Of a DNA stretch of 46,118 nt, positions 1-46,118 are shown piece after piece. How positions within the stretch are numbered: the stretch's first letter is position 1; each line of letters opens with the position of its first letter. A program made the translations under genes and the position numbers. The notes under the pieces were generated by a model that worked only from the letters and a program-made list of their open reading frames with translations, did not search any database and was not told where the DNA came from. Source of the stretch: an uncultured Verrucomicrobiota bacterium (lineage in GTDB: Bacteria > Verrucomicrobiota > Kiritimatiellia > CAIQIC01 > JAGNIJ01); assembly GCA_964617565.1 (NCBI GenBank), contig CAZTYH010000018.1, forward strand, positions 1 to 46,118, written 5' to 3'.

Positions 1-788
1 AGAGAGGCGGAGAAGAACGCGGCGTTGACCAGCACGATGGTCGCGCCGGCAGGAGTGTTGAGCCAGAGGGCAATGAAAATGCCCGTGACAACGGAGAGCG
101 CCGCCAGCATGGCAGACGTCACAAGCACAGCCTTGAAGCTTCGGCACAACTGGAGCGCGGTGACGGCAGGAAAGATCAGGAGGCTGGAAACGAGCAGCAT
201 GCCGACCACGCGAATGCCAAGCACCACCATCAATGCCGTCAACACGGCCAGCAGGCGGCTGCTGCGTTCCGGACGAATGCCCGACACGCGCGCGCTCGTG
301 TCGTCAAATGTCACGGCAAACAGTTCGTGATAGGCCAGCAAGATCGCGACAACTACCCCCACCACCAATCCCAGTGCCAGGCGTGCCTCCATGCGACCGA
401 CCGCGAGGATATCCCCGAAAAGAAAGCTGAACAAATCCACGCTGAATCCGCCTCCGAGGCTTGAAAGCAAAACGCCAATAGCCACCCCGACCGCGGACAC
501 CATTCCGATCGCGGCATCGCCATACATCGTGGCGCGCGTGGGCAGATGCAGGATCAGGAGCGACGCAAGAGCCACGAGAGGAATGGAAACGTAAAGCGGA
601 GCCCATCCCATCAACAGCGCCAGACCCACCGTCGCGAAAGCGAAGTGCGCAAGCCCATCGCCCATCATCGAATGCCGGCGCAGCACGAGAAAGACGCCCA
701 AAAGGCCGCAACCCACCGCGATGAAAACGCCCGACAGCAGCGCGCGCTGAACGAAAGCGAACTGGAGAAATTCCATCACTTCGCGCAT
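1..788 (-). CDS. znuB: Metal (zinc-type) ABC transporter permease, ABC-3/ZnuB family; the 3' end runs off the window
   Basis: Absent from the ORF track because it is open at the window edge. My minus-strand translation from the ATG at 788-786 gives MREVMEFLQFAFVQRALLSGVFIAVGCGLLGVFLVLRRHSMMGDGLAHFAFATVGLALLMGW... It stays hydrophobic and multi-TM down to position 1. The start overlaps the stop of the upstream ATPase gene by 13 nt, indicating an operon. Confidence 0.8.
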   Translation of the reverse strand, partial: MREVMEFLQFAFVQRALLSGVFIAVGCGLLGVFLVLRRHSMMGDGLAHFAFATVGLALLMGWAPLYVSIPLVALASLLILHLPTRATMYGDAAIGMVSAVGVAIGVLLSSLGGGFSVDLFSFLFGDILAVGRMEARLALGLVVGVVVAILLAYHELFAVTFDDTSARVSGIRPERSSRLLAVLTALMVVLGIRVVGMLLVSSLLIFPAVTALQLCRSFKAVLVTSAMLAALSVVTGIFIALWLNTPAGATIVLVNAAFFSAS

Positions 789-1549
789 GACCCACCTCCC
801 CCGTCATGCTGATGACAGATCGTGTGCTGTGCGACAGAACCAAACTGGCGATTCATTTCCGGGGAGTGGCAGAAATCCTGGAACGTTCCGGAAAACAACA
901 CGGAACGGTCGAGGTAAAGCAGATGCGACGCATGTTTCCCCGCCGTGGCGCTGTCGTGCGTGATGAGCACAATAGTCGAGCCGCCCTGCCGGTGCATTTC
1001 CGCAAGGAGCGCATAAAAACTCTCGCGGCTATCGGGATCGAGCGCGAGCGTCGGTTCATCCAGAATAAGCAGGTCGGGACGATTCACCAATGCGCGGGCC
1101 AGCAACACGCGCTGCCGTTGACCACCCGAAAGCTCTCCGATCCGCCGATCCGTGAGGCCCGCCACACCCAGGCGCTCCAACGCGCTCTTCACGGCCTCGT
1201 CGTCCGCAGCCCCCAACCACCGTGGAAAACGCTTGCCGGCAAGCCTTCCCAGCGCCACCACTTCGCGCACGGTAGCCGGAAACTTCGGAAAAGCAGGCGA
1301 TGCGAACTGCGGGAGGTATCCGACGCGCTGCCACGCCCCAAACCTGCGCGGCTCGACGCCGAAAAGAGTGACAAAACCCGAGCGGGGCTGCAGCAAGCCC
1401 ATCGCCGTTTTGACCAGCGTGGTTTTACCGGAACCATTCGGTCCCACGATAGCCCAGAACTCGCCGGGCCCGGCCCGCCATGAGACGCGGTCGAGCGCCA
1501 TGCCCATGCCGTAGGCCACGCTCAGATCGGTTGTTTCGATCACGTTCAT
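776..1549 (-). CDS. znuC: Metal ABC transporter ATP-binding protein (ZnuC-like)
   Basis: 257 aa ORF with Walker A GPNGSGKTT, ABC signature LSGGQRQR and Walker B LLILDEPT. It overlaps the znuA stop by 4 nt and the znuB start by 13 nt. Confidence 0.9.
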   Translation of the reverse strand: MNVIETTDLSVAYGMGMALDRVSWRAGPGEFWAIVGPNGSGKTTLVKTAMGLLQPRSGFVTLFGVEPRRFGAWQRVGYLPQFASPAFPKFPATVREVVALGRLAGKRFPRWLGAADDEAVKSALERLGVAGLTDRRIGELSGGQRQRVLLARALVNRPDLLILDEPTLALDPDSRESFYALLAEMHRQGGSTIVLITHDSATAGKHASHLLYLDRSVLFSGTFQDFCHSPEMNRQFGSVAQHTICHQHDGGGGSCAK

Positions 1550-2469
1550 TCACACTCCAGCGCCGCGCGCAGCTTGACGAGATTGCCTTCCATCAATGAA
1601 AGGTAGGTCTCGCCCCGCGCGCGCTCATCCCTTGTAAGATTATGCGCACCGTGCAGCAATTCCAGTTTCGCGCCGGTCTCTTCCGCCATTGTACGGGCCA
1701 CGCGCGGTTCGATCAGTTCCTCGTGAAAAATCGTTTTTTGCCCCGAGGCTCTGATCACCCGGATCAATTCCGCGACCTGGCGAGGAGTCGGCGTCGAATT
1801 GGGCGAGAAACCGGGATACGGGGAAACATGAGACAACCCGTACCGGCGCGCGAAGTAACCGAAAGCAAAATGCCCGCCATACACGATCTCACGGCGACGG
1901 CACGTGGCGAGCCCGGCTTCGATCTTTCGATGCAACTCCCGAAGTTTCGCGATGTACGCCTGCGCGCGCGCCTCATAAAGCGAGGCGCCTTCAGGATCAG
2001 CTTTCGCGAGCCCCTGCGCGATGGCGGACACCATCGCCTGCGCGAGAACCGGGTCCAGCCAGATATGCGGGTCGGTATCGCCATGTCCATGGTCATGGCC
2101 GTGAGCGCAATGCTCGCCATGCTCATGGTCGTCCGCCCTCTCAACTTCGCGCCCGGCTTCCACCACGACCAGTGCCGGATTATCAAGCCCCCGGAGGACA
2201 TCCTTTGCCCACGGCTCCATATCCTCGCCGACATAGACGAATGCATGCGCTTTATTCAAAAGCAACATATCGGAAGGCTTCGGCGCGAACGTATGCGCCT
2301 CGACGCCCGGCGGCAGCAGTTGCACAACATCCACACGGTCACCACCGACCTCACGAGTCCAGTCGTATAAAGGAAAAATGGTGGTAACTACCGACACCTG
2401 TGCCTGCGCTGCGGCGCCGGTCACCAAGACCAAAACCAGCACCTGCATGAATCGAATGGCCTTCATCAT
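1546..2469 (-). CDS. znuA: Periplasmic metal-binding lipoprotein or solute-binding protein (ZnuA/TroA family) with a His-rich loop
   Basis: The ORF runs to 2541, but MMKAIRFMQVLVLVLVTGAAAQA, starting at 2469, is a plausible signal peptide. The His/Asp-rich loop DDHEHGEHCAHGHDHGHGDTDPH is typical of zinc-specific ZnuA. First gene of the znuACB operon. Confidence 0.85.
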   Translation of the reverse strand: MMKAIRFMQVLVLVLVTGAAAQAQVSVVTTIFPLYDWTREVGGDRVDVVQLLPPGVEAHTFAPKPSDMLLLNKAHAFVYVGEDMEPWAKDVLRGLDNPALVVVEAGREVERADDHEHGEHCAHGHDHGHGDTDPHIWLDPVLAQAMVSAIAQGLAKADPEGASLYEARAQAYIAKLRELHRKIEAGLATCRRREIVYGGHFAFGYFARRYGLSHVSPYPGFSPNSTPTPRQVAELIRVIRASGQKTIFHEELIEPRVARTMAEETGAKLELLHGAHNLTRDERARGETYLSLMEGNLVKLRAALECE

Positions 2470-2564
2470 GCTCCTTCGACGCTCAATGCCGAATGTCCGA
2501 TGTTCAATGTTTCCCCTGCGCTTTCCTCTTGCCTCACCCACTCCAAGTCTATAACGTGGACGTC

Positions 2565-2987
2565 ATGCCTGATAGTGATAAATCAGTATCAATAGTGCAG
2601 CGGCGGACCCGGCCACGTCAAGCGGTAACGAACGCTTTCCGTGAAGCGGCGAGGCCGTTGACGCCTGAGGAGGCCTGCGCGCTGGCGCAACGGAAGCATC
2701 GCGCGCTCGGGATCGCAACGGTGTATCGCACCATCAAGCATTTGACGGGAGCGGGCCTGCTGATCCCGGTCCGCGTGCCGGGCCATCCGACACGTTATGA
2801 GTGGGTGCGACAGGATCATCACCACCATTTCCACTGCCAATCCTGCAACAAGGTCTACCCCATCGCCGGCTGCCCGCGCGGCATCCAGGCGCTGACACCG
2901 CGCGGGTTTACCGTGAAGCATCATGAAGTGACGTTGTACGGCCTATGCCCGGCCTGCGGCTTGAAACGCAAATCGAAAAGAAACTGA
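2565..2987 (+). CDS. zur: Fur-family metalloregulator, probably the zinc uptake regulator Zur
   Basis: Has the winged-helix region TVYRTIKHLTGAGLL, the metal site HHHHFHCQSCNKV and a C-terminal CPAC pair. Divergent from znuACB. The ORF starts at 2493, but ATG 2565 (MPDSDKS...) gives a typical Fur length. A GTG at 2595 is a further alternative. Confidence 0.75.
   Translation: MPDSDKSVSIVQRRTRPRQAVTNAFREAARPLTPEEACALAQRKHRALGIATVYRTIKHLTGAGLLIPVRVPGHPTRYEWVRQDHHHHFHCQSCNKVYPIAGCPRGIQALTPRGFTVKHHEVTLYGLCPACGLKRKSKRN
2570..2591. promoter_or_regulatory. Candidate Fur/Zur box (10-2-10 inverted repeat)
   Basis: TGATAGTGAT-AA-ATCAGTATCA, with arms complementary at 9 of 10 positions and GATA/TATC hexamer content like Fur-family boxes. 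It lies between the divergent znuA and the Fur-family gene and overlaps the first codons of the latter. Confidence 0.45.
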
Positions 2988-2988
2988 A

Positions 2989-3402
2989 TCACAGCGCACG
3001 GCCGGTGGTCGCCGTGGCAAGCGAGCAGTGCTTGATTCCTTTCACCGCGCGCAAACCGGATTCCAACTCCGCAATATCTTTCGGCTTGCCCCGCACGGCA
3101 AGGATTTCGAGACAGTTGTCGTGATCTAGATGAAAGTGCTGTGTCGCCATGACCATGTGATGCCAGTCATGCTGAATATGATTCAATCGGCGGGCCAGGT
3201 CGCGTTTGTGGTGGTCATAGACCAATATGATCGCGCCGGCGACCTCCTTGCCTTCCAACCACTCCCGATGAATCAGGCTTTCGCGAATCAGGTCCCCCAC
3301 GGCCTTGGATCGCGTAGGACAATGCGTGCGCGCAATCTGCCGGTCGAATTTTTCGACCAGTTTTTCATCCAATGAAACGCTTAAACGAACGAGTTTTGAC
3401 AT
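2989..3402 (-). CDS. nikR: NikR-family ribbon-helix-helix nickel-responsive regulator
   Basis: 137 aa. The N-terminal RHH is VRLSVSLDEKLVEKFDRQI...RSKAVGDLIRESL. The C-terminal ACT-like domain carries His clusters (YDHHKRDL, HDWHHMV, HFHLDHDNCLE) as in NikR. Confidence 0.75.
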   Translation of the reverse strand: MSKLVRLSVSLDEKLVEKFDRQIARTHCPTRSKAVGDLIRESLIHREWLEGKEVAGAIILVYDHHKRDLARRLNHIQHDWHHMVMATQHFHLDHDNCLEILAVRGKPKDIAELESGLRAVKGIKHCSLATATTGRAL

Positions 3403-3533
3403 TTTTCCTCCATCAACCGGATTCTGCCTGTATTAAGAACCAACCTCCCGTTCTTGTCCATTCCCCACTATACGATCAGGCCTGTAATCCCATATATTAG
3501 GGGACGAGAGAGGCATGGGAACCCGGGGCCTTT

Positions 3534-4781
3534 ATGGCAAGAATTCTTGTTGTAGATGATCAGCCGATGGTCTTGAAGTGCCTGAAATCGGCGTTGTCGG
3601 CCGACGGGCATGACATTGCGACCGTAACGGCAGGCGACATGGCGTTGAAGCTTGTCGGTTTTCAAAGCTTCGATGTGATCATTACCGACTATGCCATGCC
3701 CGGCATGGACGGTTTGCGGTTTCTTGAAATCGCCCAGGAAAAATCGCCCGGCGTGCCCGTCATCATGGCCACCGGTTACGGTACGGCCGACACGGCGCTG
3801 GAAGCCATGCAGAAAGGGGCTTTTGATTATCTCGCCAAGCCGTTCTCGCTGGAATCGCTTCGCACCACGGTCGGCGCCGCGCTCGAATATGTGAAGGCCC
3901 GCAACAGTATTCCGGCCCTGACCAACCCCGAACCATCCACTCTGCCCTTCCCTCACATCGTCGCCGCAAGCCCAAGCATGAAGGATGTCTGCGCACGGAT
4001 CGCAGAACTGGCTCCTCGCGACGGGGCCGTCTTATTGCAGGGCGAGCCGGGCACCGGCAAAGAGATCCTGGCGCGGACCCTCCACGCCAGGGGGGCTACG
4101 CGGGATGAGCTTTTCGAACGGGTTGATTGCGCTCGCCTGCGGGAGGGCGGAACCATCGGCTTGCTGTTGGACCACAGCAAAGCCGGCTCGATGTATTTTC
4201 GCGATATCGGGTCCATGCCGATGCTCATGCAGAAAGAACTGGCAGGCGTCATTCTCACTCGAAGATTCAAAGCGCGTGAAGACGGGGCGATCCAGTTGCT
4301 CCGTACACGCATTTTTGCCTCCACCGCAACGCATCTTGAAAAGCGGGTCGAGCAACGGATGTTTGATAACGATCTTTTGCACGCCTTGAAGGAAACGACG
4401 CTCACCGTTCCTCCGCTGCGCGAGCGCCCCGAGGATGTGCGCATTCTCATCGGTCTTATGCTGCGGCGCTTCCTGAATGCGACGGAGAAGATGCCGATTG
4501 ACCCGGAAGCGTTGATGGTGCTGGAAAACTACCCCTGGCCCGGCAACCTGCCGGAACTGGCGGAAACGATCCGCAATGCCAGCTGCCTGTCGGGAGGCAT
4601 GCGCATCCGCGCGCAACACCTGCCGCGGGGGCTCCTCCGCATGGCGACCACCGGCGACCAGGAGAATGATCGCCAGATTGATCTCAAGCAGTTCCGCGGC
4701 CGCGTGGTCAAAAACTTCCTGCAGAACATCAAGCAGGAATACGAACACGTGCTCAACAAGATCGAACGCTTCGCGCCGTAA
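3534..4781 (+). CDS. Response regulator with a receiver domain and a degenerate NtrC-type AAA+ domain; no recognisable C-terminal HTH
   Basis: Receiver domain: MARILVVDDQP...DVIITDYAMPGMDG...KPF. AAA+ Walker A GEPGTGKE, PPLRERPEDV and YPWPGNLPEL are present. The GAFTGA loop is absent and Walker B reads MYFRDIG instead of hhhhDE. Confidence 0.75.
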   Translation: MARILVVDDQPMVLKCLKSALSADGHDIATVTAGDMALKLVGFQSFDVIITDYAMPGMDGLRFLEIAQEKSPGVPVIMATGYGTADTALEAMQKGAFDYLAKPFSLESLRTTVGAALEYVKARNSIPALTNPEPSTLPFPHIVAASPSMKDVCARIAELAPRDGAVLLQGEPGTGKEILARTLHARGATRDELFERVDCARLREGGTIGLLLDHSKAGSMYFRDIGSMPMLMQKELAGVILTRRFKAREDGAIQLLRTRIFASTATHLEKRVEQRMFDNDLLHALKETTLTVPPLRERPEDVRILIGLMLRRFLNATEKMPIDPEALMVLENYPWPGNLPELAETIRNASCLSGGMRIRAQHLPRGLLRMATTGDQENDRQIDLKQFRGRVVKNFLQNIKQEYEHVLNKIERFAP

Positions 4782-4841
4782 CCCATCGCGTGCGCGTCAC
4801 GAGCACGGGGATAACCCGCCTGTCACGGGTGCGATTCCATC

Positions 4842-7052
4842 TCAATCGTGCGGATTCAACCGCAGGTAAACCGCGCCGAGCGGCGGCAGGCGAAGCCCGA
4901 TAGACCAGTTGCGGCCCATCCATGGCATGTTGTCCGCCCACTTGTCCCCCTCGTTCACCACGTTGCTGCCACCATAGGCTGCCGCGTCGGTATTCAGCAC
5001 CTCGGTATAACGGCCGGGCTCAGGCACGCCGATCCTGTATCCTTCCCTCGGCACAGGCGTGCAATTGCAGACGCATACGAGAATGTCCCGCGGATCTTTT
5101 CCGCGTCGGAAGAATGAAATGATGCTCTGCTCCCAATCGTGCAGATCAATCCACTCGAAACCCTCCCACGAGAAATCAATCTCGTGCATCGCGCCGTAGA
5201 GGCGGTATTGCGCGTGCAGGTCTCGAACCAGTTCCTGCATCTTGCGGTGCGGTTCATATTCCAGCAGGTGCCAGTCAAGGCTCTCGTGGTAATTCCATTC
5301 CCGGCCCTGCCCGAATTCGCCGCCCATGAACAGAAGCTTCTTGCCCGGATGCGCGAACATGTAGGCATAGAGCAGGCGGAGATTGGCAAATTTCTGCCAC
5401 CCATCGCCGGGCATCTTGTCCAGCATGGATCCCTTCCCGTGCACGACTTCATCATGCGAGAACGGGAGAATGAAGTTTTCCGTGAATGCGTAGATCAAGG
5501 AAAAGGTCAGCTCGTGGTGATGGTATTTTCGGTGAACCGGCTCCTTGCTGATGTACACGAGCGTATCGTGCATCCATCCCATGTTCCACTTGAAGTCGAA
5601 ACCGAGACCGCCCAGGTACGTCGGCTTGGACACCATCGGCCAGGCCGTTGATTCCTCGGCAAACGTGATGAAGCCGGGGTATTCGCCGTGAACGACTTCG
5701 TTGAAGCGTTTCAGGAAATCAACCGCCTCCAGGTTCTCCCGGCCGCCGAACTGGTTCGGGACCCACTCGCCTTCCTTGCGGGAATAATCGAGATAAAGCA
5801 TGCTGGCCACGGCGTCCACGCGCAACCCGTCTATGTGATAAACATCCGCCCAATACATCGCATTGGAAAGCAGGAACGTTTTCACTTCGTTGCGGCCGTA
5901 ATTGAAGATGAGCGTTCCCCAATCCCGGTGCTCGCCCTTGCGCGGATCGGCATGCTCGTACAGGTGGCTGCCGTCGAAATAGGCAAGGCCATGCCCGTCT
6001 TTCGGGAAATGCGCGGGAACCCAATCGAGGAGGACCCCGATGCCCTCCTGGTGGCAGCGGTCCACAAAGTACATGAAATCGTCGGGCGTACCGAACCGGG
6101 AGGTCGGCGCGAAATAGCCGATGGTCTGATAGCCCCACGATCCATCGAACGGATGTTCGCTGATGGGCAGCAACTCGATATGGGTATAGCCCAGCTCCTT
6201 GACGTATGGGATGAGCTGATCCGCAAGCTCCCGGTAGGTCAGCCACCGATTGAAGTCGCCCGGGATCCTGCGCCACGAGCTGAGGTGTACCTCGTACACG
6301 CTGATCGGCTTGTCGTGCCACCGGGTCTCGCGCCGCTGTGACATCCATGCCTCGTCGCGCCACTGATACCGATCCAGATCCCACACCACGGAGGCCGACT
6401 TCGGACGCAGCTCGGAAAAGAACGCGTATGGATCCGCTTTCTGCCCGAGGAAGTTGTTATGTCCTTTAATCTCGAATTTGTACAGGTCACCCGGCTGAAG
6501 GTGCGGGATGAAGATCTCCCACAACCCGGAACTGCCGCGGTGCTGCATCGGGTGATGCCGGCCGTCCCATCGGTTAAACCAGCCGATCACGCTGACGCGA
6601 ATCGCGTTCGGCGCCCACACTGCAAAGTGGACACCCGGCACGCCGTCAATCGTCATCACGTGCGCGCCCATTTTCGTGTAGGTGCGGTAATGCGTCCCCT
6701 CGCCGAAAAGGTAGAGATCGAAATCGGTGATCTGCAGCGGGAAGCGGTACGGATCCTCCAACTCCCACTGGTGGTCGTCGAAACCGGTCATGCGCAGGCG
6801 ATACCGGAATTTCTGGCGGCCGGACAAAACAAGCTCGAACAACCCCTGATCATGAATGCGTGCCAGCTCGAGCGCTTCGCCCGTATCGGCGCTGATGACC
6901 TCGACCTTCCGCGCATAGGGCTGGAACGAGCGGACCACGACGCCTGGCGACGACGGGCCGGTCTCATTCATGCCCAACACTTCGTAAGGGGAGCCGTGGG
7001 TCCCGTGAACTATGGCATCAATGGCTTCACGCGCAAGCAAGGGTTTCATCAT
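4842..7052 (-). CDS. glgB: 1,4-alpha-glucan branching enzyme (GH13)
   Basis: 736 aa with typical GlgB blocks: [80 protein letters not shown] and [12 protein letters not shown]. Confidence 0.95.
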
Positions 7053-7099
7053 AATTACATCTCCAATATGCGTCCGTATTCTAGAGGTTCCCGTACGGA

Positions 7100-9877
7100 C
7101 TACAAGGTAACATCGAGGCAGATTATCCTGCCGGCGGGCAGCCTCTCGATTTCCCTCCGCCGGACGCGTACCCCTCCGCGATCCCGTTTTTCAAACGGCA
7201 CGTTACGCCGTCCGATGCAAATGCGGGAAACTTCATATTTTCCGGGCTTCAGGCCGCGGGGGTTCCGAATCACAACCCTCAACGTGCGGCCGGCAAAGGG
7301 CACGGTCGCGGCCGCTTCGCCATTGTCGTCGAACTCGTCCGGTATCAACTGGGGATCAAGGACCAGGTCCCCCAGCTCTCCCCGAACACCGAACGCCTGG
7401 GTTAAAAGCAGGTAAACAAGCCATGACGCGGTGCCGGTGAGATAGCAATACATGCCGCGGCCTTCCGCATTGAAGTATTCCGGCACACACGGGAAGATGC
7501 GGGACGTACCCGCGTTCAATGTCGAACAATAAAGCGTCGCCCAGACCTTGCGCCCCGCTTCGGGTCTCCGCAACCTGTACAGCGCAAAGGCATACATGAC
7601 GGCCATGTGACAAAACACGGCGCCGTTCTCCTTCTCGCCGTAAGCAAACGAAAAGGCGCGGCCGAGGTCGGGCTGGATACCGCCGAAATCGGTGTTGAGA
7701 CGGATGCCACCGGTCACAGGATCTTTCAGCCAGTGCTCCACGGCGCGGATCACGCGGTCGGCCTGCGCTGCATCAGCGATCCCCGCCATGAGCGGAAAGA
7801 CCTGCCCCGTCAACGTCATGCGCACGCGGCCTGCACGACGTCCCTCAACACGCCGGCCGCGATTATCATAATACCCGTTGAAGAAGCCCTCCGCGTTCCC
7901 GAGCGCCGTCCATTCATCCTTCCTGATTCGGTCGGCAAGGTCGCGGCTCTTGGCGCGAAGGTCCACGGCCAGGCGTGCCGGATCCACGGCTTTCTTCGCG
8001 CCCGACACATCACGGGCTACCACATCCATGTATTGATTCAGCCGGTCCTGCTTCGCCCGCGCGGAAGCATAATTCACACGGCGGCCGCCGGGCAATCGGT
8101 CGAGGAGAAGCAACAATTCTTCCGCGAGCAATATGTTTCGCGCTCCTCGCCGCGCAAGCACTTCGACCATATCCGCGATGCGGTCGAGGTTCCATGCATA
8201 GAAGGCGCTGAATGCGACGGATTCGCCGCGCTCGTCCGCCATGTCCAATCCGTCGTTCCAATCCGCGCCTTCCAGCCGACACACGTTATGCCCACCCACA
8301 TTAAAGAAGGCGGTCAGGTTCTGCACCAGCATATGCTCGAGAATCGTGCCCTTGTAAATTTTTTGGTCGCGCGTTCGCAGCTCATCGCCATCCGACTCGC
8401 ACCATCGCGCATCCCGCTGCTTGCAACGATGCGTCTGCGGATCCTTGAAATATTCCCGCTCGCGCAGGAGGAAAGCGGTGTCGCCCGTTTGATCCACGTA
8501 AAGCAGCGTCGTGTAGGTCGGCCAGCATCCGTGGTCCATCCAGGTCCTGGGAATGCTGTTGCGATCGGCAATGAACGCTCCGTTCGTTCCGATAATCGTG
8601 GCATTCGAACCATCAATCCGCACGCCGCCGAAGTTGTGAAGGAGCATCGGCTTCACCTCGGCCGGGTCCGAGAGCAGCAATGCCAGGCAGTCCTGCCAGA
8701 GATCGCGCCATCCCTTCCCGCCGCGGCCATAATCGTATTGCGGCAGATAGGAATTCCCATAGAGACGGCGCAGCATCGGCTGGAACCCCACCCACGACAG
8801 CCAGTTGTTGAGCCGCGGATCGGGTGTCGAAAAAGCCACCTTGCCGATACGGTCGTGCCAATAGATTTTTGTCGCCTCAAGCGACCTTGCCACGCGAACC
8901 GGACTTCTTGCCCAGCGAGTCCACCTTTCGACGCCCGCCGCATTGCGATCTATCCCTCCGAGGAATACAAAGCGCGCGGAGGCCCCGCTTTTCAGTTCGA
9001 TTTCGCCGAAGCGGAATCCGCCCAAGCCTTCCTTGCCCTGGAAACTCTTCAGCGATCCGGCCGGACCCGTCTCCCGCCCCCAGACCGCAGCGGGTGCCGC
9101 AAAGTTTCCGCCGTCACCGAGAAAACTCTCCTGCGTCGGCCAGATCGCGGAGGGGGCGCAGCCCTTCGGCCCGAAACCGAGCACGGCATAGGTCGTTGTG
9201 TTAATTTGATGTCCACGCTCGTCAAAGGACATGGTCGGACACGCCGAGACGCCATGCCGGTGCAACCTCACACGATTCAAAAGCGCTGTCACATGCCGAT
9301 GGTCCCGCACATCATCCGCTGAACGCGCATACATGGAGAGCGCGGCATACGCATTGAATTTCAGGGGCGCTTTTGACCGGTTGACGACCTCGACCATCAT
9401 CAGTTCAACTTTCTCGTCGAGATCCGCGGGACACCAGAGTGTCGCTCGGATTCGATAGCGCCGCCCCGGACCTTCCTTGGTCAGACTGAACCATCCCGGT
9501 CCGGCATTGACAATGGATTGAGGAACACGCGCCTGACGTACATGCGATTCGAGTCCGTCGGCGGAAAGACGCGAGAGCGAGAAAGGCGGGCGCCCCGGTT
9601 CGACGATCCAGAACCCGCGATGCACAAGCGAGTTCGCAAGGTCTTCCGCCGTCAGAGGAAACCCGAGGTATTCATTATGGCTGCCCGCGGGGCTGCCCTG
9701 AAGATCGGGTGTGGTCCATGACCGCATGCCCGCTTCGTTGACAAGCGGAAAGTAAAGCCGGCCGATGGATTCCGTGTTGAAAGCCACAAACTCCCCGAAA
9801 GCCGGGTTGCCGGGCTCGGTGTCCACGAAATCCCACCAGCAATCGCTTTTTTTTCTGAAGACCGATGTCTTTTTCAT
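7100..9877 (-). CDS. GH94-like glycoside phosphorylase (cellobiose/cellodextrin/beta-glucan phosphorylase superfamily)
   Basis: 925 aa. [13 protein letters not shown] and [28 protein letters not shown] resemble the RDxxQD and DWNDxLN...GESV catalytic blocks I recall from GH94 and related families. The exact family and substrate are not assignable by eye. Confidence 0.6.
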
Positions 9878-10033
9878 AAGGGTCTCTGCGGGACGATGAA
9901 AAACGGGGTCATTGTAGGAATCGCCGGGACATTGTCACGCGCAAACCCCGGGCAACTGCTATTGCCGAAAACGCCTTTTCCGGTGTATATATATACTGTG
10001 CGGGGATGGGAGAGCCATACCTCGGGACAGGAG

Positions 10034-11275
10034 ATGTTGCGGGTGAAGAAAACACGAAAATGGGTCAAGCCCATCGTGGTGGCCCTTGTTGTGACGGCGG
10101 TTGGGCTTGTTTATATAGGCCTGCGGGCATATCGCACTGTATCAATCGGGCACGATATGTACACGCAAGTCCGCTACCTGGTCGCCAACGGCGGCAGCAT
10201 TGGCGAGGTTCCGGCGGAAAAAGCTTTTTCTCTGGATTTCCTTCAGGTCATTTTCGGCGACAACCCGGAACTACTTCGTCACCTCAAGGCCCTGGTCAGC
10301 AAAGGCCTTGCAGATGACCCCGCTCTGCATCTCGGCGAGGTGGCCGCCATGCTGGTCACTTACCAGACCGATACGGATGGCGCTGTTTCGGACGTGGTTT
10401 TTTATGCAATCGGCGGGTTCCCTCTTACCCGCCGGAAGCCCTCTTTGCACACCGGTGGCTACTTTTTCCAGCAACTGGACCAGAATCTCTGGCAATATGG
10501 AAATGTCCTGATCAGCTTTTTCGGCCGCGATATCGTTATGTTCGCGGAAGACGAGGAGATCTCCGCACGGCAGGAAGAAATTGTGGAATCCCTCCTATCG
10601 GGCGAAATCATGCCGCTGGTCAACCGGATCGCAAAGCCCATGCACTTTACAATGGTGCTGCCCGAACCGCGGCACATTATCCCGCGCCAACTCAAACCGC
10701 ACATGCGAACGATCGTTTTGAAGGGCTTTCTCAGCCACTACAAGGGAAAGATCGAGGCGCATATTCTAAGTCCATCCCCCCGCTCCGCCTCCTATGCCCT
10801 GAACTCACTTCGCGACTTGAAGCTGGCTGCCAAGCTGACGCTGAGGACGCGCTTTCACGGGGTTGAGCGCGAAACGCTCTGGGGTCCCGTCAGAAATCCA
10901 TGGTGGGCCTACGAAATGGCCCAGGCGCTGGAGCACTCGGAATTCACCAGCGAAGCAAGCGTTGTTAAATACAATACGGAATTCGAGCGCGTGATGGTAA
11001 ATGCCATTCTTAAAACAATCGAACGGTTCTCGCGCGATCTGGCCGCAATGCGATTGACCCAGGACGAACGCCTTGACCCCCGGCTTGTTGACGCAAAACT
11101 GCGCACGGCAAAACCTTTGCATTATTGGAGTGAAGCGCATCAGTGGGGTCCGGACTGGCCGATACCTCCTGCGGGCATTACAAATGTGACAGAAGGCGCG
11201 TCTTCGACTTTGCCGCCGCAAACGGAAACTTCCAGCATGCAAGCAGACCCGTCCGGCACAGCATCCGCCCTCTGA
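10034..11275 (+). CDS. Hypothetical membrane-anchored protein (N-terminal TM helix)
   Basis: The ORF starts at 9896, but the internal start MLRVKKTRKWVKPIVVALVVTAVGLVYIGL gives a basic N-terminus plus one TM helix. No family recognised. Coding-like composition, and first of three same-strand genes. Confidence 0.5.
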   Translation: MLRVKKTRKWVKPIVVALVVTAVGLVYIGLRAYRTVSIGHDMYTQVRYLVANGGSIGEVPAEKAFSLDFLQVIFGDNPELLRHLKALVSKGLADDPALHLGEVAAMLVTYQTDTDGAVSDVVFYAIGGFPLTRRKPSLHTGGYFFQQLDQNLWQYGNVLISFFGRDIVMFAEDEEISARQEEIVESLLSGEIMPLVNRIAKPMHFTMVLPEPRHIIPRQLKPHMRTIVLKGFLSHYKGKIEAHILSPSPRSASYALNSLRDLKLAAKLTLRTRFHGVERETLWGPVRNPWWAYEMAQALEHSEFTSEASVVKYNTEFERVMVNAILKTIERFSRDLAAMRLTQDERLDPRLVDAKLRTAKPLHYWSEAHQWGPDWPIPPAGITNVTEGASSTLPPQTETSSMQADPSGTASAL

Positions 11276-11455
11276 TTAATGTAAATGGATTCATGAGGAT
11301 ACCTGTTGTAATGAGTCGAATGGTGTTCTCCCAAAAACATGTCATCCCGGTATTGCTTTATCCTTGGAACGCACCTTAAACTGTCTTGTTTAATTTCGCG
11401 GCGGTGCTTTTTTCTGCCTGCCGCGTTGAACAGAAAAAAAGTAGATAATCAAGCT

Positions 11456-12943
11456 ATGCTCGTAACGCGAACAACGTACGGGGCACAGGGGGTGTGTAGT
11501 TTCGTCTTATCGGCGAAACGCTTCGCCCCCATTCTGCTCACGTTGCTGACGTTGATTCCGGCGAGCGCCGCCGACTTCAATATCACCCAGATATCCAGCG
11601 ATGATATCGTCAGTCGCGAACCGGTCATCAGCGAAACCGGCCTGGCGGCATGGGGCGCGTACATAACCACCGTCGGCGGCCAACTTGCCGCCGATATCAT
11701 GATCTACAGCAACGGCACAACACGACCGCTTTTCCGGACGCGCCTGAAAGATAACGCCGCCAACATCCGCCCTTATGTTCACAGCAACACGATCGCCTGG
11801 GTGGGCGTAATGCCCGGCACCGCAAGAAACGTGTCGTGGCAACTGCGCCAGGTTCCGAGCCCTGATCGAGACGAGGGTGCGCCGGAACTGGAAGCCACTC
11901 CGCTTCTACGATTAACCGAAAGCGGAGAACAAATATGGCTCCCGCCTCCAACGAACGGCGTTCCGCTTGAAGAACCGGCGACGGTCCCGACGAACGGCGC
12001 AGCGGCCGCGGCCGACACCGAAACCACCGTGCCGGAGGTCGCGACAAGTGACACCAACGAAGTCACAGAAACCGAACCTCCTCCCCCCGCTTCCGAACCT
12101 GCCGTCGTAAAACCAGCGCAGGACACCTCCACGCTGGAAGATCGCGCGCGCCGACTTACCAGCGGGGATACAGAGGTGATGCTCTGGCGTGGCGGCACCG
12201 ATGTCTATCAGCTCACAGCGGATAACCGCGACAACCTGGGACCCACCGCTTGGGGCGACCTCGTCGCATGGCAGACCGCGAAGGGTTGGCCCTTCGGCTG
12301 GGAAATCATGGTCTGGGCCAACGGGCAGGTCATCCAGCTGACCACCAATTATTATTACGATCTGGCCCCCAAAGTTCACGGCCCCCAGGTGGTCTGGCAC
12401 GGATGGGATGGCCACGACTTCGAAATATTCCTCTATGACCACACCAGGGGCGCAACTATTCAGATCACGAGCAACCAGTATGACGACCTTTCTCCCGCCC
12501 TGTGGAATGGCGTTGTTGTATGGGAGGGTTACGCGGGGGCCAATGCGGATATTTTCATCTGGGAGAACGGCCGTACACGAAAGCTCAGCAGCAATATCGA
12601 AGACGACCTGAATCCCCGCATCTGGAACGGCCAGGTGGTCTGGCAAGGCTTCGATGGCGACGACTTCGAAATCTACCATTACGACGGAAGCAGCACAAAC
12701 AAGCTGACCAGCAACACATATGACGACGTGAATCCCGACATCCGGGACGGAATCATCTGCTGGATGGGTTACCACGACAACTGGGATGCTGAAATTTTCG
12801 CCTGGGATGGCGGCCCCGACGCGATCCGGCTGACCGACAATGAATATGAGGATCGCAACCCCCGTACGGCGGGCAAACGGATCATCTGGGAGACCGACCA
12901 GGGTGGCAAATCCATCATCTTCCTGGCCGAGCCGGGGCGATGA
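11456..12943 (+). CDS. Secreted beta-propeller-like repeat protein with a Pro/Thr/Glu-rich insertion
   Basis: Start chosen at MLVTRTTYG...LLTLLTLIPASAADF (signal peptide). The C-terminal half has about 6 repeats of roughly 45 aa of the type LTxNxYDDxxPxIxxGxVVWxGxDGxDxEIFxYDG. A low-complexity PPPTNGVPLEEPATVP...ETEPPPPASEP segment splits the repeat region. Confidence 0.6.
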   Translation: MLVTRTTYGAQGVCSFVLSAKRFAPILLTLLTLIPASAADFNITQISSDDIVSREPVISETGLAAWGAYITTVGGQLAADIMIYSNGTTRPLFRTRLKDNAANIRPYVHSNTIAWVGVMPGTARNVSWQLRQVPSPDRDEGAPELEATPLLRLTESGEQIWLPPPTNGVPLEEPATVPTNGAAAAADTETTVPEVATSDTNEVTETEPPPPASEPAVVKPAQDTSTLEDRARRLTSGDTEVMLWRGGTDVYQLTADNRDNLGPTAWGDLVAWQTAKGWPFGWEIMVWANGQVIQLTTNYYYDLAPKVHGPQVVWHGWDGHDFEIFLYDHTRGATIQITSNQYDDLSPALWNGVVVWEGYAGANADIFIWENGRTRKLSSNIEDDLNPRIWNGQVVWQGFDGDDFEIYHYDGSSTNKLTSNTYDDVNPDIRDGIICWMGYHDNWDAEIFAWDGGPDAIRLTDNEYEDRNPRTAGKRIIWETDQGGKSIIFLAEPGR

Positions 12944-13053
12944 CGGCGCGTTCGACGGCAAGCCATCCGCCCCGCGAAGGTTTACAGCCCCCCTCTTCCT
13001 GCATATGATAGCCATGGGTGCGAGAGGTCTTCCAGGGAGTTTGGCGGGGAACA

Positions 13054-15294
13054 ATGAACCATCGCAGATACCAGGCTGCTGCGCATTTTCCGGTTCTTAT
13101 CTTTTTGATCATGTCCGTCCACACTGCTGACGCCCGTACCATTGGTCCCGATGCGTTCGGATATATCGGAACCGATCAGGTTGCCATCTCGTGGGACGAA
13201 ATCGCACCGGAAGAAGGCGGGCCGGGAACGGCAATCGCATCCCTCACGGGTACAGATGACAAGTATGCCGCCATCCCCATCGGCTTCGGGTTCCGCTTCT
13301 ATGGTACGCGATACACCAGCGTGTTCGTAAGCGTCAACGGGCTTCTTTCCTTCAACAGCAACGGACTTTCAACCTCGTTCATTACGGACCCCATCCCTAC
13401 GTCAACTCCGCCGAACAATCTGATCGCGCCGTTCTGGGACGACCTTTCCCTCTGGCCCTCCCAGAATGTCTATTATGCCGTTCTGGGTACAGAACCTTAC
13501 CGCAGGCTCGTGGTTCAATTCTACGGCGCTTCACATTTCGACGATCCGAATGCGCGCTATCATTTCCAGGTCATCCTCTACGAAACATGGAACCAGGTCC
13601 GCATGCAGTATCGCGATATGCGCAACGGACCGGACAAATTCCTGGGCGATGGGCGGCAAGCCACGCTGGGCATCGAGGATGCCGGCGGCGCGAACGGCCT
13701 TCAGTGGTCACGGAACGAAATCCGCTCGGTTCTGAATGGCATGTGCGTGGTCTTCTCCCCTCCCGTAGCTGCGGACCTCCGCATCGCGAAGGAAGCTTCG
13801 CCCGATCCGGCATACTTTAACTCCGAACTGGTTTACACGCTCGTTGTCTCCAACGCCGGGCCTGACGCCGCCACCGAGGTGCGCGTGCAGGACACGCTCC
13901 CCTCCAGCGTCATCTTCACGAGTGCCGAAACCAGCCAGGGCAATGCCTACTATTCAAACGGCGTGCTCACGTGCATGCTGGGGACCATCGAGGAAAACGC
14001 CTTTGCCACCATCACCCTCCGCGTCCTGGTGATGGAAGCCGGCATGCTGACCAATACGGCAAGCGTGCTGGCGCTGCAGACGGATCCCGACCCATCCAAC
14101 AACAGCGCTTCGAAGGTTGTAACGGTCATCACCCACGCTGAATTGAGCGTCGAAGGTCAACCCTCGCCCATCGGCGCCTCGTCGCCTTACGATTACGGCA
14201 GCCACACCGTCCTGGTGAACACCCCGTTAACCAACGAGGCAACCAGTCCCATTGATCCCGGAACGGGCACGCGGATTGTCTGCATCGGATGGAGCGGCCC
14301 CGGCCTTACACCCACCGAAGGCTCGGGTGCCGAGGCCGTTTTCCATATCATGCAGCCCGCCACGCAGACATGGCATTGGATAACGGAACACTACCTTTCC
14401 ATCACTTCTCAAAATGGTGCGGTGCTCGGCGCGGCGGAGGGATGGAAGCCCTCCGGATATATATATGACCTGGTCCCGGCCTCGGCGCCCGATCATTACT
14501 TCAGTCATTGGGTCGTCAACGATGCTTACGCGGGCTCCAACGTGCCGCTGAAAATCACCATGGAGGCCCCCTGGCAGGTCGTGGCGGTCTTTTCATCCTC
14601 GTTAATGAATGTGACCGGCCAAACCAGCACGGAACTTTTTTCGTGGCGTCATGATCCTTCAACCGGCACTTTTTTAGCCAACCTGCGCCTCTGCAATCTG
14701 CCCGGTTCTCAGCTTCGCCTGGGGAGGCCTTTCTGGTACGCGGTTCAGCCGACAGCGAATTACTACCTCATGCATCCCGACGGAACAAACGAACTCGATG
14801 GGTTGCCGTACGTGGATATTACAGCGCAAGTGGAAGCCGCGCTGGCGACAACGGGCAACGGAGACCTTGTTTTGGATCCAGGCGAATGCGTGGTTGTAAG
14901 CGATATCGAATTCTACCTGAACAAGCCTTCCCCCTTCACCGGCGTGGTCTATGCCTCCTGGGCCGATGCGCCGGAAGATGAAGACTATGATGAACAGAAT
15001 GCAGACACCGATGGCGATGGCTTCACCAACATCCAGGAGCAGCGTGCAAACACGAATCCGCACGACCCCGGATGCTATCTTCGGGTCGTCGGCGCGGAAT
15101 TGATCAACGGCAAATTGCGCCTGACCTGGTATGGCGGCACCAACGTAGCCCAGCACATCGCGTCAACCGGCCAGGTGGACCAGCCCGACACGTGGACATC
15201 CGCACAGACCAACACGCCTCCCATGCCCCGCACCAACACGGCAGAAATCGAACCCAACGATCCCAGGCGCTTTTTCAGGATCCTCGTACCGTAA
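13054..15294 (+). CDS. Secreted multidomain protein: NIDO-like N-terminal domain, DUF11 repeat domain, TSP3-like repeat and a conserved C-terminal tail
   Basis: Start at MNHRRYQAAAHFPVLIFLIMSVHTADA (signal peptide). FGFRFYGTRYTSVFVSVNGLLSF...LIAPFWDDL is NIDO-like. LRIAKEASPDPA...YTLVVSNAGPDAATEVRVQDTLP...DPDPSNNSA is DUF11-like. DTDGDGFTNIQEQRANTNPHDP is TSP3-like. The protein ends in RRFFRILVP. Confidence 0.65.
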   Translation: MNHRRYQAAAHFPVLIFLIMSVHTADARTIGPDAFGYIGTDQVAISWDEIAPEEGGPGTAIASLTGTDDKYAAIPIGFGFRFYGTRYTSVFVSVNGLLSFNSNGLSTSFITDPIPTSTPPNNLIAPFWDDLSLWPSQNVYYAVLGTEPYRRLVVQFYGASHFDDPNARYHFQVILYETWNQVRMQYRDMRNGPDKFLGDGRQATLGIEDAGGANGLQWSRNEIRSVLNGMCVVFSPPVAADLRIAKEASPDPAYFNSELVYTLVVSNAGPDAATEVRVQDTLPSSVIFTSAETSQGNAYYSNGVLTCMLGTIEENAFATITLRVLVMEAGMLTNTASVLALQTDPDPSNNSASKVVTVITHAELSVEGQPSPIGASSPYDYGSHTVLVNTPLTNEATSPIDPGTGTRIVCIGWSGPGLTPTEGSGAEAVFHIMQPATQTWHWITEHYLSITSQNGAVLGAAEGWKPSGYIYDLVPASAPDHYFSHWVVNDAYAGSNVPLKITMEAPWQVVAVFSSSLMNVTGQTSTELFSWRHDPSTGTFLANLRLCNLPGSQLRLGRPFWYAVQPTANYYLMHPDGTNELDGLPYVDITAQVEAALATTGNGDLVLDPGECVVVSDIEFYLNKPSPFTGVVYASWADAPEDEDYDEQNADTDGDGFTNIQEQRANTNPHDPGCYLRVVGAELINGKLRLTWYGGTNVAQHIASTGQVDQPDTWTSAQTNTPPMPRTNTAEIEPNDPRRFFRILVP

Positions 15295-15306
15295 ACGGAT
15301 CGTCGT

Positions 15307-16842
15307 TTACGTCCAATATTGCCGGTCCAGCGACCGGTATTGTATCGCTTCCTGAACGTGGTGTATCGCGATGTTTTCGGACTCATCCAGGTCGGCGATC
15401 GTGCGCGAGACCTTGAGAATGCGATCGTAAGCCCGGGCGCTGAAATTCAAGTCTGCGATCGCCATCTTGAGCATCTGCTGCGCATCGTCTTCCAGGCGGC
15501 AGTGCTTGTGAACGTCTTTCGCCCGCATCGCCGCATTGCAATGCACGCGACCGACACCTTTGAAGCGGCCCTGTTGTTTCTTTCGCGCTTTGACCACGCG
15601 CTCGCGGATGGCGGATGACGGCTCTCCGCGTTCCATGGAAGAGAGCTCCTCGTAGCGAACCGCCGGCACCTCGACGTGAATATCAATCCGGTCCAGCAGC
15701 GGACCTGATATCTTATTCCGATACCGCTGGATCTGGATGGGTGTGCAACGGCACTCCCGTTTCGGATCGCCGTAGTGTCCGCACGGACACGGATTCATCG
15801 CCGCCACGAGCATGAAGCGGCACGGGAACGTGACACTGGTTGTCGCGCGCGAGATCGTCACCACCCCGTCTTCCAGCGGCTGCCGCATGACTTCCAGTAC
15901 ATTGCGGTGGAACTCCGGCAGCTCATCCAGGAACAAAACTCCGTTATGCGCCAGGCTGACCTCGCCCGGCACCGGATGCGAACCGCCCCCCAGCAAGCCC
16001 GCGTCGGAAATCGTGTGGTGCGGCGAACTGAACGGCCGCCGCGCGATCAAAGCCTGTCGCGCCGGCAATTTGCCGGCAATGCTGTGGATTTTTGTTGTCT
16101 CAAGGCTCTCTTCCAGGGTCATGGAAGGGAGAATGGAGGCCACCCGTTTCGCCAGCATCGTCTTGCCGGTTCCCGGGGGCCCGACGGCGAGGATGTTGTG
16201 TCCCCCGGCCATGGCCACTTCAAACGCGCGCTTGGCCGACTCCTGCCCCTTCACGTCCGCATAATCATCATCATAGATGCTGTGCGACTCGAAGACCGCC
16301 TGCACATCCACACGGTGCGCAGACACCTTCAGCTTGTCCGCCAGGAAATCCGCCGCCTGCCGCAACGTCTTTACCGGGTAAACCTCAAGTCCTTCCACCA
16401 CCGCGGCCTCTTCCGCGTTTTCTTCCGGAACAAGGATTCCGTGCAATCCCTCCGCCTTCGCATTGATCGCGAGCGGCAATACGCCTTTCACGCGGCGTAC
16501 TTCCCCGCTCAGCGCCAGCTCTCCAACCACGCACAATTCGTCGAGGACTTTCTGCTCGATGTCGCCGTGTGCCGCAATCATTCCCAGCGCGATCGGAAGA
16601 TCGAAACTGGGCCCCTCCTTGCGGATGTCGGCAGGAGCAAGATTGACGGTTGTACGGCCCATCGGCGGGGCAAAGCCGGAATTGAGCAGCGCGGTCCAGA
16701 CACGGTCGCCGCTTTCCTTCACCGCCGCATCGGGCAGGCCGACAAGAATGACCTTCGGCTCTCCGTGTCCGGCATTGACTTCGATTTCCACCGGGTAGGC
16801 ATCCACGCCGTACACCGCCCCCGACCATACTTTCGCTAACAC
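15307..16842 (-). CDS. comM: Mg-chelatase-like AAA+ ATPase, YifB/ComM family
   Basis: [23 protein letters not shown] is a typical YifB N-terminus. Also Walker [12 protein letters not shown], Walker [11 protein letters not shown] and the Cys cluster [18 protein letters not shown] prefer the GTG at 16842, preceded by GAAGGAGGA, over the ORF-track ATG at 16947. Confidence 0.9.
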
Positions 16843-17050
16843 CCCATCCTCCTTCGTAAGAAGCCCGGGATTATAGAGAGCAATGAGCGAGAGACAAGGA
16901 TGAAGACGGCGGCCGCGCACGCCTGCGACGCTGAAGGGATCCCACAACCCAGCCCGGGATGAAATCCCGGAACTCGCTTATCGCGGCGAATCCACATGCG
17001 GCGCTTACGCTTCTCATGGCGCGGACAATCTGCTATGGGTTGATCCCGGC

Positions 17051-17446
17051 ATGAGAAAACAGAAGTACGATAAAGGCCGGTGGCAACTCGAACGCGAACG
17101 GCATCAGATCGCACGTGACACACCACCGCCGCCCGACCTTTCCGCAAGCATTGCGGATATCGTCCCCAACGTGATGAAAAAATGGGGCTTGGAGAACCGC
17201 CTCTGGGAACAGGAATTGGCGGACCAGTGGGAAAGCATCGCGGGGAAACAGGTGGCGGCGCACGCGCGGCCCGGCGCGCTGGACCGCGGCACGCTCGTGG
17301 TGTTCGTCAGCCATTCCACGTGGTTGAGCGAATTAAAGCGATATGGTCAAAAGCAGTTGCTGACAAATCTGCAGGAACGCTTCGGCACAAAAATTCGCGC
17401 CCTTCGCCTTCAACTCGACCCCGATGCAGGACGCGGGAAGCGTTAA
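17051..17446 (+). CDS. DUF721 (DciA-like) protein
   Basis: 131 aa. W-x-x-I-x-G...HARPGALDRGTLVVFVSHSTWLSELKRYGQKQLLTNLQERFG..IRALRLQL matches my recollection of the DUF721/DciA pattern. Confidence 0.6.
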   Translation: MRKQKYDKGRWQLERERHQIARDTPPPPDLSASIADIVPNVMKKWGLENRLWEQELADQWESIAGKQVAAHARPGALDRGTLVVFVSHSTWLSELKRYGQKQLLTNLQERFGTKIRALRLQLDPDAGRGKR

Positions 17447-17655
17447 AACCGCTTTTCAATCACTTGACTTTCTTCGTCAAACCGCACAGCCTTCTCCCCC
17501 AGGAATTGCACCATGCGTGCGGAAAGAAAAGCAAGTCAGGCCCGACGGATATGCCCGCCCCACCGGCGGATACAGGCGAAAATCAGCGCCGTTCGGGAAG
17601 TTTCGCGCGCGACTCGACGCACCTTCTCCAGGCACAACCCGAAATAAAAACACTT

Positions 17656-17937
17656 ATGGTCATCGGATTTCTACAAGCCGACCTCAGCATACCGGAAGCG
17701 CAATCGCTGAAAGACAAACGCATGGTCCTGCGCAGCCTCAAGGATCGCGCGCTGAACAAAATGAACGTCAGCGTGGCGGAAGTGGACAAACAGGACTTGT
17801 GGAAATCGGCAACCATCGCTTTCGTGACGATCGCCGCAGAAAAGGACGTGGTTGAAAAACGCCTTTCAGAAATAGCCAACCACCTCCGCTCCGACCCGCG
17901 TTATGTCCTGCTGGATTACTTCACCCAGTTGATGTGA
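17656..17937 (+). CDS. DUF503 (YlxP-like) small protein
   Basis: 93 aa from the internal ATG: MVIGFLQADLSIPEAQSLKDKRMVLRSLKDRALNKMNVSVAEV..., the characteristic DUF503 opening. The long 251-aa ORF from 17182 overlaps the DUF721 gene and looks spurious upstream of this start. Confidence 0.65.
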   Translation: MVIGFLQADLSIPEAQSLKDKRMVLRSLKDRALNKMNVSVAEVDKQDLWKSATIAFVTIAAEKDVVEKRLSEIANHLRSDPRYVLLDYFTQLM

Positions 17938-18026
17938 GGAGGACGGATTGGGGTGTTGGGGTGATGGATTGAACTGTCGGTTTAAAGAGTGTTCCGCAAC
18001 CATCGCCCTCTGAAGCCTTGCCGGAG

Positions 18027-18044
18027 TTCCGCGTTTACGCGGAA
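18027..18044. terminator. Candidate bidirectional terminator hairpin between convergent genes
   Basis: TTCCGCG-TTTA-CGCGGAA, a 7-bp stem with a 4-nt loop, nested inside a weaker GAAGCC...GGCTTC pairing (18012-18060). No clear U-tract, hence the low confidence. Confidence 0.3.
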
Positions 18045-18083
18045 GTCCTTCGCGGGCTTCAGCCCGCGCCCCGCCGACACCCG

Positions 18084-18743
18084 TCAAAACACCGAAAACC
18101 CGAAATCCTTGCGCAACAAATCAACGAGCTCCGCGACGGGAAGCCCGACCACGTTGGTGTAGGATCCGGAAATGGATTTCACCAGGAAGCTGCCGATGCC
18201 CTGGATGGCATAAGCGCCCGCCTTGTCCTTCGGCTCGCCGGTCGCGACATAGCCGTTGATCTCCGCGGTCGAGAGCTTCTTGAACACGACGCGCGTCGAA
18301 ACAGTGAAGTTCCTTTCGCGCACCGGCGCGCCCTTTGCCACCTTCAACACGCAAACCCCGGTGATCACGTTGTGCGCCCGTCCGCTGAGCGCGCGCAACA
18401 TGCGGCGCGCATCGGCATCATTGACCGGCTTCTCCATGATGCGCTTGCCGAGCACCACGATCGTGTCCGCGGCAAGCAACAGTAATTCATCCGTGGCAAT
18501 GATGCGCGCGAGATTCTTGTCTATTTCCTTCAGGTCGCCCTCGACCGTTGCGGACGCAAGCCGCGCAAACACGGCATCCGCTTTTTCGCCGGCCAGGCGC
18601 CGGGCGTATGCCCTCGGACTTTCATTGTGCCGCACGGCTTCCGGCACATCGGGCACAATAATTCCGAAATCAATCCCCAACTGTTTGAGGAATTCCCGCC
18701 GACGCGGCGATGAACTGGCCAGTATGATCGGTGTCTTTTTCAT
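18084..18743 (-). CDS. maf: Maf-family nucleoside triphosphate pyrophosphatase (septum formation protein Maf)
   Basis: 219 aa from MKKTPIILASSSPRRREFLKQLGI..., with DTIVVLG and GAYAIQG motifs. The ORF-track extension to 19022 overlaps gnd and is rejected. This start lies 2 nt after the gnd stop. Confidence 0.85.
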   Translation of the reverse strand: MKKTPIILASSSPRRREFLKQLGIDFGIIVPDVPEAVRHNESPRAYARRLAGEKADAVFARLASATVEGDLKEIDKNLARIIATDELLLLAADTIVVLGKRIMEKPVNDADARRMLRALSGRAHNVITGVCVLKVAKGAPVRERNFTVSTRVVFKKLSTAEINGYVATGEPKDKAGAYAIQGIGSFLVKSISGSYTNVVGLPVAELVDLLRKDFGFSVF

Positions 18744-18744
18744 A

Positions 18745-20157
18745 TCAATACCACTCCGCATGAAAGAACTCGCCGCGAGGTTTGTCCGTCCGCTCAAAGG
18801 TGTGCGCGCCGAAGAAGTCGCGCTGCGCCTGCAACAAATTCGCCGGAAGTTTCGCGCTCCGATAGCTGTCATAGTAGGCCAGCGCCGCGCTGAACGTCGG
18901 CACTGGAATTCCAAGGCGCAGCGCCTCGCGTATGACACGCCGCCAGCTCGACTGCGCCTTCGACACGGCGGAGCGGAAGTGCTTGTCCAGCAAAAGATTG
19001 GCCAAGTCCGGCTTCCGTTCAAACGCGGCCTTGATCCGGTCCAGGAACTGGGCGCGGATGATGCATCCGCCGCGCCAGAGCAGCGCGATGTTGCCCATGT
19101 CGAGATCCCATTTGTGCTCCGCCGCCGCGGCGCGCATCATCGCGAACCCTTGCGCATAAGAGCAGATCTTCGAGGCATAGAGCGCGCGCCGTATGTCCTC
19201 GATGAACCTGGCCCGGTCCCCGCGCCATGCCGCGCGCGGACCCTTGAGCACAGACGACGCGGTCACCCTCTCTTCCTTCAGGGCCGACATGGCCCGGGCA
19301 AACACGGCCTCGGTGATAAGCGTCAGGGGCACACCCAGGTCGAGAGCGACCTGGCTGGTCCACTTGCCGGTGCCCTTTTGCCCCGCTGCGTCCAGGATCA
19401 TGTCCACAAGGTAATTTCCCGTGTCGGGATCCTTCTTCTGAAAAATCGCAGCCGTGATTTCGATGAGGTACGAATCCAATTCGGTCTTGTTCCACACGGA
19501 GAAGACTTCGTGAAGTTCCGGCGGTTGCATGCCAAGCGCATCACGCATCAACGCATACGCTTCCCCGATGAGCTGCATGTCTCCATACTCGATGCCGTTA
19601 TGCACCATCTTCACGAAATGGCCCGCGCCGTCAGGCCCGACCCAGTCGCTACACGGCACGCCGTCCACCTTCGCAGCGATATCCTGGAACAACGGCTTCA
19701 CGTGCGGCCATGCTGCTGAAGAACCGCCGGGCATGATGCTCGGCCCCTTCAGCGCGCCCTCCTCGCCGCCGGAAACGCCGGTACCGATGAAAAGAAAACC
19801 CCTGGCCTCGATTTCGCGCGTGCGCCGGATGGAGTCGGGAAAGTAGGAATTTCCGCCGTCAATGAGAATGTCGCCGGCTTCCAGATGGGGAACAAGCTGG
19901 GCGATGAGCGCGTCCACCGCAGCGCCCGCTTTCACCATCATCATGATGCGTCGCGGCTTCTTCAGCGCGGACACCAGCTCTTCGATGGAGCGGCAACCGA
20001 CAATGCTCTTGCCTGCGGCGCGGCCGGCAACGAAGTCGTCCACCTTCGAAACCGTCCGGTTGAACACGGCGACCGTGTAGCCGTGATTCGCCATATTCAG
20101 GACGAGGTTTTCGCCCATCACCGCAAGACCGATCAGGCCGATATCCGCTTGTGCCAT
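18745..20157 (-). CDS. gnd: 6-phosphogluconate dehydrogenase, decarboxylating
   Basis: [27 protein letters not shown] (Rossmann fold), plus [39 protein letters not shown] and [10 protein letters not shown]-like blocks. An ATG at 20172 is an alternative start 5 codons upstream. Confidence 0.92.
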
Positions 20158-20349
20158 GGATGATTCCTCCAAAACAATGTCTTAATGTGCATTGGAAGCG
20201 GCCGGATTACAAGTGCAAGGGCGAAAGCGCCCACCATCCGATATTTTTCCGCGCACTTGCCTGCCGTGGCGGGTTGGAAAACCCGTGAAGGCTTGCGAAT
20301 TCGGCGAGGATAGGCGATGGTCAGGAAGAGACAGAAAGCGGAGGAAGAC

Positions 20350-20709
20350 ATGATGAGCCGAACAGCGTTATTGATCTTAACGGCATGCCTCGCGATTGCC
20401 CAAACCGGGTTCGCCAACGAAGGCGGAACAACCAGCGAAACAAATGATCCGCTGGCCACTTTACAGCGGGACATTGGAGCGTTGGATAAGAAGATGGATC
20501 AACAGCAGCGCGAGCTGCAACGACGACTGACCGACGCCGAGAACAAGCTGAACGAAATCTCATCTCGTCTCGGCGAAGGATTCGGGCGCACAACCACGTT
20601 CAACACCATCGAGCGACGGCTCACGGCGGTTGAAAAGAAACTGGACGAGCTCGACCGCCTGGTGAAGCGGATTGATTCCCGATTAACAACGCTGGAACGG
20701 AAGCGCTGA
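20350..20709 (+). CDS. Small secreted coiled-coil protein (hypothetical)
   Basis: MMSRTALLILTACLAIAQTGFA is a signal peptide, preceded by GGAGGAAG. The rest is heptad-like and charged (LDKKMDQQQRELQRRLTDAENKLNEI...). Confidence 0.5.
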   Translation: MMSRTALLILTACLAIAQTGFANEGGTTSETNDPLATLQRDIGALDKKMDQQQRELQRRLTDAENKLNEISSRLGEGFGRTTTFNTIERRLTAVEKKLDELDRLVKRIDSRLTTLERKR

Positions 20710-20751
20710 CAAAAGGTATACTTGCCGTACATCAACACAGGGAGAGCAATA

Positions 20752-20964
20752 ATGAGATTCTTAACCTTGTGCCTGGGCCTGCTGCTTATCGCGGGCTGCA
20801 AACCGTCGGAGCCAAAATCGGACTCACAGGGTGGCGGAGCCGGCATTATTGACACGATGACGCAGAAGAACAAAGCGGACCTCGGCAGGCGGGCCAGAGA
20901 CAAGATCGAGGAAATAGACGAAGAACGCGATCGCGATATTGAGTCCGCGATGGGCGAATGGTAA
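20752..20964 (+). CDS. Small putative lipoprotein (hypothetical)
   Basis: MRFLTLCLGLLLIAGC contains a lipobox (L-I-A-G-C) and is followed by a short charged mature region. Confidence 0.5.
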   Translation: MRFLTLCLGLLLIAGCKPSEPKSDSQGGGAGIIDTMTQKNKADLGRRARDKIEEIDEERDRDIESAMGEW

Positions 20965-20972
20965 CCGGGCGG

Positions 20973-22055
20973 TTACTTCAAGAAAGCCGCGATGTGACGG
21001 GCGGCGATGTCCGCGCCGCCGGCAGGCATGTGTTCCGGCGGTTTCGCTTGCGAGCCCAGCCTTTCGAGAGCTTCTTCCAGTTCTCCGCGGTACAGGCTTT
21101 GCGTGTCCACGTGCACGCATTGAAGGTAGCGCGGCATCTCGCGTACGAGCAACTCGTATTCTCGAAAGTCGGTCCGGTCCGCATAAACGAGCGGCTTGCT
21201 GTTGACCACGCATTCCGACAGCAAACCGAAGCCGGGTTTTGAAACGACGACATCCATCGAAGCAAGGACGTCCGAAAACGGAACGTCCTCGCGGTTCACC
21301 GGGTGAATATTGCGGCGGCGCCACTCCAGCGGCTGGACGGTGAAAAATTCGTAGGCCTGCAGCTGCTCCACCCGGGCCAGCGCGTCCTCATTCCAATCGA
21401 GCGTCGTGAACGACAGCAACACCCAGGTCCGGTCCGGCGATGCGCCGGTGAGGCGGATGAGGTCTTCGCGGCGGGATTTGCCCGGCGACGCAACCAGCGG
21501 GATGTCCACCTTGCGAGGGAAAGCCCGCAACTCCTCGCTGAACGGGAGTCTCAGCAGGAGGTCGGAGCAACGATATCCCGCCGAAAAGCGATCAACAAAC
21601 GATCCCCAACGCGCATCTTTTTCCGCAAACTCCTCGTATATCCAGTCCCACGCAAAATTCGCGACGGCCACCACGGGAATTCCGGCCTGTCGCCCAGCCT
21701 CCATCGGGATCGCCGCGATATCGGCCACGACCAAATCCACTTCCTCCTGCTGCAGAAACCGCGCTTCTTCAGAAACAAGGCCGCCCCACCCCTCGCACAG
21801 AGCAGCCACCCGCCGGAACGTTTCATCCACATCCACGCGAATGGAGTCCAACTGAACCATCCCGATATCAAACGAGCCCCGGCGAAACCGTAGCGGTATG
21901 CCGGGCAGGCGATTCCGCAGAAACGATTCGGGCAAATCGGTGATCAAAAGTATCTGCGCGTCCGGCCGAAGCGCCGCCAACGCGCGGATGATGTCAGACG
22001 AACGCACACCATGACCATAGCCGTGTGCACTGATGTAATAGGCGATTTTATGCAT
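20973..22055 (-). CDS. Putative GT-B fold glycosyltransferase (GT1/GT28-like)
   Basis: 360 aa. The N-terminus MHKIAYYISAHGYGHGVRSSDIIRAL is the G-H-G-x-G-H-x-x-R motif I associate with this glycosyltransferase group. The C-terminal half has VVSKPGFGLLSE, a nucleotide-sugar binding-like block. Confidence 0.55.
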   Translation of the reverse strand: MHKIAYYISAHGYGHGVRSSDIIRALAALRPDAQILLITDLPESFLRNRLPGIPLRFRRGSFDIGMVQLDSIRVDVDETFRRVAALCEGWGGLVSEEARFLQQEEVDLVVADIAAIPMEAGRQAGIPVVAVANFAWDWIYEEFAEKDARWGSFVDRFSAGYRCSDLLLRLPFSEELRAFPRKVDIPLVASPGKSRREDLIRLTGASPDRTWVLLSFTTLDWNEDALARVEQLQAYEFFTVQPLEWRRRNIHPVNREDVPFSDVLASMDVVVSKPGFGLLSECVVNSKPLVYADRTDFREYELLVREMPRYLQCVHVDTQSLYRGELEEALERLGSQAKPPEHMPAGGADIAARHIAAFLK

Positions 22056-22140
22056 ATCAGCCGATCCTGATATCGTGATGGCTTCACATGAACCACCAAC
22101 GCGTTGTACACTATAGCTTCAATACGGGAGATACGCCACC

Positions 22141-23151
22141 ATGCAGAAACAGAAGTGCTCGCACGCCGGATTCTGGATCATCATAGCCCTGCTCGCAGTC
22201 CTCGTCGTCGCCAGCATGGCCGCAAACATGGGCCTGTTGCTCGGGCTTGCGGCGCGCGAAGGCTCTCCCCGGCGGGTTGCGGGTGATGCCGAGGATGAAT
22301 TCCCTGCATTCACCGAGCGTTGGTCCTACGGCACCGGCACGGTCAAGGTGATCCGCATTCCCATTGACGGTCCGATCTTCCGTGAAACACAGACCGGGTT
22401 TTTCGGACGGCGCTTCGACCGGGTTGCGCACACGCTGCGCCAGATCCAGGCGGCCACGCAGGACGATGAAGTACGTGGCCTCATAGTCGAAGTCAATTCA
22501 CCGGGCGGGAGCCTGACGGAATGCGATGAAATCTACAACGCCCTGAAGGGCTTCAAAGACAGGGATCCGACGCGCCGCATCGTGTCGTTCACCCGCAGCA
22601 TATCGGCATCCGGCGGCTATTACCTCTCCATGCCGGCCGACTGGATTATCGCGGAGCCGACGGCGGTAATCGGCTCCATCGGCGTTATCATGCAGACGCT
22701 GAACTGGAAAGCGCTGAGCGAAAAAATCGGCGTCACCGACACCACCATCAAGTCCGGCGACAACAAGGATCTGTTGAATCCTTTCCGCGAGGTCTCGCCC
22801 GAACAGGTTGCGCTGCTGCAGGAAGTGATTGACGCTTTCTATGGCCGGTTTTTCGATATCGTTCGCGAAGCCCGCGCGCTCGATCCGGAAACCCTCAAGC
22901 CCGTTGCGGATGGCCGCATCATGACCGCCGACATCGCCCTGCAGCACAAGCTGATTGACGAAATCGGCTACTGGGACTCGGCCATGGCCAGGCTCGCGGA
23001 GTTGCTCGGGGAAACCTCGCTGCAGATCGTGCGCTACGAACACCGCCCCTCTTTCTCCGAGTTGTTTGCCTCGATGCGCGCGCCGGCATTTGATTTCAGC
23101 AGTCTCACACGAACCGAAACACCCCTTTTCATGTATCTCTGGCAGCCGTAG
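22141..23151 (+). CDS. sppA: Signal peptide peptidase SppA (36K type, S49 family)
   Basis: N-terminal TM helix, then VNSPGGSLTECDEIYNAL, ASGGYYLSMPADWIIAEPTAVIGSIGV and KSGDNKDLLNPF motifs typical of S49. Confidence 0.85.
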   Translation: MQKQKCSHAGFWIIIALLAVLVVASMAANMGLLLGLAAREGSPRRVAGDAEDEFPAFTERWSYGTGTVKVIRIPIDGPIFRETQTGFFGRRFDRVAHTLRQIQAATQDDEVRGLIVEVNSPGGSLTECDEIYNALKGFKDRDPTRRIVSFTRSISASGGYYLSMPADWIIAEPTAVIGSIGVIMQTLNWKALSEKIGVTDTTIKSGDNKDLLNPFREVSPEQVALLQEVIDAFYGRFFDIVREARALDPETLKPVADGRIMTADIALQHKLIDEIGYWDSAMARLAELLGETSLQIVRYEHRPSFSELFASMRAPAFDFSSLTRTETPLFMYLWQP

Positions 23152-23278
23152 AGCAAAGAACCCTTCCAGCATGAAATTTCGAAGTTTGTTATTTCCTTCG
23201 ACGTTCTCCAATTGATCTCTCTTCTCGTTTCGATATGATGTCCCTTTTATCGCGGGGTCTAAAAAAACGAGACCACGC

Positions 23279-26200
23279 ATGTCGGGGATGAAAGCACCGA
23301 TCACACAGAAGATCCTGATGGACTGGGCGGGACCGCGTGTTTATCACGACGGCAAGGCCCTTTTCGAGGATCACATTGTAGAACGGGTCGAGTATGATCC
23401 ACCGATCATTCGCGGAACGCTTTCCTACGGCAGCAGCAGCATCACCTGCCAGTTAACAGTTCATCCGGACGGCTCGGCGGAGAATCATTGTCCCTGCCGG
23501 GACAGCAGCGAGCGCGGCATCATCTGCTCCCACGTCGTCGCGCTCGGCATGGAACTGATCCGGCGGCAGACCGACCCGGAACGCGAGCGCAAGGCGCGCG
23601 AAGAAATGCGCCGCGCGGCGCGACTGGCCAACCACGACGAATCGCGCTACCTGAAGCGCGCGGCCGAACACGCTCCCGGCGCAACACCGGCGCGCCTGCA
23701 ACTCGTACTCGAACGCAATTGGAGAGAGCGCAGTGGAAGCGGCCGATTTCCCCTGCAATGCCTCATCGAATACGAAAATCGGCGTTCTCCGATCAACGCC
23801 GCGCCCGAAGACACGGTCTTCGCGCTTTCGCGGCAGGATGAGAATATCCTGTTTGTTGTCGAGGACATTTGTGAAGGACCGGCCCGCGATCGAATCGAGA
23901 TCCCGACGGCCGATCTCATAAACATCCTGAACATCCATGCCGGCAAACCGTTGATGATCGAAGGAGCGGACACGCCCGCCACGGTCAACGCGGCAAAAAT
24001 GGCGTCCGTCCTGCGCATGGATCTCGATCGCGAGACGGGCGAGTTGATCCTGATGATTCACACGGAACTGCCCTTCTCGACAGTGAAGGAGTTTCCGACC
24101 TACGTGGTGGCGGGCCGGAACGGATGGGTGTATCACGCGGGGCATTTCTGGCCGCTTGAAAACCTGCTCCCCCTGCCGCTGCACACGATTTACGAGAAGC
24201 CCGTCGTCGTCCCGCGTTCCGCTGTGCCGCGCTTCTTTGAAACGGAACTGGCGGTTATCGAAACGCACCTTCGCGTCGAGACGGAAATCACAAGGGATCT
24301 TTTTACCATCGAAGCAGGAACGCCGGCCTTCAGCCTGGAGGTGCGTGGCAGTCCCGCTTCGCTCTCGGCAACCCTGCGCGCGCATTACAACGGGATTTCG
24401 CTGACCGCCGGGAAGGCCGACCCTGCAGGACATTTTGCGATTCCCGATGCCGCGGACATCATGCGCTACACGGTCCGCAATCCGGGCCTGGAACACAAAG
24501 CCCTTGCGCAATTGGCGGAACTCGGCCTGCAAGGCGAATGCGGCGACGCGCTGTCGCCCATCGTCGGATGCCGCGAAGTCCTGAACTTTCTGGCATCCAC
24601 CCTGCCCCGCCTCCGCCGCATGGGCTGGCGCGTGGAACTGGCCGGGCGAATCCAGCCGTTCATGGAAGAGCTCGACTTTGCCACGCCGGTTGTTCGGCTT
24701 CGCGACAGCTCGGACCATTCTGTTTTCGAGATCGGATTCAACTACGAGGATCGCGGCGGGCAAAGCCTTTCCGAGGCCGAAATCCAGCGCGCACTGTTGA
24801 AGAACGAATACTTCGTGGAGAAGGACGGACGCACGATCCTCGTGGATGCCGATGCGATTCGCAACGCGCGGGATGTGTTTGCCGACTGCGCGACGGGCGA
24901 GGGCTCGCAGCCGGGCACGTTCCGGCTGAGCGGCATTTACTCGGCCTATGTCCTCTCCTCGCTCGACGCGCTGGACGGCATTGATGTCGAAGCACCACCG
25001 ACGTGGGCCTCGCACGCACGGCGACAGAACCGGAACGAGAAAATGGCGCCGGAGCCGCTCGACGCCCATCTCGAATCCGTCCTGCGTCCCTACCAGAAAC
25101 AGGGCGTGTACTGGTTGCGATTTCTTGAGCGCACCCTCACCTGCGGAATCCTTGCGGACGACATGGGCCTGGGCAAAACGCTGCAAACACTCACCTGGAT
25201 ACAACTCCAGCGCGCGCATCCGGAAGCGGCCGGAAAACCAGCGCTCATCGTCTGCCCCACCAGCCTGGTCGAAAACTGGGCGGAAGAAGCGGCGCGATTC
25301 ACGCCCGAGCTGCGCGTACTGATCCTGAGCGGCGCGGAACGCCATGAACGACGCGCGGGCATTGCAGATGCCGACCTGGTCATCACCTCCTACGCGCTGA
25401 TGCGCCGCGATATAGAGAATTACACCGAAATCGAATTCGCCGCCGTGGTTCTCGACGAGGCGCAACACATCAAAAACAGGTCCACCCAGAACGCGCTCGC
25501 CGCGAAAAAGCTCAAGGGCCATCACCGGATCGTGCTGACCGGCACGCCGATTGAGAACAGTGTGTCGGACCTGTGGTCCATCATGGATTTTCTCATGCCC
25601 GGCTATCTCGGCTCCGCAAAGCTCTTTCGCGAAAACTACGAATTGCCGATCTCCAACGGCACCCCCGAAGGCGAAGTTGCGCAGGCACGATTACGGCGCA
25701 AGCTGCATCCATTCCTCCTTCGCCGCCTTAAAACGGAAGTGGCGAAAGATCTGCCCCCTAAAATCGAGAAGCTCGCTTCCTGCTCGCTCACGCGCGACCA
25801 GCAACTCGTGTACAAGCAGTTGCTGGAATCTTCACGGCGCAAGCTGGCCGACATGGTCGCGGCGCAGGGATTCGAGCGCTCTCGAATGGAGGTATTGAAG
25901 ACACTCCTGCGCCTGCGGCAGACCTGCTGCCATCTTGAATTGCTGAAGCTGTCCGACCTGCAGAGCGAATATCCTTCGGCCAAAATGGACCTTTTTTTCG
26001 AGCTGCTGGACGAGGCCATAGACGGTGGACACCGGGTGCTTGTATTCAGCCAGTTCACCTCCATGCTGGCCATCCTCCGGCGTGAGCTGGAGGCGCGTGA
26101 ACGCGCATACTGCTATCTCGACGGGGCGACAAAGGAACGCTTAAAGGTCGTGCGCGAATTCAACATGAACCGCGCCATCCCCGTCTTCCTCATCAGCCTC

Positions 26201-26485
26201 AAGGCGGGCGGCACGGGATTGAACCTGGTCGGCGCGGACACGGTCATTCATTTCGACCCGTGGTGGAATCCGGCCGTGGAGGATCAGGCTACAGACCGCG
26301 CACACCGCATCGGGCAGCAGCGCACCGTGTACAGCATCAAGATGATCACCAAGGGCACCGTCGAGGAAAAGGTTCTTGCGATGCAGAAACGGAAGAAGGA
26401 AATCATCAACGCCACGCTCAGCAAGGATGAGCAGGTCATGGAGAAGCTGACGTGGGAGGATGTGCAGATGTTATTGGAGGCATAA
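23279..26485 (+). CDS. SNF2-family helicase with an N-terminal SWIM zinc finger
   Basis: SWIM motif CPCRDSSERGIICSHVVAL. SNF2 motifs LADDMGLGKTLQ, VVLDEAQHIKN, LTGTPIENS, VFSQFT, GGTGLNLVGADTVIHFDPWWNPAVEDQATDRAHRIGQ. Confidence 0.9.
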   Translation: MSGMKAPITQKILMDWAGPRVYHDGKALFEDHIVERVEYDPPIIRGTLSYGSSSITCQLTVHPDGSAENHCPCRDSSERGIICSHVVALGMELIRRQTDPERERKAREEMRRAARLANHDESRYLKRAAEHAPGATPARLQLVLERNWRERSGSGRFPLQCLIEYENRRSPINAAPEDTVFALSRQDENILFVVEDICEGPARDRIEIPTADLINILNIHAGKPLMIEGADTPATVNAAKMASVLRMDLDRETGELILMIHTELPFSTVKEFPTYVVAGRNGWVYHAGHFWPLENLLPLPLHTIYEKPVVVPRSAVPRFFETELAVIETHLRVETEITRDLFTIEAGTPAFSLEVRGSPASLSATLRAHYNGISLTAGKADPAGHFAIPDAADIMRYTVRNPGLEHKALAQLAELGLQGECGDALSPIVGCREVLNFLASTLPRLRRMGWRVELAGRIQPFMEELDFATPVVRLRDSSDHSVFEIGFNYEDRGGQSLSEAEIQRALLKNEYFVEKDGRTILVDADAIRNARDVFADCATGEGSQPGTFRLSGIYSAYVLSSLDALDGIDVEAPPTWASHARRQNRNEKMAPEPLDAHLESVLRPYQKQGVYWLRFLERTLTCGILADDMGLGKTLQTLTWIQLQRAHPEAAGKPALIVCPTSLVENWAEEAARFTPELRVLILSGAERHERRAGIADADLVITSYALMRRDIENYTEIEFAAVVLDEAQHIKNRSTQNALAAKKLKGHHRIVLTGTPIENSVSDLWSIMDFLMPGYLGSAKLFRENYELPISNGTPEGEVAQARLRRKLHPFLLRRLKTEVAKDLPPKIEKLASCSLTRDQQLVYKQLLESSRRKLADMVAAQGFERSRMEVLKTLLRLRQTCCHLELLKLSDLQSEYPSAKMDLFFELLDEAIDGGHRVLVFSQFTSMLAILRRELEARERAYCYLDGATKERLKVVREFNMNRAIPVFLISLKAGGTGLNLVGADTVIHFDPWWNPAVEDQATDRAHRIGQQRTVYSIKMITKGTVEEKVLAMQKRKKEIINATLSKDEQVMEKLTWEDVQMLLEA

Positions 26486-26503
26486 AGAAACCATTCCGCC
26501 TTT

Positions 26504-27076
26504 TCACCGCTCAATAACAGTCACATCATCCACCAGGAACGCCCCCTCCGCCGGCCCGGTTCCCTCAAACAGGTGGATACCGAATTTGGCCTGCGCCGCC
26601 CTCTCCGGAGCCTTGGCCCGCCGTATGATCACCTTGCGCCAGCCGACACGCGACAGGCTCGGTCCCCACTCCTCGCTCGAAACGCGCGCCACCTCGCGGC
26701 CCGCTTCGTTCAACCATTCGATCACAAGATGCCCGACCACATTGCCGCGCAAAGGCTGGCCGGAGTCGTTTCTCACGTACGCCTCAAAATCATATCTCCG
26801 TCCGGGAATCACATGGATAATCTGGAGCAGCCCCTGCCCGCTTTTCGGCGCGCGATGCACCTTCATCATCGCGCATTGTGAATCGTTACGGCCGTTGCCC
26901 TCAATCAATCCTCCGCGCTGCCGCTGGGTGGAATAGTGTTCCCATGCCGTCGGCAATTGTCCGGCGCCTTCCCGGGGATCTTCAAAGTCGCCGTTATGGA
27001 GCATGTTTCCGGCGGCCACCATCACGCCGGCCACGATGAAACAACCTGATGCAACCACTGCCCCCAAGGCTCTCAT
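26504..27076 (-). CDS. Small secreted stand-alone CBM-like (CBM4_9 / galactose-binding-like) protein; paralogue of 35575..36159
   Basis: 190 aa. MRALGAVVASGCFIVAGVMVAAG is a signal or anchor sequence. NMLHNGDFEDP...W is the typical opening of a CBM4_9-type sandwich. Shares VIEWLNEAGREVAR and FGIHLFEG...GAFLVDDVTV with the other small protein. Starts 34 bp downstream of the giant gene. Confidence 0.65.
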   Translation of the reverse strand: MRALGAVVASGCFIVAGVMVAAGNMLHNGDFEDPREGAGQLPTAWEHYSTQRQRGGLIEGNGRNDSQCAMMKVHRAPKSGQGLLQIIHVIPGRRYDFEAYVRNDSGQPLRGNVVGHLVIEWLNEAGREVARVSSEEWGPSLSRVGWRKVIIRRAKAPERAAQAKFGIHLFEGTGPAEGAFLVDDVTVIER

Positions 27077-27110
27077 GATGCTTCCGCCCCCTGCACTGAC
27101 GGAACAACCG

Positions 27111-30100
27111 CTACTCTACTTCCACGCGATAAAATGCGGCGCTGCCGGGCAACGACTCGGCATGCTGGTTCACCGGCGGCGTCGCGGGGATGCGCGCGCG
27201 AATCCTTTGAAACGGTGTTGCGGAGAAGAGATTCGTACCGCGCCAGACGCTGTAGGTCCTTCCTTCGACACTGTTCCATTCCAGTATCACATCCGTGCCG
27301 GATCCGGCCGTTCTTTCGCCCATGAAGAAAAATCCGGAATCCGGATCGAGCGGGCTTGAACCGGCATAAAGTTCCTGCGCGTCCGATACCCCATCGCCGT
27401 CCGAATCGGAATCCAAGTCCGTTCGCATTTGTGAAACATGACCGGTCACAACCCCGGAGGGCGTACTCAACAAGAACTCCCAGCGCGGCATGAAAGGCGA
27501 GGAATCCAGCTCCGGATCGTAAACAAGGCGCGCGACCTCAACGATCGTCCGGGTGGTTGAACTGATCAAGATCGCGTCGTCACACTTCAACGCGCCTTCT
27601 CCGGTAACACCCCCGCACCAGAGCGTGCAACGAACGGTCCTCGTGCCGGCGGGCGCGGTGCCATCCACGCGGAACAGGCGATAAACTTCGTCCACGCTCC
27701 CGGAGACCTCTGCGGTCACTTCTCCGAGCGGACTGCCCACGACATCAAGCCACTCCAGCTTTAATTCGATCGCCGATGCATTGAACCCCGCATCCCTCTG
27801 CAGCCATAACGCAAAGGTGTAAGGCTCTCCCGCCTGGCCTGCCGTGTAGTCCTGGTAGAAATAGCCGTGATCCGCAACCCACGACGCCACGGACATGGAC
27901 CACGATCCGGAGCGCGCGCCCCACGGGTATGACGTCGCGGCCATCCCGCAAGCCCAATACAACGGCACAAACTCAAAGCCTGGATTCAGCAACAGGTTTT
28001 CCGCCGGGATGCCCAGGCCGAGATCCTTGAACGCCAGCCATTTCGCTCCGTCATGGAAGACCGCCGGGTACATCGTGGATTCACTCACCCATGTCGCGCG
28101 TTGCAGAGCCCCGTGGGTCGAAAGTTTCAGGACATACAAGGTGCTGGCCGGACCCCGCACCCCTCCTGCCGCGAGGATGTACTCGCTGTCTCCCGCTCCC
28201 GCGTTCACCAGGTAATAATTCGTGTGTCCCACCTGATCGAACACCGACATGAACCCGTCATCGTCGCGCAAGGCGCCGGGCAAAATATTGAACAGGGCCG
28301 GTCCTGAATATTCCTCCCACTGCTTGTCGTTTGAGCCCGCATCCTTCTCTTCAAAAACGTTGCCATCGAGCAACGCAGACAGCTGACCGGCCAGAAGGGG
28401 ATCGGCCGCCGCCTCCGCATACAGAATGGTCGTGGCCGCCATCGCCTCTTCCGCCTGCGCGAGCGCTTCGGCCTCTCTCGGCGGCTCGGCAACCAACCAT
28501 CGCTTTCCATCGGCTTCCGACGGGGCGTACACCGAATTCATTTCCGACGCGGTGACATAGACATCGTAGCCCAGCCCCGCATGGCGAGGATCATTGAGCC
28601 ACACGCCGTAGATCGTAAAGACGTTGCCCGTCGTCACGCCGTATCCGCCGTCATACGGGGCCTTGTCCGTCTCGAAACCGCGGATCACCTTGTACGACCA
28701 GTTCGTGCCGCACAGAATATAGACGGGTGTCTTCTGCCCGCCGGGCGGCAGGTAATCCATCCAATACACTGTTTCCTTCAACGCTTCATCCAGGGTCCAA
28801 CGATAACGCGCGGAGAAGTAATATTGCGGCGGCGCATTGTAGTACATCCACGAAGCACAGCTCTGCGGTGTGATTTCTCCGTTGTGCTGCGCCGACTTTG
28901 TGTTGGCCGCATAGATCTGATCCTGCGACTGGGTGAATGAGGGACCGTTGAGATAACGCGCGATCATCCACGCCGACGCCACACCCGTGTAATTGGTTTG
29001 CTCCGCAACCGCGCGGGGAAATCCGTCCACGCCATTGGTATAAGCAAGGCGCAACACGTAACTGGTGACGTGGCCGGGATAGGAATTGGGGTCATTTGGA
29101 TCCGAGCCGGCAAGATATTCTTCCATGTTTGAATAATTGTCCCGGTCCGGATCGTCTTCCGGCTCCATGCACGTTTCACAGCCTCCATGCTGCAATTCCC
29201 AGGAATCCGGCAAACCGTCGTTATCCATATCGTAATCGTCGTCCATCGAATACACGCCGGCCTGCTCGATTTCCGTCAGCGCAGCACCATCGGCCCGCCG
29301 GACAACCAGCCGGACCTGTCCGCGCGCCGCATAATTTCTGAAGATGTACCAATCGCCGTCGGAAGGAATCGCGAAACGAGTGTGATCAATCAGTCGTCCC
29401 GCAGGCATCGAATACACGTTCGTAAGAGTGGTTGACCCATGGGCGGGAATATCCACGCTCAACCAGTTTGCCTCGAAATCGCCGCAAAGCCGATCCCCCT
29501 TGCGCGTGCGCTTACTCCAGCGGGCCGCCACGTGGGGCGATTCATCCCACCACCATGTATCTTCGCCATACTCCTGGAGCAACTGAATCCGCACATTGTC
29601 GAGAGCAGAGGCGGAGTCGTTCGAGATTGTAATTATCTGGATCACATCCTGTCCCGGGTTGTAGTGCGGCAACCCCTCTTTGTCCTTCATCGGCGCGAAT
29701 GGAAACTGCACATGCACCGAGACCGGTTGCGGCGTGGACCGAACGGCCTGGATACTGAATTCGCGTTGTGATGGAGAAACGAACCCGAGCGAAAGGATTC
29801 GCGACAGATCCACATCCGGAAAACTTGTCCACGGGATCGAAACCTGCTGCGCAAGCGAGATCACGCGTTCTACGAAGTTTGTCACGGGCAGCGAATTGGT
29901 CACCCCGTTGCCGTCCGCCACCCAAACCTGCAGGTTCGAGCCGTCGCGATTCATCGCCACCTGGAACGCGAGCACGTCGTGATCCGAAACATCCACCGGC
30001 TCGTCGCCTTCCCAGTAACCGCCGCGAATCCGGTTGGTAACGACCAACCCGGTATTCGTGCTCGTAACTTTTATGTCGTCGAAGAAGACATCCACATGGG

Positions 30101-33100
30101 CGCAGTCATGGCCTCCCACCCACAGCAGAAGCTGATCGGTTCCATCCACCGGCGCCACACGCTCGAAGTCCACATTCAGCCAGACCCCTGTGGCATACGA
30201 GCCGTCGAATTCCTGCCCATGCGCAGTCCGTCCGACCTCATTGGTGCTCTCCATCTTGATGCCGCAACGAAGCCAGTTGGTCCCGCCTTCGACCAGCTTG
30301 GCAATGAACAGGCGTCCCTGGACCCGGAGCGTTTCGCCTGAAACACAGGTGATTTGCTGCTGCAGATTGTTCCAGCTCCAGACATTGGTCTCGCCCTGAA
30401 CGGCCCAGGCCCCCCGCATCCGGGCCGAATAATCGCCCTCCCATGCGCGAAGGGTCGTGGCGTAAATATCCAGGTGATCCGCGCCGGAGGCCCAACCCAT
30501 CACGTCACCGGTCTCAAAGCCCATGTTCTCGCCAAGATGCCCATATTGATTGGTCACCACGGTGACATTGGTCGCGCCGTTGTTCGGAAAACCGAACACC
30601 GGGCCGACCTGCAATCGGCTGTCGGAAACATCAAAGCCGTACTTACCGCCGTCGCGGCGCTGAACTTCGGCCTTGATGTAATAAGAGCCCGGCGGCACGG
30701 CGGACACGTCCCAATCGTAAGCCACCTTGTGCGAATGAACGGGCACAAGAAGCAATTGCCCGTCATTGATCAACTTCCAGTCATTCGAACGGCCGTTCCC
30801 GTAATACAGGTTGGCATGGAGCGGCTCATCTTCGCCGTCGGTCGCTTGAAACTCGATCTGGTAAATCTGGTTACTCCAGTTGTTTCCCCCGTCGGGGGTA
30901 TTGGGCGCCAGGATCGTCACGCCCGGCGCAAAAACGCCACGATAGCGATACCGGGCATGCACGCGCTCGCCTTTCGCCAGGTTCTCATTCACCGGGCATG
31001 CGACCACGATGTTGTCGTTGATTTCAGAAATGGTGTTCTGCTCGAAGATGTCGAGCGAGAGGTCGCGGCCTCCGTCATTCAGCATCGTAATCTCAAACGT
31101 GCTGACCTTGCGGTAGGGCGCCTCCGTGCTGAATCCGTAGGACTGGTCTCCCCGGTCCTGCTGCATGATGTACATCACGTCGTTGCTGCGAAAACTGCTC
31201 AAACGCCGGTGATAAATATTCGTCGGCGGATTCATCGAATAATGCGTGATCCATTCACCGTCCGACTTGTTGAGCATGATCACATCGTGATCGTGCCCCT
31301 CGAAGCCTTCGTTGATCCCCATTCCGCCGCGCCAGAACATGTTCACCTGCGCGAAAACGTTCAGGGGACCATGCTCCTCGAGTACCACCGCGCGATTTGC
31401 GTAGATATCGTTCTCCACTTCGAAATAAGCGCCCTCGTCGGCCACCTGGTCCGGAGCGAAATGACCGTCGAAGCCGAGTACCCCGGTGAACCACTGGTTC
31501 GTCTTCGAGCGAACCGGCATGACGATCTTCACATAGCTGTCGTCCGGTGCGCCCCGGTTGGTCGGCGTCGTCCGCGACACCAGGCTCGCATAGGCCTCGG
31601 GGATGAGTGGCGCATCTTCCTTGTACTGGTGGATGCCGAAGATGTCCGCGGATACCGGCCGGAAGCTGCCGCCCATCACGCCGTCATAATCCGTCATGCG
31701 GAAATAGCCATTGCCGCGAATTTCGATGATGCCGGGAAACTTGGGCTCGCCGAACTCGTTGGTTCCGTACATGTGCCCGATCTTATATCCCACGAAGTAC
31801 GACGCCGGCCCCGGAATGAAGTCCGTGTAGTCATCCTCGAAAATGGACCGCACGCCGGATGCGGCATTGGGCCACGTGAAGAGATATTCTTCGTAGGAAC
31901 GGCGGCTCCATCGTCCATCGCGCCGCACGAACAGATCAATCGGCTCGATCGTCGCGCTGCCGCGCGGCACCTGCTGGATGAACCAATTGTCGCGATCCAG
32001 CAACCCATATTCCCACCCCGCGCGCAAGAAGACCTCGTTATGATCCTGGTATGTGCAATTCGGATAATCCACCATGCCGCGACTTTCCCCGTCCGTCGCC
32101 CATCCCATATGGATTTCCTGCGAGAGGAACGTAAGGTTCGTGTGTCCCGGCTCATTGCAGTTCACTGCGAGCTTCAGCGCTTTGACGTTGGAGGCGGCTC
32201 CGTTGGTCGCGACGGTGTGCAGGACGAAATACTTGTCGTACTCACGGTTGTATTCGCCGAGGTTTTCGTCGAATACGATATGCAGCGAGGTCGGCCACTG
32301 CCCGTCGTAATGCGTGACCAATCGCCTTGGCAACTGGCTCAGTGGCGAACCGACCACGTAAGTGTGGTGCGAACCGAAGGGCCCCTCGCCGAACTCCGCG
32401 CTGCTGTTGTCCCTGTCGCCCAGCACGAAGTATGGCTCGTTCGTATCAATCTCCACTGGCGCGCCGCGTAACGTGTGCCAGAGACGCGCGCAATAGATAT
32501 ACTGATCCAACTCCATCCATCCCGGCCCTTCGCCTCCCAACTCGTAAACCATGATGCTGTTGGTAATCGTGATCACCACATCGTTCGAGAATGCGCGAAA
32601 ACGCCAGCTCGCCGCCATGAGTTCAATGCTTGAAGGGTAAATGATCGGATTGGTCGAGCCGCCCGGATAACCATAGGCGTTCAGTCCCGGGTAGACGACG
32701 GGCGGGATGTCGTTTTCGTCCGGCGCGGCAGTAAGGGCCGCTGCTTCATCGCGCACGCGGTTGTACAACGATTCCACCGGCTGCGCATTGGCCGATACGC
32801 CGTCCAGCATTACCGCATCGTAGTAGATGTCCACTTCACTGCTTTTGTCATCGCCTCCGGAGTAGCCCGTGTACGTCAGTGTCAGCTTTGCATCTGTAAC
32901 GAGCCCCGTCGGGGAGTGATCACTGGAAATCTCGATGGCATCAAAGTAAATATCGGCAAGCGCCGAGCCCGACTGGACATCGCCGCAAACCATGGCGCGT
33001 AATTCGTACGTTGCCGAATTGGTGATGACGGCCATGAGCTTCATATCCAGCCACTGACCTTCAGGTGAAGTATTGTTGTAGGAATGCTCGAACGCGGAAT

Positions 33101-34301
33101 GAACGATGCCGGGGCCGGAGGGTGATTCCAGTTTCAGTCCTGCCACCACCCATCCCTTACTGCATTCCAGGTCGGCGATATACAGTTTACCTTTCGCACG
33201 AACCACGTCTCCCGATTTGAAGAAATAGCTCTGCGCAGCCTGATTCCAACTCCATCCGCTCCAGTTTCCGCTCATGCGAAGCGATCTTGTGCCGGCATAA
33301 GCCCGGGCGCTGGTCACCGTCGCGTTCAGATGGTCCGTACCAACAAACCAGCCCGTGGTATTGCCCGGCTCAAAACTGCCATTCTCGGCGTTCACGGGCT
33401 TCTTCTGCGCCCGCACGTCGTCGAAATACACTTCCGCGCTGGCCTGTCCGTTGCCGACATCACCGCACACCATGCAACGGAAGACGTAGAATCCGTCGTT
33501 AGTTACCGTGGTGGTGAATTCAAGCGTGGTCCAGCCAACGGTGCTGGTCGAAGCTTGATAAACGGATTCAATAAAGAAACCGGTCGCTTCATTTTCCAGC
33601 TTGATGCCCGCCACCGCCCAGCCGTCCGTCTTGGTGAACTCCTTCACATACACGCGCGCCTGGGCCCGCACGGTTTCGCCGCTCGTGAGCATCAGACCTT
33701 GTGAAGCATGGTTAAAGCTCCAGTTCGTCCAAACACCTGAGAATTTCGCCGCGTACTCACCCTCATCCACCGTCTCGTGCGAAAGCGCGATGTCGAGATC
33801 GTCCGCCCCCACCATCCAGTCTCTCAACGAGCCGGCTTCGAATCCGCCGTTCATGACGCCTGCGATGCCGCCGTAGATATTGAAGAACACCCAGCCCGGC
33901 TCCGGGTTTGTCCACACCTGCGAGGTGGACTCAAGCGGCCCTTCAAATTTCGCCTCCAGGCGGCCGGCCGCTTCAGCGCTCTCTGCGAGATGCGTCTTCC
34001 ACCAGACGAAACCGACCGCATTCACAACATCGCCGCCGTGCATGCTGAACGATTGGGATATCGAATTCGTGATCCAGCGGGCCGAGGAATAGGAACCCTG
34101 CATGCGGGCGGCATAGTTTCGATTGAACGTCTCATTGGTTGCCACCGAAAGGGCTATTCCGTCGCTACCTGCCACCCATCCGGAGAAATCACCCGTTTCG
34201 AAATCCGGGTTCTGAAGGGTTACAGCAGACGCATGAATAGAAGCAGATAGAAGCGATATCAGCAGCACGAGCACTAATCCACTGTTAGAGAGCGCTCTCA
34301 T
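27111..34301 (-). CDS. Giant (2396 aa) secreted multidomain protein: five CBM-like modules, an uncharacterised core, two TSP3-like repeat regions, a papain/C39-like region and a conserved C-terminal tail
   Basis: Signal peptide MRALSNSGLVLVLLISLLSASIHASA. CBM-like modules open with LQNPDFETGDFSGW, VMNGGFEAGSLRDW, AENGSFEPGNTTGW, GENMGFETGDVMGW and LLLNPGFEFVPLYW. The core carries LGDRDNSSAEF. Asp-rich DMDNDGLPDSWE...DPDRDNYSNMEEYLAGSDPNDPNS and DSDSDGDGVSDAQELYAGSSPLDPDS regions are present. Ends in AAFYRVEVE. The frame stays open with coherent domain grammar over 7.2 kb. Confidence 0.85.
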   Translation of the reverse strand: MRALSNSGLVLVLLISLLSASIHASAVTLQNPDFETGDFSGWVAGSDGIALSVATNETFNRNYAARMQGSYSSARWITNSISQSFSMHGGDVVNAVGFVWWKTHLAESAEAAGRLEAKFEGPLESTSQVWTNPEPGWVFFNIYGGIAGVMNGGFEAGSLRDWMVGADDLDIALSHETVDEGEYAAKFSGVWTNWSFNHASQGLMLTSGETVRAQARVYVKEFTKTDGWAVAGIKLENEATGFFIESVYQASTSTVGWTTLEFTTTVTNDGFYVFRCMVCGDVGNGQASAEVYFDDVRAQKKPVNAENGSFEPGNTTGWFVGTDHLNATVTSARAYAGTRSLRMSGNWSGWSWNQAAQSYFFKSGDVVRAKGKLYIADLECSKGWVVAGLKLESPSGPGIVHSAFEHSYNNTSPEGQWLDMKLMAVITNSATYELRAMVCGDVQSGSALADIYFDAIEISSDHSPTGLVTDAKLTLTYTGYSGGDDKSSEVDIYYDAVMLDGVSANAQPVESLYNRVRDEAAALTAAPDENDIPPVVYPGLNAYGYPGGSTNPIIYPSSIELMAASWRFRAFSNDVVITITNSIMVYELGGEGPGWMELDQYIYCARLWHTLRGAPVEIDTNEPYFVLGDRDNSSAEFGEGPFGSHHTYVVGSPLSQLPRRLVTHYDGQWPTSLHIVFDENLGEYNREYDKYFVLHTVATNGAASNVKALKLAVNCNEPGHTNLTFLSQEIHMGWATDGESRGMVDYPNCTYQDHNEVFLRAGWEYGLLDRDNWFIQQVPRGSATIEPIDLFVRRDGRWSRRSYEEYLFTWPNAASGVRSIFEDDYTDFIPGPASYFVGYKIGHMYGTNEFGEPKFPGIIEIRGNGYFRMTDYDGVMGGSFRPVSADIFGIHQYKEDAPLIPEAYASLVSRTTPTNRGAPDDSYVKIVMPVRSKTNQWFTGVLGFDGHFAPDQVADEGAYFEVENDIYANRAVVLEEHGPLNVFAQVNMFWRGGMGINEGFEGHDHDVIMLNKSDGEWITHYSMNPPTNIYHRRLSSFRSNDVMYIMQQDRGDQSYGFSTEAPYRKVSTFEITMLNDGGRDLSLDIFEQNTISEINDNIVVACPVNENLAKGERVHARYRYRGVFAPGVTILAPNTPDGGNNWSNQIYQIEFQATDGEDEPLHANLYYGNGRSNDWKLINDGQLLLVPVHSHKVAYDWDVSAVPPGSYYIKAEVQRRDGGKYGFDVSDSRLQVGPVFGFPNNGATNVTVVTNQYGHLGENMGFETGDVMGWASGADHLDIYATTLRAWEGDYSARMRGAWAVQGETNVWSWNNLQQQITCVSGETLRVQGRLFIAKLVEGGTNWLRCGIKMESTNEVGRTAHGQEFDGSYATGVWLNVDFERVAPVDGTDQLLLWVGGHDCAHVDVFFDDIKVTSTNTGLVVTNRIRGGYWEGDEPVDVSDHDVLAFQVAMNRDGSNLQVWVADGNGVTNSLPVTNFVERVISLAQQVSIPWTSFPDVDLSRILSLGFVSPSQREFSIQAVRSTPQPVSVHVQFPFAPMKDKEGLPHYNPGQDVIQIITISNDSASALDNVRIQLLQEYGEDTWWWDESPHVAARWSKRTRKGDRLCGDFEANWLSVDIPAHGSTTLTNVYSMPAGRLIDHTRFAIPSDGDWYIFRNYAARGQVRLVVRRADGAALTEIEQAGVYSMDDDYDMDNDGLPDSWELQHGGCETCMEPEDDPDRDNYSNMEEYLAGSDPNDPNSYPGHVTSYVLRLAYTNGVDGFPRAVAEQTNYTGVASAWMIARYLNGPSFTQSQDQIYAANTKSAQHNGEITPQSCASWMYYNAPPQYYFSARYRWTLDEALKETVYWMDYLPPGGQKTPVYILCGTNWSYKVIRGFETDKAPYDGGYGVTTGNVFTIYGVWLNDPRHAGLGYDVYVTASEMNSVYAPSEADGKRWLVAEPPREAEALAQAEEAMAATTILYAEAAADPLLAGQLSALLDGNVFEEKDAGSNDKQWEEYSGPALFNILPGALRDDDGFMSVFDQVGHTNYYLVNAGAGDSEYILAAGGVRGPASTLYVLKLSTHGALQRATWVSESTMYPAVFHDGAKWLAFKDLGLGIPAENLLLNPGFEFVPLYWACGMAATSYPWGARSGSWSMSVASWVADHGYFYQDYTAGQAGEPYTFALWLQRDAGFNASAIELKLEWLDVVGSPLGEVTAEVSGSVDEVYRLFRVDGTAPAGTRTVRCTLWCGGVTGEGALKCDDAILISSTTRTIVEVARLVYDPELDSSPFMPRWEFLLSTPSGVVTGHVSQMRTDLDSDSDGDGVSDAQELYAGSSPLDPDSGFFFMGERTAGSGTDVILEWNSVEGRTYSVWRGTNLFSATPFQRIRARIPATPPVNQHAESLPGSAAFYRVEVE
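34288..34299. promoter_or_regulatory. Perfect 12-bp palindrome GAGAGCGCTCTC abutting the start codon of giant gene 1
   Basis: Read directly. An identical element sits at the start of giant gene 2 (44591..44602), and both lie inside an identical 17-nt block. Its GAGCGCTC core matches the centre of the symmetric lac operator. Confidence 0.35.
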
Positions 34302-34323
34302 AAATAAACAACAACCCCCAGTA

Positions 34324-34345
34324 GCAACGAAACCGGTTTTGTTGC
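34324..34345. promoter_or_regulatory. Candidate LacI-family operator (22-bp near-perfect palindrome) in the divergent promoter region
   Basis: GCAACGAAACCGGTTTTGTTGC is a palindrome with one mismatched pair. A second AACCGGTT core lies at 34394..34408 (AATAACCGGTTTATT). Each is followed by TTGCTAAA(A)CC. Confidence 0.45.
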
Positions 34346-34504
34346 TAAAACCTATATCTTATTACTAAAACGATTGTCAACAAACAAAGTAAGAATAACC
34401 GGTTTATTGCTAAACCGCTTAAGGTTATGGCTTTGCTCTCCATTCGCCTCCGTGTAGTATGGAGGCCTGCACAGATGGGCAGTCGAGGACATCAAAGGAC
34501 TCCT

Positions 34505-35515
34505 ATGCAGAATAGAGCTACACTAAAAGACGTCTGCCGTGAAGCCGGAGTTTCAAAGGCCACGATTTCTCATGTGCTGAACAACAAGCCCGGCGTGAGC
34601 ATGGAAACGCGTAAGCGCATCCTCGAGCTTATTCAAAGAATGGGGTACAAGCCCAAGCCGGCCGCACGCCACCTCTCGCTCGCGCGCACGGAAACCCTCG
34701 CCTGCGTTTTCGAAGATCTCACGCCCGGCTGGCTCTTGAGCATCTATCGCGGCATCCTCAGCAAAGCGTCGGAGATGAAGTACCATGTCGTCACCGCTCT
34801 CTCTGTATGGGAGGGCGATCAGTTCGAACTGCCCACCAACGTTCTCGGCACTGCCAGCGTGGACGGACTGCTCTGGCTCGATCCGCGAACGACGCCGGAC
34901 ATCATCCGCCGATTCAAACAAGAACAGCATATGCCGTTCATCGTGCTGCAGGGACACCTCGACGATCCCGACATCACCACGATCTCCATCGAAGACGCGC
35001 GTGGTGCATATCTCGCCGTGAAACACCTGCTCGACACCGGCCGCCGTAAACTGATGCTGATCACCGGCCAGGAAGACAACTACGACTCGCAGCAAAAACT
35101 CCTCGGCTCACGCCAGGCGCTCGCGGAGGCCGGACTCTCCATCGCGCCCGAGTACATCCTGAACGGCCACCACGTGGACGACTATGCCATTCGCGCCGTG
35201 GACACCTTCATGAAAACCGGCCATCCGTTGCCCGACGCGATCTTCGCGTTCAACGACAACATGGCGCTGGCGGTCATGCGGTGGCTGATGGATCGCGGCA
35301 TCCGCGTGCCGGAAGACGTAGCCATCGTCGGATTCGATGGAATTGACGATGCCCGGCGCAGCGGACTTACCACCGTCGAGACCCCGATGCGCGAGATGGG
35401 CATGCTCGCCGTCCAAACGCTCATCGAACTCATCCACACACCTGCCGCCGAACGCAAGGCCCAGCACATCATGATGGGCGGTACGCTGGCGGTGCGGAGA
35501 ACGACGGCGGGATGA
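34505..35515 (+). CDS. LacI/GalR-family transcriptional regulator
   Basis: MQNRATLKDVCREAGVSKATISHVLNNKPGVSMETRKRILELIQRMGYKPKPAARHL is the canonical LacI HTH and hinge, followed by a periplasmic-binding-protein-like sugar domain (AIFAFNDNMALAVMRWL, VPEDVAIVGFDG). The ORF-track start at 34427 adds 26 atypical residues. Confidence 0.85.
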   Translation: MQNRATLKDVCREAGVSKATISHVLNNKPGVSMETRKRILELIQRMGYKPKPAARHLSLARTETLACVFEDLTPGWLLSIYRGILSKASEMKYHVVTALSVWEGDQFELPTNVLGTASVDGLLWLDPRTTPDIIRRFKQEQHMPFIVLQGHLDDPDITTISIEDARGAYLAVKHLLDTGRRKLMLITGQEDNYDSQQKLLGSRQALAEAGLSIAPEYILNGHHVDDYAIRAVDTFMKTGHPLPDAIFAFNDNMALAVMRWLMDRGIRVPEDVAIVGFDGIDDARRSGLTTVETPMREMGMLAVQTLIELIHTPAAERKAQHIMMGGTLAVRRTTAG

Positions 35516-35574
35516 CGGAAAATATCGAATTTTGAACGCTCAAGATTGAATGTTCGAAGTTTTCCCCGCTCTCC

Positions 35575-36159
35575 CTACTCCTTTACAAATGAAACCTCAT
35601 CCACGAGGAAAGATCCTTTGCCTCCGCGATCACCTTCGTGCAGATGAATTCCGATCACGGCCGCAACAGCGCCCTTCGGCGCCTGCGCCCTGTTGATCTG
35701 CGCCAGTTCCCATCGCATTCGTGACATGGTTGGCTTCAGAGCCTCACCCCACGTCCGCGCAACTTCCCGCCCCTCGTCATCCTTCCACTCGATGGCCAAT
35801 TGTCCATATGCCGAACCTTGCAGGGGATTCGAACGATCGTTCATCACCCATGCCGAAAGCGTATAGCGTCCATCCTCCTCAACATTTACAACCTGGATGA
35901 TGCCTTGAAAATGTCTGGGGATCCCTGCGCAGGAAATTTTTATGCATTGCGTGCCATCTCTCCCCGCTGTCGGCGCAATCCCGATGTCCGCCCGCTTCGC
36001 GGAATACACCATCCAATCGTCCGGTACCGCACCCCCGCGTCCGTCCGGTTGCTCAAATCCGGGGTTCAACAGCGCATTTTCACTTCGCGCCACCGAAGAC
36101 AAGCCCACTGCCAATCCGATTCCAACGACCAGCACCCGACTACGACAACTCGCTTTCAT
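35575..36159 (-). CDS. Small secreted stand-alone CBM-like protein; paralogue of 26504..27076
   Basis: 194 aa with signal peptide MKASCRSRVLVVGIGLAVGLSSVARS, then NALLNPGFEQPDG...W. Shares AIEWKDDEGREVAR and IGIHLHEG...GSFLVDEVSF with the other copy. Starts 45 bp downstream of giant gene 2. Confidence 0.65.
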   Translation of the reverse strand: MKASCRSRVLVVGIGLAVGLSSVARSENALLNPGFEQPDGRGGAVPDDWMVYSAKRADIGIAPTAGRDGTQCIKISCAGIPRHFQGIIQVVNVEEDGRYTLSAWVMNDRSNPLQGSAYGQLAIEWKDDEGREVARTWGEALKPTMSRMRWELAQINRAQAPKGAVAAVIGIHLHEGDRGGKGSFLVDEVSFVKE

Positions 36160-36204
36160 CCCCCGCCCCTCTCTGAGCGATGCTCAACAACCCCATTCTT
36201 CACA

Positions 36205-39200
36205 TCATGGCGTGCCCGCCTTGACTCGATAGTAACGTATGCCATCCTGCGGTTTTCCGCCGCTCGTTCCCGCCGAAAAATCATCAACAAAGGTATACTT
36301 GGCGGAAACAACATTCGTCTCTACCCAGGTTCCGACTCCATTACTGGTGTCGTTGAATGTTCGCCATGTCGTCGTCGGCCCCAACATGCCATCGGTAATC
36401 CACAACGTATATTTCCGGCCCGGCTCCGTTTTAACGGTAACAAGATAAGCATCTCCTTCTGCCGGCTTGGGCGACGCAGCCGTCGTCATCAACGCCGATT
36501 CACTGTTTGTCGGACTTGTGCTGGCCTGATACTCAAACCAGTTCGGCGCTCCGTCGCCGTCCGGATCGTCATCCGCGCCATATTCCAATGCCTGAAAATT
36601 CATCCATTCCCAGACATCCGGCAACCCGTCCCCATCCCAATCCGTCGGCACGATAATCCATGTGCTGCCCGACGCGGTACTGTTGGTTGTCCCCTGGCCG
36701 TCATCACAGGTAAATGCGGCCATGTTGCTGGTCCCCGCATCCGCCACGGTTGTGGTCACCGTCAGGTAACGCCCATTAAAGCCCGAGGATGGCGGGATCG
36801 TCACGGCGGAGATCGTAATGTCGTCGCCATCCGGATCGAAGGCGAGAATGCGGATATCGGTTATGGACTCAATGGGCACATCGTATTGCGGCTCCATGAA
36901 GAACTGCGGGGCGCGGTTTTGTTGCCGCTTGGTGTACAACTCGAATTCATCCAGGTCCAGACCCCACGTTTCTTCGCTGCACCGGAAGGCAAACGTGTGC
37001 GATCCCGCCGTCAGATTGCCGATGTAAATCTCCTGCGAGTTGGTGAAAGAGTCCCACGAATGCGTGCTCAGCGTGGGAAAACGCGCCTTCAATGTTTCAT
37101 CCATGTAGATCTTCAGCATCGTCGGGCCGACATCGTCCGAGTAGCGAACCCGCATGTAGACCTGCGTCGCGGGCGCGCTCAGTGTCACCTGGTAATAGGC
37201 CGTCGAATTGGTCTGCTCCATGTGAATGCTCTGGCCGCCGACGGCGCCCGAGCGAACCGCGTCCACGATGTTGCTGGCGCTGTCATAGTCCTCGCCCTGC
37301 CGCACCAGGATGGATTCGCGCACCCAGTACTTCTTCGGATGCGACACCAGCTTGAACTCGTCCATGTCCATTCCGAACGTTCCCGGACCAACGACAATCC
37401 GGATCGTGTGCCAGCCGGGCAGAAGATCGCCGAGCGGGATGTTCGGCAGCATGTCGAAGTCGTTCCACCCGCCGGTATTCATTCCATAGGCCTGACCAAT
37501 CAGCTCATCGTCAATGTAGACCTGCACAAGATTGCCCGGGTAATCGCCATTGTTTCCGCCGTCGTCGTCGGCGTATCGGATGATCATGTGCGTGTCCGGG
37601 CGGCCGCGATCGAGATACACATGGAACGTCGCCTCGCCTCCGTCCAGTCCGAAGCTGATCGCCTCATTGCCACGCCCACCCGTGCGAATCACTTTCGTGT
37701 ACCCGATTCCCTCATCCAGTGTTTCCGCCTGCCGGACCAGGAACGCCTTGATCGGGTCCGTGATCTCAAACGCAAACTCAGGGCAATAGGTGTTGTGATA
37801 TGTCGTGACTTCCTTGAAGAATTTCCACCATGTCCCGTGCAGTTCGTTCCAGTGCCGCTGAATCGGAAAGACCCCATCCGCGGTTTCGACGCGGTCAATA
37901 TCCGCTTTCCCGTCGAACACCCACATGGAGCGGAATCGCGTGAAGGAATTGGTCGTCGTGTCGTAACGGATGTCTGTCACGTCCACCACGTTCTGCTCGC
38001 GGTCCACCCAGAGGTCCATGCGACACGAGCCACCGTTCTTGTAGACGATATCCATCGAGAGATCCTTCGGATTCACCGTCACGGTATCAATCGCGGCGAA
38101 CGGGCGGTCGCTCTCCACCGTCGGTCCGACGATCACCGATGCACCGAACGGCGTCCAATCCACGCCCTTCGGCGGGTGCGGAAGCAGCCTCACGTTGCCG
38201 TCCTCATACATGACAAACACCTGCGAGTATTCCATCGTGTTCGTGTCGGGCACGCGCTTCACGATGCGGAAGTAGTGAACGTCCGTCGCGGAACCCTGCG
38301 GCGTGATTACCGTCATGGCCGCGGGCGCGCGCCACCAGAAGTCAATATGGATGGCTTCGACGATGACATTCCCGTCCTCATACAGCGTGGCGAAGCTCGG
38401 TCCGACATGCCACCACGGAACATCAATAAGTTCCTTTGGCGCCATTTCACCCGCCTCGTCGCGCTTGGTGAGCTGAAGCGCATCATAATCGGCGTGCGCG
38501 CCTGGTGTCGTTTCGCCGCCCTGCTCCGACGGAACCACTTCCAAGCGGATCGTGCTCATGTCCGTTTCCTCGGACCAGAAGAAATCGGGCGTCTGCCAAT
38601 GCCGCACCAGATTCTGCGCGTTGAAGACATGGTTACTGGTCGGCTGCCACCGCCCATCTCTCCACTCCACCTGGTTGGTCAGCACCAGCCAATCGGTGCC
38701 GTTCCCTATGGAAACCCGCAAATCCAGCGTTCCAGTCACCTCACGCATCGCCACCATCAGCCGCGACCCGATCAGATGAACGAGGTTCACATCCTCCGGC
38801 TCGAATGCCGTGAACACGATGTACTGGTTGGACATCACGGATGTGTCTAACTCCGCCGGGAACTCGGACCATGGCTCGTCAATCCCGGCGGGCGGATGAT
38901 CGAGCGTGTAATGCACGTCCCCTTCACCGTATCCGGATTGCTTGAACTCGGCGGAAGAGCCGTCCAGGTTCCCAATCTTCCAGATCGTGCGATCGGCGAA
39001 GTCGCAATCGTCGAAGTCGTGCCCGCGCTCGTTGATGGAGGACGGGTAGTACGCCGGATGCGTTACCGTCACGCGGAACGCGCTGGTGTTCGTGTGCCAT
39101 AGCGGCACATTGATGTTATCCATCTCCGCACACAACGTGTCGTAGGAGCGCTCCTCGATCCAGCCCTGTTGGCTGCTCAAGCTCGGGACGTACACGCTGA

Positions 39201-42200
39201 CGGCCAGCGTGTAGGCGCCCACGTTCGTCACGCCGTTCACAACCTCGTAGGAACGGACTCGATAGAACCACGTTCCGCCTTCGGTGGTCGGATGATGCGA
39301 GAACTGCATCAGCAGGTTGGTTGTGTAAAACGCGGTCGGATAACGGAAATCACCGTTGTCCGCTTCGAGGACCTGGTATCCTGTCACATTGGACGCGGCC
39401 AACCACGCGATCGTGAACTGTCCTTCCGCCGTGGGATAGCTGGCCGCCAGACCGGTTGGCGGCTCCGGCGCCTGCCACGGCGTGCCGCCCGCAAGATTGA
39501 GGTCGTCGAAGTATATCTCGCCGCCTTCGTCCGCCTGATTCGGAAACGGCAGGACGTGCACGACGGATACGTTGGTCGCGCCCTGTATCTCCGAGAAGTC
39601 CCACACGAGCTTCTCCCATTCGCCTTCGCCGGTGTAGGTTTGAACGCCGACATCCGCGTCGTCGAACTTCAGCAGGATAGGAATCCGGAACTCCGTCGGG
39701 CTCATGACCCATAGCTCAAGAAGATAGTTCCCATCCATGGCAAAGTCCGGATAGTTCCCGATGCGGCCAACAGGTGCGGTTTCTTCATCGTGGACGGGAA
39801 GGTATTGAATGCCTGAGTAATCCTTCAGCTTATTGGTCCAGACGAGCCTCAGGGAATGCTGACCGATATTCAGGCGGTTTCCGTTCGCGGGGCGTGTTAC
39901 GGGTATAATTTCTTTTCCGTATATATCCGCCGCGTACCAACCGAAGGCATCGGACTCGAACGCATCGAGCGGCGCGCTGTTGACGGCGCGCTGGAGCTGG
40001 ACATCGTCCATCCAGAACGTGCCGGAGTTGGTGCCGTCCCCCGGCGCCACCATGAAGATGATCTGTGAAACGGCGGTCAGATCAATGCTGTCCGCGCCGT
40101 ACGTGCGGCTTAAATCGAACGCCAGGTTTTCCCAATCGGCTTCCGGCGTCCTTGTTTCCGGCATAATTCCCGCCCAACCGGATTCGAAGAATCCGCCCGC
40201 GTTGTCCTCCAAGCGGATCAGGAACTTCAGCGGACTGCCGTCATTGTAAACCCAGAAGCTCAGGTAATCGTGATTCCTGAAGTTGAACAGGCCCGCAGCG
40301 GACATGAAGCTGAAGACATTGACATCGTTGTTCTTGTCGTAATCCACCTTCAGCGCCACGACCCCGGAATGCACATGCTGGGTACTGCCGAAATCGAGCG
40401 TGTAGGCAAATGGCGGCACCGGATCGTTTGCCCACCAGAACGAAACCTGTTCCTGTTCGTTTATGCCCCCATCAAATGTCTCCAGGTTTTCATATGCGAG
40501 TTGCGCAGCAGGCTGGTACTCGACCGTCACCGGTATGATCGCGGCATAACTGCTCTTGTTGGTTCCGACCACGGAACGCGCCCGATAGTAGTACGTGCCG
40601 GCTTCTGCAATCGGATCTTTGGTCACGGCCACGCGCGTCCCGTTGGTTCGCAGGACGGTAACGGAGCCGAAATTCTGATCTGCAGATTCTTCCACCTCAT
40701 ACTCATCCGCCCCAACGTCATCCCATCTGAAGTGGTAATGCCCGTCGCCGTCCGGGTTCTTCGCCGTTGTCCGGAAACGGCCCGGCGCGATCGGAATCGG
40801 GGCCGCGCGGCCGCCAAAGAGGTTCATGTCGTCCAGATACATCACGCCGCCGTCATCGGCCATGTTGGGATACGGGATGACGAATACCTGGGCCACGTTC
40901 GTCGCGCCGGACACATTCGAGTAATCCCAGACCAAACGCTGCCATTCGCCGGTGCCGCGATATGAAAGGACGCCGACATCCGCGTCGTCGAACTTCAACA
41001 GGATGGGCATGTTGGTTTCAGTCGGGCTGCTCACCCACAATTCGAGCAGATGGTTGTCATACAACGTGAAATCCTGATAGTTGCCGATACGCCCGGCCGG
41101 CGCATTGTCGCCATCATGACCTGGTTCATAGGTGAAGTTGTCGTAGCCCTGAGCCTTGGCGTCCCATGTCACCTTCAGCGAAGACTGCCCGAGCCCGAAC
41201 GGCAGCCCGTCGTTATGGAAGACCTCGTTGGTCAGGCTCAGGTTGGTGAAGGCGCCGCCGCCGGCCCATCCATACAAGTCCGACTCGAACGGCTCCAGCG
41301 GCGCGCTGTTCGGCGCGCGCCGCAGGACGATGTCGTCCACCCAGAACTCGCCGCTCGCGGTTTCGCTGCCGGGCTCGACCATGAACATGATCTGCCCGAT
41401 CTGTGTCATATCAATCTCGCCGTTCGCGTGGCCGAAGAACGAGCGCGTCAGGTCAATGCAGATGTTTTCCCAGTCGGCATTGGTCGTTACCGTTCGGGGG
41501 AAGATGTCCGCCCAATCCGTTTCCCATGCCTTGTTGTAGTCGCCGAACTGCTCAAAGCGCACCTTGATGCGCAGCGGCGTGCCGGTGTTGTAGACCCAGA
41601 AGGAGAGGTAGTCGAACGAGTGAAGATTGAAGAGCCCGGAGGCCGACATGAAGCTATACGCGTTCGTGAAAACCTCTCCCAGTTCGTTGGTCCGAACCTC
41701 GTTTGCCTTGTCGTACACCACCTTCATCGCGTAGTCGCCGGAGAACACGTGTTCCTGATTCCGGAAGTCCTGCTGATAGACCCATGGATCGGCCGGGTCG
41801 CTGCCCCACCAGGCGCTGATCGCGCCGCCGAACTCGAAATCGGCGAGGACCTCCACTTGCTCGACCGGCGGCGGCACGACCTGCGCCTTGATTGAAGCCG
41901 TGAAGCTTCCATATCCCGCGGCTGTCGAGGAACGCACGCGATAGAAGAAGGTGCCCTTCTCAACAAGCGGATTCTTTGCAAACGCAAAGAAAGGCGTGTT
42001 CGTGAACAGGCTGACCGGACTCCCGAAGTTGGGATCCGTATCTTCCTGCAGTTCGTACATGACAGCGCCAGGCACAGCGCTCCACGTTACCTCATACATT
42101 CCATCGTCATCCGGCTCCGCTGCGGTAGATGCAAGATTGAGCGGCGCGTATGGCACTTCCGGAATGGAGCCGCCGACGAGATTCAAATCGTCCAGATACA

Positions 42201-44604
42201 TCACACCGCCGTCGTCCGCCATGTTCGGATACGGAATAATGTAGAGCTTGGTGACGTTCTCGCGCCCCGGCACGGCGTCCATTTCCCATCGAACATTCTG
42301 CCACTCGCCCGCGCCGGTGTAGGTCTGCACCCCGACATCTGCCTCGTCGAACTTCAGCAGGATCGGGATGCTCGCGTCCGTCGGACTCTTGATGCGCATC
42401 TCGATCGTGTTGTTATCGTACAGCGCGAAGTTGGTGTAGTTGCCTATGCGGCCGGGCGGCGCGCTGTTCGTGTCGTGCGCCGGCTCGTAGGTGATATTCG
42501 AGAAGTTCTTCTCTTTCGGGCCCCACTCGATTATCAGCGAGCTTTGACCGAGCCCGAAAACACTGCCGTCGTTGAAGAATTCTTCGGTGGTGTTGGTGAT
42601 CGAAAACGGGGCGCCGGATGCCCAGCCGTAGAAATCTGATTCGAACACATCCAGCGGCGCGCTGTTGACCGAGCGGTGCAGCGCGATGTCGTCCATCCAG
42701 AACTCGCCCGTCGCGGTCTCGCTGCCCGGCTCGATCATGAACATGATTTGGCCGACTTGTGTTAGATCAATGTCGCCGACCGAATGACCGTAGAACGCGC
42801 GGGTCAGATCAATCGTAATGTTTTCCCAATCGGCGGCGCCGGTTTCCATGCGGGGAAAGATCGCCGCCCAGTCTGTTTCCCATGCCTTTTCAAAGTTCCC
42901 GAGTTGCTCCAACCGAACCTTGATCCGCAGCGGCGAGCCGTTGTTGTAAACCCAGAACGAAAGGTAATCGAAGTTCAGGAAGTTGTAGTGGCCGCTCGCG
43001 GAGAAGAAGCTGTAGGCATTGGTTGCGCCGCTCGGTGTCTGCTCGTTTGCCTTGTTGTAGACCACGTGCATGGAATGCTGACCCGAAAGCACGTGCTCCG
43101 TGCTCTTGAAATTCTGCTGGTAAACCCATGGGTCGTCCGGGTCGCTGCCCCACCAGGCGAGCACCTGGCCGGGCGAGTCGAAATCGGCAATCACATCGCG
43201 CGCGCGCGCCGCTTCGGGGAACTGGTGAACGCGAACGCGAAGCGGGGCCGTGAAAGTGCCCGCGACGTTGCTCACCATGGAGGCCACGCGATAATAGTAG
43301 GTCCCACCGGAGGCCGCGGGATCCATGGAGATATTCATGGACGTTCCCGTCGTGGAGATGCGGGTGTAATTGGTGAAATTGACGCTTGTATCCCAGTCGA
43401 AAACGTAATTCGTGGCACCGGCGACCTTGGTCCACTGGATGGTGAACTGGCCGTCTTCATCCGGTGTTCCGGCGTTAGACCAGAAGCTCGTGGGAGCCAG
43501 AGGGAGCACCGTACCTGTGCCGCCGGATAATGCGATATTGTCTATGTACATCGTCCCGCCGTTGTCGGCCATATTCGGATAAGGAAAGAGCCATACCGTT
43601 TCGAGCTTGGAAGCGATGGCGGCCTGCGCCGAGAAGTTCCACGACAACTTCTGCCAAGTCCCTGCCCCCGTGTAGTTCACCGTGTTCACATCCGACGTAC
43701 CGGCGCTGCCTGTGAATTTCAACAGGATGGGGAAGTTATTGTCCGTCGTACTTTTGACCCACACATCAAACGTGTTGTTTCCATACGTCGTAAAATTTGT
43801 GTAGCGACCGACCCGATGCAGCGGGGCGTTGGTGTCATGCTGGGGCGTGTACGTGAAGTTGTCATAGTTGGCGCTCTTGTTCGTCCACGTGATCCGGAGT
43901 GATTGTTGACCGAGATCCGTCGGACTGCCGCTGTTCTGGAAATGCTGAACCGAAAGCCCCATGTTCGTGAACACGCCGCCACCCGACCATCCGTAGAAGT
44001 CACTCTCAAAGGGTTCCAGAGGCGCACCGTTCGGCGCACGCGTGAGCGCGATATCATCCAGCCAGAAGCTTCCACGATTGGTGACATCGCCGGGCGAGAC
44101 CATGAACATGATGTTACGGATCGCTTTCCAATTCACGCTCGTGGCGGAGAATCCACGCGTGAGATCCACGACGAGGTTTTCCCAGTCGGCGCCGGGCGTC
44201 TTCATCGCAGGCCAGATGTCCGCCCAATCGGTCTCCCACGGATTACCGGCATCGTCTTCCAGGCGGACCTTGACGTGAAGCGGAGTTCCCGTGTTGTACA
44301 CCCAGAAAGAAAGGTAGTCGAAGTTACTGAAATTGAATTGTCCGCTTGCAGACAGAAAGCTGAATGGACTTTCCGAGTCGTTCCGCTTTTCGAAATCAAT
44401 CTTCAGGGAGAACTCGCCAGAGTGAACGTGTTGAGTATTCGCAAAGCCGAGGGTATAGACAAAAGGAGGAACGGAATCAGCCCCCCACCATGCCGCGACG
44501 AGGGATGAACCATCGAAGTTTTCGATGATCTCCTCCGAGCCGTAAGCCGGACTGACAATCAGGACAACCGCGACGAAAGCGAGGACAACAGAGAGCGCTC
44601 TCAT
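36205..44604 (-). CDS. Giant (2799 aa) secreted multidomain protein: four tandem repeats of about 445 aa (two CBM-like sandwiches plus one FN3-like domain each), an uncharacterised core, two CBM6-like modules, a cadherin-like domain, TSP3-like repeats and a conserved C-terminal tail
   Basis: Signal peptide MRALSVVLAFVAVVLIVSPAYG. The repeat blocks FDYLSFWVYN, ADWEN, FWxDDI, PILLKF and PYPNMADxGG recur four times. The core carries IGNLDGSSAEF. The CBM6-like pair are ...GGWNDFDMLP...GWHTIRIVV...MDMDEFKLV and ...HSWDSFTNSQ...GSHTFAFRC...LDLDEFELY. NRAPQFF...ILAFDPDGDDITIS is cadherin-like. DWDGDGLPDVWEW...DDDPDGDGAPNWFEY is TSP3-like. Ends in IRYYRVKAGTP. Confidence 0.85.
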   Translation of the reverse strand: MRALSVVLAFVAVVLIVSPAYGSEEIIENFDGSSLVAAWWGADSVPPFVYTLGFANTQHVHSGEFSLKIDFEKRNDSESPFSFLSASGQFNFSNFDYLSFWVYNTGTPLHVKVRLEDDAGNPWETDWADIWPAMKTPGADWENLVVDLTRGFSATSVNWKAIRNIMFMVSPGDVTNRGSFWLDDIALTRAPNGAPLEPFESDFYGWSGGGVFTNMGLSVQHFQNSGSPTDLGQQSLRITWTNKSANYDNFTYTPQHDTNAPLHRVGRYTNFTTYGNNTFDVWVKSTTDNNFPILLKFTGSAGTSDVNTVNYTGAGTWQKLSWNFSAQAAIASKLETVWLFPYPNMADNGGTMYIDNIALSGGTGTVLPLAPTSFWSNAGTPDEDGQFTIQWTKVAGATNYVFDWDTSVNFTNYTRISTTGTSMNISMDPAASGGTYYYRVASMVSNVAGTFTAPLRVRVHQFPEAARARDVIADFDSPGQVLAWWGSDPDDPWVYQQNFKSTEHVLSGQHSMHVVYNKANEQTPSGATNAYSFFSASGHYNFLNFDYLSFWVYNNGSPLRIKVRLEQLGNFEKAWETDWAAIFPRMETGAADWENITIDLTRAFYGHSVGDIDLTQVGQIMFMIEPGSETATGEFWMDDIALHRSVNSAPLDVFESDFYGWASGAPFSITNTTEEFFNDGSVFGLGQSSLIIEWGPKEKNFSNITYEPAHDTNSAPPGRIGNYTNFALYDNNTIEMRIKSPTDASIPILLKFDEADVGVQTYTGAGEWQNVRWEMDAVPGRENVTKLYIIPYPNMADDGGVMYLDDLNLVGGSIPEVPYAPLNLASTAAEPDDDGMYEVTWSAVPGAVMYELQEDTDPNFGSPVSLFTNTPFFAFAKNPLVEKGTFFYRVRSSTAAGYGSFTASIKAQVVPPPVEQVEVLADFEFGGAISAWWGSDPADPWVYQQDFRNQEHVFSGDYAMKVVYDKANEVRTNELGEVFTNAYSFMSASGLFNLHSFDYLSFWVYNTGTPLRIKVRFEQFGDYNKAWETDWADIFPRTVTTNADWENICIDLTRSFFGHANGEIDMTQIGQIMFMVEPGSETASGEFWVDDIVLRRAPNSAPLEPFESDLYGWAGGGAFTNLSLTNEVFHNDGLPFGLGQSSLKVTWDAKAQGYDNFTYEPGHDGDNAPAGRIGNYQDFTLYDNHLLELWVSSPTETNMPILLKFDDADVGVLSYRGTGEWQRLVWDYSNVSGATNVAQVFVIPYPNMADDGGVMYLDDMNLFGGRAAPIPIAPGRFRTTAKNPDGDGHYHFRWDDVGADEYEVEESADQNFGSVTVLRTNGTRVAVTKDPIAEAGTYYYRARSVVGTNKSSYAAIIPVTVEYQPAAQLAYENLETFDGGINEQEQVSFWWANDPVPPFAYTLDFGSTQHVHSGVVALKVDYDKNNDVNVFSFMSAAGLFNFRNHDYLSFWVYNDGSPLKFLIRLEDNAGGFFESGWAGIMPETRTPEADWENLAFDLSRTYGADSIDLTAVSQIIFMVAPGDGTNSGTFWMDDVQLQRAVNSAPLDAFESDAFGWYAADIYGKEIIPVTRPANGNRLNIGQHSLRLVWTNKLKDYSGIQYLPVHDEETAPVGRIGNYPDFAMDGNYLLELWVMSPTEFRIPILLKFDDADVGVQTYTGEGEWEKLVWDFSEIQGATNVSVVHVLPFPNQADEGGEIYFDDLNLAGGTPWQAPEPPTGLAASYPTAEGQFTIAWLAASNVTGYQVLEADNGDFRYPTAFYTTNLLMQFSHHPTTEGGTWFYRVRSYEVVNGVTNVGAYTLAVSVYVPSLSSQQGWIEERSYDTLCAEMDNINVPLWHTNTSAFRVTVTHPAYYPSSINERGHDFDDCDFADRTIWKIGNLDGSSAEFKQSGYGEGDVHYTLDHPPAGIDEPWSEFPAELDTSVMSNQYIVFTAFEPEDVNLVHLIGSRLMVAMREVTGTLDLRVSIGNGTDWLVLTNQVEWRDGRWQPTSNHVFNAQNLVRHWQTPDFFWSEETDMSTIRLEVVPSEQGGETTPGAHADYDALQLTKRDEAGEMAPKELIDVPWWHVGPSFATLYEDGNVIVEAIHIDFWWRAPAAMTVITPQGSATDVHYFRIVKRVPDTNTMEYSQVFVMYEDGNVRLLPHPPKGVDWTPFGASVIVGPTVESDRPFAAIDTVTVNPKDLSMDIVYKNGGSCRMDLWVDREQNVVDVTDIRYDTTTNSFTRFRSMWVFDGKADIDRVETADGVFPIQRHWNELHGTWWKFFKEVTTYHNTYCPEFAFEITDPIKAFLVRQAETLDEGIGYTKVIRTGGRGNEAISFGLDGGEATFHVYLDRGRPDTHMIIRYADDDGGNNGDYPGNLVQVYIDDELIGQAYGMNTGGWNDFDMLPNIPLGDLLPGWHTIRIVVGPGTFGMDMDEFKLVSHPKKYWVRESILVRQGEDYDSASNIVDAVRSGAVGGQSIHMEQTNSTAYYQVTLSAPATQVYMRVRYSDDVGPTMLKIYMDETLKARFPTLSTHSWDSFTNSQEIYIGNLTAGSHTFAFRCSEETWGLDLDEFELYTKRQQNRAPQFFMEPQYDVPIESITDIRILAFDPDGDDITISAVTIPPSSGFNGRYLTVTTTVADAGTSNMAAFTCDDGQGTTNSTASGSTWIIVPTDWDGDGLPDVWEWMNFQALEYGADDDPDGDGAPNWFEYQASTSPTNSESALMTTAASPKPAEGDAYLVTVKTEPGRKYTLWITDGMLGPTTTWRTFNDTSNGVGTWVETNVVSAKYTFVDDFSAGTSGGKPQDGIRYYRVKAGTP
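39166..44535 (-). repeat. Intragenic tandem array: four diverged coding repeats of about 1.33 kb (approx. 43195..44535, 41851..43194, 40489..41850, 39166..40488)
   Basis: Boundaries come from my residue count of the protein (aa 24-470, 471-918, 919-1372, 1373-1813). The repeats are diverged at both the DNA and protein level, so the duplication is not recent. Confidence 0.8.
44591..44602. promoter_or_regulatory. Perfect 12-bp palindrome GAGAGCGCTCTC overlapping the start codon of giant gene 2
   Basis: Read directly. Plus-strand 44590..44606, AGAGAGCGCTCTCATAA, is identical to 34287..34303. Confidence 0.35.
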
Positions 44605-44646
44605 AATCGGACCCTTTCATACAACTTGCCGATCGGACTCAATAGT

Positions 44647-44743
44647 ATCAGAGGTGTGTGCCGAATGCAGTGCTGAACGGTGAATACCTGAGAGAGAGAG
44701 GGGTATATGCACCAAGCTCGTCTCCGACACACACCTCTATGAT
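44647..44743 (-). other. 97-nt imperfect hairpin in the 5' leader or promoter region of giant gene 2 (candidate structured leader or ncRNA)
   Basis: The outer stem ATCAGAGGTGTGTG (44647-44660) pairs with CACACACCTCT-A-TGAT (44728-44743). In RNA it is extendable by G-U pairs. The inner hairpin pairs GGTGAATACC with GGTATATGCACC. The apical loop is a (GA)6 tract, CU-rich on the minus-strand transcript. Confidence 0.35.
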
Positions 44744-44990
44744 CTTCATAAGGACATAATGCACACGTGAATCCCGTTTGTCAACACGTGAACATAGAAA
44801 AATTCGCAGAATGAATATTTTGTATCATTCGTGAGAATTAAGCTGTGATTCAGGATCTGATTCGGCTTAGCACGGCTAAATTTTATGCTGCTCTTTTCGC
44901 ACAAGGCACTCCCTTGAGGAAATCCGGATCTTTCTATTTCACTAATAATGAGTTGCACGTGTGCATCAGTGTATGTACAGTTCGGGCCTT

Positions 44991-46007
44991 ATGAGCCAGA
45001 GGGTGACAATCAAGGATGTTGCAAGAAGCGCAGGCGTCACGCACACGACTGTTTCAAGAGTGATTCACAACGACTCGCGCATCAGCGAAGGCACACGGCA
45101 GCGAGTCCTTACCGCGATGAAAAGCCTGGACTATCAACCCAACCTCATCGCGCGAGGACTCATCAACAACCGGACCCAGGCGGTCGCGATGATAACGCCG
45201 GACCTCGACACCTTCGCCCTGCCGGTTGTCAAATCCGTTGCCGAATCCTGCGCCACCCGGCAATACGCGCTACTTCTTTATTCCGCCAACACGTGGCGCC
45301 GGGAAAATCTTTCGTTCGAATGGATCGCCCGGAATTGGCTTGTGGACGGCACGCTGATCTACAACCTGATCTACCACGACCGTGTGCCGCCCGAAATTAT
45401 TGACCTCCGCAACCGCCGCCTCCCCTTCGTGTTCATCAACAAGTTCATCAACGAACCCGACTTGAACGCCGTGGGCACAGACAATCATCACGCCGTGAAA
45501 CTCGTGTTGGACCATCTGCTGGCAACGGGCCGCAAGCGCATCGGCTGGCTCAACGGCGATACGACTTCCGTTGACGGCATGGAACGTTTCCTCGCGTTTC
45601 GCACGGAGATCGAGCGGGCCGGACTGCACTATGACGCGCGCTTCACCGGCTGCGGCCTGTGGCGTGACACCGACGCCTTCAACGAGACAATGCGCATCTG
45701 CAGCGGAGATGAAAAGCCCGACGCGATTTTTTGCGCCAACGATCTCATGGCCATCGGTGCCATCAAGGCCATTCATCAGCTCGGGATGAAAGTGCCGGAC
45801 GATATCGCCGTAGCGGGCATTGACGATAACGAGATCAGTCGGCTCCTTGAGCCTCAATTGACCACAGTGAAAATGCCGCTCGAGGAAGTGGGATCCGCCG
45901 CAACGGATCTGCTCATGAAAGTCATCCAGGAACCGGACCGCCCACCCGAGCAAATAGCCCTCCAAAGCAAGCTCATCGTCCGCGCCTCGACCAAAAACCC
46001 CCGATAG
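44991..46007 (+). CDS. LacI/GalR-family transcriptional regulator
   Basis: [57 protein letters not shown] is the canonical HTH and hinge. The sugar-binding domain shows [17 protein letters not shown] and [12 protein letters not shown]. The ORF-track start at 44961 adds 10 residues. Confidence 0.85.
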
Positions 46008-46077
46008 AAATATCAACTTTTTCTCTTGAAGTCTGCGCGTCAGCCCATATCCTATGCGCTCACCGACCTTACAAGGC

Positions 46078-46118
46078 GGGGACGTAGCTCAATTGGTTAG
46101 AGTACCAGATTGTCGATC
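46078..46118 (+). tRNA. tRNA-Asp (anticodon GTC), 5' part only; the gene runs off the window
   Basis: Hand fold: acceptor GGGGACG, TA, D-arm GCTC-AATTGGTTA-GAGT, A, anticodon stem CCAGA, and loop TTGTCGA with U33 and GTC at positions 34-36. The window ends at the TC that starts the 3' half of the anticodon stem. Confidence 0.8.

Follow-up and report, generated by a model that had tools for sequence, protein, structure and literature searches.

The stretch of DNA analysed here (46,118 nucleotides, in the following the window) carries twice in succession a LacI-type regulator gene, a divergently transcribed gene for a giant protein and a small gene behind it, which raises the question whether a single module was duplicated and what such a module is for. 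The six-gene layout proposed by a first-pass annotation was confirmed for all six open reading frames:

26504-27076, minus strand: small1, 190 aa (open reading frame and translation)
27111-34301, minus strand: giant1, 2396 aa (open reading frame and translation)
34505-35515, plus strand: LacI1, divergent from giant1 (longest open reading frame from 34427)
35575-36159, minus strand: small2, 194 aa (open reading frame and translation)
36205-44604, minus strand: giant2, 2799 aa (open reading frame and translation)
44991-46007, plus strand: LacI2, divergent from giant2 (longest open reading frame from 44961)

The small genes lie downstream of the giant genes at a distance of 34 bp (giant1 to small1) and 45 bp (giant2 to small2). 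Neither gap contains a site resembling a promoter or a terminator, and the ATG of each small gene follows a purine-rich stretch. Each giant gene is presumably co-transcribed with its small gene. The same order, with the LacI gene divergent, was seen again in independent genomes (L007, L050, L063, L134, L135), and the repeated arrangement therefore exceeds chance.

A duplicated module, as assumed in the first-pass annotation, would explain why two successive gene sets agree in order and orientation and why the small proteins are clear paralogues, the latter being borne out by pairwise comparison (38% identity, E 7e-42). Nevertheless, it is very improbable that one three-gene module was recently duplicated as a tandem segment and a giant later replaced or diverged. 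Overall the two giants lack homology (best BLASTP E 0.009), and their cores are unrelated. LacI1 and LacI2 (29% identity, E 9e-45) belong to different old subfamilies, each having its own operator motif and more similar proteins in other genomes (E 1e-124 to 1e-216). Moreover, giant1 orthologues accompany LacI of either type, depending on the genome, which points to modular shuffling of old parts, and locus L134 already shows the side-by-side layout with a giant1 orthologue that is 57% identical. We favour, with a probability of about 0.6, the reading that the window contains two adjacent, independent LacI-gated polysaccharide-utilisation operons of a Kiritimatiellia/PVC-type bacterium, with giant1 as a GH186-core enzyme.

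Both regulators contain LacI HTH and Peripla_BP domains (Pfam; Peripla_BP_1/3/4 in LacI1), which supports their original assignment to the LacI family, and conserved palindromes lie in the divergent promoter regions. The candidate operators are:

34322-34347, no strand: candidate LacI1 operator 1, a 26-bp palindrome TAGCAACGAAACC/GGTTTTGTTGCTA with centre AAACCGGTTT, in the divergent promoter region
34393-34412, no strand: candidate LacI1 operator 2, a second AACCGGTTT site (AGAATAACCGGTTTATTGCT)
44764-44790, no strand: candidate LacI2 operators, two CACGTG-core sites (TGCACACGTGAA, CAACACGTGAAC)
44952-44965, no strand: third near-palindrome with a CACGTG core (TTGCACGTGTGCA), just upstream of the LacI2 start

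The palindrome at 34322-34347 is an inverted repeat with 13-nt arms that are 92% complementary. Across genomes the type of candidate operator motif tracks the type of LacI. Only two AACCGGTT sites are present in the whole 46-kb window, and the LacI1-type loci (window, L050, L134) have two such sites each, 66-67 bp apart. The LacI2-type loci (window, L007, L063) carry two or three sites of the TGCACACGTG type, irrespective of the giant downstream, and these are absent from the LacI1-type loci compared. LacI1-type neighbours were found at L013, L014, L031, L035, L038, L048, L050, L057, L058, L085-L087, L116, L117 and L134, this subtype being the one found with small genes at most of the related loci, while orthologue-level matches of LacI2 are located at L007, L063 and L135 (E 1e-124 to 1e-142).

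Four of the elements described as shared by the giants were found in both: an MRALS signal peptide, a D-x-S-S-A-E-F subdomain (giant1 aa 631, giant2 aa 1881; hhalign on sub-alignments 93.9% probability, E 1.5e-7, 55 columns), TSP3 repeats (hhalign 97%; Pfam) and a C-terminal sandwich with an aromatic-aromatic-R-V end (FYRV or YYRV). The N-x-x-F-E-x-G...W sandwiches, likewise ascribed to both, are present in giant1 only, and giant2 repeats another kind of unit. Giant1 and giant2 have only accessory parts in common. Their domain content nevertheless supports the earlier view of secreted, CBM-rich, carbohydrate-related proteins.

Giant1 consists of a signal peptide, three CBM_4_9-like modules, a PL4-III-like subdomain, a GH186-like core and an inserted CBM, followed by a conserved 310-aa region, TSP3, a 350-aa region with no assignment, a further CBM, TSP3 and the C-terminal sandwich. 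Five N-x-x-F-E-x-G...W openings of the CBM_4_9 type are located at aa 31, 151, 307, 1259 and 2106. For the inserted module, a profile match to the xylanase CBM structure 4xup/4xuo was obtained as well. The core and its presumed catalytic residues are encoded as follows:

30552-32924, minus strand: giant1 conserved core, aa 460-1250, with the D-N-S-S-A-E-F subdomain and an OpgG/OpgD (GH186)-like two-domain fold
31290-31292, minus strand: codon of D1004, aligned to EcOpgD D300; invariant column D545 of the core-family alignment; residue checked
31014-31016, minus strand: codon of D1096, aligned to EcOpgD D388; invariant E-I-N-D-N motif; residue checked

This core (~790 residues; 39 homologues) is the most conserved part of the protein, with 49-66% identity across most of the homologues, 85% in one close relative and 33% in one outlier. 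Its AF2 model (pLDDT 83, pTM 0.82) was compared to the PDB by Foldseek, and the top nine matches were all OpgG/OpgD (E 5.8e-24 to 1.6e-20; best match E 5.8e-24, TM 0.59 on the target, ~525 columns), at an identity to the solved GH186 proteins of just 14-16%. Pfam MdoG scored 28.6 bits on the core alone and 24.6 bits, against a gathering score of 25, on full-length giant1. In EcOpgD, D300 is the proposed general base and D388 the general acid (PMC10514313). D300, Y356, E385 and D388 of EcOpgD fall on columns that are invariant in the 39 homologues, as revealed by an HMM alignment that is itself weak (E 0.16) and ambiguous for the position of R359. The first-pass annotation had noticed no recognisable GH genes, which does not agree with the GH186 (OpgG/OpgD) fold and conserved catalytic residues of this core. 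In the favoured reading, giant1 is an enzyme with a GH186 (OpgG/OpgD-like) core amid five CBM_4_9-type modules and Ca-binding TSP3 linkers. Fold, conserved residues and gene association indicate beta-1,2-glucan or a closely related beta-glucan as the most likely substrate; given the low identity and the weak residue alignment, the specificity could differ from that of GH186.

The gene association comes from related genomes. In one homologue (P0042) the giant1-type core is fused to a GH144-like PF10091 domain, and at L035 and L058 small and LacI1-type genes share operons with genes for ~870-1040-aa proteins carrying PF10091 and DUF3131. The L058 protein matches the GH144 endo-beta-1,2-glucanase 5gzh (E 1.5e-42) and also the transglycosylation domain of cyclic beta-1,2-glucan synthase (8wy1, 8rf9). 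All characterised GH144, GH162 and GH192-194 enzymes of clan GH-S are beta-1,2-glucanases, and GH189, which is related to this clan, is a beta-1,2-glucanotransferase (PMC12102758). Like GH144-type clusters (SGL; Chitinophaga 5gzh; clan GH-S), related PVC loci thus join the small family and the LacI subtype to GH144/GH189-like enzymes and a solute-binding protein. Unlike these clusters, the 46-kb window contains no GH144 gene, no ABC importer or other transporter gene and no beta-1,2-oligoglucan phosphorylase gene, its GH94 gene being a laminaribiose-phosphorylase homologue; a pseudopilin gene is also absent. For this genome, the assignment to beta-1,2-glucan is therefore based on the fold and on association in other genomes. 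The locus type probably serves beta-1,2-glucan-type substrates.

The GH186 enzymes OpgG/OpgD (MdoG; PDB 1txk, 8ip1, 8ip2, 8x18) are beta-1,2-glucanases or glucanotransferases of Proteobacteria. Giant1 resembles them in the two-domain beta-sandwich fold (Foldseek E 1e-20 to 6e-24), the Pfam MdoG match, the aligned acid/base aspartates and the equivalents of E385 and Y356. It differs from them in its Kiritimatiellia/Verrucomicrobiota origin, its low identity and its setting, as the GH186-like domain is part of a secreted polypeptide of 2396 aa that also contains five CBM modules, TSP3 linkers and additional domains. According to the GH186 literature consulted, including PMC10514313, all characterised members serve the biosynthesis of osmoregulated periplasmic glucan or of cyclic glucan, and some database sources call homologues of giant1 'glucan biosynthesis protein'. 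Giant1 could accordingly act on beta-1,2-glucan that the cell itself makes, in the periplasm or outside the cell, and remodel or cyclise it like proteobacterial OpgG/OpgD and Xanthomonas OpgD, but this biosynthetic role is unlikely. Neither the window nor the related loci examined contain an OpgH-type glucosyltransferase, and LacI control without an opgH partner suggests a catabolic role rather than periplasmic glucan biosynthesis. Nutrient acquisition is also the better fit for LacI-type repressor control, for the five CBM modules with a secretion-type architecture, and for the GH144/GH189-like enzymes that stand beside a solute-binding protein in the same gene arrangement.

Giant2 is built differently and consists of a signal peptide, four ~450-aa repeats and a 1000-aa C-terminal cassette:

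39169-44529, minus strand: giant2 repeats 1-4, aa 26-1812 (motif positions and pairwise identities)
36208-39168, minus strand: giant2 C-terminal cassette, aa 1813-2799

Among themselves the repeats show 45-58% identity. Judged from sequence, each comprises two unassigned sandwich-like stretches, with F-D/E...WWG and FESDxxGW openings, and an Fn3-like module. Repeat 1 gave no Pfam match even at E 10, and aa 382-454 matched the PDB sequence of an Fn3-like protein only marginally (E 0.053). The cassette comprises a PL4-domain-III-like sandwich (D-G-S-S-A-E-F), a strongly conserved beta domain (aa ~2069-2294) that matches no known domain, two CBM6/35-like domains, an Ig-like domain, TSP3 and the C-terminal sandwich. 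Its 38 homologues are mostly free-standing proteins of 680-1280 aa (commonly 945-1170), and its AF2 model is all-beta (pLDDT 87) with a structural match to CBM6 (1uy0_A, TM 0.82 on the target). The N-terminal part resembles PL4 domain III (PF14683, CBM-like), and the same subdomain occurs in giant1 (hhalign 94%). PF14683 spans residues 47-204 of a cassette homologue (P0216; 28 bits, cutoff 27 bits) and is matched by 7 of 39 cassette-family sequences, while the window proteins themselves stay below Pfam significance and, unlike PL4, have no PL4 catalytic domain I. Pfam, PDB sequence and structure comparisons identified no catalytic domain in giant2; the protein either captures glycans or belongs to an enzyme family not yet recognised.

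This bears on the reading of the first-pass annotation, in essence that both giants are non-catalytic cell-surface proteins for glycan capture or adhesion, with the small CBM as dedicated partner or adaptor. CBM-type and Ig/Fn3-type sandwiches, Ca-binding TSP3 linkers and the common C-terminal sandwich indeed dominate both giants, giant2 lacks a recognisable catalytic domain, and E. coli OpgG has very low activity although its catalytic residues are kept (PMC10514313). We nevertheless regard pure capture as rather doubtful. The best-conserved part of giant1 is the core with its invariant acidic residues at GH186 catalytic positions, this core occurs fused to a GH144-like domain, and the small gene is not giant-specific.

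The small proteins are secreted stand-alone CBM_4_9-like proteins. The window copies score 21-24 bits with Pfam CBM_4_9 (small1 21.2 bits), under the 25.9-bit cutoff, and 37 of 65 family members match (best E 5e-11), so that the CBM-like assignment of the earlier annotation is upheld by the relatives. Small1 matches the family HMM with E 1e-65. The family includes 430 representatives at E < 1e-3 and 220 at E < 1e-10, thus at least 220 clusters in PVC bacteria, nearly always stand-alone with 185-230 aa, with invariant W49, W150, P161, G182 and D187 and the consensus IEW...G.E..R. The match to the giants' own CBM modules is weak, and even the nearest solved structure, 4d0q, is distant (E 1.4e-3). 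Like the N-x-x-F-E-x-G modules of giant1, the small proteins match CBM_4_9 (PF02018; CAZy CBM4/9/16/22-type jelly rolls); unlike it they are free-standing and secreted and form a conserved family of their own, without annotation, in PVC bacteria.

Across ~50 non-redundant loci, each with a stand-alone small gene, a LacI gene and not a giant is the commonest identified neighbour. At least 18 loci have a LacI gene no more than three genes away, tandem small genes occur in at least 15, pseudopilin genes in 10 and GH144-like enzymes in 6, while a protein of at least 1000 aa directly adjoins the small gene in only ~5, which argues against a dedicated partner of the giant. Many of the loci have neither LacI nor CAZyme within the sequence available. 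A recurrent operon contains, in this order, LacI, one to four small genes, a pseudopilin gene and a GH144/GH189-like beta-1,2-glucanase; neither stand-alone CBM_4_9-like genes (1-4 copies) nor a pseudopilin gene were found in the two beta-1,2-glucan papers searched for them. All five examined loci with full-length giant1 orthologues (window, L007, L050, L134, L135) retain the divergent LacI and the downstream small gene, and L063 shows this order with two small genes and a giant of the giant2 type. The small protein, more faithful to the LacI gene than to any particular enzyme, is probably a general accessory of the LacI-gated locus type and probably binds glycan or oligosaccharide outside the cytoplasm.

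In the proposed mechanism of the two LacI-gated operons, the divergently transcribed repressor would bind the promoter region between the two genes at two or three palindromic sites, of the AAACCGGTTT type for LacI1 and the TGCACACGTG type for LacI2, and would be released by a cytoplasmic oligosaccharide effector. The derepressed operon would then yield a huge Sec-exported multi-domain carbohydrate-active protein and the co-transcribed small secreted single-domain CBM_4_9-like protein. In giant1, D1004 may take the place of the EcOpgD general base D300 and D1096 that of the general acid D388, and giant2 would join four ~450-aa binding-type repeats to the 1000-aa cassette. As in Gram-positive-type and Bacteroidota PULs, a sugar-responsive regulator stands beside secreted multi-CBM CAZymes and accessory glycan-binding proteins; unlike in these PULs, SusC/SusD (a Bacteroidota feature) and an ABC importer are absent from the window, the accessory is a single CBM-like protein of ~190 aa and the enzymes are single giant polypeptides. 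The first-pass annotation knew of no described system of this kind. The exact LacI-giant-small order was indeed not found in the literature searched, but it is still a variant of a LacI-controlled polysaccharide-utilisation locus. The operons thus appear to represent an undescribed PVC-bacterial form of polysaccharide-utilisation locus rather than a wholly new kind of system.

The first-pass annotation had correctly placed six open reading frames, which encode two LacI-family regulators, two giant secreted multi-domain proteins and two small stand-alone CBM_4_9-like proteins.

Genes of the two neighbouring gene groups
26504-27076, minus strand: small1, CBM_4_9-like protein, 190 aa
27111-34301, minus strand: giant1, giant secreted protein, 2396 aa
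34505-35515, plus strand: LacI1, regulator, 336 aa
35575-36159, minus strand: small2, CBM_4_9-like protein, 194 aa
36205-44604, minus strand: giant2, giant secreted protein, 2799 aa
44991-46007, plus strand: LacI2, regulator, 338 aa

The giant and small genes are separated by 34 bp (small1) and 45 bp (small2). Neither gap contains a promoter-like or terminator-like site, and the ATG of each small gene is preceded by a G-rich stretch of the ribosome-binding type. The remaining window is ordinary chromosomal DNA with genes for ZnuA, Fur, NikR, GlgB, a GH94 protein, 6-phosphogluconate dehydrogenase, a ChlI/ComM-type ATPase and an SNF2 helicase. Kiritimatiellae/Verrucomicrobiota MAGs are the source of the homologues. 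A locus on a 781-kb contig (L002; L numbers designate related loci, P numbers homologous proteins) is 97.3% identical to that of the window. The two are otherwise about 99% identical, but match at only 86-93% across LacI1, small2 and the giant2 3′ end and at 91-94% within a section of the giant2 repeats. These stretches (window 34076-36576 and 41576-42576) suggest a patch of local recombination or diversification.

The two gene groups had been described as copies of one duplicated module. Small1 and small2 are indeed paralogues, as claimed (38% identity, E 7e-42). LacI1 and LacI2 share only 29% identity and belong to different subfamilies, and giant1 and giant2 lack overall homology (best BLASTP E 0.009), the TSP3 linker being the sole match between their family profiles. 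A tandem segmental duplication, which would account for the paralogous small genes, was rejected since the corresponding genes are not all paralogous, the giant cores being unrelated and the regulators of different subfamilies; a recent event of this kind is very improbable. The view that both giants are built from the same parts list holds for accessory parts only. One is a subdomain with the D-x-S-S-A-E-F block (55 columns, hhalign 93.9%, E 1.5e-7 with sub-alignments), the other a C-terminal module of TSP3 and a small sandwich with terminal F/Y-Y/F-R-V/I. The latter also occurs in the product of window 13018-15294 (plus strand), a 758-aa protein with DUF11, NIDO-like and TSP3 domains whose sandwich ends in FFRI, and may be a lineage-specific module for surface anchoring or export.

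The domain order of giant1 was mapped by comparison with its homologues, 42 proteins spanning 1475-2910 aa.

Domain order of giant1, from the N-terminus
signal peptide
three CBM_4_9-type modules
core, aa ~465-1246, present in every homologue mapped
inserted CBM, aa 1255-1428, optional
region aa 1429-1740 with TSP3 at its end, present in every homologue mapped
~350-aa region, aa 1748-2100 (window 28002-29060)
further CBM
TSP3 and C-terminal sandwich

Conservation is by far strongest in the core (49-66% identity in most homologues), where D, E, H, R, W and Y residues are invariant at dozens of positions. For aa 460-1250, an AlphaFold2 model (pLDDT 83, pTM 0.82) shows the two-domain beta-sandwich fold of OpgG. 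In a Foldseek search of the PDB, the best nine matches of this model are all to E. coli OpgG, E. coli OpgD/MdoD or Xanthomonas OpgD (E 5.8e-24 to 1.6e-20, target TM 0.53-0.59, ~525 columns, 14-16% identity), and the tenth reaches an E value of only 1e-4. The three proteins are those that define family GH186 (PMC10514313). The Pfam MdoG profile (PF04349) scores 28.6 bits on the core alone, above its cutoff of 25 and at profile positions 248-363 of 478 only, and 24.6 bits on whole giant1. Searches with both giants by sequence against the PDB and with NCBIfam yielded nothing useful.

EcOpgD, an inverting endo-beta-1,2-glucanase, uses D388 as its general acid and D300, acting via a water chain, as its general base; E385, Y356 and R359 support catalysis (PMC10514313). 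By profile alignment, in which the EcOpgD chain numbering is offset by one, D300, Y356, E385 and D388 correspond to D1004, Y1063, E1093 and D1096 of giant1, all invariant in a 39-sequence family alignment. R359 is matched only approximately, by R/K one or two positions away. Given the weakness of this alignment (E 0.16) and the approximate match of R359, the mapping is likely rather than certain. The earlier statement that the region lacks a recognisable glycoside hydrolase thus had to be abandoned, given the GH186 fold and the aligned invariant catalytic residues of the giant1 core. We put the probability that this core is homologous to GH186 and shares its fold at about 0.85; it is also probably competent in catalysis.

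In the GH186 literature found, the family consists of small periplasmic proteins of Proteobacteria involved in making osmoregulated or cyclic glucans, whereas here the fold, apparently complete with catalytic residues, sits in secreted, CBM-studded, LacI-controlled proteins of ~2400 residues from Kiritimatiellia/Verrucomicrobiota. A role of giant1 in biosynthetic glucan remodelling, which the known GH186 members would suggest and with which secretion and the CBM modules accord poorly, is quite improbable.

The ~350-aa region of giant1 (minus strand) is conserved, gave no match in Pfam or the PDB, and recurs C-terminally in other giants that precede small genes (L009, L037, L134). From its sequence it had been suspected to be a papain-like peptidase, which neither Pfam nor the PDB supports. 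Exosortase (EpsH) genes and a weak VPDSG-CTERM match were seen near or upstream of giant1 homologues in L006 and L007; the giants of the window carry no PEP-CTERM-type tail.

Giant2 is organised differently. Its residues 26-1812 form four repeats of ~450 aa with pairwise identities of 45-58%, each opening with F-D/E...WWG followed by FESDxxGW; for repeat 1, Pfam gave nothing up to an E value of 10. The C-terminal part (aa ~1813-2799), referred to as the cassette, has 38 homologues, which are mostly free-standing proteins of 680-1280 aa (commonly 945-1170). Its AlphaFold2 model is all-beta (pLDDT 87).

Domain order of the giant2 cassette
PL4-III-like sandwich
strongly conserved ~220-aa beta domain, aa ~2069-2294
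two CBM6/35 folds
Ig-like domain
TSP3
C-terminal sandwich

PF14683, polysaccharide lyase family 4 domain III, is a CBM-like jelly roll. It matches 7 of 39 cassette-family sequences and, in the cassette homologue P0216, covers residues 47-204 (28 bits against a cutoff of 27), the N-terminal part of the cassette and the site of the D-x-S-S-A-E-F block. A CBM6-type fold was found in the giant2 cassette by Foldseek (1uy0_A, target TM 0.82, rmsd 2.2, 132 columns). PF03422 and PF18099 occur in 14 and 11 of the 39 sequences, respectively; the window's own cassette gave no CBM6/CBM35 match in Pfam. The ~220-aa domain has invariant D289, W291, R426-S-M-W429, D436 and H471-N-T (cassette numbering). A cassette profile search of the PDB returned nothing for this domain, and it bears no resemblance to the GH186 domain or other giant1 regions (hhalign ≤1.2%). 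No known catalytic family was found in giant2 by sequence or by fold search with the whole cassette model, for which Foldseek listed multi-sandwich and CBM matches only (global TM ≤0.15). In the best-supported reading the many repeats of giant2 carry a cassette that is uncharacterised. That the giants serve purely in binding or adhesion, as the abundance of CBM-type modules might suggest, appears unlikely beside the GH186-like core of giant1.

A divergent LacI gene and a downstream small gene are kept in all five full-length giant1 orthologue loci examined (window, L007, L050, L134, L135). Both are absent beside the architectures represented by P0010 (2553 aa), P0024 (1660 aa) and P0034 (1565 aa). 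L134 repeats the side-by-side layout, with a giant and a small gene, then LacI, a giant1 orthologue and a small gene, and then a cassette-type gene. L063 combines a LacI2-type gene, a giant2-type protein of 2314 aa and two small genes, adjoined by a free-standing cassette gene, and in L007/L061 giant1 orthologues have cassette-type genes a few genes further downstream. In L061 four genes stand between the small and the cassette-type gene (5323-9884, plus strand), apparently as pairs of 284+434 aa and 284+453 aa; the only Pfam family they resemble is DUF7253, below threshold.

LacI1 and LacI2 each consist of an N-terminal HTH domain (PF00356, 61.6 and 73.2 bits) and a periplasmic-binding-protein-like effector domain (PF13377, 102 and 119 bits). 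Candidate palindromic operators are present in both divergent intergenic regions of the window. LacI1-type loci (window, L050, L134) have two AACCGGTT(T) sites each, 66-67 bp apart, the first of which forms in the window the centre of a 26-bp palindrome, and LacI2-type loci (window, L007, L063) have two or three TGCACACGTG-type sites instead. Giant1 orthologues are paired with a LacI1-type regulator in some genomes and with a LacI2-type regulator in others, and across six loci the motif tracks the LacI type and not the giant. This is good comparative evidence that the sites serve as operators and that LacI proteins control the giants; gating at the predicted sites is quite likely.

An exhaustive HMMER search with a three-sequence profile identified 430 small-family representatives at E < 1e-3 and 220 at E < 1e-10, nearly all stand-alone proteins of 185-230 aa; "hypothetical protein" is the sole name among the members looked up. 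CBM_4_9 (PF02018) scores 21.2 and 23.6 bits on small1 and small2 (cutoff 25.9) and matches 37 of 65 family members at E < 0.01 (best 5.3e-11). The closest solved structure, 4d0q (E 1.4e-3), is that of a remotely similar CBM. Whether the small protein binds glycan is evenly balanced on these data. The family HMM matches the CBM modules of the giants only marginally, so the small proteins are no detached copies of these.

Loci with small genes were gathered from species-representative genomes and metagenomes by means of a degenerate DNA pattern that encodes G-x-[LIVMF]-x-[IV]-E-W-x-[DN]-x-x-G-x-E-x-x-R, which covers about one third of the family, and annotated by ORF calling and HMMs; chance matches in unrelated phyla were removed by the family HMM. 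True loci come from MAGs, mostly of Verrucomicrobiota/Kiritimatiellae, with single records from Lentisphaerae, Phycisphaera and Acidobacteriota. Neighbours were counted in ~50 non-redundant loci (47, with L007, L048 and L087 added by hand).

Neighbours of small genes
LacI within three genes, nearly always LacI1-type: at least 18 loci; 13 of 28 loci of at least 5 kb
two to four tandem small genes: at least 15 loci
pseudopilin (N_methyl/DUF1559): 10 loci
GH144-like protein: 6 loci
adjoining protein of at least 1000 aa: ~5 loci

The small protein had been regarded as the dedicated partner of the giant, a view at odds with the rarity of adjoining large proteins and the frequency of LacI; it is best regarded as an accessory of this type of locus rather than of the giant. 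A recurrent operon comprises a LacI1-type gene, one to four small genes, a pseudopilin, a GH144-like enzyme and a solute-binding protein, and is most complete in L058, L057 and L087 and partial in L041, L115 and L035. Head-to-tail arrays of two to four small genes occur in L068 (four within 3.5 kb), L058, L012, L041, L045, L052, L063 and others. In a Phycisphaera MAG (L048, 1468-3174, minus strand) a LacI1-type regulator and a small-family domain share one 568-aa ORF with no stop between them, either a real fusion or an assembly error; a real fusion would point to a domain that acts in the cytoplasm, in regulation.

The enzyme of L058 matches a GH144 endo-beta-1,2-glucanase (5gzh, E 1.5e-42), XCC2207 (8xul, E 6e-71) and the transglycosylation domain of cyclic beta-1,2-glucan synthase (8wy1, 8rf9). 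In GH144, GH162 and GH192-194 (clan GH-S), every characterised member is a beta-1,2-glucanase; GH189, a related family, is a beta-1,2-glucanotransferase (PMC12102758). Two unrelated families of beta-1,2-glucan-acting enzymes thus fill the same slot of the same locus grammar, which is our main reason for proposing beta-1,2-glucan as the substrate class. P0042, a 2582-aa protein from an ENA metagenome, is a natural fusion of a giant1-type GH186-like core (MdoG match aa 832-953), cadherin/Big_9 repeats and a GH144-like PF10091 domain (aa ~2186-2295). Specificity of giant1 itself for beta-1,2-glucan is tentative, the odds lying slightly against it. The GH94 gene of the window lies beside GlgB (7100-9877 and 4842-7052, both minus strand), and its product is closely homologous to laminaribiose phosphorylase (6ggy, E 8e-260). 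This rules it out as a beta-1,2-oligoglucan phosphorylase, and it therefore lends no support to the beta-1,2 theme. GH94 genes near giant-type or cassette-type genes were also seen in L062, again beside GlgB, and in L135.

The best-supported reading is that the window holds two independent LacI-gated polysaccharide-utilisation operons. Giant1 would be a secreted GH186-like enzyme with multiple CBMs, its substrates probably being polymers of the beta-1,2-glucan type, and each operon would add a secreted CBM_4_9-like accessory protein. The operons follow the logic of a polysaccharide-utilisation locus, but unlike the Bacteroidota type with its adjacent SusC/SusD pair, no scanned ORF of the window encodes a TonB-dependent receptor or a SusD domain. 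Nor does the window contain a transporter, a pseudopilin or a beta-1,2-oligoglucan phosphorylase. A wider proposal, unlikely as a whole, is that the stand-alone CBM_4_9-like proteins, the LacI1-type regulator and the pseudopilin are the conserved heart of a hitherto undescribed, PVC-specific apparatus for capture or uptake of glycans, specialised for beta-1,2-glucan, possibly pilus- or T2SS-based and functionally analogous to SusD/SGBP systems. Interchangeable enzymes (GH144/GH189-like, giant GH186-like or the giant2 cassette) would plug into it, and the ~220-aa cassette domain would be catalytic and represent a new CAZyme family.

The components are of known kinds, namely LacI, the GH186 fold, CBM4/9, CBM6/35, PL4-III and TSP3 modules. 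The literature searched holds no description of a giant secreted GH186-like clade outside Proteobacteria, of a stand-alone CBM-like family with a LacI/pseudopilin/GH144 operon, of the free-standing cassette family or of the predicted operators, nor any paper on a locus of this type. Three unannotated families, the stand-alone CBM-like proteins (at least 220 clusters at 50% identity), the 1000-residue all-beta cassette and a LacI subtype whose predicted operator is simple, are open to biochemical testing with modest effort. Beta-1,2-glucans are bacterial polymers of symbiosis, virulence and osmoprotection. The data suggest that uncultured PVC bacteria harvest them with a type of enzyme so far tied to biosynthesis, and the loci represent an alternative grammar by which Gram-negative bacteria outside the Bacteroidota may arrange their polysaccharide-utilisation genes.

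What the first reader, a model, noticed from the sequence alone, without database searches (positions are those of the whole stretch)
44590..44606. Identical 17-nt block with a perfect 12-bp palindrome at the start codons of both giant genes
Seen directly: on the coding strand both giant genes begin TTATGAGAGCGCTCTCT (plus-strand 34287..34303 and 44590..44606 are identical). The flanking 5' leaders and downstream codons are unrelated.

The block contains GAGAGCGCTCTC, a perfect palindrome overlapping the ATG. Its GAGCGCTC core is the centre of the idealised symmetric lac operator. It forces the N-terminus M-R-A-L-S and uses AGA for Arg, which looks like the minority Arg codon in this window (by eye, not counted). 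The small gene 26504..27076 also starts ATGAGAGC (MRAL).

Nucleotide-level conservation in otherwise diverged genes suggests a cis element. It could be an operator for the adjacent LacI-type regulators acting as a roadblock at the start codon, or a start-codon hairpin controlling translation initiation.
Basis: seen in the sequence. Interest (0 to 1): 0.65.

Follow-up and report, generated by a model that had tools for sequence, protein, structure and literature searches.

The report
LacI-type operator built into start codons
The identical block at the start of both giant genes is real and conserved across related bacteria, and is most likely a repressor-binding DNA site of the lactose-repressor (LacI) family that uses the ATG as part of its sequence: a neat but ordinary piece of sugar-gene regulation.

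Summary
TTATGAGAGCGCTCTCT occurs only at 34287-34303 and 44590-44606, at the start codons of two giant secreted-protein genes in a Kiritimatiellia MAG from sludge.

The conserved unit is 14 nt, ATGAGAGCGCTCTC. It is invariant in six loci (orthologues of both giants, several species) while both flanks diverge. Two further loci carry one substitution each, which changes the peptide but keeps 13 of 14 matches to TGAGAGCGCTCTCA. The Ser5 third base, just outside the palindrome, occurs as T, C, G and A. So the constraint acts on DNA, not on the peptide.

TGAGAGCGCTCTCA is a published, predicted CelR/CebR-like LacI-family site. In a metagenome scan I found it in autoregulatory positions next to LacI genes whose recognition helix is RATVSR.

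The two neighbouring LacI genes belong to other specificity classes (KATISH and HTTVSR). Each has its own class-matched operators in its promoter region. The block is therefore most likely bound by a third LacI-type repressor that was not found, acting as a roadblock downstream of the transcription start.

The RNA hairpin is weak (-3 kcal/mol, no better than shuffles). No recombination joints were seen. The small gene's MRAL is a coincidence.

This is a new member of a known kind, of modest interest.

The parts
44591..44604 (-). Conserved 14-nt unit ATGAGAGCGCTCTC at the giant2 start. The ATG is 44604-44602. The operator-like 14-mer TGAGAGCGCTCTCT is 44603-44590.
   Evidence: Invariant in L044 and L045. 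One substitution each in L046 and L169. Strain variants change only 44590.
34288..34301 (-). Conserved 14-nt unit ATGAGAGCGCTCTC at the giant1 start. The ATG is 34301-34299. The operator-like 14-mer is 34300-34287.
   Evidence: Invariant in L038 and L040. No strain variant between 34285 and 34311.
36205..44604 (-). Giant2: a 2799-aa secreted repeat protein with signal peptide MRALSVVLAFVAVVLIVSPAYG.
27111..34301 (-). Giant1: a 2396-aa secreted protein with CBM_4_9, MdoG-like and TSP3 hits.
34427..35515 (+). LacI1, a LacI-family regulator with recognition helix S-KATISH. The true start is probably Met27 at 34505, because orthologues are 331-343 aa.
44961..46007 (+). LacI2, a LacI-family regulator with recognition helix T-HTTVSR. 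The database protein P0080 is 344 aa, so the start is probably 44973.
34322..34347 (.). LacI1-class operator: palindrome TAGCAACGAAACCGGTTTTGTTGCTA with core 34328-34341. It lies just downstream of the predicted giant1 promoter (-35 TTGACA at 34380-34375).
   Evidence: Conserved in L038, L040, L041 and L170. The KA class has published sites TGAAACCGGTTTCA.
34388..34414 (.). Second LacI1-class operator (AATAACCGGTTTATT), lying between the predicted giant1 -35 box and the lacI1 start.
   Evidence: A 78-bp strain deletion between the two operators is seen.
44760..44794 (-). Two LacI2-class (HT-class) operators, GATTCACGTGTGCA (44773-44760) and TGTTCACGTGTTGA (44794-44781). They overlap the giant2 promoter: TTGACA at 44784-44779, 17-nt spacer, CATTAT at 44761-44756.
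44952..44965 (+). Third HT-class site, GTTGCACGTGTGCA, at the start of lacI2. Probably autoregulatory.
44650..44738 (-). Conserved hairpin in the roughly 144-nt giant2 leader, with a CU-rich apical region. It is not shared with giant1.
   Evidence: 11 pairs with compensatory changes in 4 orthologues. No Rfam match.
35575..36159 (-). Small CBM_4_9-like secreted protein downstream of giant2. It is a paralogue (38% identity) of 26504-27076, which lies downstream of giant1.

Best explanation
The block is a LacI-family operator of the CelR/CebR-like type (ideal form TGAGAGCGCTCTCA) laid over the first five codons of each giant gene.

The A, T and G of the start codon are operator positions 8, 7 and 6 of the left half-site. 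Codons 2-5 (AGA GCG CTC TC-) supply the rest. The operator therefore dictates the N-terminus M-R-A-L-S and the rare codon AGA. TCT is also rare, but its third base lies outside the palindrome and varies freely.

A dimeric LacI-type repressor with an R-A-T-V-S-R-like recognition helix is inferred to bind it. That repressor would be encoded elsewhere in the genome and would be neither neighbour.

The site lies downstream of the predicted transcription start, at about +45 in giant1 and about +145 in giant2. The inferred action is a transcription roadblock, lifted by a sugar effector.

Each giant gene also carries, in its promoter, operators matched to its own divergent LacI neighbour. Expression would then need two signals, one locus-specific and one shared.

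The identical register in both paralogues is explained by double constraint. The site is both operator and start codon, so neither can move. It is the only stretch still identical between two anciently duplicated modules.

Shown: the conservation, the sequence class, and the class-matched operators of the neighbours. Inferred: the binding, the identity of the repressor, the roadblock and the effector.
For: 1. Selection acts on DNA.
- ATGAGAGCGCTCTC is invariant in 6 loci: the window twice, plus L038, L040, L044 and L045. Their giants are 58-81% identical in protein, and only 47-61% of identical residues use the same codon. Both flanks are unconserved.
- The Ser5 third base, the first base outside the palindrome, is T, C, G or A in different lineages.
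- L046 (MRAIS) and L169 (MRSLS) change the peptide yet keep 13 of 14 matches to the ideal palindrome.

2. Sequence class.
- TGAGAGCGCTCTCA, AGAGAGCGCTCTCT and GGAGAGCGCTCTCC are published as predicted CelR-like sites upstream of putative cellobiose transporter operons, LacI genes and glycosidases in Actinobacteria (PMC3377646).
- They are variants of the EMSA-verified CebR box TGGGAGCGCTCCCA (PMC4358012).

3. Independent metagenome evidence.
- Among 120 contigs holding ATGAGAGCGCTCTCY, three have the site beside a LacI gene.
- L113 has two sites flanking a TTGACA-N16-TACAGT promoter directly upstream of a LacI gene that is followed by a sugar-binding protein gene.
- L048 has two sites between a LacI gene and a sugar dehydrogenase operon.
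- L057 has one site between a GH3 gene and a LacI gene.

4. Recognition classes.
- The LacIs of L113 and L057 have helix SRATVSR.
- In the Camas et al. dataset, regulators of the RATVSR class have AGAGAGCGCTCTCT (twice), GGAGAGCGCTCT and GGGAGCGCTCTCA upstream.
- LacI2 is HTTVSR. The published sites of that class (TGTTCACGTGTTCA, TGTTAACGTGTGCA) match 44760-44794 and 44952-44965.
- LacI1 is KATISH. The KA-class sites (TGAAACCGGTTTCA) match 34322-34347.

5. L041 and L170 keep LacI1-type operators without the block.

6. LacI-family sites inside coding regions are functional elsewhere. CebR boxes lie at +32 of txtA and +1507 of txtB. CcpA acts as a roadblock at cre sites (PMC4348106).
Against: - No binding data exist.
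- The predicted third regulator was not found. Only about 56 kb of the 781-kb contig could be read, and it holds no LacI gene with an RA-type helix and no further site.
- The right arm lacks the final A in six of eight loci.
- The (R,A) class is not in the statistically resolved code table of Camas et al.. The link rests on raw upstream sequences and two metagenome examples.
- A plain roadblock does not need a fixed register with the ATG, although distance from the predicted start varies from about 45 to about 145 nt. An added or alternative role at the mRNA or translation level is therefore not excluded.
- The promoters and transcription starts are predictions. No RNA data were available.
Confidence: 0.6

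Rival explanations
1. The block is an auxiliary operator for the adjacent LacI1 and/or LacI2, working with their promoter operators through looping or roadblock, as lac O2 works with O1.
For: - A LacI gene is divergently adjacent in every locus that has the block.
- All LacI2-type loci that have a giant gene have both the HT-class operators and the block.
- LacI2 keeps Arg at helix position 6, which would fit G at operator position 6.
Against: - The specificity positions differ. The block has A,G at positions 5 and 4. The HT class reads TT/CA and the KA class reads AA.
- Each neighbour already has class-matched operators.
- The same block serves two regulators that are only 29% identical and have different helices.
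- LacI1-type loci L041 and L170 lack the block but keep their own operators.
Confidence: 0.12
2. The palindrome is an operator for a dimeric DNA-binding protein of another family, not LacI.
For: Perfect 12-bp symmetry with both half-sites conserved points to a dimer on double-stranded DNA. The binder has not been identified.
Against: - The central CpG, the TG at positions 7 and 6, and the 13 of 14 match to described CelR-like sites are LacI-family hallmarks.
- The same sequence sits in autoregulatory positions next to LacI genes in unrelated contigs.
Confidence: 0.1
3. The element acts in the mRNA. It could be a start-codon hairpin, a binding site for a translational repressor or small RNA, or a partner for the CU-rich loop of the giant2 leader, controlling translation initiation.
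For: - The register with the ATG is fixed in all 8 loci, although the predicted leader length varies from about 45 to about 145 nt.
- The giant2 leader has a conserved hairpin with a CUCUCUC loop that could pair with the GAGAG of the block.
Against: - The hairpin is 4 bp, -3.0 to -3.9 kcal/mol, with z-scores of -0.03 to -0.67. It is absent from the 51-nt minimum-energy fold at giant1.
- A hairpin does not need a self-complementary centre, yet GCGC is conserved.
- Giant1 has no CU-rich leader.
- There is no Rfam match.
- The substitutions in L046 and L169 fall within the 4-nt centre (GCGC), which is the loop of the predicted 4-bp hairpin, so they do not bear on this model.
Confidence: 0.08
4. 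The constraint is on the peptide or on codon choice. MRALS would be a favoured N-terminus, and A/T-rich rare codons would be favoured for initiation.
For: - Arg or Lys at position 2 is typical of signal peptides.
- AGA and TCT are rare, A/T-rich codons.
- A third gene starts MRAL.
Against: - Three synonymous sites inside the palindrome never vary, while the adjacent Ser5 third base shows all four bases.
- The peptide itself changes in L046 and L169, while the palindrome score is kept.
- The small gene's MRAL is not conserved.
- More distant homologues start differently.
Confidence: 0.04
5. The block is a recombination or gene-conversion site shared by the two genes, or a chance identity.
For: The two copies are direct repeats 10.3 kb apart, and the core is symmetric.
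Against: - No joints or loose ends fall at either block in contigs from 7 public runs.
- The block is conserved in orthologues of both genes in several species.
- Chance expectation is 0.05.
Confidence: 0.02

Closest known systems
CelR/CebR boxes of Actinobacteria (TGGGAGCGCTCCCA) and their predicted variants TGAGAGCGCTCTCA, AGAGAGCGCTCTCT and GGAGAGCGCTCTCC (PMC3377646, PMC4358012)
   Same: - A 14-bp palindrome with the same GAGCGCTC centre.
- The block is 13 of 14 identical to the Catenulispora/Thermobispora variant.
- It is associated with secreted carbohydrate-binding proteins and LacI genes.
- CebR boxes also work inside coding regions (+32 of txtA, +1507 of txtB).
   Different: - The phylum is different (Kiritimatiellota).
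- The site is fused to the start codon in a fixed register.
- No cognate regulator has been identified here, and the effector is unknown.
- The variant sites in the literature are predictions, not tested sites.
E. coli lac operators (ideal symmetric operator AATTGTGAGCGCTCACAATT; O2 inside lacZ)
   Same: Positions 1-4 and 6 of each half-site are the same (G-GAGC|GCTC-C). An operator lies downstream of the start in coding DNA.
   Different: - Position 5 is A, not T.
- No regulator of the Y-Q class is present.
- lac O2 is an auxiliary site for the same repressor that binds O1. Here the promoter operators belong to other specificity classes.
CcpA/cre catabolite control with roadblock (PMC4348106)
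   Same: A LacI-family dimer binds a 14-bp palindrome downstream of the promoter and blocks elongation. A shared regulator is layered over operon-specific ones. An HPr gene lies beside the LacI2 orthologue in L045.
   Different: The block departs from the cre consensus TGWAANCGNTNWCA at two positions (consensus from my own knowledge, counted by hand). No CcpA-type (M-A) helix was seen. There is no evidence for HPr-dependent binding.
Class-matched local operators of the two neighbours: AscG-type TGAAACCGGTTTCA (K-A class) and ExuR-type TGTTAACGTGTGCA (H-T class) (PMC2978694 dataset)
   Same: LacI1 and LacI2 have these helix classes, and such sites lie in their intergenic regions.
   Different: These are not the block. 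They show what the neighbours most likely bind instead.

Membership tests
LacI-family operator | Even-length palindrome centred on a CpG step | tested here: met
   GAGAGC|GCTCTC is a perfect 12-bp palindrome with a central CG.
LacI-family operator | T-G at positions 7 and 6 of the left arm and C-A at the mirror positions of the right arm | tested here: inconclusive
   The left arm is met in all 8 loci, where the T and G come from the ATG. On the right arm the C is always present. The final A is present only in L046 and L169 and is T, C or G elsewhere.
CelR/CebR-like box (RA-class variant TGAGAGCGCTCTCA) | Sequence match to described sites | tested here: met
   13 of 14 matches in all 8 loci. 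The described sites are in PMC3377646 and upstream of RATVSR-class regulators in the PMC2978694 dataset.
CelR/CebR-like box (RA-class variant) | A cognate LacI-family regulator with a matching recognition helix encoded nearby (local regulation) | tested here: not met
   The neighbours have helices KATISH and HTTVSR. None of the 176 retrieved homologues of LacI1 and LacI2 has RATVSR. No other LacI gene was found in the window or in the 10 kb beyond it.
CelR/CebR-like box (RA-class variant) | A cognate regulator anywhere in the genome, and more sites forming a regulon | not testable with these tools
   Only about 56 kb of the 781-kb contig JASEKQ010000003.1 was readable. The genome-contig scan did not contain this organism.
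CelR/CebR-like box (RA-class variant) | Specific protein binding relieved by a sugar effector | not testable with these tools
   This needs EMSA or footprinting.
Functional cis element in general | Conservation beyond the neutral expectation in orthologues | tested here: met
   The 14 nt are invariant in 6 loci while the flanks are unconserved. At identical residues the same codon is used only 47-61% of the time.
Translation-control hairpin at the start codon | A stable structure sequestering the start codon, more stable than chance | tested here: not met
   -3.0 to -3.9 kcal/mol, z-scores of -0.03 to -0.67.
Known RNA family (Rfam) | Match to a curated covariance model | tested here: not met
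   No relevant hit in 34200-45000 at E-value up to 1.
cre (CcpA) site | Fit to TGWAANCGNTNWCA, and a CcpA-like regulator | tested here: not met
   Two mismatches to the consensus (counted by hand; consensus from my own knowledge). No M-A class helix among the neighbours.

The most novel reading that the evidence does not exclude
The fixed register with the ATG may be functional rather than historical. In that reading the 14-mer is a dual-use element read both as DNA and as mRNA. One version is that the same or another factor occupies the start codon on the transcript. Another is that, in giant2, the block pairs with the conserved CU-rich leader loop. Either would couple a transcription roadblock to control of translation initiation for giant secreted proteins in Kiritimatiellota.
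Probability: 0.08. Interest if true: 0.6.

Novelty: new member of a known kind. Interest (0 to 1): 0.35.

Why it matters
It gives a concrete, testable regulatory map for two giant secreted carbohydrate-binding proteins in Kiritimatiellota, a phylum with almost no experimental genetics. Each gene would be gated by its own LacI neighbour, through class-matched promoter operators, and by a shared CelR-like site.

It is also a clean natural example of a transcription-factor site and a protein N-terminus encoded in the same bases. The operator fixes the peptide MRALS and a rare codon, and it has stayed identical while the rest of the duplicated module diverged beyond recognition.

For annotation, it shows that identity at gene starts can reflect an operator rather than homology of the proteins.

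Tried and rejected
- **Genome scan.** A scan of GTDB representative genomes with the 17-mer gave 32 scattered single hits in unrelated taxa and none in Kiritimatiellota. That is consistent with chance, and the source organism is not in that collection.
- **Metagenome scan.** Most hits were chance. It gave no further Kiritimatiellia loci, but it did give the three LacI-adjacent examples.
- **L061 and L153.** Their second nearby sites looked like operator pairs but lie in long open frames, so I treated them as chance.
- **Giant1 N-terminus search.** It found only three homologues at about 40% identity, and none starts MRALS. They are too distant to be useful.
- **RNA evidence.** No RNA run holds the locus. 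Rfam gave nothing.
- **Start-codon hairpin.** Rejected on energy.
- **Recombination site.** Rejected, because there are no joints.
- **MRAL as a general N-terminal motif.** Rejected, because the small-gene orthologues differ.
- **Extended similarity between the two loci.** None was found. The LacIs are 29% identical, the small proteins 38%, and the giants are not alignable.
- **Further sites.** There is no other site with 2 or fewer mismatches in the window, nor in the 10 kb to its right.

Full report
**1. The observation**

TTATGAGAGCGCTCTCT occurs exactly twice in the 46-kb window, at 34287-34303 and 44590-44606, both on the minus strand. No other match exists even with three mismatches. Chance expectation is 0.05.

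Each copy holds the ATG of a giant ORF: 27111-34301 (2396 aa) and 36205-44604 (2799 aa). Both proteins begin MRALS and continue with unrelated signal peptides.

The core GAGAGCGCTCTC is a perfect palindrome. The window has 28 perfect 12-bp palindromes, so symmetry alone is not unusual, but this one is found only at these two places.

AGA is 3.8% of Arg codons and TCT is 5.5% of Ser codons here.

**2. Context**

The region is an anciently duplicated three-gene module: a divergent LacI-family gene, a giant secreted protein and a small CBM_4_9-like protein.

- Module 1: lacI1 34427-35515(+), giant1, small gene 26504-27076(-).
- Module 2: lacI2 44961-46007(+), giant2, small gene 35575-36159(-).

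The paralogues are very old. The LacIs are 29% identical, the small proteins 38%, and the giants are barely alignable.

The source is a Kiritimatiellia MAG from sludge or wastewater, NCBI GCA_030153545.1, on a 781-kb contig.

**3. Is the block conserved in relatives?**

I found orthologous loci through homologues of the two LacI proteins and the contigs that encode them.

Giant1 orthologues:
- L038 (LacI 89% identical, giant 58%) starts ...ccatttATGAGAGCGCTCTCTaaaaac.
- L040 (LacI 89%, giant 78%) starts ...cggatATGAGAGCGCTCTCCataatc.

Giant2 orthologues:
- L044 (LacI 82%) starts ...ctgatgATGAGAGCGCTCTCTgcagtt.
- L045 (LacI 69%) starts ...ttgtttATGAGAGCGCTCTCCggaatg.

In an alignment anchored on the ATG, the 14 nt ATGAGAGCGCTCTC are invariant in all six loci. 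Almost no other column within 30 nt upstream or 45 nt downstream is conserved. In these same gene pairs, identical amino acids use the same codon only 47-61% of the time.

The third base of Ser5 is the first base outside the palindrome. It is T, C or A in different species, and G in strain variants of the window's own species. Strain variants at locus 1 change bases at 34283-34284 and 34312-34322, but none between 34285 and 34311.

Two more distant loci carry one substitution each:
- L046: ATGAGAGCGATCTCA (MRAIS).
- L169: ATGAGATCGCTCTCA (MRSLS).

The peptide changes in both, yet both still match TGAGAGCGCTCTCA at 13 of 14 positions, as do all the others.

So selection acts on the DNA sequence. 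The peptide MRALS follows from it.

Loci L041 and L170 are LacI1-type (77% and 66% identical). Their giants start MKYARKW and MIRMRGM and have no block.

**4. What kind of element is it?**

The RNA hairpin is only 4 bp. Its energy is -3.0 to -3.9 kcal/mol, no better than shuffled sequence, and it is not even in the best fold at giant1. Rfam gives nothing. No contig from seven public runs shows a joint or loose end at either block.

The sequence does have the LacI-family operator frame: a central CpG and T-G at positions 7 and 6, supplied here by the ATG.

The literature search found the same palindrome. Anderson et al. (PMC3377646) report TGAGAGCGCTCTCA, AGAGAGCGCTCTCT and GGAGAGCGCTCTCC as predicted CelR-like sites. 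These lie upstream of putative cellobiose ABC-transporter operons in several Actinobacteria. In Catenulispora acidiphila the palindrome also lies upstream of a second LacI gene with an adjacent GH5 gene, and upstream of two GH16 genes. They are one-base-per-half-site variants of the CelR/CebR box TGGGAGCGCTCCCA. That box is bound by CebR in EMSA and is functional even inside coding regions, at +32 of txtA and +1507 of txtB (PMC4358012).

The metagenome scan gave independent support, although it was truncated and mostly chance hits. Three of the 120 contigs carry the site next to a LacI gene:
- L113 has two copies flanking a TTGACA-N16-TACAGT promoter directly upstream of a LacI gene, which is followed by a sugar-binding protein gene.
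- L048 has ATGAGAGCGTTCTCAT and ATGAGAGCGCTCTCC between a LacI gene and a sugar dehydrogenase operon.
- L057 has GGAGAGCGCTCTCAT between a GH3/CBM6 gene and a LacI gene.

I estimate fewer than 0.5 such cases by chance.

**5. Who binds it?**

Camas et al. (PMC2978694) showed that, in LacI proteins with a T-V-S-R recognition helix, the two residues before TVSR set operator positions 5 and 4.

| Regulator | Helix | Published sites of that class | Matching sites in the window |
|---|---|---|---|
| LacI2 | HTTVSR | TGTTCACGTGTTCA, TGTTAACGTGTGCA, TTTTAACGTGTGCA | 44760-44773 and 44781-44794 (over the TTGACA-N17-CATTAT promoter of giant2); 44952-44965 (at the lacI2 start) |
| LacI1 | KATISH | TGAAACCGGTTTCA (K-A class, e.g. 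AscG) | palindrome 34322-34347; second copy 34388-34414 |

The HT-class matches rest. The motif is kept in the promoter spacer of L044, L045, L046 and L169. The KA-class matches rest. Those operators are kept in all LacI1-type loci, including those without the block.

Block-like sites go with R-A-T-V-S-R helices. The LacIs of L113 and L057 have that helix. In the Camas dataset, RATVSR regulators have AGAGAGCGCTCTCT twice, GGAGAGCGCTCT and GGGAGCGCTCTCA upstream.

Neither neighbour is of that class. None of the 176 retrieved homologues of LacI1 and LacI2 is either. I therefore infer a third LacI-type repressor encoded elsewhere. I could not read the rest of the genome to find it.

**6. Mechanism (inferred)**

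The predicted promoters put the block at about +45 to +58 in giant1, where the -35 box lies 79-81 nt upstream of the ATG in three orthologues. In giant2 it lies at about +144 to +158, and in L169 at about +64.

A LacI-family dimer bound there would block elongating polymerase, as CcpA does at downstream cre sites (PMC4348106). Together with the promoter operators of the neighbour LacI, each giant gene would need two signals.

Because the operator contains the ATG, a polymerase stopped in front of it makes an RNA without a start codon. This could be an advantage, but it is speculation.

The constant register is most simply explained by the site being both operator and start codon since before the duplication, so that neither could shift. 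A role in the mRNA cannot be excluded.

**7. Verdict**

The element is a LacI-type operator. It is probably not the operator of the adjacent regulators, it is not a hairpin, and the third MRAL gene is a coincidence.

It is a new member of a known kind of element, with a neat overlap of operator and coding sequence. Interest is modest.

Noticed in passing
window 44650-44738 (-): The roughly 144-nt leader of giant2 holds a long hairpin (GAGGTGTGTGTCGG ... CGGCACACACCTC) with a conserved CU-rich apical stretch (CTCTCTCTC). Four orthologues keep it, with 11 pairs changed on both sides. There is no Rfam match. It is absent from giant1 and from L169. It could be an unknown cis-regulatory RNA.
   Followed up: partly
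window 34322-34347 and 34388-34414: Two AAACCGGTTT-centred palindromes lie between giant1 and lacI1 and are probably LacI1 operators. One strain (run X14) has a 78-bp deletion between them (34318 joined to 34397).
   Followed up: partly
window 44760-44794 and 44952-44965: CACGTG-centred sites of the HTTVSR (ExuR-like) class overlap the giant2 promoter and the start of lacI2, which suggests autoregulation.
   Followed up: yes
window 34427-34504 and 44961-44972: The longest ORFs of both LacI genes probably overcall the start. Orthologues and database entries are 331-344 aa, which points to Met27 (34505) for LacI1 and to 44973 for LacI2.
   Followed up: partly
L168 1234-9632 (GCA_030153525.1): In a second assembly of the same species, giant2 is called as two ORFs (495 + 2304 aa). 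This would be a frameshift, a nonsense variant or an assembly error.
   Followed up: no
L040 2613-2617: This relative lacks the small CBM-like gene after giant1. The giant is followed directly by the SNF2 helicase gene.
   Followed up: no
L045 1799-2140: A PTS HPr gene lies directly after the LacI2 orthologue in one relative. In the window's own genome the next gene is a TSP3-repeat protein, followed by an exopolysaccharide export cluster (L167 12307-21035).
   Followed up: no
window 7100-9877 (-) and giant1 residues 1001-1120: A GH94-superfamily protein is encoded in the window, and giant1 has an MdoG-like stretch. Together with a GH94 gene beside a LacI1-like regulator in L042, this hints at beta-glucan or beta-glucoside metabolism. 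That would fit a CelR-like site.
   Followed up: no
L169 2599-9771: A LacI2-type regulator (HTTVSR, 60% identical) is paired here with a giant that has the giant1-type domain hits (CBM_4_9, MdoG). Regulator type and giant type are therefore not strictly coupled across species.
   Followed up: no
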